DNA of 60,774 bases, filler included, from Hausera hauseri (Eukaryota), in assembly GCA_046269625.1 (NCBI GenBank). It is 11 parts of 11 records of this genome, joined end to end, with 100 filler letters (N's around TTAATTAATTAA, not from the genome) between each part and the next. Parts side by side here need not be neighbours in the genome. Positions count along the whole stretch, not along the records: positions 18,583 to 24,668 come from JBJURY010142647.1; 10 more parts are not named here. One strand, 5' to 3'. Positions within the stretch are counted from its first letter, which is position 1; each line of letters starts with the position of its first letter. The translations under genes and the position numbers were made by a program. Positions 1 through 60,774 of the stretch are shown piece by piece. The notes under the pieces were generated by a model. It saw nothing but the letters and a program-made list of their open reading frames with translations. It had not been told where the DNA came from and made no database searches.

Positions 1-9217: not shown

Positions 9218-12200
9218 GCATCACGGTGTGACCGACTGTCCGACCGTCTGTCCAATGTCCGTGGGTCCTACGCCACGGTCCGTTACCTTACCACGTCAAC
9301 CACTAGGGCCAACACCGACTATTTCCTTTTTATTCTTCCTAAATAATTGTCATTTTATCACACTCGATACAACGTACTTTATAGACACATATTACTTGCA
9401 CAATTATGTGCTACACTTTGCTAATTTACCTAATATTTACCTCATTTACAACAACCTACCTGTGATTAATGTAAATTTCCGCAATCTTTTTGTTCATTCA
9501 TCCCGTTACGTCATTATTCACATGCACTTTCGTATCCGTGGTGGCATGGATCCTTCGGCCACCATTGACACTACTGACAAAACTAATTCTAAATTATCAC
9601 CTTTCACTTTTCACCAAAAATCAACGACCGTCACCACGCCATCTACTTTCACCACTTATACACCTTCCATTCCGCCATCCAAACACACTTCTCCGTTCAC
9701 AGAATACCTTATTGACCATGAAAAGTCCAGCAAAACCTGGCTTAACTTACAAACTTTGGCTGCAGTCTAACAACATTATTAACCCTTCAGCCAAAGCTTA
9801 AAGATTACTTTACCTCTTACCAAACTGAGTAAAAACTTCTCTTCACGATATTTTAGACATCTTTTAACAATCCGATCCGTACACTCATGTCTATAATGCA
9901 ATTTTGAAACTCACAGAACCGTCTACGGATTCTATAATCTATAGATTCTTCAACGATAACGCTATGGGTACAAAAAAACCATCAGATTTTCTCAGAACCT
10001 TTCTCGCTCATCTTCAAACACTTGGCGTTACAAAACAAAATAATTCCGATCTCTTACGACGTTACTTTTTAAACGCATTGCCGATCCAAATCAGAGCCCT
10101 GCTTACCGTTGTCGAGGAATCGACGGCACTAGATAAGTTAGCCGAACTTGCGGACAAAACGTACGAGATTTTACATTTAAACACAGCCTATCATTTCTGC
10201 AGCGCTTACAGCAAATGACAACACATTAGAATATCAAATTCAACAGTTGTGAGCCGAAAATGCAGCCCTACATAATACAATAAACAATATCAATGATAGA
10301 TTAAATGAAATCTCTTTGTCTCAACAGAAGAGTTCCACCTATGATCGCACATGCTCTGTACCAATAGGTCAGTCACCTTCTCCTGCACTATAGCTGATCT
10401 GTTTCTACCATGATAGGTTTGCTCATAAAGCACGAAAATGTCATTTTGGGTGCCGCTTTTACACCAAAAAGTATCAAGTTAACAACACTATTTGCATCTA
10501 CCACGCAAAATTTAAGAATGAGGCACATAAGTGTATTTTTGGTTGTACCTTTTGAAGCAGCACACAGCATACGAACGTCGGACTTACTGTCTTGTCTTCT
10601 AATAGCCGACCAAGTTTACCACTGACAAAAAGCTAATTCCACCACCAGAGCTTACGGCGAATCCTGGTGAAGGCCATTCATCAGTTTCTACCAGCCGAAA
10701 ACTTTCTTTCGGCGTATTTACCGTAAAGGCAGTAACTACGTTAACAACAACCCGCCACATAGACTTCCTTATAGATTCAGGTGCAGCGATTTCGTTACTG
10801 CCGCTCATCTTCCCAACTTAACACACTTCATCTAAAAATAAGCCTCTATTTACCGCTTCCGGACAACCGCTACAATTTTTGGTGCATGCAGGCTCTTTTT
10901 ACCCTTCCGATATTTCTTTCAGTGTTTCACTGGACGTTTACCGTTGCGAACGTCCAGATAGCCATTTTAGGATCCGACTTTCTTTCGCACTGTAATCTTT
11001 TTGTCGATTGCAAACAACGTTGCTTAACAAGTGGTTGCAATAAGGAGTGATTCGATCACTCCGATACAATTTCGCCTGTTGTACGGGCAAATGCAACTCG
11101 AAATCCTAGTATTAAGAAAACCGTTAAACAAATGTTTTTCTTATAATCATGGTACCTTGTTTTATAAATTACAAAAAAACAATATTTCTGACGATTGGGG
11201 TTTGCACGGCGATGAAAGTGTGGTGATTATCGCCATTTGAACACTTTGACCATAATGGATGCATACCCGCTGCCACTCATTAAGGATATCTTACACCGTC
11301 TCCATTCAACTACCATTTATTCTACCACTGATTTATCCAAAGCCTACCACAAAATTCCTATGGCACTTGAAGATATTGAAAAAATAGCCGTCACTACTCC
11401 TTTTGGCTTTTACGAATATCTGTACGTGCCTTTTGGCCTACGAAATGCTGCACAGACCTTTCAACGCCACATCGATGATATACGTTTTAATTTTCCATAT
11501 GCTCATTCCTATATCGATGACCTATTAATCGTTTCTTCTTAAACCCAACAACACGAAGAACACCTCAGATCAATTTTTTAACTTTTATACCAGCATAACC
11601 TGCAGATTAATTTCGCCAAATATCACTTTTTTCAGAAGCGTGTAAACTTCCTTGGTCACATTATTTCTTCCGAAGGCCACTCACCTCAGCCCGGTCTAGT
11701 TGAAGCGCTAAAATACGTGCAACTACTTCGAACAACAACAGAAATGAGGTGCTTTTGGGGCACTTTTTACTTCGCTCACAAGTATATGTGGTACTGCTCT
11801 GAATTTACCGCACCATTTGCTCATCTCAGTGGTGAAAAAAAACATCAGCCAATACAATGGACCCATGAAATAGTAAACGAATTCGAAAAGCTAAGGAAAG
11901 GTTTACCAACTGCAGAGATATTAGCTTTCCCTAAGCATGATACACAGCTGATCCTCACTACAAACGCCTCCACTACCGCTGTGGGCGCTGCACCTTATCA
12001 AATCTATAAGGGAAAGAACCAGCCTTTGGAGTTTTTTTCATGCAAGTTAACACTTCTTGAAAGTAGGAACTCAACGTTCTATCGAGAATTATTGGCCATC
12101 GTTCTGGCTTTAAAGCACTTCTCCCACCTACTTGTCGCTCGCCATTTTACTTTACAGACCGATTACAAGCCCTTCTTAAACATCATGGCTAGGAAACATT

Positions 12201-13913
12201 TTTCCTCACGCCAAGAACGACAAATATCATATTTTTCGACATTTAGCTTTGACATAAAACATATTAACGGGGTTAATAATTTGGTTGCCGATTTCTTATA
12301 TAGGACGGTTGGTTCGATTAATTTTTAAGTAATCTTTACTCAAGTACAACTTCAACAGAACTAGCCACCTCAGGATATGTTTAATTCTTTTAAGTCTTGC
12401 AATTGTTGACGGCTTGGCTTTAGACACTTCCAAACCAGGTCATTCCGTAATAATTCTCGCACCATCTTTACAACGGCAAGCTTTTAACAATGTACATTCG
12501 CCACACCACCCTGGCTCTAAATACACATTTCGTTTACTCCACCGAAAAATAGTTCGGCCATCAATGCGTTCCGACGTGCAGGCATGGGTTAAGGAGTGTA
12601 TGGCTTGCCAAAAATACAAAACAACTAAGAATTTCAAGCCACCACTGTTCCACGTTCCCTGCACATCACGTTTTAAATCTTTGCATATTGACATTGTTGG
12701 CCCTCTTCCTCCAGACAACGGTCATCAATTCATTCTCACCATGATGGACCGTTCCTCCCGATGGTGAGAAGCCATCCCTCTACGGATCACAAATACCGAC
12801 ACCATATCTGACGTTTTCATTCGTACATGGATTAGCAGGTTTGGATCACCCCGCTTTATTATCACGTACCAGGGTCCACAGTGTGAATCAAACCTGTTCA
12901 AATCCTTTGTCAACCGATTGGGGATCCATCACATACATACTACGCCTTATCAACCCCAATCGAATGGCCTTCTAGAACGTTTCCACCGAAGACTGAAAAC
13001 GTCACTAAGAATCCATACAGAGTCCAACATTAGTTGCACGAATCTTCTTCCATTTGTTCTGCTTGGCTGGCGGAACACTCCGTCTACTTCTACAGAATGC
13101 TCACCCACTGAAGCCTTATTCGGAATTCCTGTACGATCATTATTCGAACTTACTGCCATAGACGACACTCCAGTAGGTGAAACGATACAGACAGCGCAAA
13201 ATAACTTCGTTACAATCAGTAAATATTCGTTATGCAGGTTATTTCACAACCACAAAACATATTTACCTGAAAACTTGTATTCGGCAAAATTCGTCGGGCT
13301 AAAAAATCAAACACCGTGTAATTTTCAACAACGATATTTGGGGCCTTACAAACTCGTCCAATTACACTCCCACAATGCCATTATTTCTAAAGACAGTGAG
13401 GAAATAGCGGTGCATATCAACAACGTAAAACCCGCTTTATTCGTTGACAATAGTTCTCAAATTGAATCTTCTAACCCCTTTTTGACTCCTCCGCCTTTTC
13501 CCTTTTCAGTTCCTACACCTCCTGCATTCCTTTCCATTCCAGCCTCTACAATTGCTCCTTTACCAGAACCTACACCAAACCCCCCGTCTACTAACCTTCC
13601 CACTTTTATTTCTTTTTCTCCTACATTTTCTCCTCCAGCCCATTTTGCGTCTCTGACCGATGCATCACCTTAAGCGACGAAATCTGACATTGTTTTATCT
13701 CAGTTTCTTCTGCAACCAGATACACAGACATTGAATATTCGCAAATCCATCACATTTAGTACATACAGTAAAGAGATTAGCACTGCAGAGGTACAAAGTC
13801 TTATTCACACAAAAACATCCTAGACAGCCTGCATTGTTTCAACATATTTTCTACTTTCTTACCCTCTAGTCTCTTTTGTTCCACGGGAGGGGGGGGGTGA
13901 TGCTGTGCTGTTA
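9218..13913 (+). mobile_element. Ty3/Gypsy element of the Ubl-Gag family, copy 1: Ubl-gag-PR-RT-RH-INT, decayed
   Basis: 5' terminus ...GCATCA ends at 9223. Gag (DPY, KKPSDFL), protease LIDSG (~10770), RT YIDD, RNase H, integrase HPG...C-x2-C, IDIVGPLP, QSNGLLERFHR. PPT at 13885-13897 is followed by TGATGC at 13898. Part of RT appears replaced (about 11030-11240). Confidence 0.9.
9255..9545 (+). CDS. Ubiquitin-like leader fused in frame to Gag (ends IHMHFRIRGG, Gag Met at 9546)
   Basis: The 75 aa from 9321 to 9545 follow a ubiquitin-like pattern (FLFFLNNCHFITLD ~ IFVKTLTGKTITLE; YLIYNN ~ RLIFAG; IHMHFRIRGG ~ LHLVLRLRGG). Confidence 0.65.
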
Positions 13914-15559
13914 NNNNNNNNNNNNNNNNNNNNNNNNNNNNNNNNNNNNNNNNNNNNTTAATTAATTAANNNNNNNNNNNNNNNNNNNNNNNNNNNNNNN
14001 NNNNNNNNNNNNNAAAAACTATATTTTAAATCACAGTCTATCCATTGATTATGAATAGTTTCATTTCCACAGTGTCATATGTATATTAACTCGTAAAAAT
14101 ACGGGCTGAGTTTATTGGTGTGAAACAGAAATAGACATTCAAATGCGATTCGAAGAAATGAGTGATGTTTGACAATTTATTATCATATAACATGTATTTT
14201 TGATTGGATAATTTTATTAGTTTAACGAAAAGTTTCAACCTCAATTACTTCAAAGGAACAGCACCTTTCTTCTACTCATAGTTTTGTTTAGTTTAAAGGT
14301 CTTAAAACATTATCTTTTAGCTTCGCAGGCCTTTAACTTAAGATTTACTTATTCGATAAAGGTTTGGGGTTTCTCCTTCCCACAAACCAAAACATTGTTA
14401 ATTAGTCTGGAAGCAACATGTGGGGCTTGTTTGGTTTATTTAGCCTTATGGTGTGTTTGGTCACGGGAGTGACACCGGCCGAATAACCTTTTATTTATAG
14501 AATTTGAAACAACCGGCTGATACTGGCCGGAATACCTTATTCGAATCCCGAAATTTATAAATTATTAAATATATTATATGTCTTACTTATATAATTAGTA
14601 TAAAAAGAACCGAGAACAATAGAGCTTTAATAAAATATCATAAGGTAACCAAGAAAATAAAGATAAAATTATAATAGTACAATTAACTTACAAATATTGG
14701 CCATAATAATAGGATGAATCATGGAACGTCGGTTCTGATTTTTAGATAAAGTTATTTTATGTTACTAGATTCATACATGTATTGTTCAATCCCCATCTAG
14801 ATAATTCAAGAATTGACAGTTATTTACCGTTAACCTGGTAAGGAGAACAAATTTAATCGTTTTATCTATAGTGTTGGGAGAGCTTTATGAGCACTTACCT
14901 AATCGTACGTCGGTAATGTGTACTTAAGTAGTCTAAGAAGTTAGGTGTTTTACTTGCTAAGGTTTAATATCCTATAATTTTACTTAGGGTATTAATTAAA
15001 TCGCCGCCAGGTAGTGTTAGACCTGAGCGACTAGGATCCACCAATTAATTAGGCTTATTCACTTACTTACTTAATAACGGAAGACAATTTAAAAAGAAAA
15101 ATATATTTCTCTACAATATACAACTTTACTTTTATCAATAAAACTAGTATCGTGCAATTACCGAAAACGTTAACTATTATACAGAACGATTACCAATGAA
15201 TGACATAAAAATATAAGAATGAAATAAAATTCTTACGTGAGTTCATGTTGATAAAAATTTTGTCAAAGAAGCCATCAAATCATTTGGCTTATATATCAAT
15301 TCATATGTCCATAGAAACACAACATAATTGTCCGTTTTTGGACTAAATGTCCAAATTAGGACATTTAAATGAACAGACATGGAGACAAAAAATAAATACA
15401 TTAATCCGTATGGAAGAAAATAAATCCATAACATAAATAACACAACAGAATATAAAAAATCAATAGGAGCAACGTTAGGCAGCAATATTTGCTTGCCTGC
15501 AATCAATTGGAGTAGCTTTACTCCGATTGGATAGTCACATACTGTCACAATAGGCAAAA

Positions 15560-16200
15560 TATTAAAGTAGTAAATGGTAATCGTTTTAGAAAGCTATCAG
15601 TTAAACCAACTTTTAAACATTGTAAATTAATTGAAAATGTAACAGTTCACATGTTGAGAAATTCAATATTTAACAAATTTAATTATGTAGGATTCACAGT
15701 ATTAGAATTAAGTAAATTAATAATGTATAAATTTTTGTATGATGGATCGTATAGTAATTATATAACTGATGATTGTAGGGTATATTTTACAGATACTGAT
15801 TTATGCTTTGTTGAAATGAATGATACCTTAGGGAACATTAAAGAGAATTTGAAAGAATGGGTAGTTCCAAATTTTTTAGGAAAGGTGAAGACTGAATTAT
15901 AAGACGATTACATAACTAAAGCAGTTATCCTAAAAGCAATATGTTATGATTGACACATTGAAAACGAGTGTTCAGAAATGTAAAGGCTTGAACAAGTACA
16001 ATAAATTATTAATTGAAGAATAGAAAAATGTCATTTAATGATCTAACAATTTATAAAAGAAATTATGGATTGATATCCAATCACCATAAAATTTAATTGT
16101 ATGAACAAGAGGAAACTGCTGATAAAAAAGAAGAAACTGATGATAAAACACTATGAATTCTGTAAATAGTATTCCATTTGGATATGTTGAAATATTTTAT
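15560..16200 (+). pseudogene. Heavily decayed pPolB C-terminal fragment
   Basis: YVGFTVLELSKLIMYKFLY, FTDTD, LGKVKTE. Confidence 0.75.
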
Positions 16201-16899
16201 ATTAAAAAGTGAGTGGTGAAATTATTCAAGAATTTTTAAATAACGAAAATAATCTTTTTATTTTAATACAATCAGAAGCATTCAAAATGTTATCAGAAAA
16301 TGATAAACAATTATTTTTAAATAGACATTCTTTTGGAATTCATAGATGTAAAGGAAATAAATGAATATAGTATTATTTATTTTTACATTTTAGAAAAACG
16401 AGATTGATGGATTAAATAAAGTTCGTTAATCTTGCTCTGAAATGAGGACGTATCATAATTACAAATGTACTCAATATTATCTTCATGTTTCGCTAAAACG
16501 AGAATTTCCTTAAATAATAATTGTTTGATATTTCATACCTCTAACTTTGTCGCCTAATTTTGGAATTATTGATTTAACATTTTTCGTTTTCTCATTTACG
16601 TCAAAATTTTCAAGATAAAGGGGTGTATAAAGAGTTGAATATTTATCTTCAATAGCCGGTGTTTTATGTGGATTGTTCTATAATCTCAGTCTGTTTATCA
16701 ATTGATTTCTTAATTAAGTCTACTTTTATTACAGGTTTCTGAAAATGTCGTATCTCTTCTTTTAAAATGTTTTGATTTTTAACTTGCATTACCTGCTTAT
16801 TATATTCATTATAATTTTTAATCACTTAGTAATAATTCTCGAATTTCAATAATTTGGCAAACGAATAAACGAATAATTTGGCAACCGTTGCTTTTCGCT

Positions 16900-18208
16900 G
16901 TCAGCGATGAGTGTTATCTGTGCCGAAAAATACTACCGTTTTATGCACTCTAACGGCTCGTATTGGATCACGACTATTTCATCGGTCGATACTTGGGAGC
17001 AGAATGCAATTTATGCAATTTAGCAAGGCGAGTGCGATCATTCCTGCCGATGATCTTTCATAATTTCCGAGGTTATGACTCACCATGTTCTCAAATGGGC
17101 CATTAACGCCTTTCCGCACTGGAAACTGCATAGTTCCGACTACGATGGAGAAATACCTGTCACTGTCTGCTCATATGAACCGGTTCCAGGTACGCTTCCT
17201 TGATTCATTGCAATTTCTCAATGAATCATAGGCAACGATAGTAAATGCCTTGCCAGATGTGCCGATACCACTCACGCAGTTTGCTGCACATTGCACGCAG
17301 CAAAGGTATATATTGATGACTGCAACATTATATGAGCCACGCCGGACAGCAGGTGAATTACCGCCGTGATGGACAGGTGTTGCAGAAGATGAATATTGGA
17401 GCACAAGAATCTTGGACAGAACTGGGCTGTAGAAACATGTTAGATTACATGCTCCAGTATCTTAAACTGGACGTCTACTTATTAGCCGACGTGTTTCAAG
17501 CATTTCGGACCAAAGCGCTGACGGAATATAGGTTGGCGCCACTCAACTTTTATTCCATACCGGGAATGAGTTTTGCGTCAGCTCTAATGTCACTGGATCG
17601 AGACATTGAGCTGCTGCAAGACCCGGAGATGTACCGGCTGTTTGATGTTGGTATTTGCGGCGGCATGACATTTTTCAAGAATCATCAGGTCAGTGCTACC
17701 GATACCGCATCTCTACTGTATATTGATATTAATAATCTGTACGGCTCGGCGCTTTCGCAACCCTTGCGTACGGTTCATTCGAATGGGTTGTCGACAGACA
17801 AGATCTGGACGACATAATGGTCAATCTACCATGAGTATACATGGCAGGCTCAGTTGGATACCTGATGGAGGTTGATCTCGTGGTACCAGATGAGCTGCAT
17901 GACGTTTTGGACGATTTACCGGTAGCACCATTTAACCAATATCCACCAGGCTCAAAAGTGAAGAAACTGCTCATGACGCTGAACCGAAGCTGAATTACGT
18001 GATCCATTGGCGTCTGCTACAGTTCTACATACAGCTCGGTGTACGCGTCACACAGCTGCATCGCGCAATCCGATTTGCTCAGGCTCCCATATTCAAGGCG
18101 TACATAGATGGAAATTGGAAGGAACGAGCCGCAACTTGTGCAAAGTTTGAAAAGTATTACAAGCTGAAAAACAATTTCCTGTACGGAAAAACTGGAGAAC
18201 CTGAGTAA
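16900..18208 (+). pseudogene. pPolB fragment (exonuclease/palm region), frameshifted
   Basis: YLKLDVYLLADVF, GICGG, YIDINNLYG, YKLKNNFLYGKT. Confidence 0.85.
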
Positions 18209-18582
18209 AGAAGACTGCTCGACAAAGTCGGAGGATCGAAATCTTTGAGTTCATCTGCTTTATTTTCCATCATAATTGAAATAAGTCCAGTTTTTAAAGT
18301 GTTTATTTATCCATTATTTAAACAAATTAAAATAAATAATAACTTGCTTATTATTTATTTTTGCTGCTCCATTACTTTCCCCTCCTTTATGATCCTTGTT
18401 CACTCTTCAACCATTCCACTCTTCTACGAATCATTCTACCATCTTCCATGTTTTTCAACTCCCACTGATGCGGCGAAATTTGNNNNNNNNNNNNNNNNNN
18501 NNNNNNNNNNNNNNNNNNNNNNNNNNTTAATTAATTAANNNNNNNNNNNNNNNNNNNNNNNNNNNNNNNNNNNNNNNNNNNN

Positions 18583-18957
18583 TCAACAGAACAGGCAACA
18601 ACTTTCCTATTGATAGCCTCAAATTCTTTAATTCGATCACTGAATGCAACAATTTCTGTTGGACAGACAAATGTGAAATCCAAAGAATAAAAAAGGAAAC
18701 CAAATAGCCGCCTTTAAAATCCGATAATTTAATATCTTTAAACGTTTTATTTATTACGGCTGTTCCTTCCAAATCTGGTGCTAGTCTTGAAATTTGAGCT
18801 TTTCTAATGTGGAGATTAAGAGTTCCATGAGATTTTAACTCCTTGGCATATACTGTTCCACCAGAAATTTTGCATCTTTCACAAAGTTCACCGGTTACCA
18901 AATACAGAAGAAAAAGCGCGATAACGCTATTCAAGACGTGTATTGTTTTTCCAGGAT
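18583..18957 (-). pseudogene. PRDX4: Peroxiredoxin-4 5' fragment directly after the 3' terminus of Gypsy copy 4
   Basis: Signal peptide plus GGTVY...KAQISRLAPDLEGTAVI...[10 protein letters not shown], then [14 protein letters not shown] after a frameshift. No intron is seen. Confidence 0.88.
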
Positions 18958-21455
18958 TGTGGGACATCTACTGCCGCGGCACCACATAACCCCCGTGGCA
19001 AAGATGGCATTACGTAAAGCAAAAAAGTAAAAAGGGAAAACTGCGAGAAAAAAACAATGTCTGTGATCTTCTCAGTTTTTGTATGAACTAGACTTTGAAT
19101 CTTAACGTTATTTTGTTCCCTGCTATATTTACTGAAGGTAACTGTCTTGCTTGTTTGACGTTCTGTTTAACGGCTTGCTGAAATGGTTGGAGTGAAGTTA
19201 TATCTTGATTTGATATGTGAGCAAGTTGAAAACTGGTCGGTGTATCACTTAGTATTTCTTAATGATTTTCTGCGGATTTTAGGGTAGCAAGTTGAAGTGT
19301 AGATATATTGCAAGAAGAATTGAAGGAGTCAAGAAAGGTTGGTGCAGACTCAGCCGAGGAATCCGGTGTGTCATTAACGAAGAACGTAGGTTTCATGTTC
19401 ATTATGTGCGCGTTTTGTTCTTTGCCGTTTTGGAGTATTGAAATTGTGTGTGAAGTAATGTTGAGAATTTTAAACGGTCCTAAATAGTGCGGTTGAAATC
19501 CAGATGTTGAGGGATGTTTCAACCACACGAACTCTGCTTTAAAGAGTGAGTCACGTAAATATGTTTCGTCGCCGTGTATTATTTTATAGAAAGAGTCTCG
19601 ACTTAGCCGGACGAAATGATCTTGTGCGGACCTAATGGTTCCGTCAGTCGTTGTGTTGTCTTAATTGGTCAGTTCAAAAACTGCACGAATTGTGGTGCCG
19701 AAGAGTGTTTCAGCGGGTGTGCAACCGATGGTGGTAGAAGGCGTGTTGCGCCACTCGAGTAATTTGAATGGAAGAATGGTAGCCCAGTTCGTATGTGTTT
19801 CGGCTAGCATTTTGGGGAGATTTTAAGAGTTCTGTGAAATCGCTCCAATAAGCCGTTCGGCTGGGGATGGTATGGAGTAGTAGGAATATGGTTCATGCCC
19901 AGTCGATTAACTAAGGATTTGAATAGGTTCGATTCAAACTGGAGGCTTTGATCTGTGATAATATATGGCGGTGAACCAAACCGACTAATCCAAACTCTTA
20001 TAAAGGCATCGCCGATGGAGTCAGTGTAGATGGAGCGCAAGGGAACAGCCTCGGGCCAACGAGATGCGCGGTCCATCGTTGTTAAGACGAACTGGTGGCC
20101 ATTATCAGAAGGTAATGGGCCAACAATATCTAGCTGAACTGATTCAAAGCAGGACGTACAGGGGAAATAGAATAATGGTGGCTTAAGATGCTTAGCTACT
20201 TTGAATTTTTGGCAAGCCATACATTGCCTAACCCAACCCTGTACGTCAGATCTCATTGATGGCCATGTGACGTGACGTTTGAGTAGACGGAATGTAGCCT
20301 TCGAAACTGGGTGATGCAAGGAATGAATATGGATGAATGCTGTTTGTTGAAGAGAAGGTGCCAAAATTGGCAAATGGTGCACAGGTGTCGAAGTGTCCAT
20401 GGCTACGCCATCAATAATTTGGACAGATTTATATTGTTTAAGTATTTCAGTAGAAGGAGGATTCTAAACCAATTGTTCTTTAGAAAAAATAGGCATGACG
20501 CTAATTGCACTAACCGATAGTGACAAAAAATCCGCTATTAAATTATCGGTGCCAGAAATGTGGCAGATTTTAAAGTTGAACGTTGACAAGTACGAAATAT
20601 GACGTTCTTGTCGAAATGATGGATGCTTCATGTTCATTACGTGAACGAGGGGCTTGTAGTCTGTTTGAATGGTGAAAGACTGGGCGATAAGTAAATGTGA
20701 AAAATGTTTTAATGGCTAAAACGATGGCCAGGAGTTCCCTATCGAAGATGGAATAAGGGCAGTCTTGTGACTGGAGCTTACGTGAAAAGAATTCTAGTGG
20801 TTCATTTATTCCTTGAGATATTTGATGGAGAACCGCTCCGACGGCTGTGGTTGACGCGTCGGTTGTCAGGATGAGATCGGCACCAGGTTTTAAATTAGCC
20901 AAGATTTCAACGGTTTTAAGATTATTGCGGAGCTCATCAAACTGGTTTAAAGGTTCTGGCGTCAAATATAAAGGTTTCGTCTTTGGTCTTGCTCCTAGTT
21001 GAGGGAAAGGAGCAGTTAACTGGCCGCAGTGTGGGACATACTTATGAACGAAATGCAAAGCTCAGAGAAAGCTGCGCATATCAGTTGTAGTTTTTGGCAA
21101 TTCGATATTTCGTAATTAGTGAATTCTATCAGGCTGTGGACTGTGACCGTCAGGCGTGATGATGTGGCCTAGGAAGTTGACTTTCTTTTGAAAGAATGTA
21201 CATTTTGCGAAGTTAACCTGTAAGTTCTTGTTGTGCCGGCGTTAAAAAACAAGTTTGAGGTGTTCAGCGTGTTGCTTAGGTGAAGATGATGCTACCAGTA
21301 TATCGTCGATATATGTGTAAGCGAATGGTAGGCCTGAAAGGATAAAATCGATATGCCGTTGAAAGGTTTGGGCTGCGTTCTTTAAGCCAAACTGCATGAA
21401 GGCGTATTCGAAGAGGCCAAATGGTGTTATTATCGCCGTTTTTGGATGTCTTCAG

Positions 21456-22499
21456 TGTGGTTGGCTGACATGTTTACCTTTTGTTGTGAATAGGTCTGAT
21501 CTGGGTTTACGATAATTGTTATACCACTGAGGGAATGCTTTGGTGACATTGATCCATTGCCGCTTTTCGGTGCACCTGATGAGGATATGTAACAATGATC
21601 AACGCCAAAATTCGGATCATCGCACGGTTTAACACCGATCATGAGATTACCGTTCAAAATACGTCCGTTACGCGATTGAGCAAAGACGGCGTGCATTCGA
21701 ACTTCAAATTGAAAATGCATCCAGTTGCCACTGTTGGGTATATATTTCTTCTGAATAACACCAATTTCCGAAAGGTATGATAGAATTAATTGGGATTCGG
21801 TTGATGAATAATTAAAAACTGTCACTCAGTTTTCCATAGTTTTATTTTCGTCTTCTGCCTTTGCATTAAAACGTTTATGACTATTGTAAAAATGACTTCG
21901 TTTTGAACTATTCAATATTGCCGGATACCGTGATAAAACGACTGAAGAATTGTCATTTTGGATCATTTTGCATGTCGGGGATTTATTCCAATTACTGGCA
22001 ATAGGTGGACCATTTCTTCGTCGACTGTGATGGAATGATTCTTGACGTGTGATATCTCTAGATTGACGAGTGTCCATTTGCCTTGTATTCAATGTACTAT
22101 TTGACAATTTTGATTGGTTTAATACGGATTCATTAGCAGATGATAGATTCATTGCTAATAAAAAATTTGGGGAAACGCCCTGCTGTGAATTGGAATTGCA
22201 ATCAACCAAACTGTCATCAAGTGGGGAAAATACATTCTTTCTCATTGTGCGCTCAGAAATTTGAAATCAGCAAATTCGGCAACTAATTACAAAAAAATCC
22301 GACAATCAATTATAAATTTTTTTTGATAATTATAGCACAAAGTACAAAAGTTTACATCACCTCCAAAGTCCGCTAAAAAGGAATAAATTCAACTACTTTC
22401 GAAATTCACAATTTATATTTTTTCCATATTTTAAACAAAATCCATTTACATAACGAGATCCACTTGCAGATCACCAATTGGGTGAATATAGGCACCACA
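21456..22499 (-). mobile_element. Solo-LTR-like unit TGTGGT...ACCACA with 5-bp TSD, carrying NUP35 sequence
   Basis: Splits RT cleanly (VAP|EDIQKTAIITPFG). Flanks are ttcag (21451-55) and tttag (22500-04). It starts with the same TGTGGTGCC as the post-PPT terminus at 18986. Confidence 0.85.
21470..22245 (-). pseudogene. NUP35: NUP35/Nup53 5' fragment (RRM), intron-less, with a premature stop
   Basis: (W>stop)VTVF...GNWMHFQF...NGRILNGNLMIGVKPCDD matches the Nup35 RRM WVTVFGF...GNWMHIRY...DGRIFGESIMIGVKPCID. Confidence 0.88.
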
Positions 22500-24768
22500 T
22501 TTAGGCGCTACTGGTATTTGGTGGTAGGCTTTTTCTAGGTCTAGAGTGGAGTATATTGTAGTTTTATGCAACGAATGTAAGATGTCTTTTATCAAAGGTA
22601 AAGGGTAAGCATCCATGATAGTAACATTTTTAAGTTGACGATAATCGCCGCATAGTTGGAATGTTCCATCTTTTTTGGGTACCACGTTAAGTGGTGAAGC
22701 CCAAGGTGACTTTGAACGGTGGATTATTCCTGCTTGTTGAAGTGACGTGAATTCAGATTGAACTGCTTGTCGGCGGCTTGGTGATAGTGGCCTGAGTTTT
22801 TGCCTGATTGGACGAGGATTCTCGGTGATGATGTGATGGAATGTCGAGCTCGTTGGTCTAAAAGTTGGATCCTTTGTGATCGTGTGGGAGCAGGACTTAG
22901 TTATGTATTGCTGGATTTCTTGACTTAAGGAGGCAAATGGCGTGGTTAGTAAATTAGATGGTTGATCAATGTCAGAACTGGATATGATGGATATTAAACT
23001 GTCTAAATCGTCTTTGTCAACGTTTTCTACTTTGCTACCATTCGATGGAAATATAAAATTATCAAAATCAGTAGTGCTGAAATACATATTCGCATCTAAA
23101 TTAGGTAACGATGTTTTTAATATGGGCCTGACAAACAAGGCAGGCTGCGCAACCGATGGAGAGTTATCTGTATACGTTGAATTTTCTTGACTGTTTGTAA
23201 CTAATCTACTGTGTATACAGTCTACTACGAGGTTGTAGAAAGATAAAAAATCGGAGCCAAGTATTGGTGACTGTGTGTCGGCTACGGTGAAGGTCTAGAT
23301 AAAAACGTCAGAAAAAGGCTGTAACATGAACGAGATTTTGGACGTGCTGCACACACGTAATGCTTGGCCATTGGTTGTATATAATTTCTTGGCTGACGGG
23401 GAAAGAGTTTTAACTTTGGTAGACGAAGGCAGAAGAGACACTGCTGCTCCAGAGTCGATTAAAAAATTAATCGATTGAGTGGGCTTAATTGTTATTAAAG
23501 TGTTTAGAGTAAATACGGTATAAGTACATCTGTTACGGTAGAGATATTTGCCTATGCCAACATGAGCCGAAACATCTGGCAGCTTTATCCGTTTTTTGGA
23601 GGTACAGGATTTAAGTTGTTGGAAACAGTAGGCTGTGGGAAATTGGAACGGCTGACGAAGGTGCAACCGGCAATGAAGTTGCGCGCTTTGGTGTTAAATT
23701 TATTATGATATATACAGACGATGTCACGTCGTCTGAAACTAGGCGCATAAAACCTACATCCTAAACAGAATTTATTAATATTATTTTTGAATTTGGTGTG
23801 ATAGTAACACACTATCGGTCGCGCAAGCGACATAGTAGGTCTAAAATTTTGAGACGAAGTACGGCTATAGCCCGCATCAAAACAATTCCGTCTCGGCATT
23901 GTCAGGGCATCTATTTTTGACGTGAGTAATGAGATTGTCTGATATATATTGGCGTTTTCGGTACGTAAAAATTTATTTGCTTGTTCAAATGTGATATTTC
24001 GTTAATCTGTTGTGTCATTGAAGTTTGTAGCGTAGCGGCGACTTATGGCGGTGATTGTGAATGTAATATTTCGTGACTTTTATCAGCTAATTGTGCCAGC
24101 TTTTGCAGTGTCTCTGTATCCTCGACTATTGTTAGGAGTGCACGAATGTCTCTCGGTAGAGACTGCAGAAAGTATCTGCGCAGTAAATCAGCGTTATTCG
24201 CCTGGTTGACACCCAAAGTGCGCAACTAAGTTAATGCGGTCTGAAGGAATTCGGAAGGTTTTAAGTTTTCTATAGTGTTATCATTAAAGTATTTGTAAAT
24301 AATATTGTCCAAAGACAGCTCCATGAATTTTAGGACTGAATTAAAGAGGGAACTATGTTAGGATCTCTTAATTACCAAAAATCTGAATTAAAAAAATCAA
24401 AAAATCGATCAGAATTCCAGTGACCTTTTTGAATTTGAAACCTTTGAGAGAAATAATGATTTTCCCAATCAACAAAAATGCCAAAAAGTAAAAATCGAAA
24501 ACGAGCATGAAGACCAAGAATCCAGCTAAACAAATTCAAAAACCGCATTAAAAAATAACAATCCAAACCGAAAAAGTTCAAAAAAACAAGCCAAAAAGCC
24601 ACAGAACAAAATTCAAAAAAAACTGTATAGGTCGCTGCTTTGAAATACTTCTGACAAGTTGGAAAGTTNNNNNNNNNNNNNNNNNNNNNNNNNNNNNNNN
24701 NNNNNNNNNNNNTTAATTAATTAANNNNNNNNNNNNNNNNNNNNNNNNNNNNNNNNNNNNNNNNNNNN

Positions 24769-25460
24769 CAATTGGGTATAAGGGTCAGAGTGTTGAAAGA
24801 TGTCCAGTAAGTTATGGATTGAGGCCTTTATAGAGTTTGGTAGAAGATAAAGTAGGCTATGGGCTTTGGATAAGGAGTCTGTGATACCGTTGGATTGTAA
24901 CCAGAGTTGATAAAAGTGGAGCCACGGTTTGCTGGACTTTTCATTATCTATAAAGTAGTCAGTACAATGTGGAGAAGTATTAATAGGATTTTTGTTTGAA
25001 GAATTTGCGTCGATTGAAGTAGGTGGATGATTTGGTCTGGTGTAGTAGAGCATGGGTATTGCCTTTTTTGTGGTGGTCGCCAATTTTGGTGTCAATGGTT
25101 GGCGAAGTGTTCATGCCACCACGGATACGGAGATGTATGTTGAAGCAAGTGTGATTTGAAAAAAAAGGTAAAGTTTCGTTGAGATGTATGATAGTACCGT
25201 GATGGCTAAGGTAAAAGTCGGAAGAACCAAGCAAGGAAGAAATGCAGGTCTGAAAGGTGAGAATGTGTGGATGTTTTGTATTGAGGGTGTAGATACTGTT
25301 GAAAAAAACAAAAATGAAAGTGGGTGCAGTGGTGCGCCTGGGGGCGTGATGTGGGGCCGACTCCGAAGCGCCATCCGACCGACCGCAGCAGGGTTGGCGG
25401 TCGGAACCTCCGCCTCGACGAAGCAGGCAGCAAAATGTGGGATAGCCGAGTTTTCCCACA
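24769..25460 (-). mobile_element. Ubl-Gag Gypsy copy 2, 5' end: 25-bp TGTGGGA...TCCCACA terminus (25436-25460), Ubl (25374-25115) and start of Gag
   Basis: FNIHLRIRGG|MNTSPTIDT, then KPWLHFYQLWLQSNGI...SDPY homologous to copy 1. One frameshift lies in a T-run. Confidence 0.85.
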
Positions 25461-26455
25461 AAGGTGCCGTCATTGCTGCTCGGCATTTCTGAATCGCCAT
25501 CATGACATCTCTAGGCTTAAGTGCATCGCGATAGTTCATAACAATCGATATGAATTTTTCTTTATTTAAGTCGGTTTTAGTTGTTTGGTTACCTTTCAAG
25601 GAGACACCCGTTGTGATTTGTTCGACCAATGAACTGACATACTTAAATCGTGTTTCGTTCAGAATTGGAGAATCTCGCATTGTTGCATGGTGTATGCTTG
25701 GGTACGGTATTGAATTTGTATGTATTTCTTTCAAACCAGAATTCATCGTTGTTTTAAATCGCGCTGACGCTGTAGGTGAGCTAATCATTAGAGATATTAT
25801 TCGATTGAGGTTAGAATAATATGGTGAATTCCTGAACAATAGATATTTACAAACGTCATAAAAGCATTATTAAAAATTATACACAAATCACACGTATCTT
25901 GTGTTGTGACTATGAAATACGCTATTGTTTGGTTCAACGATTGCCGTAGGCATTATCGACCTGGGGAATAATGCCAATTGTATTTGGTTTATTTTGGGAT
26001 AATAAACGGCTAATTGCTGCATTATCAACGTACCAACTCTAGACCCCGTATCGCCATCCATACTGTTAATGACGATAAATGCATGCGAATTATTCGTTTT
26101 TTCAGCTAACTTATATAGCCGCGGTGGGAATAGTCTTAGTAATCGTACACCAGAATTGAGACTTCGTCGAGCAAAACTGTTACCGGAATCTTTACAGTCA
26201 GTAATCATTGATTCTCTACTAGAAATATTTCGACATGCACCAGTCTTAAAATTATTTATGCATGTGGGCTCTGAATCGCTGAATATAGCCCTTGGATTCA
26301 ACTTACAGTGGTTTACTGATTTGGATAATACTGTCGTTCGGTCAAGTTCGCTAGTCAAATCATTATCTTTTAATGTTTTTAGTCCATCTAAATCAGTGGT
26401 GTGTTCAAGACACAATAATTTCCACAGTGCACTGGTGCACTGCACACCAAAATGG
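25461..26455 (-). pseudogene. Divergent alpha-tubulin, intron-less, 3'-truncated and frameshifted
   Basis: GVQ...LWKLLCLEH, PRAIFSDSEPT, TAIVEPNNS, YSNLNRII...TASARF, NYR...PRDV are collinear with alpha-tubulin. Confidence 0.88.
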
Positions 26456-26489
26456 CAGCAGTTGTGTATCCTTCGGTCACCAATTTCAC

Positions 26490-26680
26490 AGACACCAGAC
26501 TGCTTAGCATTAGTTAATACATCTTCAGATGTGTGCAGGAGATTTTCCATTTGTTTCACGGTGAATTATCAAACAGCAGGAACTCGGATATCAACATCAA
26601 GAAGCTGTGCGGCAATTAATTCAATATTCTTGATACCCTCGATTCGAGTCGATTCAATCAATACAGTAACATACCATTTC
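26490..26680 (-). pseudogene. AP3D1: AP-3 complex delta subunit internal fragment
   Basis: WYVTVLIESTRIEG...LIAAQLLDVDIRV...VKQM...GVCEI matches AP3D1 WYISILVELTRLEG...LIAAQMLDVAIRV...VSQM...GICEV. Confidence 0.8.
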
Positions 26681-26825
26681 GTTCAATCGGTTGATTGAAT
26701 CGTATCATTTATCGACAAAAGCAATTCGTATGTCACAGAAATTTTTGCGAAAATGGCCATTAACCATTGACAAATGTAATTAAGAAATCCAGGGCCGGAG
26801 TAGAAAAATGCTTTTGAATTTGCAG

Positions 26826-26913
26826 CGTATTTTTTGTATAATCTGTTCATCTGTTCCAATACAATAAATGTGATGACTGCATGAGGACCTATTCGCAGAT
26901 AATACGGCGTAAA
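26826..26913 (-). pseudogene. SLC25A11: C-terminal fragment of the mitochondrial 2-oxoglutarate/malate carrier, fused in frame after TRMT11 sequence
   Basis: FTPYYLRIGPHAVITFIVLEQMNRLYKK ~ FTPYYARLGPHTVLTFIFLEQMNKAYK. Confidence 0.75.
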
Positions 26914-26914
26914 A

Positions 26915-27830
26915 ATTTTCTGTGGATAATTAACATGACTGTAGTACAGATGTGGTCGATATTCCTTCGTCATGATTTTCAAACACTTCTCCCTTACTCC
27001 ATAAGGTGATCCGTTAGAATGACTTCGAATTTGAAACCTGTCCGCAATATTTTATCCAATTGTGACGAATCACCGATGAACACGTCACCAAAACAGGACA
27101 GAATAGCGTATTGTTAAAAATTGAGTTTTAAACATTTATCCTTCGATCTCCAGACCTCATCTGCCTTTGTGGATTTACCAAGTCCATGTGCGACGTTATA
27201 GTCAATATCTATACCAAAAACGGTAGCACCACAATGCCCAGAAACTACTAAAAAACTGCCAGTGCCAACAGACGGATCCAAAACGACATGGAATTTATCC
27301 ACTCGGCCGAGATGATCCATTAGAAATGATAGTCGAACATTCATGCTGATATTTCCAATGAACTGCCGTTCGGACAATTTATAATTATTAATCACCTCAC
27401 ACCGTTGACTGACTTTAACAAGTCTACCGTAAGACAGTTTGTCCGGCACGTCCACACACGACTTTTGGTTTTTTCGTATGGATAATCAAGAATCAATCCT
27501 AATTCTACATCTGGTTGTTTCAGAATCAAATTGATATTGCTTTTGCATTGTTTATGATTTGCAAATATTTTTTCAATTAAATCGACTTTTTCTTCAATTT
27601 TCAACCTTTTGTGGCGAGTTTCAACATTCGTACGATATAAAAGTTTTTTCGCAATTATGCCATTACTATTCATATCATTAAGTTAAGATATATCAAAGCA
27701 CAATTCTTTCATCGTATCAGCAAATGTCCAAACTAAGTAGGCGCATTGAATCGAAATGGATTTCTGACAACAATTTGTTGACTTTTCGAGATATACTGTA
27801 TGTAAGAAAATTCCCAAAGAATAAAGGGTT
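26915..27830 (-). pseudogene. TRMT11: tRNA m2G10 methyltransferase TRMT11 fragment, intron-less and frameshifted
   Basis: RQFIGNISM...LSFLM...VLDPSVGTGSFLV...GIDIDY, followed by PYGVRE. Confidence 0.85.
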
Positions 27831-28889
27831 CAAAAACGATGATGTAAAATTCCGAAATGAGATAAATATCAGCAATACAGTATTAAGTAAATGTACAAAA
27901 AAGATGGTCGATAAAATCATTATATTTGCATGACAGTAAAAAAAGTAATTGTTTAATTACAATAATAAAACAAAACTCTACAAAATATTGTCAAACACTG
28001 TTGGGTGATCAATTGGTGGAAAACAACAAACGATAACTTATAACCACAAAATTTGGTTGCAACTGTACCGAGAAAATGAGTCATAAAGGGCTGATAGAAA
28101 TAGTTGATCACTTGAAAAATTTATTTGACATAGAATGTTCAACAACGACTGTTGTTCGCGGTATTTGGAATCGTAATACATTATTTTGTAGAAGACGAGA
28201 GGATTCTTTCAAGACAAAAATCATCAACAAATTAAGATTTGAGACATGAACATATAGTCTTTTATTACAAACAAAAGAATTGAAATAATCAGAGATATTT
28301 TCTATGGCCCTTAGGGTGAATTATTGAATTTGTTAAAACTGTTGGACATCATAAATTCCATTGAAAGTTTGGACTAATAAATTAAGACCACAATAAACCA
28401 AATATTTGAGAATTTTTTAACTTTACGCAGAAATATTAACGTCACTCAATCCCAGAGTCAGTTCAATAGTTTTTCATCAATTGAGTAAATCTATTTACAT
28501 TGTTAAAGTAATTTGAAACAAAACTGTCGGAATCAGCTACAATTTTTGAAAGAAATTTACGGCGAATTGAGTTTTATTTGAGAATTGTCAAAGGCTTTTG
28601 AGAGCTTGCTGTAATCAGTGTTTTCAAATAAGAATGTCTGATTTTTTTAGTCAGTTTCTTTATGAGCCCTTGTAAGGTTTTGAAATTTTCTGAAAAGGTG
28701 CTTCCAATTTGCTGCCGCTGATTTTCGAATTGATGCCAGAGTTTTCTTACGTGAATTTATAGTGTATTCTTTCTGGAGAATTCGAAGTCGTTCCGATCCA
28801 TGTGTGCGTTGTAGTGTAATGACAATTTTAGCTCACATTGATATCCATTCTTTCTGCGATCGTGATATGACCAATTGATATGTATTTCC

Positions 28890-29050
28890 CATGATTGCAA
28901 ATCGAAGTAGATCGCCTTTAATAATCTTAAATATCATGGTAACAAACGGCCCAGTTAATTTGAAATCTCCTGTAAAAAATAGAAAATAAAAGCAGTTTAA
29001 CAAACTGGCAAATATGATAAATATTTCTTCTATTTTTCTGGCCAATTTAT
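28890..29050 (-). pseudogene. TRPV-channel (Nanchung/Inactive/OSM-9-like) S4-S5 fragment
   Basis: YFLFF.GDFKLTGPFVTMIFKIIKGDLLRFAI. Confidence 0.72.
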
Positions 29051-29660
29051 AGGTATTATCGGATTCGGGTCCATTTTTCCNNNNNNNNNNNNNNNNNNNN
29101 NNNNNNNNNNNNNNNNNNNNNNNNTTAATTAATTAANNNNNNNNNNNNNNNNNNNNNNNNNNNNNNNNNNNNNNNNNNNNTTTCACGTTTATATTTCTGA
29201 GACGATGACGATAGGATAAAGTTGCAATATTCGCTTGGAGTTTTAGAATCCTGTATGGATGGCGAAGAAATGTGTATGTATTACGGATCGTTTTCTTGAT
29301 CGCAGATTTTAATAACGAGATTTGTCATACACTTGCCGTAGTCGATTGGTATATTTTCATTAATTTGATCACTGCGATTTATGACATTTTCAAGAGTGTT
29401 CACTTTACTAACCAAAGATTCACACGTATACGCAGACATATCCTGAATCCGATCATTTTTCATAAACGTTTGCGTGATAGGTTTCACTTTCTTGAACACA
29501 ATGTCTTAATTTAAGTGCTTACTATTTTCGTACGGTTCATAGCTGATATGAGGATTGATTTCATTTTCTTCGATTGGCTTGAACGCATTTGTGCCAGCGC
29601 TTGACGTATCAATATTTTGCTGTTCGTTTTTCCTTCGTTCGAATTCAATCCGATCGTTAG

Positions 29661-30130
29661 TCAGAAAGTTGTTAAGACTAGATCTTTGTCAATGAGTAAG
29701 ACAAATGCAACGTTTGGACTGTTCGAATTTTCTCCTTTAAATATGGATGAGGCTTTGTTGAAAATATCGATTTGATGGGAGAACAGTAAAGAATCGTTGT
29801 TGAGACAGACGATAAATGTCATTGAGGACGATTTGATAATGTTTCCCAACTGTTGTTGAGATGTGGGATAACGATATGGGAAGTAGAGACTCGATACAAA
29901 ATCGTGGACGTCAACTGAATCATAGGGACCTTTGTATTCTACAAAAAATCGATTTGACATGTACACTAGCAATTGTGGAAATTGGATGGATTTTAGGACT
30001 CGGTAACATTCGCTTTTATTGTTCCAGCACTTGATGGACACAACGGACGCTTTATATTCCAGTATATCGGCAATATGGATAATATCCTTCCGGCAAATTA
30101 GACTTCCAAATTTGCTAAAACCTGTCGAGA
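29661..30130 (-). pseudogene. TXNDC11: TXNDC11-like thioredoxin-domain fragment following an LTR-type terminus
   Basis: SIKCWNNKSECY...FPQLLVY...VEYKGP...FV ~ AINCWWNQGKC...FPVIYLY...IEYKGP...FV. Confidence 0.65.
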
Positions 30131-30276
30131 TGTAGAAGCACTAGTCTGAGATTTCGGTTCAAGGAAATTTTTAAAGCGAAAGGTCAAGCCCGCTTATGAG
30201 CTCGACGCGGCGGCAGCGGACGTCCGGCTGTGCACGACCAAATGGGCCTAAGGGCACAGGCCGCTGAGACACCACA
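30131..30276 (-). mobile_element. LTR 5'-terminus module (TGTGGTGTC plus GC-rich head) inserted in pPolB
   Basis: Minus strand TGTGGTGTCTCAGCGGCCTGTGCCCTTAGGCCCATTTGGTC matches the heads at 33075(+) and 35846(-). A possible end CTACA lies at 30131. Confidence 0.75.
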
Positions 30277-31800
30277 AACGTCATGGAAATCTTTTGACAA
30301 AGTGGAATTGCCTGCTAAGAAGGACTTTTGCAGTAGAATTTCAGACACGGACATTAGCGATGCGGACTATGAGCATGCTCAAAAATTCTGGAAAGCATTC
30401 AAATGTAGGACAATAGGGAATATAGGGACATCGATCTCCTCACATATATACTGCTGCTGACGGATGTATTTGAAATTTGTTGCATGTCACATTTAAGAGC
30501 AACAAATTGGATCCAGCTCATTTTCTCACAGCTCAGGGAATTAGCTGGGCAGCGATGCTACGCTATACAGGCATACGGTTCCAAATCTTGAAGGACTATG
30601 ATATGATCCTTATAATCGAGAGAGGCATTCGGGGTGGAATCTGCCAGGCCATTCACAGGTATAGTGAAGCAAACAAGAAATACATGGGAGAATATGATAC
30701 ATCCAGGCCATCATCATACCTGGATGCAAATAACTTATATGGATGGACAATGAGTATCCCATTGCCATATAAAATTTTAAATGGGTGGAGCATCCTGAAG
30801 AGCTGTCACGCAACCACGAAATAGGAAACACAAGAAGTTTTTATGCCACTTGGATGATCGGGAGATGTATGTAGCCCACTACATAAATCTCAGCAGGCTA
30901 TGCGAAACGGTATCAAAGTCACAAGGATCCATTGTACCCTATCCTTTAACCAGTCTATGTGGTTGAAGCCCTACATAGACTTCGACACGCAGCTGAGGGC
31001 CAATACCACAAATGACTTCGAAAAGTATCAATTCAAGTTGTATAACAGCTCGGTCTTTGGCAAAACGATGGACAACATCCGCAACGGGATAAATATCGAG
31101 TTTGTGTGTGATTGGAAGAGCCCGAAGAGCTGATTGCCAAGTCCAACTTCCATTCCAGCACAATATATACAGAAAACCTGGTAAGCATACATATGCTCAA
31201 GACATCCCTGGAGTTTAATAAGCCGATCTATGTCGGGATGTCAATCCTGGACTTGCAAAGACCCTGATGTATGATTTTCATTACAACATCATGGTCTTCA
31301 AGTTTAAGGATCTACAGCTGATGTATATGGATACTGATAGTTTCAGCTATCAGATCGATACGGAAGATCTGTTTGAGAACTTTGCTAAATTGTCTGAGCA
31401 TATGGATACGTCTGACTACCCGAAGGAGCATCCCAACTATTTAATTACAAACAAGAAAGTCCTTGGGAAATTCAAGGACGAGGTGCATGGGGCAATCATC
31501 TCGAGATTTGTGGCTATTAGGTCCAAAATGTATGCGATTGATATATGTGGTAAAGTAAAGAAGCGGATTAAAGTGGTTCAAAGGGCGACTTTAGTTAAGG
31601 AGATTGGCTTCATTGACTATGTGGAAGTTCGGCACGAGCAGACTCATATCATTTCAGAGATGCAAAGGATCCAGTCTAGGGCTCATACTATTGAGACAGT
31701 AACGTTACAGAAGAAAAGCCTAGATTGGATGGACGACAAGAGGCAGGTCCTGGGTGATGGAATATGCACATTACCTCACGGGCATGTTGCATTAATGTAA
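30277..31800 (+). pseudogene. Maverick pPolB, same family as 4918-7050, frameshifted
   Basis: IERGIRGGICQ, YLDANNLYGW, NSSVFGKT, YMDTDS, DDKR...PHGHVALM. Confidence 0.92.
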
Positions 31801-32489
31801 ATATATTTAATATGATGTGTGGTATTTTTTGTATTAATAAATCTTATAAAAATATCGTGTTGTCTTCTTGATCAAGTAATGTTGGATATAGGATAAGGCC
31901 AACCATTTTTCACAACACATTTATTTCGCAAAAACATAACTATCACACTACGTTAAACACTTTTTATAAGCACAATGTAAATCATGTTCACGCTAAATAC
32001 ATGTAATGTTCTTTGGTATTGATACCAATTTGCCTCATTCATATGCACATATTTGTAATTCTGGAAATGTAATGTTAAATATCTTGTTCTTTCGCCCATC
32101 AGCATGATCCTTGACATAGAACGCGGCCTCACGTATATCACACAGTGTCAATGGCTCGCATGAAGCAATCTTTGCAAAACTGGGTATTATATTCTTCCCA
32201 CGTCAGTTTATGATGTTGCGTCAAATACGCATGTTTTGCTTGTGCTTTGTTTATGCAACAAGGTATTGTCGGTCTATAAGCAGCATATATTGCATGTACT
32301 ATACTAAAATTCACTTACGCAAATACATAATGTAGTGGATTAAACATATTATCCACTGGCATTATACACACCTCCTTTATAATGTATTCATTATTATTAT
32401 TATCCACAAATCCCTACAAGTGAATAAACAAGGCAGCCATAATTTTATAACATTTATTAACACAACAACAAAGTTTATAACAATTTTAT

Positions 32490-32815
32490 ATACATTGGCG
32501 TCTAAGCCAGTCCACACAATAATTCTCACATAGAAATATCAATGGATTTTGATGCATAATATATTGTATGTGACGGGTTGCCGCATACGTTCCAATTTCG
32601 TCACCAGTGATGACGGGTAATACATCCTAAGTGGATCAAACACTTGAATATGATCTGGTGAAACATGTAATGCTATCCAGTGTTCTCCTGGTAAATTAGC
32701 AGAATGTGTGTTAATCACATATCCTCCATTGAGTAGATAGTCTGGAACTTTATCCAAAGGATATACTCCACGGAAACTTTGGAATCTGCCCAAGGCTTTC
32801 TCAATCTGAAATGTA
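32490..32815 (-). pseudogene. Adenain-like cysteine protease of Maverick/adintovirus
   Basis: FRGVYPLD...VINTHSANLPGEHWIAL...VFDPL. Confidence 0.85.
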
Positions 32816-32904
32816 CTTCGTGTATAAAATATATAATTCCATAAAAACTTACTTCATATAAACATCCAACCACAATTACTGGTACTGTTTATGCAATAAT
32901 TAAT

Positions 32905-33074
32905 CCATCTTTTCAAATTTGTATTTCACTATGGAAAACTCCATATAGATATATTGTAACGGCATTGTTCAATGCCCTGTGGAATCGTAAATCCAATTTC
33001 AAATTGCCTGTTCGTGGCATTTGTGGTTGATCAACATCAAAATCCGCTGCCAAAACAAATGTAAAGAAGGGGTA
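32905..33074 (-). pseudogene. Maverick major capsid protein C-terminus, cut by the LTR-type insertion at 33075
   Basis: YPFFTFVLAADFDV...GNLKLDLRFHRAL...YGVF parallels the capsid C-terminus at about 52460-52660. Confidence 0.7.
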
Positions 33075-33160
33075 TGTGGTGCCTACAGCGGCCGGTGCCC
33101 TTTGGCCAGTTTGGTCCCTTTCCGACGCGTCGGGCCCACAGGCGGGCCCCCGATCTTCCG
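33075..33160 (+). mobile_element. LTR 5'-terminus module (TGTGGTGCC plus GC-rich head)
   Basis: About 42 bp near-identical to the inverted copy at 35805-35846 and to 30236-30276. Confidence 0.78.
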
Positions 33161-33229
33161 AATTGAGGATTCAAGAAAAGAAAACGAAACAGACAAAATC
33201 AAACGATAACCCCGGTGAATATCGCTCCA

Positions 33230-33932
33230 TTGAAACAATTATCCAATCATTGGAATTCGTAATCGTCGTGATAATCATTATGGATATATTTCAGTCATAT
33301 TTGTACGGTTTTCGAAAAAATGTCTGCACCTTTGTTAGACATGGGTTGTTGCTGGTATATTGTATAAGCGTCATTGTCAGTATTTACTATCCAGAAATAG
33401 TTTACATTTTAGGAGCTAGACAATTTATTCGACCGAATTTTGCATTGTTTCGTTCGACGTCGATGACAAAACTTTTAATTTCGATGTGCATAACTACCAA
33501 AGACATTCTAAGTGCATTTTTCTTGTTAGCTCTTGGATGATCGGATTTACCATTCGTGGAGTGTCGTTGTTTTTTAGTATGGAAACGTACACTGATGTAC
33601 AATACAATAATTTCTACGATGCGTTCTTCACATTACTGGTACTTCTAACAGCCAACAATCATGATGCAATGGTCGTTGTGTATAACAACAGTCGACTGTA
33701 TTTCATCTTCTTTCTGGTCTACGCATCCATTGGGATGTTTGTGTTCACGAACGTTTTCACTGCGGATATGTTGGTACTACGACGTATTGCGACTAGAGCA
33801 GTTTACGAAGTATTGAAAACTACATCAAAGGATATTGATGAGGATAGCGTGGAATCGGACATACCGCGACGAACTATAACGGATGTACCGATTGCTGGCT
33901 GGCGTAAGACGGCAACACTTGCTTCAGTGTAA
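33230..33932 (+). pseudogene. Two-pore channel (TPC2-like) domain-I fragment, intron-less
   Basis: RQFIRP...; FFTLLVLLTANNHDAM...YNNSRLYFIFFLVYASIGMF ~ TPC pore LLVLLTTANNPDVMIPAY. Confidence 0.8.
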
Positions 33933-34076
33933 ATATTAATTTTGTACTTGTTAACAAAAAAGGGTTGAAAGATCTTTTAAAATAAAAGCCATTCTTTTCT
34001 CAATTACTTAAAATAAAAATTCAACAGTGAAAATACACGAATTATTTTACATCAAGTCAGGAAATCGTTGGTGAAA

Positions 34077-35846
34077 TGTGGTTCCGAACTACACGCAACA
34101 AAGGCTCAAATATAAGGTGAAAACATTTCCAAAGACGGAAATAGAAAGCCTAGGTTTATAGAACGTAAACAACAATCAATCAGATGCATAAAATAAAATT
34201 TCATTTGAAGTGTTCGTATTCCATAAAAATTAGTGGCTATACTTATACGTTCTTTGCCAGTGTTTCTTGTTGACGTACATTATCAGTAACGCCAATTTTC
34301 CAAACATCTATTTCGTTTGGATTCGTCTCTACAGCCACATTCTCATCATTTTTTGACAAATTACCTAATAGGTTCAACACAGCCCGGTTTTTGACACAGG
34401 ACGAATCGACTTATCCAATTGAGCCAATGCATCCGTCAATATTCTTTTTGATTTAAATACTTTCTTTTATTGAAAAACAGCCTGTTGTTCTCTGAGTCAC
34501 ATTATGGAAACTGTGATTTTAATCTGAAGTTAAAAATATGCGAGTTGATGAATTGGACAAAGACAGTGATGATGATTGGAAAGACTGACGACTAGATGTA
34601 ATAGGCGAATATGAAATGCTGAAGGAATTACCATCTGGTTTTTTGAATATAACGATTCAGTTGATATTTTCGGATCGTCCGTCATTTTGGTGGACTCGTT
34701 TCTTTTGACATTTCAACAGAACATTTTCGGACAAATCTGTTTCGTTGTTTGACAAACTCAGTGCATCAACGGATGAAACGGAATGCGTTAAAGCCGGTGG
34801 TTTGTCGTAAAGAGTATTATCTTTGGATTCATCGGAATGTTCGGGTGATATGAAATTGATCAGATCGCTGTTGGAAATCACATCGAAATCGGTACAGATG
34901 ATGAGTCTTTTTACTCTCACCGATTTCCTTTTCTAGTATTGGCGCTGGTGTGTCATTTATTTCGGATAGGTCCGAGTAACCCGAACTATGAGTACTGTCG
35001 TCATCGATTTTGCATGTTTATTTCAACAAGCGGCCCGATGACCTCTCAGTGCCATCACTACAATGCACCTCGCCACTGAAGCCTCTCTCCGAATAGAATT
35101 TGTTTCGATTTTATGGGATTCAATGTCGAGTATCTTTATTTTGCTGAATCACAACTTGACTTAATTTTCTTATTCGGTCGACGTCTCTTTCGTTTTAATG
35201 GAGTGGGTTTTATGGATTCACTTTTTTAGTACTGTACTTTCATCCTATAACGTAGATAAATCCGATTTGGGATTTGGATTCGGCAAAATTTGTCGCTGAT
35301 GACTGACAAATGGTGTTGGGATTGTTGTCAATGAAGGTAGTGACTGGGATAAGATATACCCTGGTGAACTAATATTCATGCTCGGTGATGTTGTCGTGAC
35401 ATTGGACAATGATGATTTGGGCTTTGCTTGGATAGGCTTTAAACTGCTCATAGACATATTCCATATTTTTGTACTGGTGCATGTCGTTGTTGGTCTTTTG
35501 ATAGATATGGGAGCGTTGTGAAAACAAGTTACTTAACGAGTTAATTGACGAAGAATTGACTGGTGATGTGTTTACAGTACTGCATGACAAAATGGCAATT
35601 GAAGTCGTTGCCGCCGGAAGAATCGGAGTTACTGGAGATATGTTTGATGAACGAATCGTTCGACTTGATCCACTTGTTGGCGAAGCGATTGCTGAAATCT
35701 ACTTTTCATTGTTAAAACTACTGCATTGAGTTACGGCAACTTTCGACGGGAGTCAAACCCCAGTATTGATCCGACGCGAAGGTAACGGAAGCCCGGCAGC
35801 GCTTGACCAAATAAGCCAAAGGGTACCGGCCGCCGTGGGCACCACA
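34077..35846 (-). mobile_element. LTR-like unit TGTGGTGCC...GGAACCACA filled with unidentified Ser-rich host-like coding fragments
   Basis: Family head at 35846 and terminus at 34077, with sense-strand ORF remnants between. No matching TSD was found. Confidence 0.55.
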
Positions 35847-36339
35847 TCAGGGTACTTTACTTTGAATTCATCTATAGTGATGCCATTATTTATATTTTTA
35901 TTCACAAGGCCTGTGTTTAGTATTATGGACCGATAATATGCCTCAGTAAAGTCATTTGCTCCAAAGTCTACTCTATATCTATCCCTATAATCAATTCCTT
36001 GACATAGGGTTAGGGAACTAATATTGCAGTAATCAAATGCTGGACAGTATGAGGTATATTCACCACTGACTTTACTACTCTATGTGCAATACACAACCCT
36101 CAGAACTGATATAATGTCATGAAGAGCTATTATGGATACAAATTCAATAAGGTCCTTTATTATATTTGCCCAGGATATGAGGCTGTATGTGATGGAGTAT
36201 AAATGCAGTTTTACGAAGATCATATTGCCAATTTGACAGATTTCAAGTAAAAGAGAAGGAAGATCACCTTTAATGTGCAGTATCCTGCTTCGGCAGCACA
36301 GCCAGTTGTACAGACTGCTTTGACAACAAGGCCCGATTC

Positions 36340-36752
36340 AGGACTAAATGAATAACAACAGATGCTCCATCAAAAAGCCAAAGACAGCGGCCAGTTGATA
36401 CGGCAGCAATAAAGAGAAAATGCCGCAGCTATGTTATTGATGCAACTGATTAAACAACCCTTCAAGATTTCCTCTTATACAGAAAGGAGGAGAGAGCGGG
36501 AATTCTTTGGGTCAACATGGCTGAGCTCAAAGCCCTTAAGGTAAATATGAATCTGGAAGCCACATACATCAATGCTGATGGCGAAGAATCCAATAGGACC
36601 TTCAAGACCAAAAATAGGCCCATATTGGAAAACACCAATACAGCAGAATGGATGTAAGAGGGGCACGAGAAGCTGATCCGTGAAGCCGGGGAGAGCCAGG
36701 ATAAGAAGAGCGGATGGACTCTGGCAACCATCAAGAGAATGCTTGTGTATCT
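36340..36752 (+). pseudogene. Maverick pPolB N-terminal fragment, cut at a TGTAGT terminus (36753)
   Basis: LKVNMNLEATY...RTFKTKN...KSGWTLATIKRMLVY. Confidence 0.6.
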
Positions 36753-36774
36753 TGTAGTTCCGACTTGTATTTGC

Positions 36775-37209
36775 GACGGGTCGATTCAAAACAAACGTAT
36801 GCAAGACTCGCCTCGACATTTTCAACTTTCATCGGATACCACTTGGAATCGTATTCAACTTTGATGATCTGGCCGACTTTCATTCGCACCATTGGTCGTT
36901 CGGGATAACTGTCCACATATTATTTGCCAAACTCCTGGGATTCGGCATTCATGCTTTCCCAATTGTCGAGATTTTGCTGAAAAAAGGTAGACTTCGTCTT
37001 GGGAAGAGTACTGAACGTAACCGTCATTGAAGAACACCTGGTACCGATAACTATAACGACTGTTTGGTGGTTCAGCAACGGTACAGGGAAAGTAAACAAC
37101 GTTGCCACTACCATCAGCATATATTGAGACAACTCGGGATCTGACAGGATAGTTTTTGCCAAAGGTCAACGCACTTTTACCAGCAGCCACTTGATATCGA
37201 GTCATGTTT
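36775..37209 (-). pseudogene. SETDB1: SETDB1/eggless tandem Tudor fragment, followed by the terminus ...CGGAACTACA
   Basis: SRVVSIY.DG...VAEPPN...VFFNDGYVQY and YPERPMVRMKVGQIIKVEY...VENVEASL match the SETDB1 Tudor domains. Confidence 0.85.
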
Positions 37210-38448
37210 NNNNNNNNNNNNNNNNNNNNNNNNNNNNNNNNNNNNNNNNNNNNTTAATTAATTAANNNNNNNNNNNNNNNNNNNNNNNNNNNNNNNNNNN
37301 NNNNNNNNNAACGTTCTTTTGATTCATCTGATATTTTTTCAGCTATACCTGCCTACGAAATTCTTCGACGTTAATGAAATACGTATAGTAAAATAATTCT
37401 TATGGATAAACGTTCTTTTGATTCATCTGATAATTTTTCGGCTATACAGATTTTTCTAGGATGAAAATAATTTCATTATCATATCTGTTTTACTAACGAG
37501 GAATTAAAAAGAAAAAATAGAATTACAAGGATGTGTTACTGGATTGCAGCTGAGTATTTGATTATAGTATGATTTCTTTTATTGCTTTAGATGTATGTAA
37601 CTTGCAATATATTTTTTGTCATTCTTTGAAGTGTGTATTTTGTTTTCTGTAATAATTGTCCGTAATTAATTTTGGGTTCCCTTGATAATGTTTTGAATGT
37701 TCAATTTTTGTGTGCAGCATTTTTGAAGACTTTCGAGTCTGTTTAGAACATCATGAAGAATTTAAGATGTTCTTTTGGCCAGAAAATTCTGAAATATATT
37801 TCAATTGATAATTCTATGCTTAAAGGTGTTAAGAGAAATAAAAAATAAGTAAAAGCTAAATTAATGTGTATTTATTTTTATAAATTGTGTTCTGGTCAGT
37901 TATTATTTTAAAGTAAGTATATATGTATGTATATGCCCTTCTTCTTTTTCAGCACCGCTTCTTTATGGTGCCGTTGACGAAGTTTCTTTTTATTTTCGTT
38001 TTAGCTTCAGCTTTCGGTTCTAATTCTTTAGGCTGTTCTTAGGGTTATTTTGCATTGTTCTAATGGCTTTGTTGAGCATATTTCACAGATTTAATATTCT
38101 TAAATGTATATTTTCAGAGTAATAATTTTAATTTTTGAGAATTTTATGATTTTTATTAAACTTCTGCACATGTAAGCAGTAAATGCCAGTAGTCTCAAGT
38201 GCAATTTAAAAAAAAAAAAAAATACTAATTGGTGAGAAGTAATTGCTATTAATATGTGTAATTCTTACTACAATAAGAACTATTTATGCTGATATTTTCT
38301 ATTGATATATGATATTCAACTACTTATTACAATATGAAGGTCAATTTTATTATGTTGCAGTGTTTGATTTAAATGTGCATGTATTATTTCAATTGAATAT
38401 TTTGTGATTACAATTAATTTAAATGTAACTACATCTAATTCTTAAACT

Positions 38449-39394
38449 ATGCCTCCACCACATACTACTCTTTTGGCTGCTAGCCTGGCAGGTTCCCTTC
38501 CAACTTTTAATGGACAGGAAGGTGAGAACATCAAATTTTTTTTGGACCAAATCAATGCTGTGGCAAAACTAGAAAATTGGTCTCAGGACAAAAAATTGTT
38601 AATTTTGAAACTTAACTGTAAACAATCTGCATTAGAATTTGTCAGCAATGATCCTAAGGCTAGTAAAATTGAAAATTTTGACGAACTTCAAACCCTATTA
38701 CTTCAAAAATTTTCTAAAACCAAAACTTTTGCACAATTACAAAATGAATTTTCTCAAATTGTTCAGGTCCCAAATCAATCTGTTAAGCAGTTAGCAAAAT
38801 TAATAGAACAAACTGCCAATGAATACTACAATATTTCAGAAGATTCTCCACCTGAAATTAAAGAATTAGGGGAGAAAGCAAAACTCAATAAATTCTATGA
38901 AGCTCTACGCACAGACATTCGGATAGATTTAAAAAAGGAAAACCCCAATACATTTGAAAATACCATAAAAAAAAGCAGTGAATATAGAATTTGCATTTTC
39001 TGATAAATCTTACCAAGCAAACAATACATTCACCTCTACTGAAATTAATACTCTCTTACAAAATCAGTTAGAGGCAAATAAACAAATTCTTGAATTGTCA
39101 AAAAAAATAGAAAACATAGAACCTTCTACACAAGTAAATCATTTGAGATCTGAACAAATAAGAGAACACCAACAACCACGTATCCAATGTCTCATTTGTA
39201 GAAAAAATCATCTCACCATAAAATGTTGGTATTTTCCCCACACTTTTCAGTATAATAACAGACGACCAGCTTTTACACAAAACAGAAGAGGACATTCAAG
39301 ATCAAATTTCCGTCCCCATTTTAGTAGACACCAACCATCACGACATTTTCAAAGAAGACATCCTTATGATCAATATAAGCATTCTTTAAACTAA
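38449..39394 (+). CDS. Gag of a second, young Ty3/Gypsy family (one frameshift in the A-run near 38970)
   Basis: LPTFNG...FFLDQI...AKLENWS; CLICRKNHLTIKC zinc knuckle. Confidence 0.85.
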
Positions 39395-39452
39395 CTGTGG
39401 GTTCTTGCAATAAATATAACACCAAGTCTACTACACTCAAAGCAAGGACCCA
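39385..39452 (+). promoter_or_regulatory. -1 programmed ribosomal frameshift signal (T TTA AAC plus downstream stem)
   Basis: The heptamer at 39385-91 is in the gag frame just before the stop, and pol is in the -1 frame. After a 6-nt spacer, TGGGTTCTTGC (39398-408) pairs with GCAAGGACCCA (39442-52). Confidence 0.8.
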
Positions 39453-42400
39453 GAACAACAAAATAAATAATAACAAAAAGACAGAAAACAACTCTGAACA
39501 TCATAAGATAAGTAAACAAAAGTATGACAAATTAACATCAGAAAGTCATCATAACTACTCTCAAACTTTTACAAAAGACTCACAGATAAATAATTATCAA
39601 CAACCATCATTAGAGTCACTTCATGTAATGTCATGTAATGAGTCTGATAACAATCTACCAATAATTATTTTAAAGTTTGGCACAAGCCAAGTTGCTGCTT
39701 TATTGGATACAGGCGCCAATTTGAGTTTGATTCAACCAAGTGTAATACAAGAAATTAAAGAAACTACTAAAGTAAAATATATATCTCGTGCAGTTAGAAT
39801 ACACACTTTAAATCAGTCAACTATTCCCTATTCCTCAGCCGTCAGCATTAAGTTCAAAATAAAAAATACATGGTTTGATAACCAATTCTTTGTAACACAA
39901 TCTGACTGGCATTCTCAATACAAAATTATTTTAGGTTATGACTTTTTACAGAGAAACAAAATTTTAATTGACACCCCAAACAAAAAACTCATTGTTGGTA
40001 ACCTTTCCTTTGAATTTAATGAATCAGCTCCTACAGTAAACAATAATAATATCACAATAGAACAAATGCAACAAACTACTAAAAACAATTCTCAATATGC
40101 AAAAATAGCTCATAATATAATTCTTGAACCACATTCATCACAGGTAATAAAATTTACAATTCCTGAGAAATTTCAACATGAAAAGCAAATACTTTTGATA
40201 CCAGCAACAAACAAATTAAATTATCAAATCTCTACATCCATACATACCATTTTAGATAAACAATATGCCTATACCATAATTGAAAATTCTTCTAACCAAA
40301 GTATAAAATTAAGAAAAAATTGTAATTTAGGTACCATTCATGATTTTCAGGAAAAGGATCATATTTCTCCAACACAACATGAGCTTTTACAATTAAATCA
40401 TCTAACTTTAACTGAAATCAAACATCTTCGCAAAACAGAGCTTGATGTGTCAGACTTTAATTTAAAACATTTATCAGACAAAGATAGAAAAGAACTATTA
40501 GAGATCCTAATGAAAAATTATGTTGTTTTTTCAAAATCTTATGCCACTCTTGGATCCACAAATAGTTCCTGACATTAAACTTTTACATGACTTTCCTATT
40601 CAAACTAAGCCATATCCCATACCTAAAATTGCTAAAGAATTTGCTCAAAAGGAGATAGCTCAATTATTGGAAGCAGGCATTATTGAACCATCTACATCTA
40701 ATTACAATTTTCCAATAATTTTTGTGAAAAAGAAACCTCTTCCAGGGCAAAACTCAAAAGACTTAAAATTTCGTATGGTAGTGGATTATCGACTTTTAAA
40801 TAGTATAACTGAACCTTTTAAGATATGTTTACCAAAAATTTCGGAAATTCTTCAAAATATTTCAGGAAAAAACTACTATAGTGTCTTAGACTTAAAATCT
40901 GCTTTTTTCCAAATTCAACTAAAGGAAACTGACAAACACAAGTTAGCATTTTGCTGCGACCTAGGTAATTTCCATCCCACGCGACTTTTTTTTGGATCAA
41001 AGAATAGCACCTCATACTTTCAAACATTAATTGCTAAATGTATAAATGATCTAAAAGGACCCAACATACAATTTTTCATTGATGACATCATAATTGCAGC
41101 TAATACAATACAAGAAATGAAAACATTACTACAACAAATTTTTGACAGACTTGCAAAATTTAATCTGACTTTAGATCCACAAAAACTGCAACTTTGCAAA
41201 AATCAAATAACATATCTCGGATTCCATGTTGATAGAAACGGTTTTTCACCATCGGATGACAACATATCTAAAGTAATAAAATTCCCAAAACCTAAAAATG
41301 TCAAACAGACACAAACATTCTTAGGTATGTTGAATTACTTCAGACACATGATTCCAAAATATGCCCAAATTGTACAACCAATAGTAAATCTAACAAAAAA
41401 AAATACACCATTTATTTGGGATGAGAATTGTAATACTGCATTTGAATCTTTACAGGACTTAATTCTAAATAAACCTATTCTTAAGAACATTGATGACAAC
41501 AAGCCTTTATATTTGGTATGCGATGCGTCAAAAATTTCAATTTCAGGTATTTTAATGCAAAAACATCATGATAAATTTTTTCCACTTGAATTTTATTCTA
41601 AACAGTTATCCCCTGCAGAATCTCGTTATCCCTCCATTCGTCGTGAACTTTTTGCAATTTTTGCATCATGTAGACATTTTTATGAAAAACTTTATGGCAA
41701 AACATTCACAATTTTCACTGATGCAAAACCATTGACTTTCCACTTACAATTAGACAAACAACCTGACATTGTAGCTCGATGGTTACTGTATCTTCAGCAA
41801 TTTGATTATACAATAAAGCACATTCCAGGATTAATCAATCCGGCAGACTTTTTATCTAGGATGACAACAACTAGCTTAACTGCTAACAATTTACATATTT
41901 TTGCTTCAGACCTAACTTTAACAAACAGTAACATAGAGAAACATCAGTTGCAAGACACAGAAATTCAAAACATCAGACAACAACTAATGCAAAAATCCAA
42001 TCCTAAAATAACTCAACAATATTTTATTGATAAATTTACTAACCTTCTAATGAGAAAATTTAAATATATACATAAAAAGTCTAAAAATACATCAATCAAC
42101 AATAAAATTGTTCTTCCAAAATCATTAATTCCACAATGCTTACAGGCAGCACATATCCCTCATTTTGGCACAAAAAAAACATATGACTTTCTACAAACAA
42201 AATACTTTTGGAAAGGAATGTTTCTTGATGTGAAAAACTTTTGTGAATCTTGCTCTGATTGTATTCAACATAAATCTAAACTTTCAAAAACTTTACCACA
42301 ACAGATTTCTAAAAAGGAGTTAGCACCAGGTGAACTTGTAGCTATTGACATTGTTGGAAAACTTCCTCGGTCACATGATGGGAAGACTTTCATTTTAACA

Positions 42401-43183
42401 ATTGTAGATCATTATTCAAGATTTCTTGAGGCTATTCCTTTATCTTCAACTACCTCTTCAACAATAATTAAAGCTCTAAATAACTATTTCTCTTTGTTTG
42501 GCATTCCAAAATTCATTCTTTCGGACAATGGTCCAAATTTTTGTTCAGATGAATTTGAAAAATACCTGAAAACACTTAATATAACACATAGAAAAACAGC
42601 TGTTTACCATCCCGCTTCTAACGGCCTTCTTGAAAGAATTCACAGGTTAATGAAAGAAAGCATTGCAGCAATTTCAGACAAAATTATAGAATGGTCAGAT
42701 GCACTTCTCCTCTTTAAATTACATTATAACAACTCAAAACATCAAGTTACACAATTCACCCCAGCTCAAATATTTTTTGGCAGAAAATTAAATATACCTT
42801 TAGAATCAGCACAGGATCCTAGATATGTGGAACACTTTGATAAATATATGAAAAACATTGAAAAAATATCAAACAATCAAAAAGAACAATTTGCACAAAA
42901 TGAAAATGAATTTTTTGCTGCACAGAGTAAACATTTAAAAGGACGCATTAAGCCTCAACTAAAAATTGGTGACACTCTTTTTATTAAGAATTTTAACCAC
43001 AAAGGAACTTTTCAAAAGAAATATGATGGTCCATGGAAAATAAAAACAATATTTCGAAATGATAATTATTTAGTGGAAAAACAAGAGGAAGGAAATATAA
43101 TAACAAGAAAATTCAATATAAGTGATATTTTTCTTCAGAAACCTTTGCGAAAAAATCTTGTAACAGAAAATAACACCGACTAG
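39397..43183 (+). CDS. Gypsy Pol (PR-RT-RNaseH-INT), near-intact with one frameshift near 40555
   Basis: LLDTGA, FRMVVDYR, LDLKSAFFQI, FIDD, CDAS...RELFAI, H...C-x2-C, IDIVG, SDNG, NGLLER. Confidence 0.95.
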
Positions 43184-44383
43184 CATTTGTTAACATGAAC
43201 CTTCGGAGAATATGTGCAATTTCATAGTCATTATTTCATTCTCCACACAAAATTTTTTCTCTCTTTTATTTTTCTTTTTGTAACAATGATATGATTCCGG
43301 ACATATTGTTGCTTACTTCTTGTTATGTCATATAGGCTGGTCCTAATGTTCATAACCCATTTTGGCATTTATTTTTTTGGAGATAACAAACAAAAAATAT
43401 GTTTAATAAGTTAAACGCACATGATAGATAATGACATGTGATTGTATAGCTCTATGGGTATTTTTTTTTCATATGTTATATTGTAAGGTGTAATATGTTC
43501 AACAAAAGGTTTTCTTTGACTGACCACAACATTTAAATTAATAAGATATAATTGAAGATTAATAAGATAATGAAATAATAAGAAAAAATCTATAATGTAT
43601 TCATATGTCAATTCTATTAATGTGAATATTCTGCAATAACATTATGTATAAATTGTAATATGTCAAAAGTAAATGTGTAAAAGATAATAGGTCATTTTTT
43701 TTCNNNNNNNNNNNNNNNNNNNNNNNNNNNNNNNNNNNNNNNNNNNNTTAATTAATTAANNNNNNNNNNNNNNNNNNNNNNNNNNNNNNNNNNNNNNNNN
43801 NNNATGACTGACCACGTTTTAAGAAGACGTCTGTAAAAACTTCGTCACCGTTGGCAAAATACCAGAAAATATAAGTAGTGAACATCAGAGAATGAAGTGT
43901 CTGGATGGTATGCGTAAATGGCCCGGAAGACAACCAACAGCAGATATGACTGGGGACGTTATTAATCGCGAGAGATGGACATACATAATGGCCTACGCTG
44001 CACAACATGATATATGATGATTAAAGTAAATTTAATTCTCCTTGGACACCAAGATGGGTACCGTACACCAAGTAGCCACACATTTCCTATAGTTTCTTTC
44101 TTAACCGGGAAACATTCGATCTCAGAGTAGACTTGAGACTTTATTAACCGCCCCAGTACGTTCCAACTATCTAGTTGTTGCAGTTTTGCCCGTATGATTA
44201 AGTGTCAAAACCAACCACCAATCATGTAGACACATAGCCAACAGGAGGCCCGTTCATTTGTGTGTCTGCTATTCTCTTGACTGCTCTGTATCTTGCCCGC
44301 CCCTTTAGCCGTAATTACTTCATGACATCGTATATCGAGTATGCGACCAGACCGCCAGCCACGACCTCCACGGCTAACGTTCT

Positions 44384-44800
44384 CGTTGAATAACCATTCT
44401 GTCTTATTTCTAAGTCAATAATATTGATCAAAAGGCATCTGCTATATTATGTTTTAAATACTGTATGTTTTAAATACTACCTTAGACAAAAACATGGTAA
44501 ACTGCACGTCAACTAGCATCACGCAACAAATAATCTATCACATCATCACAACTCGTGTCAATGTAAATACAAGCACGTGCGCGCGCAAGGACACACACAC
44601 ATACATACATATATGAAGTCCCGAACTTACCACATAAAGCCGTGCACCGGTTAAAGTCTGATTCCGTAAGTTATTTCCTACTGGCCGTGAAAACCGAACA
44701 AGACATCTTTATTTCATTCACTGCTTCCGTTAACACGACACACAAAACATAAACAAGCAACAAAATGTAAGCAGAGTTTATGCTGCGAACTAAATCAACA
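44384..44800 (-). mobile_element. Possible LTR of another family inserted into the Gag of copy 3
   Basis: Gag homology stops at TGTTGA (44800, minus strand) and a TCAACG end lies at 44384. No TSD. Confidence 0.35.
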
Positions 44801-45530
44801 CCAAAGAAACGCTGCATAATAATGTCCATGGACGGTTCGGTGATCTTTAGGACTGCATTAGAAAGATGTGAATATGGGTCTGGAAGTTGAACGATTTCAA
44901 TGATGTTATGGATGCGGGTTTTGATGCTGTTAGGCAGTAGGAAAAGAAGTTTATGGGCTCTAGTTAGAGCCGGTGATGTTATTTGCTTGCAGCCAAAGTT
45001 GGTGAAATTGCAACCAAGTTTTGCAAGAATTCTGGTTGTCGATGAAAAACTCGGTGCAGTTGGGGAAAGGAGCTGAAGAGGTAATAGGAGAGAGGTTGTT
45101 GGTGGAGTTAGGAGTGGGCTTTTGGAGTAGTATGACAGGTATGGATTTTGTGGTGGTTTTATCCGTGGTGTCAATGGTTGGCGAAGAATTCATGCCACCA
45201 CGGATACGGAGATGTATGTGCAGGCAAATGTGGCTTGATAGAAATGTTAGGGGTCCGTTGAGAGGTATGATAGCGTTGTTATGGGTGAAATAAATATCAG
45301 AAGAATTAAGTAGGTAAAAATGGACGTCCAAAAGGTGGGAATGTGTGGATATGGTGTAGTAAGGGTGTAAATATGTGTATTGTTAAAAAAAGAAAATAGA
45401 AGGGGAAGGAGTGGTGCGCCTGAAGGCGTGGTAGGGCCGACGCCGTCCCCTTGTTTAACTGGTGCTGCACGTTGTGTAGTGGTAATGTTCGATTGCGAAA
45501 CGATTGAAATGTGCGCATAGGAGACCTACA
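44801..45530 (-). mobile_element. Ubl-Gag Gypsy copy 3, 5' end: 56-bp TGTAG...CTACA terminus (45475-45530), Ubl (about 45440-45194) and start of Gag
   Basis: LHIHLRIRGG|MNSSPTIDTTDK, KTWLQFHQLWLQANNI, PDPYSHL...ITEPS; frameshifted. Confidence 0.85.
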
Positions 45531-46710
45531 TCTACCAACAACTGCACATTTACATATATGCGAAGGAATTTCGGGCATTATTTGGACAAATATTTTATCC
45601 TTTAAAGTAAACTGAACCGAAATGATTTCATTGTTTATGAACAAATTCAAATGGGGAGCAATACCATCGGGTGAGGCGAAACCTATTCGACCAATGGTAA
45701 TTGCGGTGTTCTTGTGGAAGGTTTTGGGTGTCGAATTGTTTATAACGGTCCGTTTGTCCTTTCTCTTTAACCTCATAAAAATGGTCTTATCTGCTAGTAG
45801 TGATATTGCCGTTCCTTTGAAACAACAAGATACAAAATACGGTATAACTTTCATCGTATCTTCCACCACCTTCTGGACTCTTTCAGAAAACAGATTAGGG
45901 TCTTGTGCTTTACTATCCCTGTTATCATCATGATCAGTACTTTCGACTGGTAGATCACCGTATAATTTGACAAATATCAGCAAACACAATTCTTCAACTT
46001 CGATCGAAAACTGATACTTCTTATCGTGGTTCTTTGTAATCTGATCATTAGCAACAGCAGCAGTCATACGCACTTGATTAACCACAGACAGTACGTACTC
46101 GTACACGTGACGAATGGGCATATATTTTCGGTAAAGAATCAGCAGACCGTGTAAAATAGTCGACGCTCTCGGAATTGAAATTAAATGTTCTTGCAGTTCC
46201 GATGAAGTTTCTGCTGCCTCTTTGGCGGAAACGAAATGAAAAATAAGTTCCACGCCGATTTCAGCGTCAATAACAATAGGTGCAGCTCGTTCCAATAAGC
46301 ATTTCGGCGTTTGTATGATACTTTTCTTTTTAGTAGCATCAAAGTTCAATTTCACCAGATGACCAGAAATGGTCTTTTTGACCTTAGAAATTATTTTGAC
46401 CACCACCAGTCGGCTGGAATTTGAATCGACAAATGTATCCAATTGGGATAGAAGTTTTTGGTCGCTACGCAATAGTCCAAAAAATTTCGTCAGATTATTG
46501 AGTTTATCTTTGTTGGGCAAAAATTCTGATATGCGTTTGGCTTTTTCTCGCAGTTTAATACTGAGTGCGTTGGGTAGTGCTTTCTCTGATGAAGATGCCT
46601 CCTTCAATAATTGGACCGTTTCACGCAGTAAATTGATTATTATGACTTGGTTTTTGAACATATAATGAATAGTTTTAGCACTCTAAATATTCGATGTAAT
46701 ATCGCTGCGT
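45531..46710 (-). pseudogene. PDS5: PDS5 cohesin-regulator internal fragment, intron-less
   Basis: LRSDQKLLSQL, KCLLERAAPIVIDAE and IGRIGFASPD ~ PDS5 LGDDEKLRSQL, KFLLERIAPVHIDSE and LGHISMLAPD. Confidence 0.82.
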
Positions 46711-46711
46711 T

Positions 46712-46870
46712 TGTGGCAGCAGTGTTTGAGAAAATTCTGCACTTGACGAGGATGGGCGTACACTCAATCAGTGTGTTGTCGTACTCCGCATGATTCGCAT
46801 TGCACCATACGCCGGTCATAGTACGGATATTCGCAGATACAATCAATAACGACATCGCTACTGGTGCTAC
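46712..46870 (-). pseudogene. PHD-finger fragment (PHF20/MLL5-type)
   Basis: VIDCICEYPYYDRRMVQCESCGVRQH. Confidence 0.75.
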
Positions 46871-47179
46871 ATTCCCGTTTCTCCGAGCCCGATAACTTCT
46901 GCGATGTTTTGCACGATTTAAATGGTGCTCTATAGATGGGTGTATAAAGTGTCAGAGAACGCAAATAAAGTATGAAATCTGGATTATAGTTGGAGTCACT
47001 ATCATCTGATGAGTCTGTACTGCAATCACTGTATTCTGATGCAGATACACACAGATCGTCGTGGACTTCAACAACCTTTATTTCTGGGTGGATAGTCATT
47101 TTCATTCAAATACTGTTTGCGCGGTGTACAATTTGTAGATGTATTATCCGTGTCCTGAGAACTGTTCAGGTCACATGGA

Positions 47180-48032
47180 CATAAGTCGAGCGAGGTGGAA
47201 TCTGTCGAGTCATTATACCTAGTAGAAATGGATGATCTATCGACGTTGGAATCATTAAAATAAGTGTGAAGTAGCGAAAGTATTGCCAAAAACAATTCAT
47301 GGGCATCGTGCTGATTGTAATCAGCCAAATCTTGGACGTGAGACCAAATTATATAGAGGAGATTTGTGAGTACCAATGGAGTTTGAATGGGTTTAAAGCT
47401 TTCGTGATTATGCGAATCATTTCGCATGCCAGGCGATCTCGACTCTGTTTAGTATTTGGACACCGATGCAAATCTAACAGGAGATAGTCCCGTAACCCAG
47501 GAGTACGAGTAAAAGCCTGAACGATAACATTGAGGAAACAGGTGTTGCCCATATTAACAAGCCATTTGGTCAGTTTATTACTATCGACCGGTGTAACGAA
47601 TTTCAATAGATAAAAATCTTTCATTTCAGGACGCCATGCTAAATCGAATATGACAAAATTGGGGAAATAAAGTTTACGGCATTGTTGAATAATTTCCCCG
47701 GAATATCCATGATATTGGACATCGCAACATTCATGGCGATAGACTTCACCATGTTGGAGTAAAACGTTTATTGCATGGCCTTTCTCTGTTGACCGCTCGC
47801 GAATGTGCCAATGTTGCCGAAAACCGGAAAAAATACAATGAGCGCACGCCATCACGTCAGAATAATCGGGGCATTTGAAATTCGTGCATCTTTTACAGTT
47901 GAAAAATACTTTTAATTTAAAGCCCTGATCTGATAAGGGAAATACGATCGTGCTAATTAAATTGCGAATTGCCAATTTATTTGAACGATTTTCAAGAAAT
48001 CTCGTTAAATGAACGCATGCCATAATTATCAT
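47180..48032 (-). pseudogene. USP22: USP22/nonstop 5' fragment (ZnF-UBP plus Cys box), intron-less and frameshifted
   Basis: MACVHL, ACAHCIFSG...H, LVNMGNTCFLNVIVQAFTRTPGLRDY, LADYNQHDAHELF. Confidence 0.88.
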
Positions 48033-48536
48033 GCAATTATAAACAATACTTGCAATATGTAACAGAAAATGTTACCTTGTTTTGTTGTGACACGTAAAGC
48101 ACTGAGAAAACAAATAGTTCGTCGAGTCAGGCCGGAGGCAGGTCTGATACCAATTTATTGTGTTAATGTAAATAAATTCCGGTCTCGATCGCAAAAAATA
48201 GACTGAGAGAATGTATCAATAATCAATTGATACGATTATTGTAGTGTCAAAATGGCAATTTATCAATAAATTCGAATTGAACAATTTTCAAAATGACCAA
48301 ACAGATAATCTAAATATTCAATATAGATGAGATAAAATATATAACCGATGTGATTCCAAAAATAGCGTTTCTTTTGATTAACAAATGGAAAATGTATTGG
48401 TTTCAAAATAAATAGATATGAAAATCCAAAAATAACNNNNNNNNNNNNNNNNNNNNNNNNNNNNNNNNNNNNNNNNNNNNTTAATTAATTAANNNNNNNN
48501 NNNNNNNNNNNNNNNNNNNNNNNNNNNNNNNNNNNN

Positions 48537-51500
48537 CTGGGTTACCGATTCACCCTTTTGTTGCGTTCTATTTTGAAATGCGATACATTTCCTTTATCGT
48601 GTAGTGAAACTGGCTTTTGTTCTTAAAAATGACACTTCCAGTAACTTTGTCTACAGCAGAAACAGAACGAAATACTTTGAGTGACGATGAATCTGCATAT
48701 CTCCATGAACACTGGTGTGAAATGGTGCATCAAGTCGACACATCACATGTAAACAACGCGATTACAGTACTCCCAACCATCGCTGTCAGAGAGTCTCTTC
48801 GACATTTACAACATTTGTAGTTGCATCTGCTTGTCGAAGGTGGAGAGTTGTACCCAACGTTCAATAAGTTTTCGGAAATGCAGACGCTCATTAGTACTGA
48901 GAGTCCCCTTGAAGAATAATTTGTCTTCCGTGCAAGTTGCACGTGATCCGTCTGATGTCCAAGATCAGGCTTTCAACAAGCTGACAGTTCTCGGGAGCAA
49001 TTTGTGTGGTCTGATATTTTCACATGCTTCTAAGTTCACTAAGGAGTATTTCGGTCCAAGTTTAAATTTATCATAGTCAGACTGTGACGGCACCTATCTG
49101 CTTTACTAAGATTATCAAGGTGAGTAAGCTCATTAACAAATTTTACTCGTTTCGCCGGTTGCTATTTTCCATCGTTGTCAGATTACGTAGCAAATCTTCG
49201 AGTCTGTTACTACTATTAGACCGTTCGTCTTCTCTCTTATGGAATAATCTTGACTTGTTTACTTCTCAAGGCAATTTCCTAGCCGCTCTTCGGGGCAAGC
49301 TCATAGCTCTATTAAATTCATTCTCTTGACTGGGTTTTGATTTGATAGCTAAGTACGGTAACACTTTTCTTGGTTATTCTATCGTGTTTTCTACCATGAT
49401 ATATTCAATTACCAAATCATCGGTTGGGTTACTCTATAATCATTTAAGACGAGAATTTCTCATCATTCTAGCTGCGTTAAATATCGGTTTCTCTTTATCG
49501 CCTAATGCGTCGCCATGGAGGCTTGAATAACTTACGATTCGTGTTAACTTTTTCATTAACTCAATCAATTCTTCGTTGTCTGCTCTAAAAGTAGGAATTC
49601 ACATCTCTCTTAATTCTCTAATCAATTCCTCGTTATATTCAACTTCTTCTCATAGTTTTCTGGGCCTACCAACAGGGCGTTTCTGTCTCGGGACAGTTGT
49701 TATCATTTAACTCAGTGAAACTGAATTCTTATCGTATTGTTCCTTGTCTTTATCAGTCTGAAAATACTCGAAATACATTGCAGCATCTCGGACTCCAATG
49801 ATTTGTCCTGCGCATTGCACTGTCTTAGCTTTACCTGCGGTTTTTTCTTTAGTGTGCTCATAAGCTACAATTGCCACTATTCCGTTTGTTTCGTCAGATA
49901 TAATCCTAACATCTATCAGATGTTATAAGTCGTGTAGTATTCTAAAAATAGAACCTAAAATAGAATCCGTAATTTAGTTCATTTGTTCCACTATTGTTTA
50001 TTAACTCTCTCTTACATCCCTCACATAGGAATATGTAGTAAACTCACATTCCTTTTCATCCATCCACTCGGATAATACTCTCAATTTCATCGTTACCTCA
50101 GGTTTATCCCTTAAGATTTTAGCGTACTTTTTTATCAAAAGCTTCGGCACCATGCTACAAACTGTTCTCGCTTGATAGTTTAGTTAGAGTCGGAATAAGT
50201 TTTCTTAACTTATTTTCAGTAATCTTTACGTTAATTAGTTCGATTAAATCTTTTTCAGTTATCGCTGAATCCAGGAGCATCTCTATATTAAATTTTCTGT
50301 TCTGTGGATACATTTCTGTTTCATTTAGCCGTACTGGAGTTATCGGATTTCCGGCGGTCATTGCGTTGAAGTACGCATCGCATTCTGGTTTATTTCCAAT
50401 TTCTGGAAGTCATAGTCTACTAGCGCCGTATTTGTTCTTTTCACGTTCTCTCGAATTTCCTTCAATCTAGGTAGTATTTCTTTCATCTATGTGTTTCAGA
50501 AACCTTCTCCGTTTCTACAGGCATACTGGACCATTTCCTATAGTTCGCCTAGTTCGTTATAATGAATAAATCCATTTTGATGATAATCATTTAGTTCGAT
50601 CATTTTTTTGCCATCTCTCTACAAATTCTGTCTTTTCGTTAATTTCTGATTTGGTAAAAGCATATTTGTTTCTATAGGTTTTGAACATTTTGCTTAGTTC
50701 TTCAAACCTTATTGTTATCTGTTTAGGTCCAATGCGTGTTTCTTCAGCCTATCATATTTTGGACATCAACTATCTCATCCTATTATCATTGATTTCTACT
50801 GTTTCTACCAGTAGATCTACCAGTACATCTCGTTAAGGATTTTTGAGTCGGGATCTATTGCATCGAGTATTTTCTTTATGAACCTAACTTCTTCAAAATT
50901 GAGATGATAATCATTAGCTCGGTATGGTAATTTTGATTTTATCCGTTCATCTACTCTTGTGGGTTGTGTATGAACTTTAACATTTCCTCTATAATTGTTT
51001 TATGTTCTGGACAAATATCTAAAATTTTGAGATCCTAAAATGAGATCTCGTCAATACGTTTAGCCTTCAAATGTTGGAATCCTTCTAGGCGGACGTTTCT
51101 TAATCTTGCGTAAAAATTACAAGTCATATTTCGTTTTTCGGTGAACCTTGTTTCTTCAATCATTTTCTATATCTTGTCCAATATCGTAAATTCCTGCTTC
51201 TTTCCCATAAATTTTAGTTGGCGTAATGCGTCAAATTGAGCCACGATATCTATTTCTGCTCATCTTGTACCTAAGTTCCGTGTACATTCTTCTAGTTGTT
51301 TCTTTACCTTAAGCTCGCTTTCTGGAAATTTTCTACTATCTCTATGGGTGTAACTGATTTCTGGTGTGTTCAAGCTCGGTTCTACGTCGCTTTCAACAGC
51401 TATGTTCGTATCTTTTGTTTCTTATAATTTTTCTTTTGCTACCTGAGATCGTGAACGACTTCTAAGTTTTTGTTTATGTGAAGGGCTACGGCCTCTAATT

Positions 51501-52427
51501 TTCGTAATTTTTAGTATTAATGGTTCCATAAATTCTTTTTTGTATATATTGTCACAGTAATTTTGTTTACTTTTTCCATATGAACTCAGAATTTGGATCT
51601 AAATTGTCTTCTGTTGAATTTCCTGGTTTATCTGGTTAATTTGCCATTTCACTATTTGCCGGAAAATTTTTCTTCCGCATCATATACGTTGAATTTTGTG
51701 TTATTCCTTATCCATATACTGTTTGCGGTTCGGCAAATCGTGATATACTTATAATAGTATCTTTTCTGGCCAAAAAAATTTGTAGATTAGTAATCTCAGG
51801 CTGAGGATCTAAAATTCGCGCAAGTCTTGTATGTCGATAATAGTACAGTAGAGGGAAAATGTGCGTTCTTACTCAAGCAGGAAGGTGGGTCCACCCACGC
51901 ATCACATGACCGTCACATTGTTTCTGGTCAATTCGACTACAGCGAGTTCGACAGTGCACAGTACGCCGCTGCAGCAGATCAAGCAAAGACGAGATATGCA
52001 AATGAAAAATACCAACTTCTTACAGAAACAAAATTTGAGCAGACATAGATGAGTGGAATTGTAGTTTTGAGTACGGACGTTCGAATGATTCACATAACGT
52101 TTAGGTCAGGTGAAGAGGTAAGTTGGAAAAATCGGTCAAAAAGTAGGGGTCGGGATCCAACATTGGCCTATGGGACCGGATAAAATGTGTGGAAGAAAAG
52201 GCGGTCATTGTTTTGCGAATCACGTGACAGTCACGCGACACGCATGTGCATCACGTAAAACGCGTAATCGATTACGAGATCATTCTGAAATTTACTATAT
52301 ATTTGATAATATTTGATACTAATATTGGTATATTTGATACTAATTGATAATATGTGGTAATATTTAATAATAATGTAAAACATGATTTAAGTATAACAGT
52401 AATAGTAATAAATTACTTCGTAGTACA
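48537..52427 (-). mobile_element. Heavily decayed LTR element (putative LTR 51781-52427; gag/protease remnants; env-like remnant at about 48540-49120)
   Basis: TGTAC...CTACA bounded segment followed by TGG; LLDSAI protease-like motif near 50270; many stops. Confidence 0.4.
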
Positions 52428-52459
52428 AAGAAGAAGAAAAGGTGAGACATTGGATATTA

Positions 52460-53694
52460 TTTACATAATGATGTTTCCATTTTTGTTATTTCAACCTCGG
52501 CATCAAATACACCGTAAATGTACATCGCGGTAGACTGCTTCAACGCTTTAGCAAAGTAAACCTCCAGTCTAGAGTTTCCCTGCTGAGATAGTTAAGTCTG
52601 TTCAACATCATAGTCTGAAGCCAGGACAAAGTTGAAAAATGGATAAGTGGACTTGAACAAATCCATCGATATTCCATTATTGATGTTTTTGTTCAAAAAA
52701 CCCATGTTGTGTACAATAGATTGCATATATGTGCAAACTTAATTACCGGTCTCAAAATTCTGCTTGTATATCTCACCGAAATCTGCATTCTTACCCAAAG
52801 TGATGTAATTCACATTGCTATGTGTAAAAGTTTCCGAATCGTGGTATAACTGCCCGTTTGTTGAACAGTCGTTTCAAATGTAACAAGCAAAAATTTTGGC
52901 AATCTCATGTCGCCAAACAGTGCATCTTTGTAAACGTAGTCGAACCTTTGGGCATGGTGTAAAACACGAATTCTGTGGGTTTTAATGGATAACAGGCATG
53001 TTGTGTTTCCAAGCCCAATCGATGTCCAATGAGTACAGATGGTTCTACCTTTACACAACGTGCGTATAATCGTGCCTCGTTAGTTTTAAGTGTGGGTTTA
53101 AGATTTGCAACTGTGCTTTTAAAACAAAAGACATTATTGCTGCGTTTGAGCCGAACCATAGATTTAACACCGGGAAGTAGGTATTTCGGCTTATCTAAAA
53201 AGTCAAAGAACAGCGGTCCACACATGGTACGCGCTTTTTGATTCTGTCACCCGTGCCTGATGGTTTGCTGCAGTGGTGTCATATCCAATAGTTTTCATCA
53301 ATTGAGTCGTTTTCGTGTCTGCATTGTAATTCAGATCCGTTTCAATGAGTGATTTGATACTGTATAGACTGATGTTGCCTTTAATTTTGACGCTGTTTAT
53401 AGCCAGTGAAGCCTCCTGGAACAGTGTGAAGAAAAGGTAATTGGCCAGTGTGACAATGTCTTTTGCTGCAAGAACCATTGATGCATCCCTCTTAAGAATG
53501 ACGTTTACATACAGTAGCGTATGGCTAAAATCGAGATATTCATTGTCTAAGGCCATAATGTTAAATTGAATGTTTATGTTATCGTCAGTTGAAACAAAAT
53601 CAACATAGTAGATTTCTTCAAATGCAGGATTGTCAATAACAAATTGTGGCGCGCCTTTGTCAAATATATACAATTCAGATTTTTCAGATGCCAC
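52460..53694 (-). pseudogene. Maverick/adintovirus major capsid protein (double jelly-roll), frameshifted
   Basis: KSELYIFD..PQ..I, YLDFSHTLLYV, GPLFFDFLDKPKYLLPGV...LKRS, LYARCVKV. Confidence 0.85.
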
Positions 53695-53714
53695 TTTTCT
53701 GTTTTACCACAAAT

Positions 53715-54026
53715 TTACGTCTGTCTACCACGTTTTCTCAAGCCATTACCAGCGAATTGTTTTTTGACTGGCTCAACGACTCCCGGTGCAGCTCTTTTTA
53801 TTTCTGACAAGACGTGTTCCTTCAGTGAGGGTAAAATTGATTTGTTTTCATATAGTACATCCTGTGCTGTTTTAGCGGCCACAGCTCTAATAAGCTTCAA
53901 CACAGGAAATGCTAAGCGTGTCATTGTACACAACCATCCAAAGACATACTGTTTCCCAACGAAATACGGTAGTTCTCCACCTTGCTCAGGTTTACTGTAA
54001 ATTGAAACAATTTTAGAATCAATCAT
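53715..54026 (-). pseudogene. Small basic Maverick core/membrane-type protein upstream of the capsid gene
   Basis: QGGELPYFVGKQY..GW....RLAFPVLK with a basic C-terminus, in the typical position. Confidence 0.6.
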
Positions 54027-54790
54027 GTTGTTGGTTTCGACGGAAATAAAGAGTTAGAGAAGTTGTGGTTCCGTATGGGAATTCAATAAAATAGCCTGCA
54101 TCACATCTGATATTCACTTCAACACTGATTATTGATCTAGTTGCCACAAGTAAGTTCATTGGATTATCAAGCTTGACAATGACAATTATCTCCAAAAGTA
54201 TACCTATTACTCTTTGGACAAATTTAACGGAGTAGCTGCACACGTACTCCACCCATCAGAATTGGTTCGGTGACGTTCATGATAATGTACATCTGATGTA
54301 GTTCGTTTTTCAGCTTTGGTTTAAGTTTTGCAACATGTACCTTCGTATTCACCTCAAACCGATGTTTCTCAAAACCCAATACCATAGCCAAAGCTTTATC
54401 CAACCAAATTTCAACCACATCCTTATTCAGTTTGAATGTGACGTAGCCTTTGTATCTGACGTGAAAGCCTTAAATATATCTTTGTACCTGTTAGACGAAA
54501 AATGTCGACCGAGATTTGCTACAGATTCACAATAGATATTATCGCCAATTGATATATCTGATGTTGACACGCTTTATCCAGTAAGGGCAAAATTTACCGA
54601 TTTGTCGTAAAATACTGGACTGAGCCTTGGCAAAACTTTGTGATCATTAGAAACAACCATACATTTGAGATCTTTAGTTTTGAATCCAAATTTATGCGCC
54701 ATTTCAATGGACTCACAACATATTAACTGGTTGATTTGTTCGGACGAGTAGTCGGACAACTATTGCTCGATAACACCATCTAAAGACTCA
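54019..54790 (-). pseudogene. Maverick minor capsid (penton-like) protein A
   Basis: N-terminal VLSSNS..; MYIIMNVTEPILMGGVRVQLLR; TTSLTLYFR. Confidence 0.65.
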
Positions 54791-54894
54791 TGATCTCGAA
54801 GATGACGATAATGATGATGATAGTAATGATGCAGTTTGTTTATTATCGATGACGACGACGAAGAAAATGTAGCATCAAATGTGTCTTCGCTCCA

Positions 54895-55850
54895 AACTAA
54901 ATGAAATGGGTTTCAAAATTCGTCTACTATATAAACGGAAATACTGTGCACAACATTGTGAGAGAAATATAAATACATGGGTCCGATGATACTTACGTGA
55001 ACAGTTTCGCCGGGTATTTTGTACGTGTCTGAATCCAGTCCAATAGAAGTCAATAGTTGTTTACGGTCTCCGCGAACATATACGCGTTCGGTTAGATCCA
55101 TTAAAATATTGATTCGATGAAATACTTCATAGAGATGTGGTTTGTATTTAGTAACAATAGGTCGATCGCCGCCGCCAGTTTCACCGAATTTTCGTTTTTT
55201 AAACCCAGATTTCTTGCCAATAGTTCATGTAGTATAAACGAGTTTAATTTAAATGTCTTCAGAGGGAATTTAGCTACTGCCTTGATGGTCACATACAATT
55301 CTGTTTCCCTTTCCGTAAGAAATCCACTTTCTGTTGTATTAGAGTAAACAATGATTCAGCCTTTTGCCAGGTCACTTTAATATCGGTGGTTTTCATGATA
55401 TTTTCGGAAAAGCTCAATTTTTTACTAATTATGCTATGTTCACCGAGCTGTAGACCTTTTGAGTGCACATTGACAGATTAAGAACCCCGTGCCGGAGCGT
55501 CGGCTAGTGATTTAAATTGCAAATTAATTGAATGTTTGTGTTTTAGTACCAATCGATTGGTTAAATGAAAAATATAAATTGGGAAATATTGTCGCTTGTA
55601 ATTGTGAACGCGAAATCCCTTAGAGTCTCGGACTAACTGAAGAGGACTATATGCAGTAGATTGTCTTAGTAGAGTATAGTATATTCCAGTGTTTTCACGT
55701 ATTGTCATTGGTGAAAATGTAAATACGAATTCTGTCAAAGCCACTTCCCAGGCTCCTTGGCGTAAATCGAGCGACTGTTCCAACATCATGGTAAACCGTT
55801 CAGCGGTATTGTTGTTTTTGTTATTTTCATGTTATGATTATCTGTTACTA
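54895..55850 (-). pseudogene. Maverick minor capsid (penton-like) protein B
   Basis: NNTAERFTMMLEQSLDL..GAWEVALTEF; DLTERVYVRGDRKQLL...PMY...ISVYIVD. Confidence 0.7.
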
Positions 55851-55879
55851 TCAAGTACAAAATAAATGCTCATCACTCA

Positions 55880-56234
55880 ATCTGCAATGCAAATATACAA
55901 CTCGATATAGTGTGTCCATGCCACTTGACGAGATATTGTTTATTAGAAAGTTTATATCGTGAACGTAGAATTTCCTGAGTACGATACACATCAAATTTTC
56001 CGGTAGTACTTGCTGTTCCTATTCGTGAAATTTGCCACGTATTTCGTCAGCATTTTCGTCTTCTAAATCGTGCATAAAAGGAAATTGTTTTGTGTTGATT
56101 GCTGAAATTCCGAAAATGTCATCGTTCTAGTTCTGATTGAAATTCTCAATAAATGGTGTCATCCTCAGCTTCGAAATACGTACATAATTACCGATTTTAT
56201 ACTTGGGACGTTTAACTAGTCGTCGCTGTGTTCT
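55880..56234 (-). pseudogene. Maverick integrase C-terminus with chromodomain remnant
   Basis: PKYKIGNYVRIS, IRGKFHE, QYLVKWHG. Confidence 0.7.
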
Positions 56235-56988
56235 NNNNNNNNNNNNNNNNNNNNNNNNNNNNNNNNNNNNNNNNNNNNTTAATTAATTAANNNNNNNNNN
56301 NNNNNNNNNNNNNNNNNNNNNNNNNNNNNNNNNNACAATAATTATTTATATCGAGTTGTAATATAAGTTACAAATAGTTAATATTCATTAAATCATTTTA
56401 ACACGAAATTGCCAGACAAATTAAATTTTGTAAAGAGACTATTTGGAAGGAGCCCAATGAAAGTTCTGGAACTTGGGTATGGAAACATTTCCTTCCACGA
56501 TTTACATTTTGTTCCATTGCCAATTTTATTTATTTACTCTCAGTTCTTGACAGCGGAGGAATTTCGACGCATAAAAGCGAAGGAACTAGGCTCAGATGTA
56601 ACCAACTTAGATAACTGAAGATGGAAAGTTTCACGTTTAAAAAAGTTTGACTGTTTCGTATCTTCTTAATTTTTCGGAGACAGTTGAAGTTTTGTGGAAT
56701 AGAAGTTAATTGTATTTGGTTAACACTATGGAACAATAGGTTTTAAAAATAAGTTTTACATTGAGTCTACATTCCAGATACAATAATTATGAGTAAATAA
56801 AATTATCTTCGAAATCTTTGGAAAAGTTTAACAAATTTCAAAATTTTTAAAGAAACATTGTGTTAAAATTATCACCGTGATACTGTATTTATACCAATTT
56901 TACCGTTTGATTTATATCAATATTATGTAAGTAGATATTCTTTAGAACGAAAAACTATAAAAGAAAGACAAATGGGGGAAGCACGTCG

Positions 56989-59706
56989 CACAACGACTTG
57001 AAAATTGTGTATCGGTAAATTGAAAATCCGAATAATAAGAAATGTAGTCTATATGCCAGCTAAGCTAAATCCGAAAAATCTTTTAAATTGGCCTATCCCG
57101 TTTCGATGAATTATTTGGAGAAGTTTTAGCATGGCGAAGTGGTTCCAGTGTTCAAAATTACCAGTTTTAATACCCGGATTCGAAAATGCAAGTGAACTCA
57201 TATTTAATACATTACTATACATACCTGGGGAATAAGTACAAACCACAAAGCGAATAAATTGTAAGGAATGTAAGGAATTTAAGGATAAAAGAATGTTTTA
57301 TTTTTTGTACGGAATTTTTACCATCGTTTTTAATGACGAAAAAACACTTTCAACGGGATTGATAAACGGAGAATATGGAACTGAATTGATTTCACAAGCT
57401 TAAGAATGCTAAAATTTACATACTTATGGCTTTAAAGTTTACCAGTTAAGTGTAATTATAGCATTTATTGCTTGATACATATTTCAAATTTTAGTTGTGT
57501 TCACTTGAATTTTCATTTGGTGCACTTGCATTTTAATATCGTTCACTTGAATTCCTTAAATTTGCTTTCAGACTGAAAAGATCGTAAAAGATTATTCATC
57601 CGAGGTCACTAAGCTATAGTTTCACTTTAAATAAAGATTTATGGTTAGATTTTTTGGAAATTTGCTTTTATCCTCTACACAATATGTAATTTTTAGAAAT
57701 GGGTAGAAATTCAAAGAAGAAGCGAGCTCAACTGGACTATATAATGAAGTCGTGGATTAAGAACAAGCAAAAAGAAGGACACCAAGACAAAGACAAGAAG
57801 CACAACAACAGCTAAGAGACAGAGCCTGCAGGGTTGGTTCAATTCATTCAACCGATCAATTCACCTAAAAAGCACGAGCTATTGGATTTACAAAAGTTCG
57901 GTTTAAGAAAATAGCATTAAAAGCTCTACAAAATGCCCGTGTTGCTAATTTTATTTGTAAAGGAAATCTTTAAAAGAGGACGCAAGCGTCTCAACATTTC
58001 CAAAAATTTCAACATTTCTCCAGAAAAATAATTTGGGATGAAACTTAGTGCTAGAATATCAAATATTGGTCTCAAAAATGAACCATTGCTTAAAAGCCTC
58101 TTGGAATGTCACTTTCATCCGAGTACAAGCTTGAAATGGTCCGAAATAAATTTGAAGAATTAATTCAGTATGAAAAATCTCTATCTGGGGAGTTTGTGCT
58201 CAAAAATATTGTCAATGTGTTGGAAGAAAGAAAAAATGACTTGGAATTTCTGAAGCTGAAGACAAATTTATTTTACTCTCTCTTGATAAAGGACGGCAGA
58301 AATTTACAGCAACAGTTTCTTCTATCTACCATCCAACCAAGCCCTCTTACTATAATTTTTTACCAATTGTCTGATGGGAAGGCTCGGACTCATATGGTTG
58401 TATCTCCAAATCAGCACGCCAAGATCAATATAATGAGCTTCAACAAACCAGATATAGAATTTTCTGGGGTAGATTTATCGTTTATAACAACAAACTACGG
58501 ACTTAGCTGTGGAATGAACTATTCATGCTTATGGTGTGACATTACTTCCCAGAAGGGCCTATGGCTAATGCAAATGTTATTGACTTCAAAAAGCATCAAG
58601 AAAGAACAGAGAAGATTGAGAAAGAAATTTCTATAAAGTGGCCTAAGAAAGCTTAGAAAAAAGAGAGTCTGCTTGATATTCCAAAATATCATGTTGTTCC
58701 TCCAATTCTACATGGAAAGATTAAAGTCGGCAATGGTCTTTTTATGTTGCTTTATTAAGAGGAGTAATTAAACGATGAATCTCAAAGCGTCTGCAAGTCT
58801 TGAAAGTTCGATATAGACCGAAATCTCGTTTTCACAGTGGTCATATTAAACGTTTGTTTAAGGCCATTCCTAAGTTCAATCAAATTCAGTTGTCAACTAA
58901 ATCTCAAAAAATCATTGAAGTCTTTTCCGAATTTGATAAATGGGCCACTGTGATATCTTCAACAAACACAAACCTTTCTGACTCAGAATTTTCAAATATT
59001 GATTGTAAAGCTGAACATGCCGTCAACACGGAATGCTGTCAAACAGCCAAGATGGTTAAGGGGCCGCAGGAAGTTGGGGTTTTGGATCTAGTCCCATGGT
59101 TCATGTGATACTTTCTCATCTCGGTTCTTTTATTCATACACAAATTCCTCTGTGCCGTCTCAGAAGAAGTCATCGAGGCTGTACATAGCAAGTTACCAAC
59201 CGAGATGACCAATCACAAAATGAATCGAGACTCTCGCTTACAAAACGCTTTGAAGTATATGACTGTGGACGTCCTTCTTTGCGACAGCAATAAAATTATT
59301 ACAGGCCATTTTGTAAACATTTTTCTTTATAACCTGTTTTGTTTGTTCTGAATCTTGTAAGGAAGATATTTTAAATCATATTCCTAAACATTTCAATTTG
59401 TTATAAATTTATCATTACTGGTCATAATTTGTCACAGAAAAACACAACTATCACAAAGAACACTGGAAAAAATTCCTTTTACTAATGCCACTGGCTGGAT
59501 TGGAACCCGGGCCTTAACACTGGTAATTATGACCCCTGGAGCCACTGCGCCATTCTAAAATTTCTCCGTCTAATTTCTCGAAAGTGGATAGGCCAATTTA
59601 AAAATTTTTTCGGATGTAACTTAGCTGGCATATAGGCTACATTTCTTATTATTCGGATTTTCAATTTACCGATACATGATTTTTACATAACTATCAAGTC
59701 GTTGTG
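56989..59706 (+). mobile_element. Transib/Chapaev-like (RAG1-related) DNA transposon with about 200-bp imperfect TIRs starting CACAACG; transposase decayed
   Basis: CACAACGACTTGA...GTATCGGTAAATTGAAAATCCGAATAATAAGAAATGTAG (56989-) is inverted at 59706-. Transposase motifs: D...YG....YSCLWC, PPILH, SEEVIEAVH. No TSD seen. Confidence 0.75.
59486..59560 (-). pseudogene. tRNA-derived (Gly-like) sequence within the right TIR, with a more decayed mirror at about 57125-57195 (+)
   Basis: A-box TGGCGCAGTGG, B-box GGTTCCAATCC, and a 3' half AGGCCCGGGTTCCAATCCAGCCAGTGGCA resembling tRNA-Gly. Confidence 0.55.
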
Positions 59707-60099
59707 TTATATGAGTAAACTTTCGTTGGATGATATGCCTCATGAAGAAGATTTTCCAGAATATGCACAAGTTCATTCAGAAGATTATATAGGAAATGAA
59801 CAAATGGATACATCAAATAAAATAGAAGCTGATAAAATGGAAGAGGAATGTCGGGAAGTTTGCCAACACAGTGAGTGTGATGATGGCGAAGATGAGTTAA
59901 ATATTATCGAAGACAGCGAAAAAGTTGCTGCGATGAATAAAAATGACAATTAACGATTTTTAGTGTTGTAGTGTTAATAAAGTTGTTGCTTATATACATT
60001 TTGTTTTATAGATTTATGACACTTCAGATATGGTTTGAGGGTCAAAAAGGTCAATCTATAGGATGTATAGGGTCATTAAATATGGTGTTGATAAATTGT

Positions 60100-60575
60100 T
60101 GCATATATACATTTTTGTTTTTTGAATAAAAAACATAGGTCGATAACAATATATTGTCTAAAACACAGCTAACAAAATTACTATTGCTTAAAACCTTTTT
60201 ACGGTTATAACAATTTTTCCCGTGTGAAAAACATTTACACATAGAGGATTATAACAGGTTAGTCTAAGTGAAGATAACAATTCCGATTCATAGAGACTTG
60301 GATTATTCCTCACCAATTCTTTGAGATCTACGGATTCATCAAAATCACATGTCACGGTAATAGATTGTATGCCCACAATGGAAATATTATAGGGTAAACT
60401 GCATGAATCATTAGTTTGTTTGCATTCCATTATTCGACATTTGCTATCGGAAAAGAGTATAAATGTATATTCTGTATGCGGAAAAACGCATTGTTTGGGC
60501 CTACAGCGGAATTGGAACTTATCTACGGAAGCTGTAATGAAGCCATTGTAATTAATATTGCTCAATATTTTTGTA
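60100..60575 (-). pseudogene. Compact TBP-fold (TATA-binding-protein-like) ORF, probably viral/mobile, frameshifted at the C-terminus
   Basis: IQSITVTCDFDESVDLKEL...YESELLSSL...PLCVNVFHTGKIVIT ~ TBP NIVGSCDVKFPIRLEGL...YEPELFPGL...IFVSGKVVLT. The first repeat is LSNINY...ILFSDSKCRIM. Confidence 0.65.
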
Positions 60576-60774
60576 AAAATGAAATATGACTGTCAAGGTA
60601 TTGATTTATATACATCGTCCTCCTAACGTTTGATAGGTTCATTCAAATAGGAATAAAATGATCGGTTCAAGTAAGACAGTGTAGGTTGGTGTGGTTATAT
60701 TTTTCATTATTCCAAAAATCCTTTTGAAAAATTGTGAGTTTTTAATTCTACTCTCCTAAATGAACTATATATTT

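Follow-up and report, generated by a model that had tools for sequence, protein, structure and literature searches.

What is a ubiquitin-like domain doing at the very start of a retrotransposon Gag, and what would become of it once it has been translated? The question is raised by a stretch of 60,774 nucleotides from Hausera hauseri (NCBI GenBank assembly GCA_046269625.1), referred to here as the window, in which three element copies each encode a domain of about 75 aa that ends in RIRGG immediately ahead of the Gag methionine. A preliminary description of this DNA proposed four roles for the domain: a leader removed by host deubiquitinases (DUBs), a folding aid, a DUB decoy, or a conjugatable modifier. 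As judged from the sequence comparisons below, the cleaved leader fits best. We consider it about 70% probable that a clade of Ty3/Gypsy elements carries a host-derived ubiquitin leader in frame with Gag, and that a host DUB cuts after its terminal GG, which would release Gag with a fixed N-terminus.

The window is made of 11 short, AT-rich contigs with N-linkers of 100 bases between them, and the three copies therefore lie on separate pieces (Table 1). Judged by its genes and elements, the host is an animal. RIRGG followed by Met is encoded from 9531 (+), 25129 (-) and 45208 (-), exactly where the preliminary description had placed it, and a six-frame scan of the window for [RK]x[RK]GG gives five matches, namely these three and two unrelated ones. 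The frame of copy 1, described as intact from the ATG at 9255, indeed runs through the domain without a stop and is open even from the contig edge at 8727. The frameshifts ascribed to the other two copies are real in copy 3, which has two frame changes within the domain, but in copy 2 the domain (25336-25115) is intact, and the phase is broken further upstream, within the leader that separates it from the ATG at 25374. Over 283 bases, copies 2 and 3 share 76% identity; their leaders differ by a 2-base indel, so the original upstream phase is unreadable from both. Every copy of the element in the window is dead.

Table 1. Coordinates of the element copies and adjoining host-gene sequence along the window.
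Feature	Position	Strand	Basis or remark
Host leucine-rich-repeat gene fragment (cargo)	8727..9254	+	Stop-free, in phase with copy 1 domain and Gag; cut by contig edge
Copy 1, short leader	9255..9320	+	In-frame ATG 97 codons ahead of last Gly
Copy 1, ubiquitin-derived domain, end RIRGG	9321..9545	+	Stop-free; profile, fold prediction
Copy 1, broken Gag	9546..10575	+	Frameshifts and stops; tblastn with intact relative P0003, E 9e-60; tree placement
Copy 1, broken pol: protease, RT, RNase H, integrase, Gypsy order	10690..13700	+	
Copy 1, polypurine tract	13885-13897	+	
Copy 1, 3' LTR, first 16 bases, TG start at 13898	ends 13913	+	Cut by contig edge
Further family copy without 5' end: Gag C-terminal half and pol	19800..24357	-	
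Copy 2, Gag start, broken	24769..25114	-	DUF7041 E 0.074; tblastn; cut by contig edge
Copy 2, ubiquitin-derived domain, end RIRGG	25115..25336	-	Frame-intact
Decayed tubulin fragment (cargo), into copy 2 leader	25340..26565	-	Pfam Tubulin and Tubulin_C; 176 open codons
Copy 3, Gag start, broken and truncated	44788..45193	-	tblastn
Copy 3, ubiquitin-derived domain, end RIRGG	45194..45413	-	Two frame changes
Host-gene mosaic 5' of copy 3: USP-type hydrolase, PHD finger, transportin-1	45414..48071	-	

The Gag of copy 1 comprises a DUF7041-like N-terminal domain, the C-terminal part of a capsid and two CX2HX9CX3C knuckles. In its pol, the protease is recognised by a DSG motif, RNase H, H2C2 and rve by Pfam matches in order, and RT by sequence reading. 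The PR-RT-RH-IN order, the polypurine tract and an LTR starting with TG identify a Ty3/Gypsy element. No clear tRNA-Trp primer-binding site was seen by eye in the three leaders of these decayed copies, no tRNA genes were found in the window, and a second instance of the copy 1 LTR start does not rise above chance within it. The further copy that lacks a 5' end aligns by tblastn with residues 273-502 of P0003 (63% and 40%), contains RVT_1 and integrase matches, and may belong to copy 2, continued beyond the linker. Elsewhere, a Ubiquitin_3 match in an unrelated Gypsy element at 38446 (E 0.01) falls below the cut-off and inside the capsid, and was dismissed as noise.

The origin of the domain is best traced through relatives of the element. 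The capsid part of copy 1, used as query, led to P0003, an intact ORF of 515 aa with the same domain, which there ends in RLLGG directly before a Met. A phmmer search with P0003 against 1.84 billion representatives gave 2176 matches at E 0.001. The analysis took up the best 150 of them; the counts of relatives, tails, residues after GG and clade members given below all come from these 150. The N-termini of 45 relatives were read by eye, and a domain profile was then run over all 150. Among these best 150 of 2176 matches, 31 rows including P0003 carry the domain, and P0090 starts inside its tail; a search confined to proteins of 2317-5000 aa gave no match. When 30 relatives were submitted to Pfam, ten matched PF00240, two of them above the cut-off (P0026 and P0077) and eight below. 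P0026 has a near-canonical ubiquitin, identical at 55 of 76 residues by match-line count and scoring 81.5 bits in Pfam. A 25-row profile (A5), from which the Pfam-positive clade members and P0077 were left out and in which no row, where scanned, has a Pfam ubiquitin match of its own at E 0.05, aligns to mono-ubiquitin residues 2-76 with E 5.8e-6. By this family profile and by the identity of P0026, the captured ubiquitin-like domain of the preliminary description is ubiquitin-derived. It has diverged far: identity between the domains of sister elements is 16-53%, apart from one close pair at 82%, and is always lower than that of Gag.

The window copies themselves are linked to this family by a profile built from the 31 database relatives with zero window sequences. 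Against shuffled controls, copy 1 scores 16.3 bits and copy 2 33.1, and the 45 aa of copy 3 that are intact score 24.5; none of about 3000 shuffles reaches any of them. After removal of the last 10 residues, copy 2 remains above its controls (23.3 bits, 0/5000 shuffles), and the body of copy 1 fails (2.7 bits, with 301 of 5000 shuffles as good); the latter is linked solely via its closest relatives (15/3000 shuffles). Run over 1868 six-frame pieces, a window-free profile finds copies 2 and 3 as its sole matches at E <0.01; copy 1, which there lies inside a long ORF, is absent from that list, and its isolated domain beats 3000 of 3000 shuffles. More direct routes gave little. The window domains alone match nothing in Pfam or PDB, and they fail as ubiquitin proper by the Pfam gathering score for PF00240, with no match. 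A single-sequence search with the window domain in a 5.8-billion database gave 0 of 286 candidates, an Atlas search with the P0003 domain returned nothing useful, and a profile of the three copies reaches ubiquitin through the tail alone (4.4 bits a domain, 8% probability). When tail-less profiles of the window copies were compared with those of ubiquitin-like rows, the probability was 2-11%.

Structure prediction agrees with a ubiquitin ancestry. AlphaFold2 yields for copy 1 the beta-grasp that the preliminary description had expected, in the order strand-strand-helix-strand-strand and with pLDDT 74-89 across residues 31-90. The fold is predicted with either alignment, ubiquitin-like rows in or out. 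The model is structurally closest to SUMO1 (Z 9.8, rmsd 1.9 A, 71 residues aligned), in a list made up of ubiquitin-like domains, and the best Foldseek match is NEDD8 (E 1.4e-3). The copy 1 domain is thus predicted to be a beta-grasp, by models that lean on their alignments.

To place the elements, Gag trees were built with the domain columns left out. In a tree of 151 rows (copy 1 and the best 150 of 2176 matches), a 43-row clade with SH-like support of 93 unites copy 1 with 31 labelled rows and with 11 ORFs that begin too far downstream to include the domain region, eight of them inside Gag and three at a Met in the linker. The domain is present in all 30 clade proteins, among these best 150 matches, that reach far enough upstream. 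A more careful, midpoint-rooted tree of 48 rows, from which P0019, P0029, P0052, P0090 and the majority of canonical rows were omitted, puts all 27 domain-bearing Gags besides P0077 on one side of a branch supported at 99/93; P0077, which also bears the domain, falls among canonical CsRn1-like Gags. The CHCC knuckle CX2HX9CX3C is a CsRn1 signature, according to the available text of PMC2582038, and it is doubled in copy 1 and, by pattern matching, in 26 of the 31 domain-bearing relatives among the best 150 of 2176 matches. Taken together, the Gag comparisons show the domain to be a trait of one clade of CsRn1-like Ty3/Gypsy Gags, a placement drawn from Gag trees and the knuckle.

Is the domain conserved as a protein at all? 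The 18 bases over RIRGGM are identical across the three window copies, and this raises the alternative of a nucleic-acid motif conserved at the Gag start, or of a decayed ubiquitin retrocopy, with translation lost in either case. Such an origin would suit the Met that each window copy has after GG, the tendency of elements to pick up pieces of host mRNA, and a dN/dS weakly below 1. This ratio, which the preliminary description had proposed to compute across copies, is about 0.55 between copies 2 and 3 over 45 codons, but the +1 frame gives about 0.68, which is not clearly apart. One run was found to contain part of the stretch, and no RNA data set was listed as doing so. Comparison of contigs of run X1 with copy 1 yielded 52 variants, and the 40 best supported were analysed. 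They distribute 14:6:20 over the three codon positions, with 12.4 +/- 2.7 expected at the third, and include zero stops; the synonymous excess among them is not significant (15 vs 11.5 +/- 2.6). In 12 of 25 non-synonymous rows, over half of the run X1 depth differs from copy 1, which fits copy 1 having drifted from its relatives. Third-position changes fall within the RIRGGM motif itself (9530 and 9533), and 18 forms of the tail occur across the family, GG being invariant; on these two grounds the nucleotide-motif reading was rejected. Against a retrocopy or motif also stand the frame that is open into Gag in 31 database proteins across a deep clade (best 150 of 2176 matches) and the many relatives with no later Met ahead of the capsid, described below. 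For the clade this alternative is largely refuted, and we give it next to no weight.

Which parts of ubiquitin have been kept, and which lost, bears directly on function. In a 33-row alignment (A4), core positions are hydrophobic throughout and the domain itself is hydrophobic. GG follows the last strand in all 33 rows, which were chosen with GG in view, and no clade row that reaches the domain region lacks it. Position 73 is Leu or Ile in 31 of 33 rows and position 72 Arg or Lys in 26. The tail pentapeptides of 31 rows (best 150 of 2176 matches) come in 18 different forms, every one ending in GG. The features that make ubiquitin a signalling modifier, namely the Leu8/Ile44/Val70 patch and Lys48/Lys63, are for the most part not retained: the Ile44 position is Thr or Ser in 22 of 33 rows and Ile in two, Val70 is kept in two, Lys48 in 11 and Arg74 in 10, and Lys is outside the six commonest residues at the Lys63 position. 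These alignments show, at the level of sequence, a ubiquitin-derived domain that is lineage-wide and in frame, with its core and tail kept and its Ile44 patch and chain lysines mostly lost.

The residue that follows GG is also restricted. A Gag Met directly after GG, as the preliminary description had it, is present in all three window copies, but in the family this holds for just 4 of 32 relatives. One of M, G, A, S, T or V occupies the position in 26 of 32, against 33.5% over the next 14 positions, and Pro in none, against a background of 11.6%; the binomial p of 4e-8 overstates this, because the rows are related and are not 32 independent draws. These six residues are stabilising under the N-end rule, and DUBs cut poorly before Pro. 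The tail and this pattern bear only indirectly on processing by a host DUB; a cut after GG by such an enzyme, judged apart from the rest of the proposal, is in our estimate quite likely.

The domain could instead remain attached to Gag, helping it to fold, stay soluble or assemble, with GG as a flexible hinge inherited from ubiquitin. The retained hydrophobic core, the hydrophobic character of the domain and the erosion of the surfaces that USPs read would fit such a role. Yet a hinge needs neither GG exactly at the end of the last strand, where it stands in 30 of 30 clade rows that reach the region (best 150 of 2176 matches), nor a hydrophobic residue two before it (31/33), nor a small, non-Pro residue after it (26/32, 0 Pro), and these tail features are kept while the remainder has drifted to about 25% identity. 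We consider permanent retention on Gag unlikely.

If the chain is cut at GG, the enzyme might be the element's own aspartic protease or a non-DUB host protease, the ubiquitin fold just presenting the site. The element does encode a protease, and its USP-binding patches are eroded; the tail, however, holds the ubiquitin register R-L-x-G-G, and proteases of the retroviral type favour sites with a hydrophobic residue on either side over Gly-Gly, so that cutting by such an enzyme seems very improbable. Or the domain itself could be what matters, once freed as a DUB decoy or as a conjugate on host proteins, or as an ESCRT recruiter while still on Gag. A free GG end would indeed result from the cut, Arg/Lys72 is kept in 26 of 33 rows, P0026 holds near-canonical ubiquitin, and ubiquitin-system domains are described in planarian Burro elements in the available text of PMC6431247. 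The low counts given above for Ile44, Lys48 and Arg74, and the rank of Lys at position 63, tell against this; moreover, the surfaces vary freely between sister elements and are therefore a poor fit to a shared host partner. ESCRT recruitment and conjugation, on these residue counts, fit poorly, and a role of this kind for the domain is in our estimate improbable.

A leader that is cut off must first be translated. In 19 of 32 relatives (best 150 of 2176 matches) there is no Met before the first capsid Trp, which argues that Gag is read through the domain; most relatives, as their reading frames show, must translate the domain to make full Gag. No Met is conserved at the domain start; counted back from the last Gly, the distance to the closest upstream Met ranges from 73 to 381 residues. 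One relative, P0007, has a Met as far ahead of that Gly as the leader ATG of copy 1.

What lies further upstream differs from copy to copy. In each window copy, different host-gene sequence in sense orientation leads up to the domain, LRR in copy 1, tubulin in copy 2 and a USP/PHD/transportin-1 mosaic in copy 3. The upstream frames are open over 198, 176 and 423 codons, respectively, which no shuffle equals (0/3000 each, and 0/5000 for the 198 codons of copy 1), but this is unremarkable because any captured coding piece would show an open frame. Today the cargo is in phase with the domain in copy 1 only, one of three and thus at chance level, and out of phase in copies 2 and 3. The fragment at 8727..9254 resembles LRR proteins in PDB (best E 0.014) and LRR_6 clusters in the Atlas (feature score 0.96), and has no Pfam match. 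Among the relatives, homology likewise runs from about the domain onward, with divergence ahead of it. P0017 and P0019, for example, share 86% identity over the part that begins about 35 residues ahead of the domain, and the roughly 800 residues preceding this part are unrelated; the upstream parts of some relatives run through histone, cohesin or CNOT1 pieces. In the best 150 of 2176 matches, 18 of 31 domain-bearing ORFs extend at least 100 residues upstream, and 3 of the 119 other rows reach 400 aa in total. The long upstream parts of these database proteins may be spliced gene models; scans of metagenome contigs found no DNA encoding the relatives.

With a cleaved ubiquitin leader, translation would begin upstream at varying sites, within either the leader or captured host-gene sequence; ribosomes would continue across the domain and on into Gag(-Pol), and a USP of broad specificity would cut after GG. 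Less firmly, trimming might make changing upstream host cargo tolerable to the element, because everything translated ahead of the domain would be trimmed off. The main doubt concerns recognition. USPs contact the Ile44, Ile36 and Phe4 patches, as stated in the available text of PMC10611586, and since these patches are poorly kept, a host USP may not recognise the domain. Precedents exist in the accessible parts of two sources: USP36/USP16 cut FUBI, whose tail is non-Arg (PMC10611586), and USP5 cuts SDE2 (PMC13572447).

A wider interpretation, which we put forward tentatively and would not wager on, is that the captured ubiquitin serves as a translational insulator: translation would start in a changing patchwork of host-gene sequence and read through, and a DUB would free Gag. 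The arrangement would have arisen more than once (the clade and P0077) and sometimes been refreshed (P0026). If true, the element could swap and express host-gene mosaics with its capsid unharmed, which would explain a uniform Gag despite scraps of host genes at the 5' ends and provide a route to the translation of mosaic host proteins. If the leader itself is cleaved as proposed, a retrotransposon capsid would depend on a host deubiquitinase as its obligate maturation enzyme, a dependence not found described for LTR elements, and this would offer a handle for host control of the elements. The family also amounts to a natural experiment on what DUBs need, since its dozens of ubiquitin descendants, at about 25% identity, keep only core and tail.

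How does this arrangement compare with known systems? A topical literature search, with supplements, subscription journals, Repbase, Dfam and GyDB outside its scope, found no N-terminal ubiquitin on a retrotransposon Gag, and the word ubiquitin does not occur in the available text of PMC6338049, PMC2582038 (main text) or PMC13524379. The statement in the preliminary description that nothing of the kind is known in Ty3/Gypsy elements therefore stands for the N-terminal fusion, but needs amending in that Burro has an internal SUMO-like domain (PMC6431247, in its accessible part). Like Burro/GYPSM1, a giant gypsy element of planarians, the present elements have a ubiquitin-fold domain within a Gypsy polyprotein; as far as that text describes it, however, the Burro domain is SUMO-like, lies after Gag among MATH and BCL-2 domains, and accompanies a Gag of CCHC type, and GG cleavage is unmentioned for it there. 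With CsRn1, PwRn1 and AgCR, as presented in the available text of PMC2582038, the elements share the CX2HX9CX3C knuckle, a DUF7041-like N-terminal Gag domain and the Gypsy order of pol, whereas the doubled knuckle, an altered N-terminal motif and the ubiquitin domain set them apart, as does their clade, which is separate from the canonical rows in the Gag tree.

For the proposed function, the nearest parallels lie outside retrotransposons. Ubiquitin inserts in BVDV are cut by host DUBs. In this pestivirus the inserts lie ahead of NS3 (PMC13517609, available text), and in both systems host ubiquitin-coding RNA appears to have been captured in frame in a mobile polyprotein, ahead of the released protein, and more than once. 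As far as that source goes, the viral inserts are recent, sporadic and internal, whereas the domain of the element is fixed across a deep clade, stands ahead of the capsid protein and, unlike the inserts, has drifted to about 25% identity with GG kept. Like Ub-eS31/eL40 and FUBI-eS30 (PMC10611586, PMC8354635) and SDE2 (PMC13572447), it is an N-terminal beta-grasp ending in GG; according to the accessible text of the same three sources, USP removal of the Ub, FUBI and SDE2 leaders releases a working protein, and divergent tails such as LLGG are tolerated. Those fusions are host genes with their own start Met, whereas the domain of the element has no conserved Met and variable sequence ahead of it.

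LTR-mediated retroposition (Tan et al. 2016, PMC5131818) offers a plausible route by which both the ubiquitin and the upstream cargo may have been captured, as, in the part of that paper available, host mRNA pieces, mosaics among them, are likewise taken up in sense orientation. There the cargo replaces internal sequence, whereas here it sits ahead of an intact leader-ubiquitin-Gag unit. On the sequences compared, what is new is that a probable ubiquitin-fusion leader of the cleavable type, itself of a known kind, has become fixed in a retrotransposon lineage.

Sense-strand pieces of host genes lie directly upstream of all three copies of the CsRn1-like element that carry the ubiquitin-derived domain, and the set of pieces differs from copy to copy. 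At the other end of the domain, the Met that follows GG overlaps a stop codon, as ATGA, in copy 2 (25111-25114, minus strand) and copy 3 (45190-45193, minus strand); this overlap is absent from copy 1. The stop within the ATGA of copy 2 terminates the tubulin frame, which spans the whole ubiquitin-derived domain.

Within Gag, pattern matching found a doubled CHCC knuckle (CX2HX9CX3C) in 26 of the 31 domain-bearing rows of the Gag tree, against at most one knuckle in the canonical CsRn1-like rows. The Gag of copy 2 stops at residue 276 of the intact 515-aa relative P0003 (window 24769, minus strand), and a copy on the next contig starts at residue 273 (24357, minus strand) after about 310 unrelated bases; the two may be parts of a single element that an insertion has interrupted.

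Two database relatives bear on the origin of the fusion. The domain of P0026 is near-canonical ubiquitin (55/76 identical) and shares only 24-26% identity with the domains of its sisters, whereas its Gag is 54-64% identical to theirs. The element has probably recaptured ubiquitin from its host; the alternative is a gene-model chimera. P0077 has a canonical CsRn1-type Gag and falls outside the domain-bearing clade; a RING-containing part lies upstream of its ubiquitin-like domain, which terminates in RLRGG|M. This one sequence may represent a second origin of the ubiquitin-Gag fusion.

Features of the window
Feature	Position	Strand	Remarks
688-aa ORF	1875-3944	-	signal-like start; 76-aa Pro/Lys/Gln repeats
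Degraded fragments of DNA polymerase B and endonuclease VII	4339-7100, 17320-17817, 30300-32350		
Copy 1 upstream	8727-9254	+	LRR
Copy 1 tandem doubled CHCC knuckle	10397-10560	+	also in clade relatives
Copy 2 upstream	25340-27485	-	tubulin and methyltransferase-like piece
Unrelated Gypsy element	38446-43183	+	Ty3 capsid, long pol ORFs
Copy 3 upstream	45414-48071	-	USP-type hydrolase, PHD finger, transportin-1
Divergent TBP-like fragment	60188-60592	-	Pfam E 4.8e-8

The unrelated Gypsy element has a Gag with its own Met and no ubiquitin-like leader. In the 688-aa ORF, which gave no match in Pfam, a Lys-Arg pair precedes each 76-aa repeat, and the predicted product resembles a secreted precursor. 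The fragments of DNA polymerase B and endonuclease VII are presumably Polinton-like.

What the first reader, a model, noticed from the sequence alone, without database searches (positions are those of the whole stretch)
18583..48032. Gypsy family whose LTRs are only short conserved termini wrapped around captured, sense-strand host mRNA fragments
SEEN: one terminus type (TGTGGTG(C/T)C starts at 18986, 22499, 30276, 33075 and 35846; ...CYACA ends at 21456, 25436, 34077, 36753 and 45475) is repeatedly joined to a different host gene piece. All 14 identifiable fragments (NIPBL, PRDX4, NUP35, alpha-tubulin, AP3D1, SLC25A11, TRMT11, TRPV, TXNDC11, TPC, SETDB1, PDS5, PHD, USP22) are intron-less and lie on the same strand as the adjacent element terminus. 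The insertions themselves often sit antisense in their Maverick targets, so the strand bias belongs to the cargo. KNOWN: LTRs normally have a family-conserved U3-R-U5, and retroviral/LTR transduction normally places cargo between the LTRs. INFERENCE: the element has little promoter or polyA signal of its own and is transcribed by read-through of host genes, or template-switches onto co-packaged mRNA. Strand transfer would then build each new LTR as terminus + host downstream RNA + host upstream RNA + terminus, shuffling exons in successive rounds. I do not know of a described system like this.
Basis: partly seen in the sequence, partly recalled or inferred. Interest (0 to 1): 0.93.

Follow-up and report, generated by a model that had tools for sequence, protein, structure and literature searches.

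The report
Retrotransposon ends rebuilt from host mRNA
In this flatworm DNA, strings of intron-free host gene pieces sit exactly where a Gypsy retrotransposon's terminal repeats should be, likely because its reverse transcriptase hops onto host messenger RNAs while building those ends, which would make the element a continual shuffler of host exons.

Summary
The core observation holds, with corrections. The window is 11 unlinked contigs from a flatworm. A CsRn1-like Gypsy group with a ubiquitin-like domain before Gag carries host coding pieces at both LTR positions: 19 nt after polypurine tract plus TGTGGTGCC (PRDX4), directly before leader-gag (five named genes in C6, three in C9), and in a 1,044-nt terminus-to-terminus unit with a 5-bp target duplication (NUP35). 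Ten of 14 gene names were confirmed, all sense; 4.4 kb aligned without an intron-size gap; TRPV has an in-frame deletion. A public run shows the empty site of one insertion and 11-17% diverged copies sharing a gene-gene junction, so this is inherited, not an assembly error. Corrections: three starts share 42-95 nt, not 9; two of five 'ends' are 5-letter matches that need not be ends; NIPBL is unconfirmed; 33075-35849 is one insertion with two inverted starts. Most likely mechanism: template switching onto co-packaged mRNA around first strand transfer (0.55). Not shown: identical 5'/3' LTRs in one copy, absence of conventional copies, intron-bearing parent genes. mRNA capture by LTR elements is known, but between the LTRs; capture as the LTR body is a new variant.

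The parts
18583..18967 (-). PRDX4 piece from its likely first codon, one frameshift, cut by contig end
   Evidence: peroxiredoxin-4, E 5e-11
18973..18998 (-). Polypurine tract, 3-nt spacer and TGTGGTGCC start (3' LTR position); PRDX4 ATG 19 nt after the start
19262..24370 (-). Broken Gypsy gag-pol (two CHCC-type Gag motifs at 23809 and 23716, protease, RT, RNase H, integrase)
   Evidence: 65-70% like C3 pol
21456..22499 (-). 1,044-nt terminus-to-terminus unit (solo-LTR-like) inserted in RT, 5-bp target duplication with one mismatch; holds NUP35 (about 21460-22250) and an unnamed 5' piece
24769..25365 (-). Leader shared with C9, pyrimidine run, ubiquitin-like domain (HLRIRGG|M) and start of gag
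25350..25460 (-). Candidate short 5' LTR / U5 region, GC-rich, ending in GTCGGCCCCACA
   Evidence: similarity to C9 counterpart p=0.05, borderline
25471..26454 (-). alpha-tubulin piece, residues 11-337, 3 stops, no intron-size gap
26581..26697 (-). AP3D1 internal piece
   Evidence: E 1e-5
26833..26913 (-). Mitochondrial-carrier-like piece (reader: SLC25A11); weak
   Evidence: E 0.16
27165..27380 (-). TRMT11 piece
   Evidence: archaeal Trm11, E 0.0012
28755..29039 (-). TRPV (Inactive-like) piece with an in-frame internal deletion of about 75-80 residues
29664..30140 (-). Thioredoxin-like piece (reader: TXNDC11), many copies in run X1
30182..30276 (-). Start terminus with shared GC-rich block, abutting Maverick-type PolB
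   Evidence: PolB
33075..35849 (.). Single 2,775-nt insertion in a Maverick gene, bounded by two inverted start termini, 5-bp target duplication, empty site seen
   Evidence: (skip 2780, 5 letters fit both sides)
33075..34076 (+). Unit A: shared block (GTCGGGCCCACA at 33129-33140), TPC piece (33603-33770 aligned), unnamed 3' piece
34077..35846 (-). Unit B: shared block, 1.65 kb unnamed cargo, 11-nt end terminus
36753..37209 (-). SETDB1 Tudor-domain piece joined directly to an 11-13 nt end terminus, in Maverick DNA
44674..45445 (-). Leader, ubiquitin-like domain and gag start, 76% like C6
45795..46673 (-). PDS5 internal piece, open frame, no intron-size gap
46770..46850 (-). PHD-finger-like piece; weak
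   Evidence: E 0.003
47191..48023 (-). USP22 piece from Met1, one frameshift, no intron; best relatives are cestodes and trematodes
8727..13913 (+). Outside the stated range: near-complete family member (unnamed open frame fused to Ubl-gag, pol, polypurine tract 13885-13897, 16 nt of 3' LTR position)

Best explanation
These are copies of a flatworm CsRn1-like Gypsy retrotransposon in which sense, intron-free host gene pieces fill the LTR positions, likely because reverse transcriptase switches onto co-packaged host mRNAs around the first strand transfer and then returns to the element's U3 end. Shown: cargo directly after PPT plus start terminus, directly before leader-gag, and between two termini with a target duplication; multi-gene strings; diverged copies sharing a junction. 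Inferred steps: (1) the minus strong-stop DNA, carrying 11-110 nt of the U5 side, lands on a host mRNA instead of the 3' R; (2) RT copies it, sometimes to the mRNA 5' end, sometimes jumping within or between mRNAs; (3) it jumps back to U3, keeping 9-95 nt, enough for the 8-15 bp integrase site; (4) plus-strand transfer would copy the new LTR to both ends; (5) later cycles add pieces, and recombination or direct integration leaves solo units. The cargo then appears to decay neutrally.
For: Position: PRDX4 ATG 19 nt after PPT+start; five named genes before the leader in C6 and three in C9 (24, 37, 70, 71, 74); 1,044-nt unit with target duplication. RNA origin: 10 of 10 sense; 4,368 nt aligned without an intron, against about 15 expected at the 289-bp mean exon of Gyrodactylus (PMC4040987 passage; P about 3e-7, 0.013 even at one intron per kb). 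Switching: short internal pieces, in-frame TRPV deletion, PRDX4 and USP22 starting at or near Met1, variable length of retained ends. Real and inherited: empty site with 5-letter overlap; records 5 and 6, 11% and 17% different from the window, span the USP22/PHD boundary; cargo depth 20-70 in C9 and about 500 over the thioredoxin-like piece, where single listed contigs have 6-20. 6 of 25 differences in PDS5 synonymous, neutral expectation 0.29. Integrase needs only the terminal 8-15 bp (PMC3601003 passage).
Against: No contig holds both LTRs of one copy, so 'LTR' is inferred from position. C6 and C9 may keep a complete 100-110 nt LTR with the cargo outside it (p=0.05), and unit A has an end-like motif 66 nt after its start. 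The ubiquitin-like core has summed depth about 8,900 against about 135 for the adjoining cargo: most relatives have not been seen at their ends and could be conventional; short-read contigs favour copies with unique cargo. No intron-bearing parent gene was detected in run X1 (0 of 8 listed joints; most loose ends not shown). No standard primer-binding site was found, so step 1 is not anchored. The two-start insertion looks like a TIR element.
Confidence: 0.55

Rival explanations
1. The element has an intrinsic very short LTR (about 65-110 nt) and is transcribed through from, and into, host genes; non-homologous strand transfer then builds old LTR + downstream RNA + upstream RNA + old LTR.
For: Unit A has a start and an end-like motif 66 nt apart, followed by cargo; C6 and C9 have cargo followed by a candidate 100-110 nt LTR; USP22 and PRDX4 include mRNA 5' ends; the Ubl frame has no ATG of its own in the three copies.
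Against: 18986 and 22499 keep only 9-14 nt, 34077 and 36753 only 11-13 nt; small internal pieces and an in-frame deletion need switching anyway; insertions seen here are in Mavericks and in another Gypsy, not in host genes.
Confidence: 0.15
2. Ordinary LTR-mediated retroposition with tiny LTRs: cargo is internal to non-autonomous TRIM-like units, and the gag-pol copies simply recombined with or landed next to them.
For: Multi-gene, partial, sense retrocopies re-amplified as non-autonomous units are documented (PMC5131818 passages); units A, B and 30276 look like short LTR + 30 nt + cargo.
Against: PRDX4 follows the PPT and a 14-nt start of a pol-bearing copy; B and the SETDB1 unit end in 11-13 nt with no PPT or second block before them; two or three separate subfamilies have cargo flush against the leader.
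Confidence: 0.15
3. Non-autonomous DNA transposons (Ginger/Pack-TIR-like) with TGT...ACA inverted ends captured the pieces.
For: 33075-35849 has 43-bp inverted ends 86% alike, 5-bp duplication and empty site (20); Ginger ends follow TGTNR with 40-270 bp TIRs (PMC2836005 passages).
Against: The same start follows a PPT in a pol-bearing copy; the end motif precedes leader-gag; the other complete unit has only 6-bp inverted ends; Ginger duplications are 4 bp at CCGG/CCGT or RTATAY (5 bp only for TDD); no transposase without RT was found; sense and intron-free bias points to RNA.
Confidence: 0.07
4. The host has intron-poor genes and the cargo is genomic DNA picked up by deletion, recombination or insertion next to gene copies.
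For: Parent genes not seen; the closest PDS5 relative lies on a contig barely longer than its coding sequence (5,959 nt for 1,912 aa; could be a transcript); single-depth AT-rich DNA lies upstream of USP22.
Against: Strict sense bias; tight gene-to-gene junctions; flatworm genes normally carry introns (94, 64).
Confidence: 0.06
5. Assembly or amplification chimeras.
For: Short contigs; no listed record spans a whole unit (20, 44); run X1 may be the source sample; one junction is an inversion.
Against: Target duplications, empty site, junctions at integrase-type CA ends, stops and frameshifts of old age, diverged copies with the same junction.
Confidence: 0.02

Closest known systems
LTR-mediated retroposition by template switching (Tan et al. 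2016, PMC5131818; Ty1 captures; maize Bs1 as cited there)
   Same: Partial, multi-gene retrocopies joined to LTR-element DNA and re-amplified as non-autonomous units; proposed switching inside the particle.
   Different: There the cargo replaces part of the internal ORFs between normal LTRs (passages; 'within the LTR' 0 occurrences). Here it sits at the LTR positions, beside near-complete gag-pol, in several subfamilies and at high density (at least 8 units in 4 contigs).
CsRn1 clade of Ty3/Gypsy (CsRn1, PwRn1, AgCR; PMC2582038)
   Same: Flatworm host, CX2HX9CX3C Gag signature, PR-RT-RH-IN order, TGT...ACA ends, PPT.
   Different: CHCC motif doubled; ubiquitin-like domain before Gag; no tRNA-Trp PBS; 5-bp rather than 4-bp duplications; no conserved 146-381 bp LTR seen.
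BARE-2 and Veju TRIM (as reviewed in PMC13317346)
   Same: Abnormal template switching placed foreign sequence into an LTR region, creating a new promoter class.
   Different: One-off capture of another retrotransposon's or unknown DNA, not repeated capture of many host mRNAs.
Ginger1/Ginger2 DNA transposons and Pack-TIR elements (PMC2836005; PMC13317346)
   Same: TGTNR ends; the 33075-35849 unit has inverted ends around gene pieces.
   Different: Target duplication length and site differ; ends are tied to a PPT and to RT-bearing gag-pol; cargo looks spliced and strand-biased.
Retroviral read-through transduction of cellular genes (recalled, no paper read; one search returned none)
   Same: Host mRNA co-packaged and joined by non-homologous recombination.
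   Different: Cargo normally ends up between intact LTRs.

Membership tests
Ty3/Gypsy LTR retrotransposon | gag, then protease-RT-RNase H-integrase | tested here: met
   RT, RNase H, integrase in this order by Pfam in C5 and C3; protease motif read by eye
Ty3/Gypsy LTR retrotransposon | Polypurine tract followed by a TG terminus | tested here: met
   C5 18987-18998 and C3 13885-13897
Ty3/Gypsy LTR retrotransposon | Two direct-repeat LTRs, near-identical within a copy | not testable with these tools
   No contig holds both; no genome held
CsRn1 clade | Gag CX2HX9CX3C signature | tested here: met
   Twice each in C3 (10400, 10493) and C5 (23809, 23716; last one degenerate); definition
CsRn1 clade | tRNA-Trp PBS TGGTGA(G/C)CCCG | tested here: not met
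   No match with 0-1 mismatch in the window; 16 with two mismatches vs 10.9 expected, none sense before gag
CsRn1 clade | 4-bp target duplication | tested here: not met
   Both measurable insertions fit 5 bp
CsRn1 clade | RT tree places it in the clade | not tested
   No reference RT sequences were available from the tools
LTR-mediated retrocopy (Tan 2016 type) | Cargo replaces internal ORF sequence between LTRs | tested here: not met
   Cargo lies after PPT+start or before leader-gag in the gag-pol copies; non-coding units are ambiguous
LTR-mediated retrocopy (Tan 2016 type) | Intron loss against the parent gene | tested here: inconclusive
   No intron-size gap against orthologs; parent genes not identified in run X1 (44)
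LTR-mediated retrocopy (Tan 2016 type) | Microsimilarity at switch points | not testable with these tools
   Needs parent nucleotide sequences
LTR-mediated retrocopy (Tan 2016 type) | Secondary amplification of chimeras | tested here: met
   Diverged copies share the USP22/PHD boundary; high depth over the thioredoxin-like and SETDB1 pieces
Ginger DNA transposon | 40-270 bp TIRs starting TGTNR | tested here: inconclusive
   Met for 33075-35849 (43 bp); not met for 21456-22499 (6 bp)
Ginger DNA transposon | 4-bp duplication at CCGG/CCGT or RTATAY | tested here: not met
   5-bp duplications at other sequences (definition)
Ginger DNA transposon | Integrase-like transposase without RT | tested here: not met
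   All integrase hits in the scanned ORFs are in RT-bearing pol

The most novel reading that the evidence does not exclude
A whole Gypsy lineage has given up a fixed LTR: it keeps only integrase-binding tips, refills the LTR body with host mRNA in every subfamily, takes its polyA signal and perhaps its promoter from that cargo, and uses a ubiquitin-like domain so that host proteases free Gag from whatever frame is fused upstream. It would be a standing exon-shuffling machine and would carry host-like decoys against silencing.
Probability: 0.33. Interest if true: 0.92.

Novelty: new variant of a known kind. Interest (0 to 1): 0.74.

Why it matters
LTRs are thought to be the element's own promoter, polyA signal and strand-transfer homology. 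A family whose LTR positions are filled with changing host mRNA would show that only the integrase tips are indispensable and would give hundreds of natural records of RT switching onto cellular RNA. In an animal, five or more genes chained in one unit and then amplified is exon shuffling on a scale so far linked with Helitrons and Pack-MULEs in plants. If the host is a neodermatan (not settled), this happens in a lineage that has lost piwi (PMC4040987 passage), and host-matching cargo could affect small-RNA silencing of both element and gene. It would also corrupt gene annotation and repeat masking in such genomes.

Tried and rejected
No genome is held, so the genome-wide LTR comparison could not be run. 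One run holds C7 (X1, 0.45 of words); no RNA holder listed. Relatives: none in viral contigs with the C3 integrase or in metagenome contigs with the Ubl-gag alignment; no longer protein matched the Ubl-gag alignment at E 0.01 (59, weak evidence). No tRNA or Rfam family in the terminal blocks or leaders; folding z-scores unremarkable in 7 of 8 stretches, so a ribozyme was dropped. A-box/B-box-like motifs in the C7 blocks were picked after looking and stay a hint. A recalled likeness of the leader to the complement of an initiator-tRNA half was not testable and was not used. Starts do not align significantly with the C6/C9/C3 leaders except an 11-nt match (p=0.02 among 18 tests), and ends do not align with starts beyond the short motif. 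NIPBL not found; unit B cargo and the 1.2 kb in mid-C6 unnamed. PDS5 could not be traced by tblastn nearer the leader than 45795. Selection on cargo not seen. No close parent for the tubulin piece (best 33-40% among 150 listed). One search did not list loose ends at the leader/cargo boundary (6 of 160 shown). Three look-ups in earlier findings returned nothing. Literature searches found no description of host mRNA as LTR body; others returned 0 papers; subscription journals are largely not covered.


Full report
Setting. The window is not one locus: it is 11 contigs of 4-8 kb joined by spacers, and no genome is held. The finding spans four of them (C5, C6, C7, C9); a fifth (C3, 8727-13913) holds a near-complete relative. 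The host is a flatworm: the USP22 piece has 10 of 10 listed hits in cestodes and trematodes, mostly 34-40% identical. The class is not settled. The contigs are rich in Maverick-type DNA (PolB by Pfam in C2 and C4; 74% like C7; the capsid label for the 33075/35850 flanks is by eye). A Maverick expansion is reported in Dugesia (bioRxiv 10.64898/2025.12.11.693146, passages), which shows only that such genomes exist.

The element. C3 and C5 carry RT, RNase H and integrase and a doubled CX2HX9CX3C Gag motif, the CsRn1 signature (PMC2582038, passages). C3, C6 and C9 share a ubiquitin-like stretch ending HLRIRGG|M before Gag (the ubiquitin likeness is recalled, Pfam gave no hit). The copies are only 65-76% alike, so they are separate subfamilies. 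Two CsRn1 features fail: no tRNA-Trp PBS and 5-bp rather than 4-bp duplications. It works like a Gypsy element and is CsRn1-like, but I do not file it as a plain member.

Where the host pieces sit. (i) C5: pol, PPT, 3-nt spacer, TGTGGTGCC, and 19 nt later the ATG of PRDX4: cargo in the 3' LTR position. (ii) C6: TRPV, TRMT11, a weak carrier-like piece, AP3D1 and alpha-tubulin in one 3.6-kb sense string before leader-Ubl-gag. (iii) C9: USP22 from Met1, a weak PHD piece and PDS5 in the same position. (iv) 22499-21456: 1,044 nt with NUP35 between two termini, inside RT, with a 5-bp duplication matching at 4 of 5 (chance 0.016). (v) C7: three starts followed by a thioredoxin-like piece, TPC and unnamed DNA, and two ends, one fused directly to SETDB1 coding sequence.

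The three C7 starts share 42-95 nt, GC 60-70% against 37-39% for cargo, so the termini are not all short. The 'ends' at 25436 and 45475 rest on five letters expected 1.7 times per kb; the stretch C6 and C9 clearly share begins nearer gag at a GTCGGCCC(C/T)AC motif resembling the ends at 34077 and 36753 (motif chosen after looking). The 80-90 nt upstream of it are borderline alike in C6 and C9 (p=0.05), so a 100-110 nt short LTR may survive there. NIPBL was not confirmed. The starts at 33075(+) and 35846(-) bracket one 2,775-nt insertion: contigs of run X1 skip 2,780 letters with 5 fitting both sides. Inside it unit B's end is joined head-on to unit A's cargo. My inference is that one cDNA end integrated into another before the pair inserted by two U3 ends; the 3 extra letters beyond 35846 match the spacer after the PPT in C3. 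A TIR transposon is the rival reading.

Is it RNA-derived? Ten of 10 firm pieces are sense (p=0.001); by unit, 6 of 6, or 7 of 7 with the thioredoxin-like piece (p=0.008). 228 ORFs on both strands of the four contigs gave no credible antisense host hit. Aligned stretches total 4,368 nt with no intron-size gap; about 15 introns would be expected at the 289-bp mean exon of Gyrodactylus salaris (PMC4040987, passages), P about 3e-7, or 0.013 at one intron per kb (crude Poisson, some lengths rounded). The USP22 break is a frameshift with overlapping alignments, not an intron. TRPV jumps in frame from about residue 541 to 620 of Inactive. Against this, no parent gene with introns showed up: none of the 8 joints is an intron, and only 6 of 160 loose ends were displayed. 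Intron loss is therefore inferred from orthologs, not shown.

Is it real and inherited? Run X1 holds 0.45 of C7's words and may be the source, so it is not counted as independent. It still shows the empty site, and in C9 it holds other copies: records 11% and 17% different from the window span the USP22/PHD boundary, cargo depth is 20-70 where single listed contigs have 6-9, and one contig of depth 260 matches the USP22 5' part. The thioredoxin-like cargo has summed depth about 500 and SETDB1 about 146. Summed depth is a rough guide only, but the chimeras evidently multiply as units. Differences in PDS5 are 6 of 25 synonymous against 0.29 expected (only the 25 listed positions were used): neutral. 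The Ubl core reaches depth about 8,900 while the adjoining cargo has about 135, so the ends of most relatives are unseen and may be conventional; short-read contigs also favour copies with unique cargo.

Mechanism. The best fit (0.55) is template switching around first strand transfer: strong-stop DNA with a short U5 side lands on a co-packaged mRNA, RT copies and hops between mRNAs, then returns to U3 keeping 9-95 nt, enough for the 8-15 bp that integrase reads (PMC3601003, passages). All of these steps are inferred. Pure read-through (0.15) explains the 5'-end pieces and the possible intact short LTRs but not the small internal pieces. Internal capture between tiny LTRs (0.15) does not explain PRDX4 after the PPT. 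DNA-level capture (0.07 TIR, 0.06 intron-poor host) and artefact (0.02) fit least. The primer is unknown; Rfam and ARAGORN found nothing.

Comparison and novelty. Template-switch capture of several mRNAs by LTR elements is known in animals, with cargo replacing internal ORFs (PMC5131818, passages). Foreign sequence entering an LTR is known as a single event in BARE-2 (PMC13317346, passages). Ginger features are from PMC2836005 (passages). Searches (listings only for papers not named here; no supplements read) gave no case of host mRNA repeatedly forming the LTR body, nor of a Ubl-Gag Gypsy; much subscription literature is not covered. No sequence relatives were found. Verdict: a real, unusual new variant of LTR-mediated retroposition, interest 0.74. 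The bold version, a lineage with no fixed LTR at all, is open at about one in three and can be decided by one long-read assembly.

Noticed in passing
window:25114-25310, 45190-45382, 9339-9545: Ubiquitin-like domain ending RGG directly before the Gag Met, with no ATG of its own, in three subfamilies; in C3 an unnamed upstream frame runs into it without a stop (1 of 3 copies in frame, chance level). Host deubiquitinases or a spliced-leader AUG could be involved (speculation).
   Followed up: partly
window:25471-26454: The tubulin piece is only about 33% identical to any tubulin yet has 3 stops and no frameshift in 328 codons; neutral decay from a typical alpha-tubulin would be expected to give more, so the parent may be a divergent paralog or the frame was kept open.
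   Followed up: partly
window:35748-35818, 33103-33116, 30236-30249: A-box-like motif in all three C7 blocks and a B-box-like motif in unit B; possible internal Pol III promoter. Patterns chosen after looking; Rfam and ARAGORN negative.
   Followed up: partly
window:29181-37209: Four cargo units within 8 kb of Maverick DNA, whose summed depth reaches 1e5-4e5 in run X1; possible targeting of Mavericks or an assembly bias.
   Followed up: no
window:47868-48100: A contig of depth about 260 matches the USP22 5' part at lower identity: probably another amplified subfamily carrying the same gene piece. Upstream (48101-48436) depth is only about 6 and a splice-acceptor-like run lies near 48100.
   Followed up: no
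window:1878-3944: 689-aa intron-free ORF with a signal-peptide-like start and four 228-nt repeats separated by KR sites; looks like a secreted peptide precursor; no Pfam hit.
   Followed up: no
window:38446-43180: A different, AT-rich Gypsy with gag, protease and an 889-aa open pol frame, no CHCC motif and no host cargo seen.
   Followed up: no
window:60191-60592: TBP-like ORF (Pfam E 5e-8) in C11; C11 also has a 184-nt inverted repeat at 57001-57184 and 59500-59683 around 2.3 kb of unnamed DNA.
   Followed up: no
window:7920-8198: RING-finger ORF inside Maverick-like DNA between two PolB remnants.
   Followed up: no

Follow-up and report, generated by a model that had tools for sequence, protein, structure and literature searches.

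A dead insertion carrying the front of NUP35 in a flatworm gypsy element is likely a solo LTR

A unit of 1,044 bp that interrupts the reverse transcriptase (RT) of a gypsy element in Hausera hauseri is a dead insertion, flanked by a target-site duplication (TSD) and carrying the front of the host gene NUP35. The unit is likely a solo LTR, and that LTR was probably built from a host mRNA. The analysis covers a 60,774-nucleotide stretch of joined parts of assembly GCA_046269625.1 (the window), together with X1, an independent sequencing run and the one run listed for this DNA, in which contig depth is not equivalent to copy number.

The unit occupies positions 21456..22499 on the minus strand, beginning with TGTGGTGCC and ending with ACCACA, so that TGTGGT...ACCACA forms a perfect terminal inverted repeat of 6 bp, the kind of short TG...CA repeat found in Ty3/gypsy solo LTRs. 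It is bordered on the plus strand by TTCAG on the left (21451..21455) and TTTAG on the right (22500..22504), the two differing by one substitution. The minus-strand pol of the host gypsy lies on either side, with the RT N-terminus (Pfam RVT_1) upstream of the insertion at 22505..23294 and the YIDD motif downstream at 21062..21450, where the host RT has a frameshift of its own near 21440. Both flanks align end to end with a relative in another part of the window that lacks the interruption, exactly one 5-bp copy standing between them, and by this alignment the RT is split without loss of a base. Three X1 contigs (depth 887) skip the unit and contain a single TTCAG-type site, and because this empty site fixes its length, the TSD is 5 bp. 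The TSD on its own would not be significant, since chance predicts a similar count: the window contains 239 TGTGG..CCACA pairs, of which 5 are flanked by a TSD with at most one mismatch against 4.6 expected, and the four pairs other than the unit are at chance level. Coordinates, flank alignment and empty site agree with the precise RT split by a TG..CA unit and 5-bp duplication that had been noted, and the insertion is real.

NUP35 coding sequence, in sense orientation and 3'-truncated, makes up 790 of the 1,044 bp (76%) and spans the ATG through the RRM (21457..22245, minus strand, 263 codons). The frame matches human NUP35 in a PDB search (E 1e-13), the N-terminal motifs align, and the Nup35 RRM domain (PF05172, RRM_Nup35) is recognized by Pfam at 21616..21849 on the minus strand (E 4.7e-17). 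Over the 263 uninterrupted codons the longest insertion seen only in the window copy is 2 aa, and no joints are seen in X1. The identity and extent first given for this sequence, and its reach to the terminus, are upheld, but codon 140 (21826-28) is an in-frame stop and the C-terminal FGW helix is missing. An HMM of the C-terminal tails of relatives did not place the truncation point. The NUP35 cargo is dead, and nothing here implies that it has a function. Among 30 coding differences to X1, 12 are synonymous against an expected 21-27% (p 0.014-0.083), an excess that pure neutral decay from a single capture does not fully explain. A metagenome scan returned one distant locus (47% over 35 residues) and no copy, and a word-based homolog search with the NUP35 frame scored none of 156 candidates.

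The remainder of the unit lies ahead of the ATG. The first ∼35 bp (22465..22499, minus strand) are a high-copy LTR cap, with a bin depth in X1 of 2993 compared to 85-566 across the rest of the unit, and at its end, 22465, three X1 contigs diverge. The following 219 bp (22246..22464, minus strand) are AT-rich (28% GC) and likely represent NUP35 5' UTR or upstream sequence; since their X1 depth (103-134 at the least-overlapped sites) is near that of the coding part, the AT-rich sequence travels with NUP35. No gag-pol, primer-binding site (PBS) or polypurine tract (PPT) is found inside the unit, and all of the cargo is within one TG..CA pair. The tail lacks high-copy depth in X1, so a family-specific tail, if any, is shorter than ∼30 bp; a YCAACCACA tail motif, chosen post hoc, occurs 7 times against 1.25 expected, some of these occurrences falling within the coding sequence of RT and polB. 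The secondary structure of the cap is no better than that of shuffles (z -0.14), the first 20 bp of the unit have no match among viral contigs, the two Rfam matches (E 1.9 and 3) are far below gathering, and no tRNA was detected in the window.

These features bear on the origin of the unit. The original prediction described a short ORF end followed by AT-rich sequence and NUP35, read as the 3' end of one gene joined to the 5' end of another through read-through. The ORF end consists of 16 open codons, a length that is ∼46% likely by chance ((61/64)^16), and it overlaps the high-copy cap. The supposed 3' end of a first gene is itself this shared cap, and no such gene end is found in the unit. 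Under read-through rebuilding, a very-short-LTR element just upstream of or inside NUP35 would have given a chimeric spliced transcript, and upon reverse transcription flanking host sequence would have joined the new LTR. Sense orientation and the retained 5' end are accounted for in this way. A mini-LTR of ∼35 bp would end as the cap does, with CA at position 35, the point at which the three X1 contigs diverge, and genomic DNA from upstream could be the source of the AT-rich part, which has TATAAA at unit position 83. However, no second cap or old LTR stands ahead of the tail: head and tail of the unit have no significant similarity in direct or inverted orientation (p 0.23 and 0.52, respectively). 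A read-through origin is considered unlikely, and the arrangement at the 3' end of the host gypsy weighs further against it.

At 18968..18996 on the minus strand, the polypurine tract of the host gypsy, GGGGGTTA, is followed by the start of its own 3' LTR, TGTGGTGCC, the first 9 bp of which (at 18986) are identical to those of the unit; the two caps have only these 9 bp in common. Directly beyond, at 18583..18967 on the minus strand, is peroxiredoxin-4 (PRDX4) coding sequence from its ATG, frameshifted and cut by the contig end, and identified by PDB Prx4 (E 5e-11) and Pfam AhpC-TSA (E 7.9e-7). The layout of the unit, a cap followed by the start of a host gene, thus stands behind the PPT of a gag-pol element at the 3' LTR position. 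The PRDX4 ATG is 19 nt inside the LTR start, and together with the other sisters this would require of the read-through model repeated sense insertions at gene starts. Further uninterrupted, sense, N-terminal pieces of host genes are present in the window, from USP22 (from residue 1-4), alpha-tubulin (from residue 11) and TPC2 domain I, the last behind a cap. The PPT-plus-cap pattern has 2 matches against 0.09 expected and the cap pattern 6 against 0.56, both patterns having been chosen after the data were seen. A 29-bp "mini-LTR", TGTGG..CCACA, at the host gypsy 3' end was considered but discarded for this copy, since the CCACA falls in the first codons of PRDX4. In three gag leaders the U5/PBS junction of the mobilizing family could not be located and no tRNA-Trp PBS was recognized by eye, the 5' end of the host copy being off the contig. 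A ubiquitin-like gag leader was also considered and rejected, having neither Pfam nor PDB support.

The position of the caps also bears on a Pack-type non-autonomous DNA transposon, in which genomic NUP35 DNA would have been moved by a Ginger-like transposase. The TGTGG ends fit the TGTNR pattern common to Ginger and gypsy, and TDD-4/5 give 5-bp TSDs (PMC2836005, in the passages cited here). In the same passages, metazoan Gingers give 4-bp TSDs, compared to 5 bp here, and the terminal inverted repeats (TIRs) of Ginger1 span ∼40-270 bp, those of Ginger2 50-180 bp and those of TDD-4/5 260-297 bp. The perfect inverted repeat of the unit is 6 bp, with 16 of 40 terminal bases matching, and with its 5-bp TSD the unit misses the defining features of Ginger, the association that had been named in advance as evidence against an LTR origin. 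The integrases detected in the window (Pfam) are parts of pol genes that also encode RT, and the start sequence of the unit follows polypurine tracts. The Ginger-like explanation is largely refuted by the PPT-adjacent caps, and we regard it as most improbable.

Contigs of X1 indicate that the unit start recurs in other contexts. Loose ends were counted for 6 of 39 rows, and exits are given as minimum values. At least 17 contigs exit at 22499-22501. From the unit start, at least 5 contigs continue into a run of C, which on the element strand reads as a G-rich PPT and resembles the PPT at ∼13880-13899, and at least 10 enter mixed flanks (agreement 0.46); the PPT-bearing contigs need match only the cap and not the NUP35 part. 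At the other end, at least 2 contigs exit exactly at 21456, where the tail gives way to unrelated sequence. A NUP35-part unitig of 126 bp has a depth of 62.9, and the other 7 listed pieces have depths of 4-7; because these include some that are only 81-89% alike, several paralogous copies of the NUP35 unit are indicated, and the unit looks multicopy from these sequences. X1 may be a pooled sample in which the deep unitig is the native NUP35 gene, though such divergence at depth 4-7 argues against alleles. The earlier description of a solo LTR with coding sequence of the host as its filling is supported by the PPT-adjacent sister cap, the PPT-like flanks and the signs of multiple copies; its read-through origin is not supported.

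We slightly favor an origin in which reverse transcriptase switched templates onto a host mRNA and so rebuilt the LTR of a flatworm Ty3/gypsy element, of which the unit would be a solo copy. NUP35 mRNA would have been co-packaged with element RNA. The growing minus strand, with no more than a very short element end on it, would have jumped at the first strand transfer into the NUP35 coding region ∼20-40 codons before the stop. It would then have copied to the 5' end of the mRNA and returned to the element just past the polypurine tract, giving an LTR composed of cap, 5' UTR, NUP35 5' coding sequence and a short att tail. Elements with such an LTR may have multiplied, one entering the RT of another gypsy with a 5-bp duplication, after which LTR-LTR recombination would have left a solo copy that decayed. 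Template-switch retroposition is described as producing partial, more strongly 3'-truncated retrocopies with later re-amplification (PMC5131818, in the passages cited). No identical LTR pair around gag-pol was seen, the X1 pieces being too short to show one.

The lack of a paired copy would also be expected if the unit had never been one of two LTRs, that is, if a cap-headed linear cDNA of NUP35 mRNA, whose ACCACA end arose by chance or was grafted on, had been integrated directly by gypsy integrase and now moves as a short non-autonomous piece. The tail that is not high-copy, the coding frame that reaches the last base and the two further X1 exits exactly at the tail, which indicate movement as a unit, are compatible with such direct integration. 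Double-stranded cDNA synthesis by LTR elements, however, needs a PBS and a PPT for priming, leaving a unit with neither no priming route, and the same layout occurs at a true 3' LTR position (18986). Direct integration is accordingly judged quite unlikely.

A wider reading, held tentatively, is that of a gypsy family with LTRs shrunk to a 9-35 bp cap and a tail of less than ∼10 bp, for which 5' ends of host mRNAs are the routine bridge for first-strand transfer and the LTRs of whole lineages are amplified host gene fronts. In its boldest form, which is doubtful in the extreme, the joint is made at a trans-spliced leader. The stretch in common at the unit start is 35-37 nt and continues as ...GCATG in three X1 contigs, and spliced leaders of parasitic flatworms are given as 31-36 nt and ending in AUG (PMC12582326, in the part cited); against this, the window copy lacks the ATG and other caps lack the stretch, of which the window contains no second match. 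Should it be possible to rebuild LTRs from the fronts of host mRNAs, the R-region homology generally regarded as necessary for strand transfer would be dispensable in this gypsy family, and with each replication round host coding sequence could be duplicated, stacked and spread. LTR finders would miss such LTRs, which would be mistaken for gene paralogs. Because both ends and the TSD are present and the empty site was observed independently, the unit gives exact joints to map.

Comparison with known systems is limited to the passages cited from each source. Ginger1 and Ginger2 share TGTNR termini made for a gypsy-like integrase but have long TIRs and, in animals, 4-bp TSDs, both absent from the unit (PMC2836005). 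The Cassandra, Helenus and Ajax TRIMs also have host-derived sequence in the LTR, a 4-5-bp TSD and LTR machinery, but theirs are fixed 5S or tRNA pieces giving a Pol III promoter (PMC10886601), whereas the cargo here is variable protein-coding sequence that fills three quarters of the unit and has no Rfam match. The CsRN1 clade (CsRn1, PwRn1, AgCR) comprises flatworm gypsy elements with TGT...ACA ends and a PPT before the 3' LTR; its CHCC gag motif, CX2HX9CX3C, is degenerate in the host copy (C-X2-H-X9-x-X3-C, third Cys absent), and its 4-bp TSD, tRNA-Trp PBS and ordinary LTRs of 146-381 bp among the rows listed (PMC2582038) differ from the 5-bp TSD, the tRNA-Trp PBS not found and the host genes at the LTR position here. 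In the titles and abstract openings of the open-access literature searched, protein-coding mRNA pieces filling gypsy LTRs are not described. LTR-mediated retroposition in metazoans (Tan et al., 2016) likewise places partial, more strongly 3'-truncated host coding sequence in an LTR-element context, with multi-gene chimeras, further amplification and template switching as the proposed route, but in those elements a portion of the internal ORFs, between the LTRs, has given way to the retrocopy (PMC5131818), whereas here the cargo lies between the TG and CA of one LTR-like unit, behind a PPT-adjacent cap. The unit would represent a known kind of gene capture at an unusual place, inside the LTR.

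The reverse transcriptase (RT) of a decayed Ty3/gypsy element with RT, RNase H, and integrase (the host gypsy; contig 18583–24668, minus strand) is split by a 1044-bp minus-strand insertion at 21456–22499, TGTGGTGCC...CCAACCACA, which contains the front of NUP35 (the NUP35 unit) and is flanked by TTCAG and TTTAG. This near-TSD is weak evidence on its own: the window contains 239 TGTGG..CCACA pairs, and 5 of them are flanked by repeats with no more than one mismatch, compared with 4.6 expected. The splitting of the RT is confirmed: the unit flanks, aligned separately to an uninterrupted relative at ∼11220–11570, leave a single 5-bp copy and nothing else between them, and in X1, an independent sequencing run (the sole run listed; 0.19 of words), three contigs (depth 887) bypass the unit with one target site present. 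This empty site is incompatible with a 4-bp duplication and is strong, independent evidence for insertion, and the insertion is real. The host gypsy RT carries its own frameshift near 21440, and the gag is apparently interrupted by ∼300 bp of AT-rich sequence (24340–24640, minus strand). The 11 contigs of the window are joined by artificial N44-TTAATTAATTAA-N44 spacers (letters checked at 3 of 10 joins), and order across spacers is therefore meaningless.

NUP35 coding sequence accounts for 790 of the 1044 bp. The claim that it runs from the ATG through the RRM stands, given an RRM_Nup35 match (Pfam, E 4.7e-17), matches of human NUP35 structures to the unit frame (E 1e-13), and N-terminal motifs that align with NUP35 relatives, the ATG lying 23 residues upstream of the FLPxFL-type motif, a spacing that has a median of 27 across 44 relatives and that, judging from sequence, is the one expected of a NUP35 start. 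The claim of an open frame does not stand, as there is a single in-frame stop at codon 140, a site at which both X1 contigs covering the codon have a different letter. The coding sequence is uninterrupted, with window-only insertions of ≤2 aa; it lacks the C-terminal FGW helix, and 55 residues follow the RRM compared with a median of 81 (range 52–160, n = 53 of 59 full-length relatives drawn from 150 matches). Flatworms make up 4 of the 10 high-ranking NUP35 relatives chosen for look-up. The cargo is dead.

The 3′ end of the host gypsy reads GGGGGTTA|TGTGGTGCC at 18986, that is, a polypurine tract (PPT) followed by a short start, the cap, whose first 9 bp are identical to the start of the NUP35 unit; the ATG of a peroxiredoxin-4 coding sequence comes 19 nt after the cap start, so that a genuine 3′ LTR position, behind gag-pol, is taken by cap plus host-gene start. 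Matches to the cap pattern, picked post hoc, number 6 in the window compared with 0.56 expected, one of them inside the pol region, and the PPT-plus-cap pattern, also picked post hoc, has 2 compared with 0.09 expected. Comparison of X1 with the unit plus 24-bp flanks covers 239 contigs; among the 6 of 39 loose-end entries listed, exits at the unit start comprise 10 contigs with mixed flanks (agreement 0.46), 5 with a G-rich tract (element strand) like the PPT at ∼13880–13899, and 2 further contigs with a similar C-rich consensus, and 2 contigs exit at the opposite end, the tail, at exactly 21456, with unrelated sequence beyond. For these contigs a match to the unit end suffices, and the NUP35 part need not match. 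A Ginger-like TIR element, named in the original prediction as what would overturn the LTR reading, is very unlikely: the unit has a perfect terminal inverted repeat of just 6 bp, a 5-bp TSD, and a cap found behind a PPT at 18986, whereas Ginger elements have TIRs of ∼40–300 bp and, in animals, 4-bp TSDs (PMC2836005).

The unit had been proposed to be a solo LTR rebuilt by read-through, joining one gene's 3′ end to another's 5′ end. The former amounts to 16 open codons, expected by chance in 46% of cases (arithmetic), on the high-copy cap, and is not upheld. Had the unit arisen by read-through or from a host promoter, an old LTR or a second cap would be expected within it, and its head and tail show no significant likeness (p 0.23); a version with a ∼35-bp mini-LTR survives because the shared stretch terminates in CA at unit position 35. 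On sequence grounds the unit is most likely a solo LTR with an mRNA-derived NUP35 front, and the simplest route would be template switching in first-strand transfer. Short strong-stop DNA would jump onto co-packaged NUP35 mRNA, and the minus strand would extend to the mRNA 5′ end and re-enter the element directly behind the PPT; once it had integrated with a 5-bp duplication, the element would be reduced to a solo copy by recombination between its LTRs. Such switching would make the cargo sense, 5′-complete, 3′-truncated, and directly behind the cap, as observed for NUP35 and peroxiredoxin-4. It also fits the pieces of USP22, tubulin, and TPC2 at other places in the window, which are N-terminal and uninterrupted.

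X1 depth is ∼3000 over the first ∼35 bp of the unit and 85–566 elsewhere, with no rise at the tail, although summed contig depth is not copy number. At the least-overlapped sites the AT-rich 219 bp have a depth of 103–134 and the coding part 77–155; because these are about equal, the AT-rich stretch is likely part of the NUP35 cargo and not of the cap. One 126-bp coding-part unitig has a depth of 62.9, whereas the other seven pieces listed have 4–7 and several are only 81–89% alike, which suggests a young, near-identical subfamily together with older copies. Of the 48 majority differences to X1, 40 are listed; setting aside the stop site and 9 sites outside the coding sequence leaves 30, of which 12 are synonymous compared with 21–27% expected (p 0.014 or 0.083, depending on transition bias), a weak excess that would follow from repeated capture from the functional gene or from some selection.

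Three further TGTGGTGYC caps, at 33075–33932 (+), 35846 (−), and 30276 (−), share a GC-rich head of 45–110 bp that is absent from the NUP35 unit. One is followed by the TPC2-like piece, and one splits a polinton-type polB gene and is followed by a thioredoxin-like frame, TXNDC11-like by eye, for which a Pfam search returned no match. Where 5′ LTRs would be expected, ahead of the gag leaders of three gypsy elements, there are host frames in sense orientation: TRMT11-like and alpha-tubulin frames (25114–27500, −), USP22 and a 458-aa frame (45306–48071, −), and a frame at 8727–9220 (+). Of 13 matches to the USP22 piece, all 12 that are named are trematodes (identity 31–66%); together with the flatworms among the NUP35 relatives, this makes the source of the DNA probably a flatworm, a long-branch placement that falls short of an identification. 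The leaders (∼9520, ∼25100, ∼45180) have a common CGTATCCGTGGTGGC ahead of the ATG, translated RIRGG-M, which we take to resemble the ubiquitin C-terminus; Pfam and PDB searches gave no support for a ubiquitin-like leader, and a U5/PBS junction could not be placed in three gag leaders. Elsewhere in the window, a 689-aa frame (1875–3944, −) opens with a signal-like segment and contains repeats of 76 aa (228-bp period) with KR pairs between them, a predicted layout like that of a secreted peptide precursor; a Pfam search gave no match. Inverted repeats at 57001–57184 and 59500–59683 (184 bp each, 86% complementary, 2.3 kb apart) are probably those of a DNA transposon.

No Rfam family matches the NUP35 unit. 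The mobilising family has a degenerate CHCC-like motif that resembles the one in CsRN1 but is not assigned to it because CsRN1 has a 4-bp TSD (PMC2582038), compared with 5 bp here; Saci2-like elements likewise have 4-bp TSDs (PMC12471100). Spliced-leader background is provided by PMC12582326 and PMC9911081. Among the open-access papers listed, judged by title and abstract start, none describes gypsy LTRs filled with pieces of coding mRNA; small-RNA host sequence inside LTRs is already known (PMC10886601). The NUP35 unit works in the manner of LTR-mediated retroposition (PMC5131818), except that there the cargo replaces the internal ORFs, whereas the NUP35 cargo lies inside the LTR-like unit.

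Follow-up and report, generated by a model that had tools for sequence, protein, structure and literature searches.

The Ty3/Gypsy family described here, a CsRn1-like lineage in the genome of Hausera hauseri, may carry LTRs that are stubs of 20-35 bp and may capture host mRNA by error-prone strand transfer. We give this reading a probability of about 0.5. The element type, the TG start after the PPT, a conserved left end at junctions, 5-bp target duplications (TSDs) and co-oriented mosaic host fragments are directly visible in the DNA.

The window, i.e., the whole analysed stretch of 60,774 nucleotides (assembly GCA_046269625.1), is not one locus and consists of 11 contigs (4.2-8.0 kb each) with 100-nt N/TTAATTAATTAA linkers between them. 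A repeat of about 105 nt that is seen 10 times is this contig linker and has no biological meaning. Decayed copies of one Ty3/Gypsy family lie on contigs 3, 5, 6 and 9, with 65-76% DNA likeness in their longest alignments. Contigs 2, 4, 7 and 10 carry Polinton-like DNA (polB matches), including a gene that we take to encode a capsid, and contig 8 holds an intact Gypsy element unrelated to the CsRn1-like family.

The Gypsy family and its coding copies

The coding parts and the best-defined leader are located as follows:
9546..13820, plus strand: decayed gag (two CHCC motifs) and pol of contig 3
19074..24357, minus strand: decayed CsRn1-like gag-pol copy of contig 5, 5' end missing
25114..25435, minus strand: non-coding leader to the gag ATG in contig 6, a GC-rich followed by a C/T-rich part, homologous to contigs 3 and 9

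The Gag signature CX2HX9CX3C (CHCC) occurs twice in the translation of contig 3, and in both Gag repeats of contig 5 the second Cys is replaced by F. Pol has the order PR-RT-RH-IN with a GPY/F motif (Pfam matches; YLGPY and YLGPF in the translations; mapped to P0003/P0004), and the gag-pol copies contain 6 stops in 917 and 7 in 1175 aligned codons. The closest relatives of the integrase are the proteins P0003, P0004 and P0029 (70-78%), and the named ones are spider (39-55%) and tapeworm (39-45%) proteins. In a tree of 19 of the 51 matches (at least 550 residues covered), which contained neither window copies nor named CsRn1 references, P0003/P0004/P0005 are sister (99/98) to a 12-row group including the DUF7041-bearing Araneus protein P0011. 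DUF7041 itself matched the contig-6 gag weakly (E=0.14). Two scans of the bacterial/archaeal collection yielded no further copies of the family.

Like the CsRn1 clade (CsRn1, PwRn1, AgCR) as far as the available part of PMC2582038 describes it, the family combines the CX2HX9CX3C Gag, the PR-RT-RH-IN order, GPY/F and a PPT before TG, and two ends show a TGGTGA-like putative primer site. That part of the paper gives 381-bp LTRs for PwRn1, and 4-bp TSDs and LTR pairs more than 97% identical for the clade; the accessible text of PMC11117352 reports LTRs of 174-302 bp for fish CsRN1. In contrast to these LTRs of 174-381 bp (PMC2582038, PMC11117352), the units found here measure 21-35 bp and stand next to 5-bp TSDs, and no pair of them is seen. 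Judged by its sequence the family is CsRn1-like, and we do not call it a member because of the 5-bp TSD and because the tree holds no named reference.

A ubiquitin-like leader (…RIRGG-M) fused to Gag was considered and rejected, as it had no Pfam match and its best relevant PDB match reached E=0.61. Mismatches between contigs 6 and 9 fall on the three codon positions as 10/6/8 in the leader (2 synonymous, 14 non-synonymous) versus 21/10/42 in gag. Open frames through the leader have a shuffle probability of 0.02 in contig 3 and 0.10 in contig 6, and contig 9 contains 2 stops. With it, host dependence via translation of such a leader is rejected.

Short TG..CA strings beside the copies

The original prediction named four miniature TG..CA LTRs of 17-56 bp at element boundaries. 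All four strings are present and are listed here with their surroundings:
18958..18986, minus strand: candidate 29-bp 3' LTR of the contig-5 Gypsy copy, with a verified TG start and an uncertain CA end
18987..18998, minus strand: family PPT region (CCACGGGGG plus a 3-nt spacer), aligning with the contig-3 PPT
18584..18967, minus strand: Peroxiredoxin-4-like (Prx4) host fragment, first Met within the candidate LTR
25436..25460, minus strand: candidate 25-bp 5' LTR of contig 6 with 7-bp perfect inverted ends
25462..26565, minus strand: divergent alpha-tubulin fragment abutting the TG
45475..45530, minus strand: uncertain 56-bp TG..CA unit of contig 9, an inner 21-bp parse ending at 45510 being possible
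45630..46682, minus strand: mosaic host cargo, PDS5 (46682-45795) then Transportin-1 (45779-45630) in one open frame
34077..34093, plus strand: 17-bp near-palindrome within the 33075-35849 insertion of contig 7, not an element end

As the strings sit on four different contigs, they cannot be paired as the two ends of a single element, and no duplication of 4-6 bp flanks any of them. A search for a TG/CA partner with a 5-bp duplication found none for 18958, 25460, 45530 or 34077 as left end, and for 34093 as right end a single partner with 1 mismatch, at 31976 in Polinton-like DNA. Stretches of the form TGT[AG]G...C[CT]ACA of 12-60 nt occur 13 times in the window against 6.2±2.8 in local shuffles (2 of 60 reach 13), and those with perfect 5-bp inverted ends 7 times against 3.3±1.7 (3 of 60). 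Of these 13 stretches, eight are not near a family end. This excess is mild, and therefore position must decide. By position the TG at 18986 stands as a boundary after a PPT and the contig-6 string is credible, the contig-9 string is uncertain, and 34077-34093 falls away since it lies inside a larger insertion.

Among the four strings only 18986 is preceded by a PPT. This TG lies 88 nt past the end of pol, compared to 81-84 nt in the contig-3 copy, the 3' regions of both copies align, and the start has 9 nt in common with the junction-verified left ends described below; by this alignment we regard it as a genuine post-PPT start. The other end is weaker. CCACA follows within 60 nt of 860 of 17060 random starts, and the CCACA at 18958 is not significant alone. 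The last 10 nt of the string open the Prx4-like ORF and contain its only early Met, placed before a hydrophobic leader, and the CCACA may be Prx4 codons. Host coding homology resumes at most about 60 nt from the TG (P0002 aligned from 18925), and the first AATAAA at this end, at 18755, is within the Prx4 fragment.

In contig 6, the string 25436-25460 is the sole one starting with TGTGG among 23 TG..CA stretches with 7-bp perfect inverted ends, and in most matches tubulin homology stops at about 25480-25462. On these grounds it is a credible candidate for a short LTR. It also spans the expected site of the tubulin motif VDWCPTGF and reads FVGKLGYPTF in one frame, so part of it may stem from the cargo or from microhomology.

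The contig-9 string has inverted ends of 5 bp only. Upstream of it stand the PDS5 and Transportin-1 fragments followed by 100 nt without assignment. When the 56-mer was tested as Transportin-1, a representative search gave 5 matches, firm homology ended near 45630, and a P0054 match came from a tandem-repeat protein. The inner 21-bp parse resembles the contig-6 string. The predicted lack of relation between interiors holds for 5 of the 6 pairs of strings and is in doubt for this one (25460 versus 45530), whose likeness is reached by 4 of 400 shuffles, uncorrected for 28 tests.

The contig-7 string 34077-34093 has the mismatched ends TGTGG/CTACA. It was tried as the 3' LTR of an element starting at 33075 and discarded, because there is no TSD, no family PPT around 34077, and the real other end is at 35849. 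The palindrome lies between two apparently convergent coding stretches.

Left ends at junctions and complete insertions

Two complete insertions and one further end, all bounded by recognisable interrupted sequence, were found:
21456..22499, minus strand: complete 1044-bp insertion inside RT, ends TGTGGT...ACCACA, with a Nup35 fragment and without paired LTRs or family PPT
22479..22499, minus strand: 21-bp TG..CA left unit of the 1044-bp insertion, then AT and TGGTGA (22476-22471)
22500..22504, minus strand: target duplication, left copy, 4/5 identical to the right copy
21451..21455, minus strand: target duplication, right copy
33075..35849, no strand assigned: complete 2775-bp insertion interrupting a Polinton-like capsid gene, its two ends being inverted copies of the family left-end unit
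33070..33074, plus strand: 5-bp target duplication GGGTA, left copy, exact
35850..35854, plus strand: 5-bp target duplication GGGTA, right copy, exact
33075..33108, plus strand: 34-bp TG..CA unit, then GTT and TGGTC
35812..35849, minus strand: 35-bp unit with TGA before it, then TT and TGGTC
33202..33932, plus strand: two-pore-channel-like host fragment (match covers 33420-33929)
30243..30276, minus strand: 34-bp unit abutting Polinton-like polB, then TT and TGGTC, with a thioredoxin-like fragment (30140-29664) after it

Interruption of RT, capsid or polB homology pins down the left ends at 22499, 33075, 35846 and 30276, and a contig-10 homologue of the capsid-like gene spans the site of the 33075-35849 insertion. 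The word TGTGGTGCC occurs five times in the window: at the post-PPT start 18986, at 22499, 33075 and 35846, and once antisense in the integrase; thus 4 of 5 occurrences are at verified ends. The 30276 end is a variant of it, and the longer word TGTGGTG[CT]C..GCGGC is found four times, always at ends. In all four junction-verified left ends a CA or TA follows at 21, 34, 35 and 34 nt, respectively, and then TGGT within 3 nt. This arrangement is met at 1297 of 23566 random starts (5.5%) and at 19 of 235 TGTRG starts, the four ends included, and the TGGTGA after 22499 has a background of 113/23566 (0.5%). Because homology over about 100 nt links the three contig-7 units, the CA/TA plus TGGT test amounts to two independent observations, and its criteria were set after seeing the data.

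Complete elements with identical mini-LTRs, expected if the prediction were right, did not turn up, as paired direct repeats are absent in both TSD-flanked insertions. The best direct-repeat scores were reached by 75, 98 and 161 of 500 shuffles in 21456-22499, and by 225 and 340 of 500 in 33075-35849. The gag-pol copies are lightly decayed, and hence a true repeat pair should remain visible (we estimate about 90% identical). Both insertions have a 5-bp TSD, are non-coding and were placed in the family by their end sequence; as non-coding cargo carriers they do not settle the structure of intact autonomous copies. Both autonomous 3' ends have the PPT directly before the 3' unit. At the right end of 21456-22499 the family PPT is missing, and the sequence there is purine-rich (12/15, G-run 2).

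The two insertions could instead be cargo carriers without a functional LTR, i.e., inverted-end elements mobilised by an enzyme for which TGTGG...CCACA suffices, either the Gypsy integrase or a Ginger-like transposase, with the likeness to the post-PPT start due to shared integrase specificity or descent. Both are indeed inverted and not direct in structure: the 33075/35846 arms are identical at 36 of 42 positions (0 of 500 shuffles), the 22499/21456 ends over 6 bp. An origin of Ginger1 TIRs from two opposed LTRs has been proposed (available text of PMC2836005). However, no Ginger-type transposase was found in the window, primer-site-like motifs stand at the ends, and the co-oriented, intronless-looking named cargo points to an RNA step. 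In addition, bases 35849-35847 retain TGA, the same spacer as between PPT and TG in contig 3. We consider this alternative improbable. Under the stub reading, two cDNAs that integrated as a pair may have brought together the two left ends of 33075-35849; alternatively, the integrase may have moved an inverted pair. The scanned ORFs of this insertion gave no integrase match.

Contig 3 and the putative primer site

The contig-3 copy offers a candidate pair of ends:
9201..9223, plus strand: candidate remnant of the contig-3 5' LTR, ending GCATCA, with GCTGTT in common with the 3' start and without a TG start
9224..9235, plus strand: PBS-like site, 9/12 match to the published CsRn1 Trp-PBS
13885..13913, plus strand: PPT (13885-13897), then the opening 16 nt of the 3' LTR, where the contig stops

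The 3' start (13898-13913) is matched in inverted orientation over 6 bp at 9218-9223 and has a 6-mer in common with the sequence at 9201, a combination that 10 of 2354 windows pass. If this overlap is right, the end pair is possibly about 32 bp long, but the initial 9 nt of the 3' start are missing from the 5' candidate. The Trp-PBS TGGTGA(G/C)CCCG(T/A) is matched at 9/12 positions directly after 9223, which is equalled at 18 of 8096 CA sites, by its first 6 nt at 22476, and at 7/12 in contigs 6 and 9. Window-wide the pattern is not enriched (48 versus 53.9 expected), and the primer-site motifs vary among the copies (TGGTGA, TGGTC, CGGTG, TGCTG, TGCAG). Rfam and ARAGORN searches gave no matches in the window, which holds no tRNA gene.

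The family might have ordinary short LTRs of about 65-130 bp, each made up of the complete GC-rich unit that runs from TGTGG to GTCGG(G)CCC(C)ACA or GCACCA; the inner CA ends would then be chance or cargo, and in contig 5 a jump to Prx4 mRNA would have truncated the 3' LTR after some 15 nt. Such a unit can be drawn at 33075-33140 (66 bp, TGTGG..CCACA), its closing motif GTCGG..CCACA is common to 33129-33140 and 25361-25350, and the Prx4 Met inside the 29-mer, the homology of the contig-7 units over about 100 nt and the published 85-bp LTRs (accessible part of PMC3281118) fit as well. Contigs 6 and 9 further share GTCGGCCC(C/T)AC and CAGGCGCACCA. However, the inner motif is not directly followed by TGG in contigs 3, 6 and 9 or at 33140, and the left end at 22499 lacks the GC-rich unit and yet shows CA, AT and TGGTGA. 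The contig-7 units align weakly with the gag leader of contig 3 (z 2.3-2.4) and not significantly with those of contigs 6 and 9. All in all we find LTRs of this length rather unlikely; if they were real, this would be a CsRn1-like family whose LTRs are short but ordinary and which is unusually rich in retrocopy cargo.

An opposite solution, long LTRs filled with host sequence, would have cargo captured in U3/R/U5, only the attachment ends recognisable, and contigs that break in the repeats. It would account for cargo right after the PPT start in contig 5 and right before the leader in contigs 3, 6 and 9, and contig 3 does stop 16 nt past the PPT. However, the contig-3 3' start has no match of more than 6 nt to the contig start or the upstream cargo, and at true junctions no more than 35 nt separate the left end from a primer-site-like motif. 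We consider long LTRs very unlikely.

Host-gene fragments

The cargo genes indicate that the host is an animal. Ten host fragments with a name adjoin ends of the family: LRR-like, Prx4, Nup35, alpha-tubulin, PDS5, Transportin-1, PHD, UCH, two-pore channel and thioredoxin-like. The LRR-like fragment is weak (E=0.015) and the thioredoxin-like one is an Atlas lead (0.93). All ten lie on the strand of the element. They represent 7 independent junctions, for which co-orientation by chance has a probability of about 0.008 by our own arithmetic. This count omits the Tudor fragments at 36734-37208, which have no adjoining family end, and a weak methyltransferase match at 27117-27485 (E=0.23). The named cargo looks intronless, and the closest matches of the PDS5 and Prx4 fragments are 34% and 54% identical.

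Partial host fragments from several genes joined to LTR-element sequence also occur in the LTR-mediated retrocopies of Tan et al. (2016), for which the part of PMC5131818 available to us proposes template switching at short microsimilarity. In those retrocopies (PMC5131818) cargo replaces the internal ORFs, and both LTRs are expected. In contrast to them (PMC5131818), cargo here is also found outside the gag-pol copies, and the complete insertions have no second LTR.

Proposed replication and transcription

A stub would begin with a conserved attachment word (TGTGGTGCC or a variant of it), continue with filler that varies and close with CA, ahead of a TGGT-type primer site. Plus-strand priming at the PPT would give every product a proper left end, i.e., stub plus primer site. 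With such a tiny repeat the first strand transfer would often go via microhomology onto host or read-through RNA, and the right end would consist of a few attachment bases or of any CCACA/CATCA that the integrase can use. Such unreliable first-strand transfer would explain the unrelated stub interiors, the unpaired ends and the heavy mRNA capture. The predicted reduction of the LTRs to integrase attachment sites is partly supported, by short ends with the conserved, attachment-like TGTGGTGCC; it finds no backing in paired repeats, which are absent from both complete insertions, or in 34077-34093, which is no boundary.

Signals for the start and stop of transcription would have to lie outside the stubs, either in host DNA next to the element or in the GC-rich leader. 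The contig-3 3' end, the three gag leaders and the three contig-7 units contain neither AATAAA/ATTAAA nor a TATA word. This is compatible both with the predicted dependence on host transcription and with an internal promoter in the GC-rich leader: in six ends a GC-rich stretch of 80-100 nt follows the putative primer site. No conserved RNA structure was seen at the ends (z-scores of -1.6 to +0.8 in 8 of 8 folds). A bolder version would be an animal Gypsy lineage with promoter- and polyA-less stubs of 20-35 bp, transcribed from flanking host genes, that routinely gives rise to integrated cDNAs with one proper end or with two inverted left ends; these would act as gene-shuffling vehicles and resemble the proposed LTR-Ginger intermediate. 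This version is speculative and we consider it rather unlikely.

The LTR of Bombyx Mag reportedly measures 77 bp, which a literature search did not confirm, and LTR-finding programs usually apply length thresholds above 20-35 bp. If the stub reading is true, stubs of 20-35 bp would show how little repeat reverse transcription needs, evade these usual thresholds and tie short repeats to host-gene capture.

Relation to known elements

In the literature searched, which covered few subscription journals, we found no LTR below the 85 bp described in the accessible part of PMC3281118. Like the SMART element FRetro129 (PMC3281118) and ta-TRIMs (PMC4558846), as portrayed in the available portions of both papers, the insertions described here are small and non-autonomous; their terminal repeats are very short, and their ends read TGT..ACA. 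FRetro129 also resembles them in its 5-bp TSD but has identical direct repeats of 85 bp (PMC3281118, same portion); the units here are less than half as long and unpaired. The ta-TRIMs have two LTRs, a PBS and a PPT according to the accessible text of PMC4558846.

Ginger1 and Ginger2 elements are described in the available part of PMC2836005 as having a TIR of 40-270 bp with TGTNR ends. The 33075-35849 insertion shares the TGTNR ends and inverted repeats of at least 40 bp, and 21456-22499 falls short with 6 bp. Ginger elements encode a transposase without RT and have mostly 4-bp TSDs, 5 bp in TDD-4/5 (PMC2836005, same part). In contrast to them (PMC2836005), 33075-35849 carries host cargo, and its ends match the post-PPT start of an RT-bearing element. 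With its two inverted LTR-start units and its TSD, this insertion is a concrete case of the structure proposed, in the accessible text of PMC2836005, for the origin of Ginger1 TIRs.

Composition of the window

The window contains ten artificial linkers of 100 nt (N44-TTAATTAATTAA-N44), the first at 4239-4338 and the last extending to 56334. It therefore consists of 11 separate contigs, which bears on all other findings reported here.

Complete insertions and host cargo

Insertions flanked by target duplications (TSDs) were found at the following positions:

33075-35849, insertion with the LTR-start unit (the conserved TG left end of the CsRn1-like Ty3/Gypsy family) twice in inverted orientation plus host cargo, exact 5-bp TSD
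21456-22499 (-), complete Nup35-carrying insertion within RT, 5-bp TSD

At its right end the 33075-35849 insertion retains the TGA spacer that in contig 3 follows the PPT, the purine tract before the 3' LTR start. Upstream of the Nup35 coding part in the other insertion lies AT-rich DNA of ~230 nt, which could be Nup35's own 5' region.

Long open frames are kept in the host-gene cargo at 25462-26565 (-) (tubulin) and 45795-46682 (-) (PDS5). Since this cargo is nevertheless distant from known homologues (34% for PDS5, visibly divergent for tubulin), it has either come from divergent parent genes or remained under selection.

Gag leaders

The leaders, non-coding stretches between the candidate 5' LTR and the gag ATG, contain:

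9531-9548 (+), 25112-25129 (-), 45191-45208 (-), 18-nt word with the gag ATG at its end, identical in three copies
25317-25361 (+), 45398-45441 (+), antisense reading of leaders: purine-rich tracts then TGGTGCGCC; G-rich tract then TGTGG

The 18-nt word is invariant, although the three copies are otherwise divergent and the leader is not evolving as coding sequence, and is possibly a translation or packaging signal. The antisense pattern mirrors a PPT plus LTR start, and may reflect composition or hint at unusual priming.

Other elements and open frames

Decayed Polinton-like fragments (polB, capsid-like) were located at:

4339-7093
14014-18482
30277-33074
35850-36500
48537-56234

In contig 2 there is also a RING domain (7920-8198), and a second stretch resembling polB runs in the opposite orientation. 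Tudor fragments of SETDB1-type histone-methyltransferase (36734-37208 (-)) adjoin Polinton-like DNA, and no family end was recognised at this junction.

A Gypsy element unrelated to the family (38446-43183 (+), 29% GC) has gag, protease and pol frames that look intact; paired LTRs are absent within its contig. An open frame of 689 aa at 1878-3944 (-), for which Pfam gave no match, has a signal-peptide-like start, a Cys-rich part and 3.6 Pro/Gly/Lys-rich tandem repeats of 76 aa preceded by KR sites. Inverted repeats of 184 bp (57001-57184 and 59500-59683, 86%) enclose a 2.3-kb stretch, which is probably a DNA transposon, and a TBP-like domain lies nearby at 60191-60592 (-).
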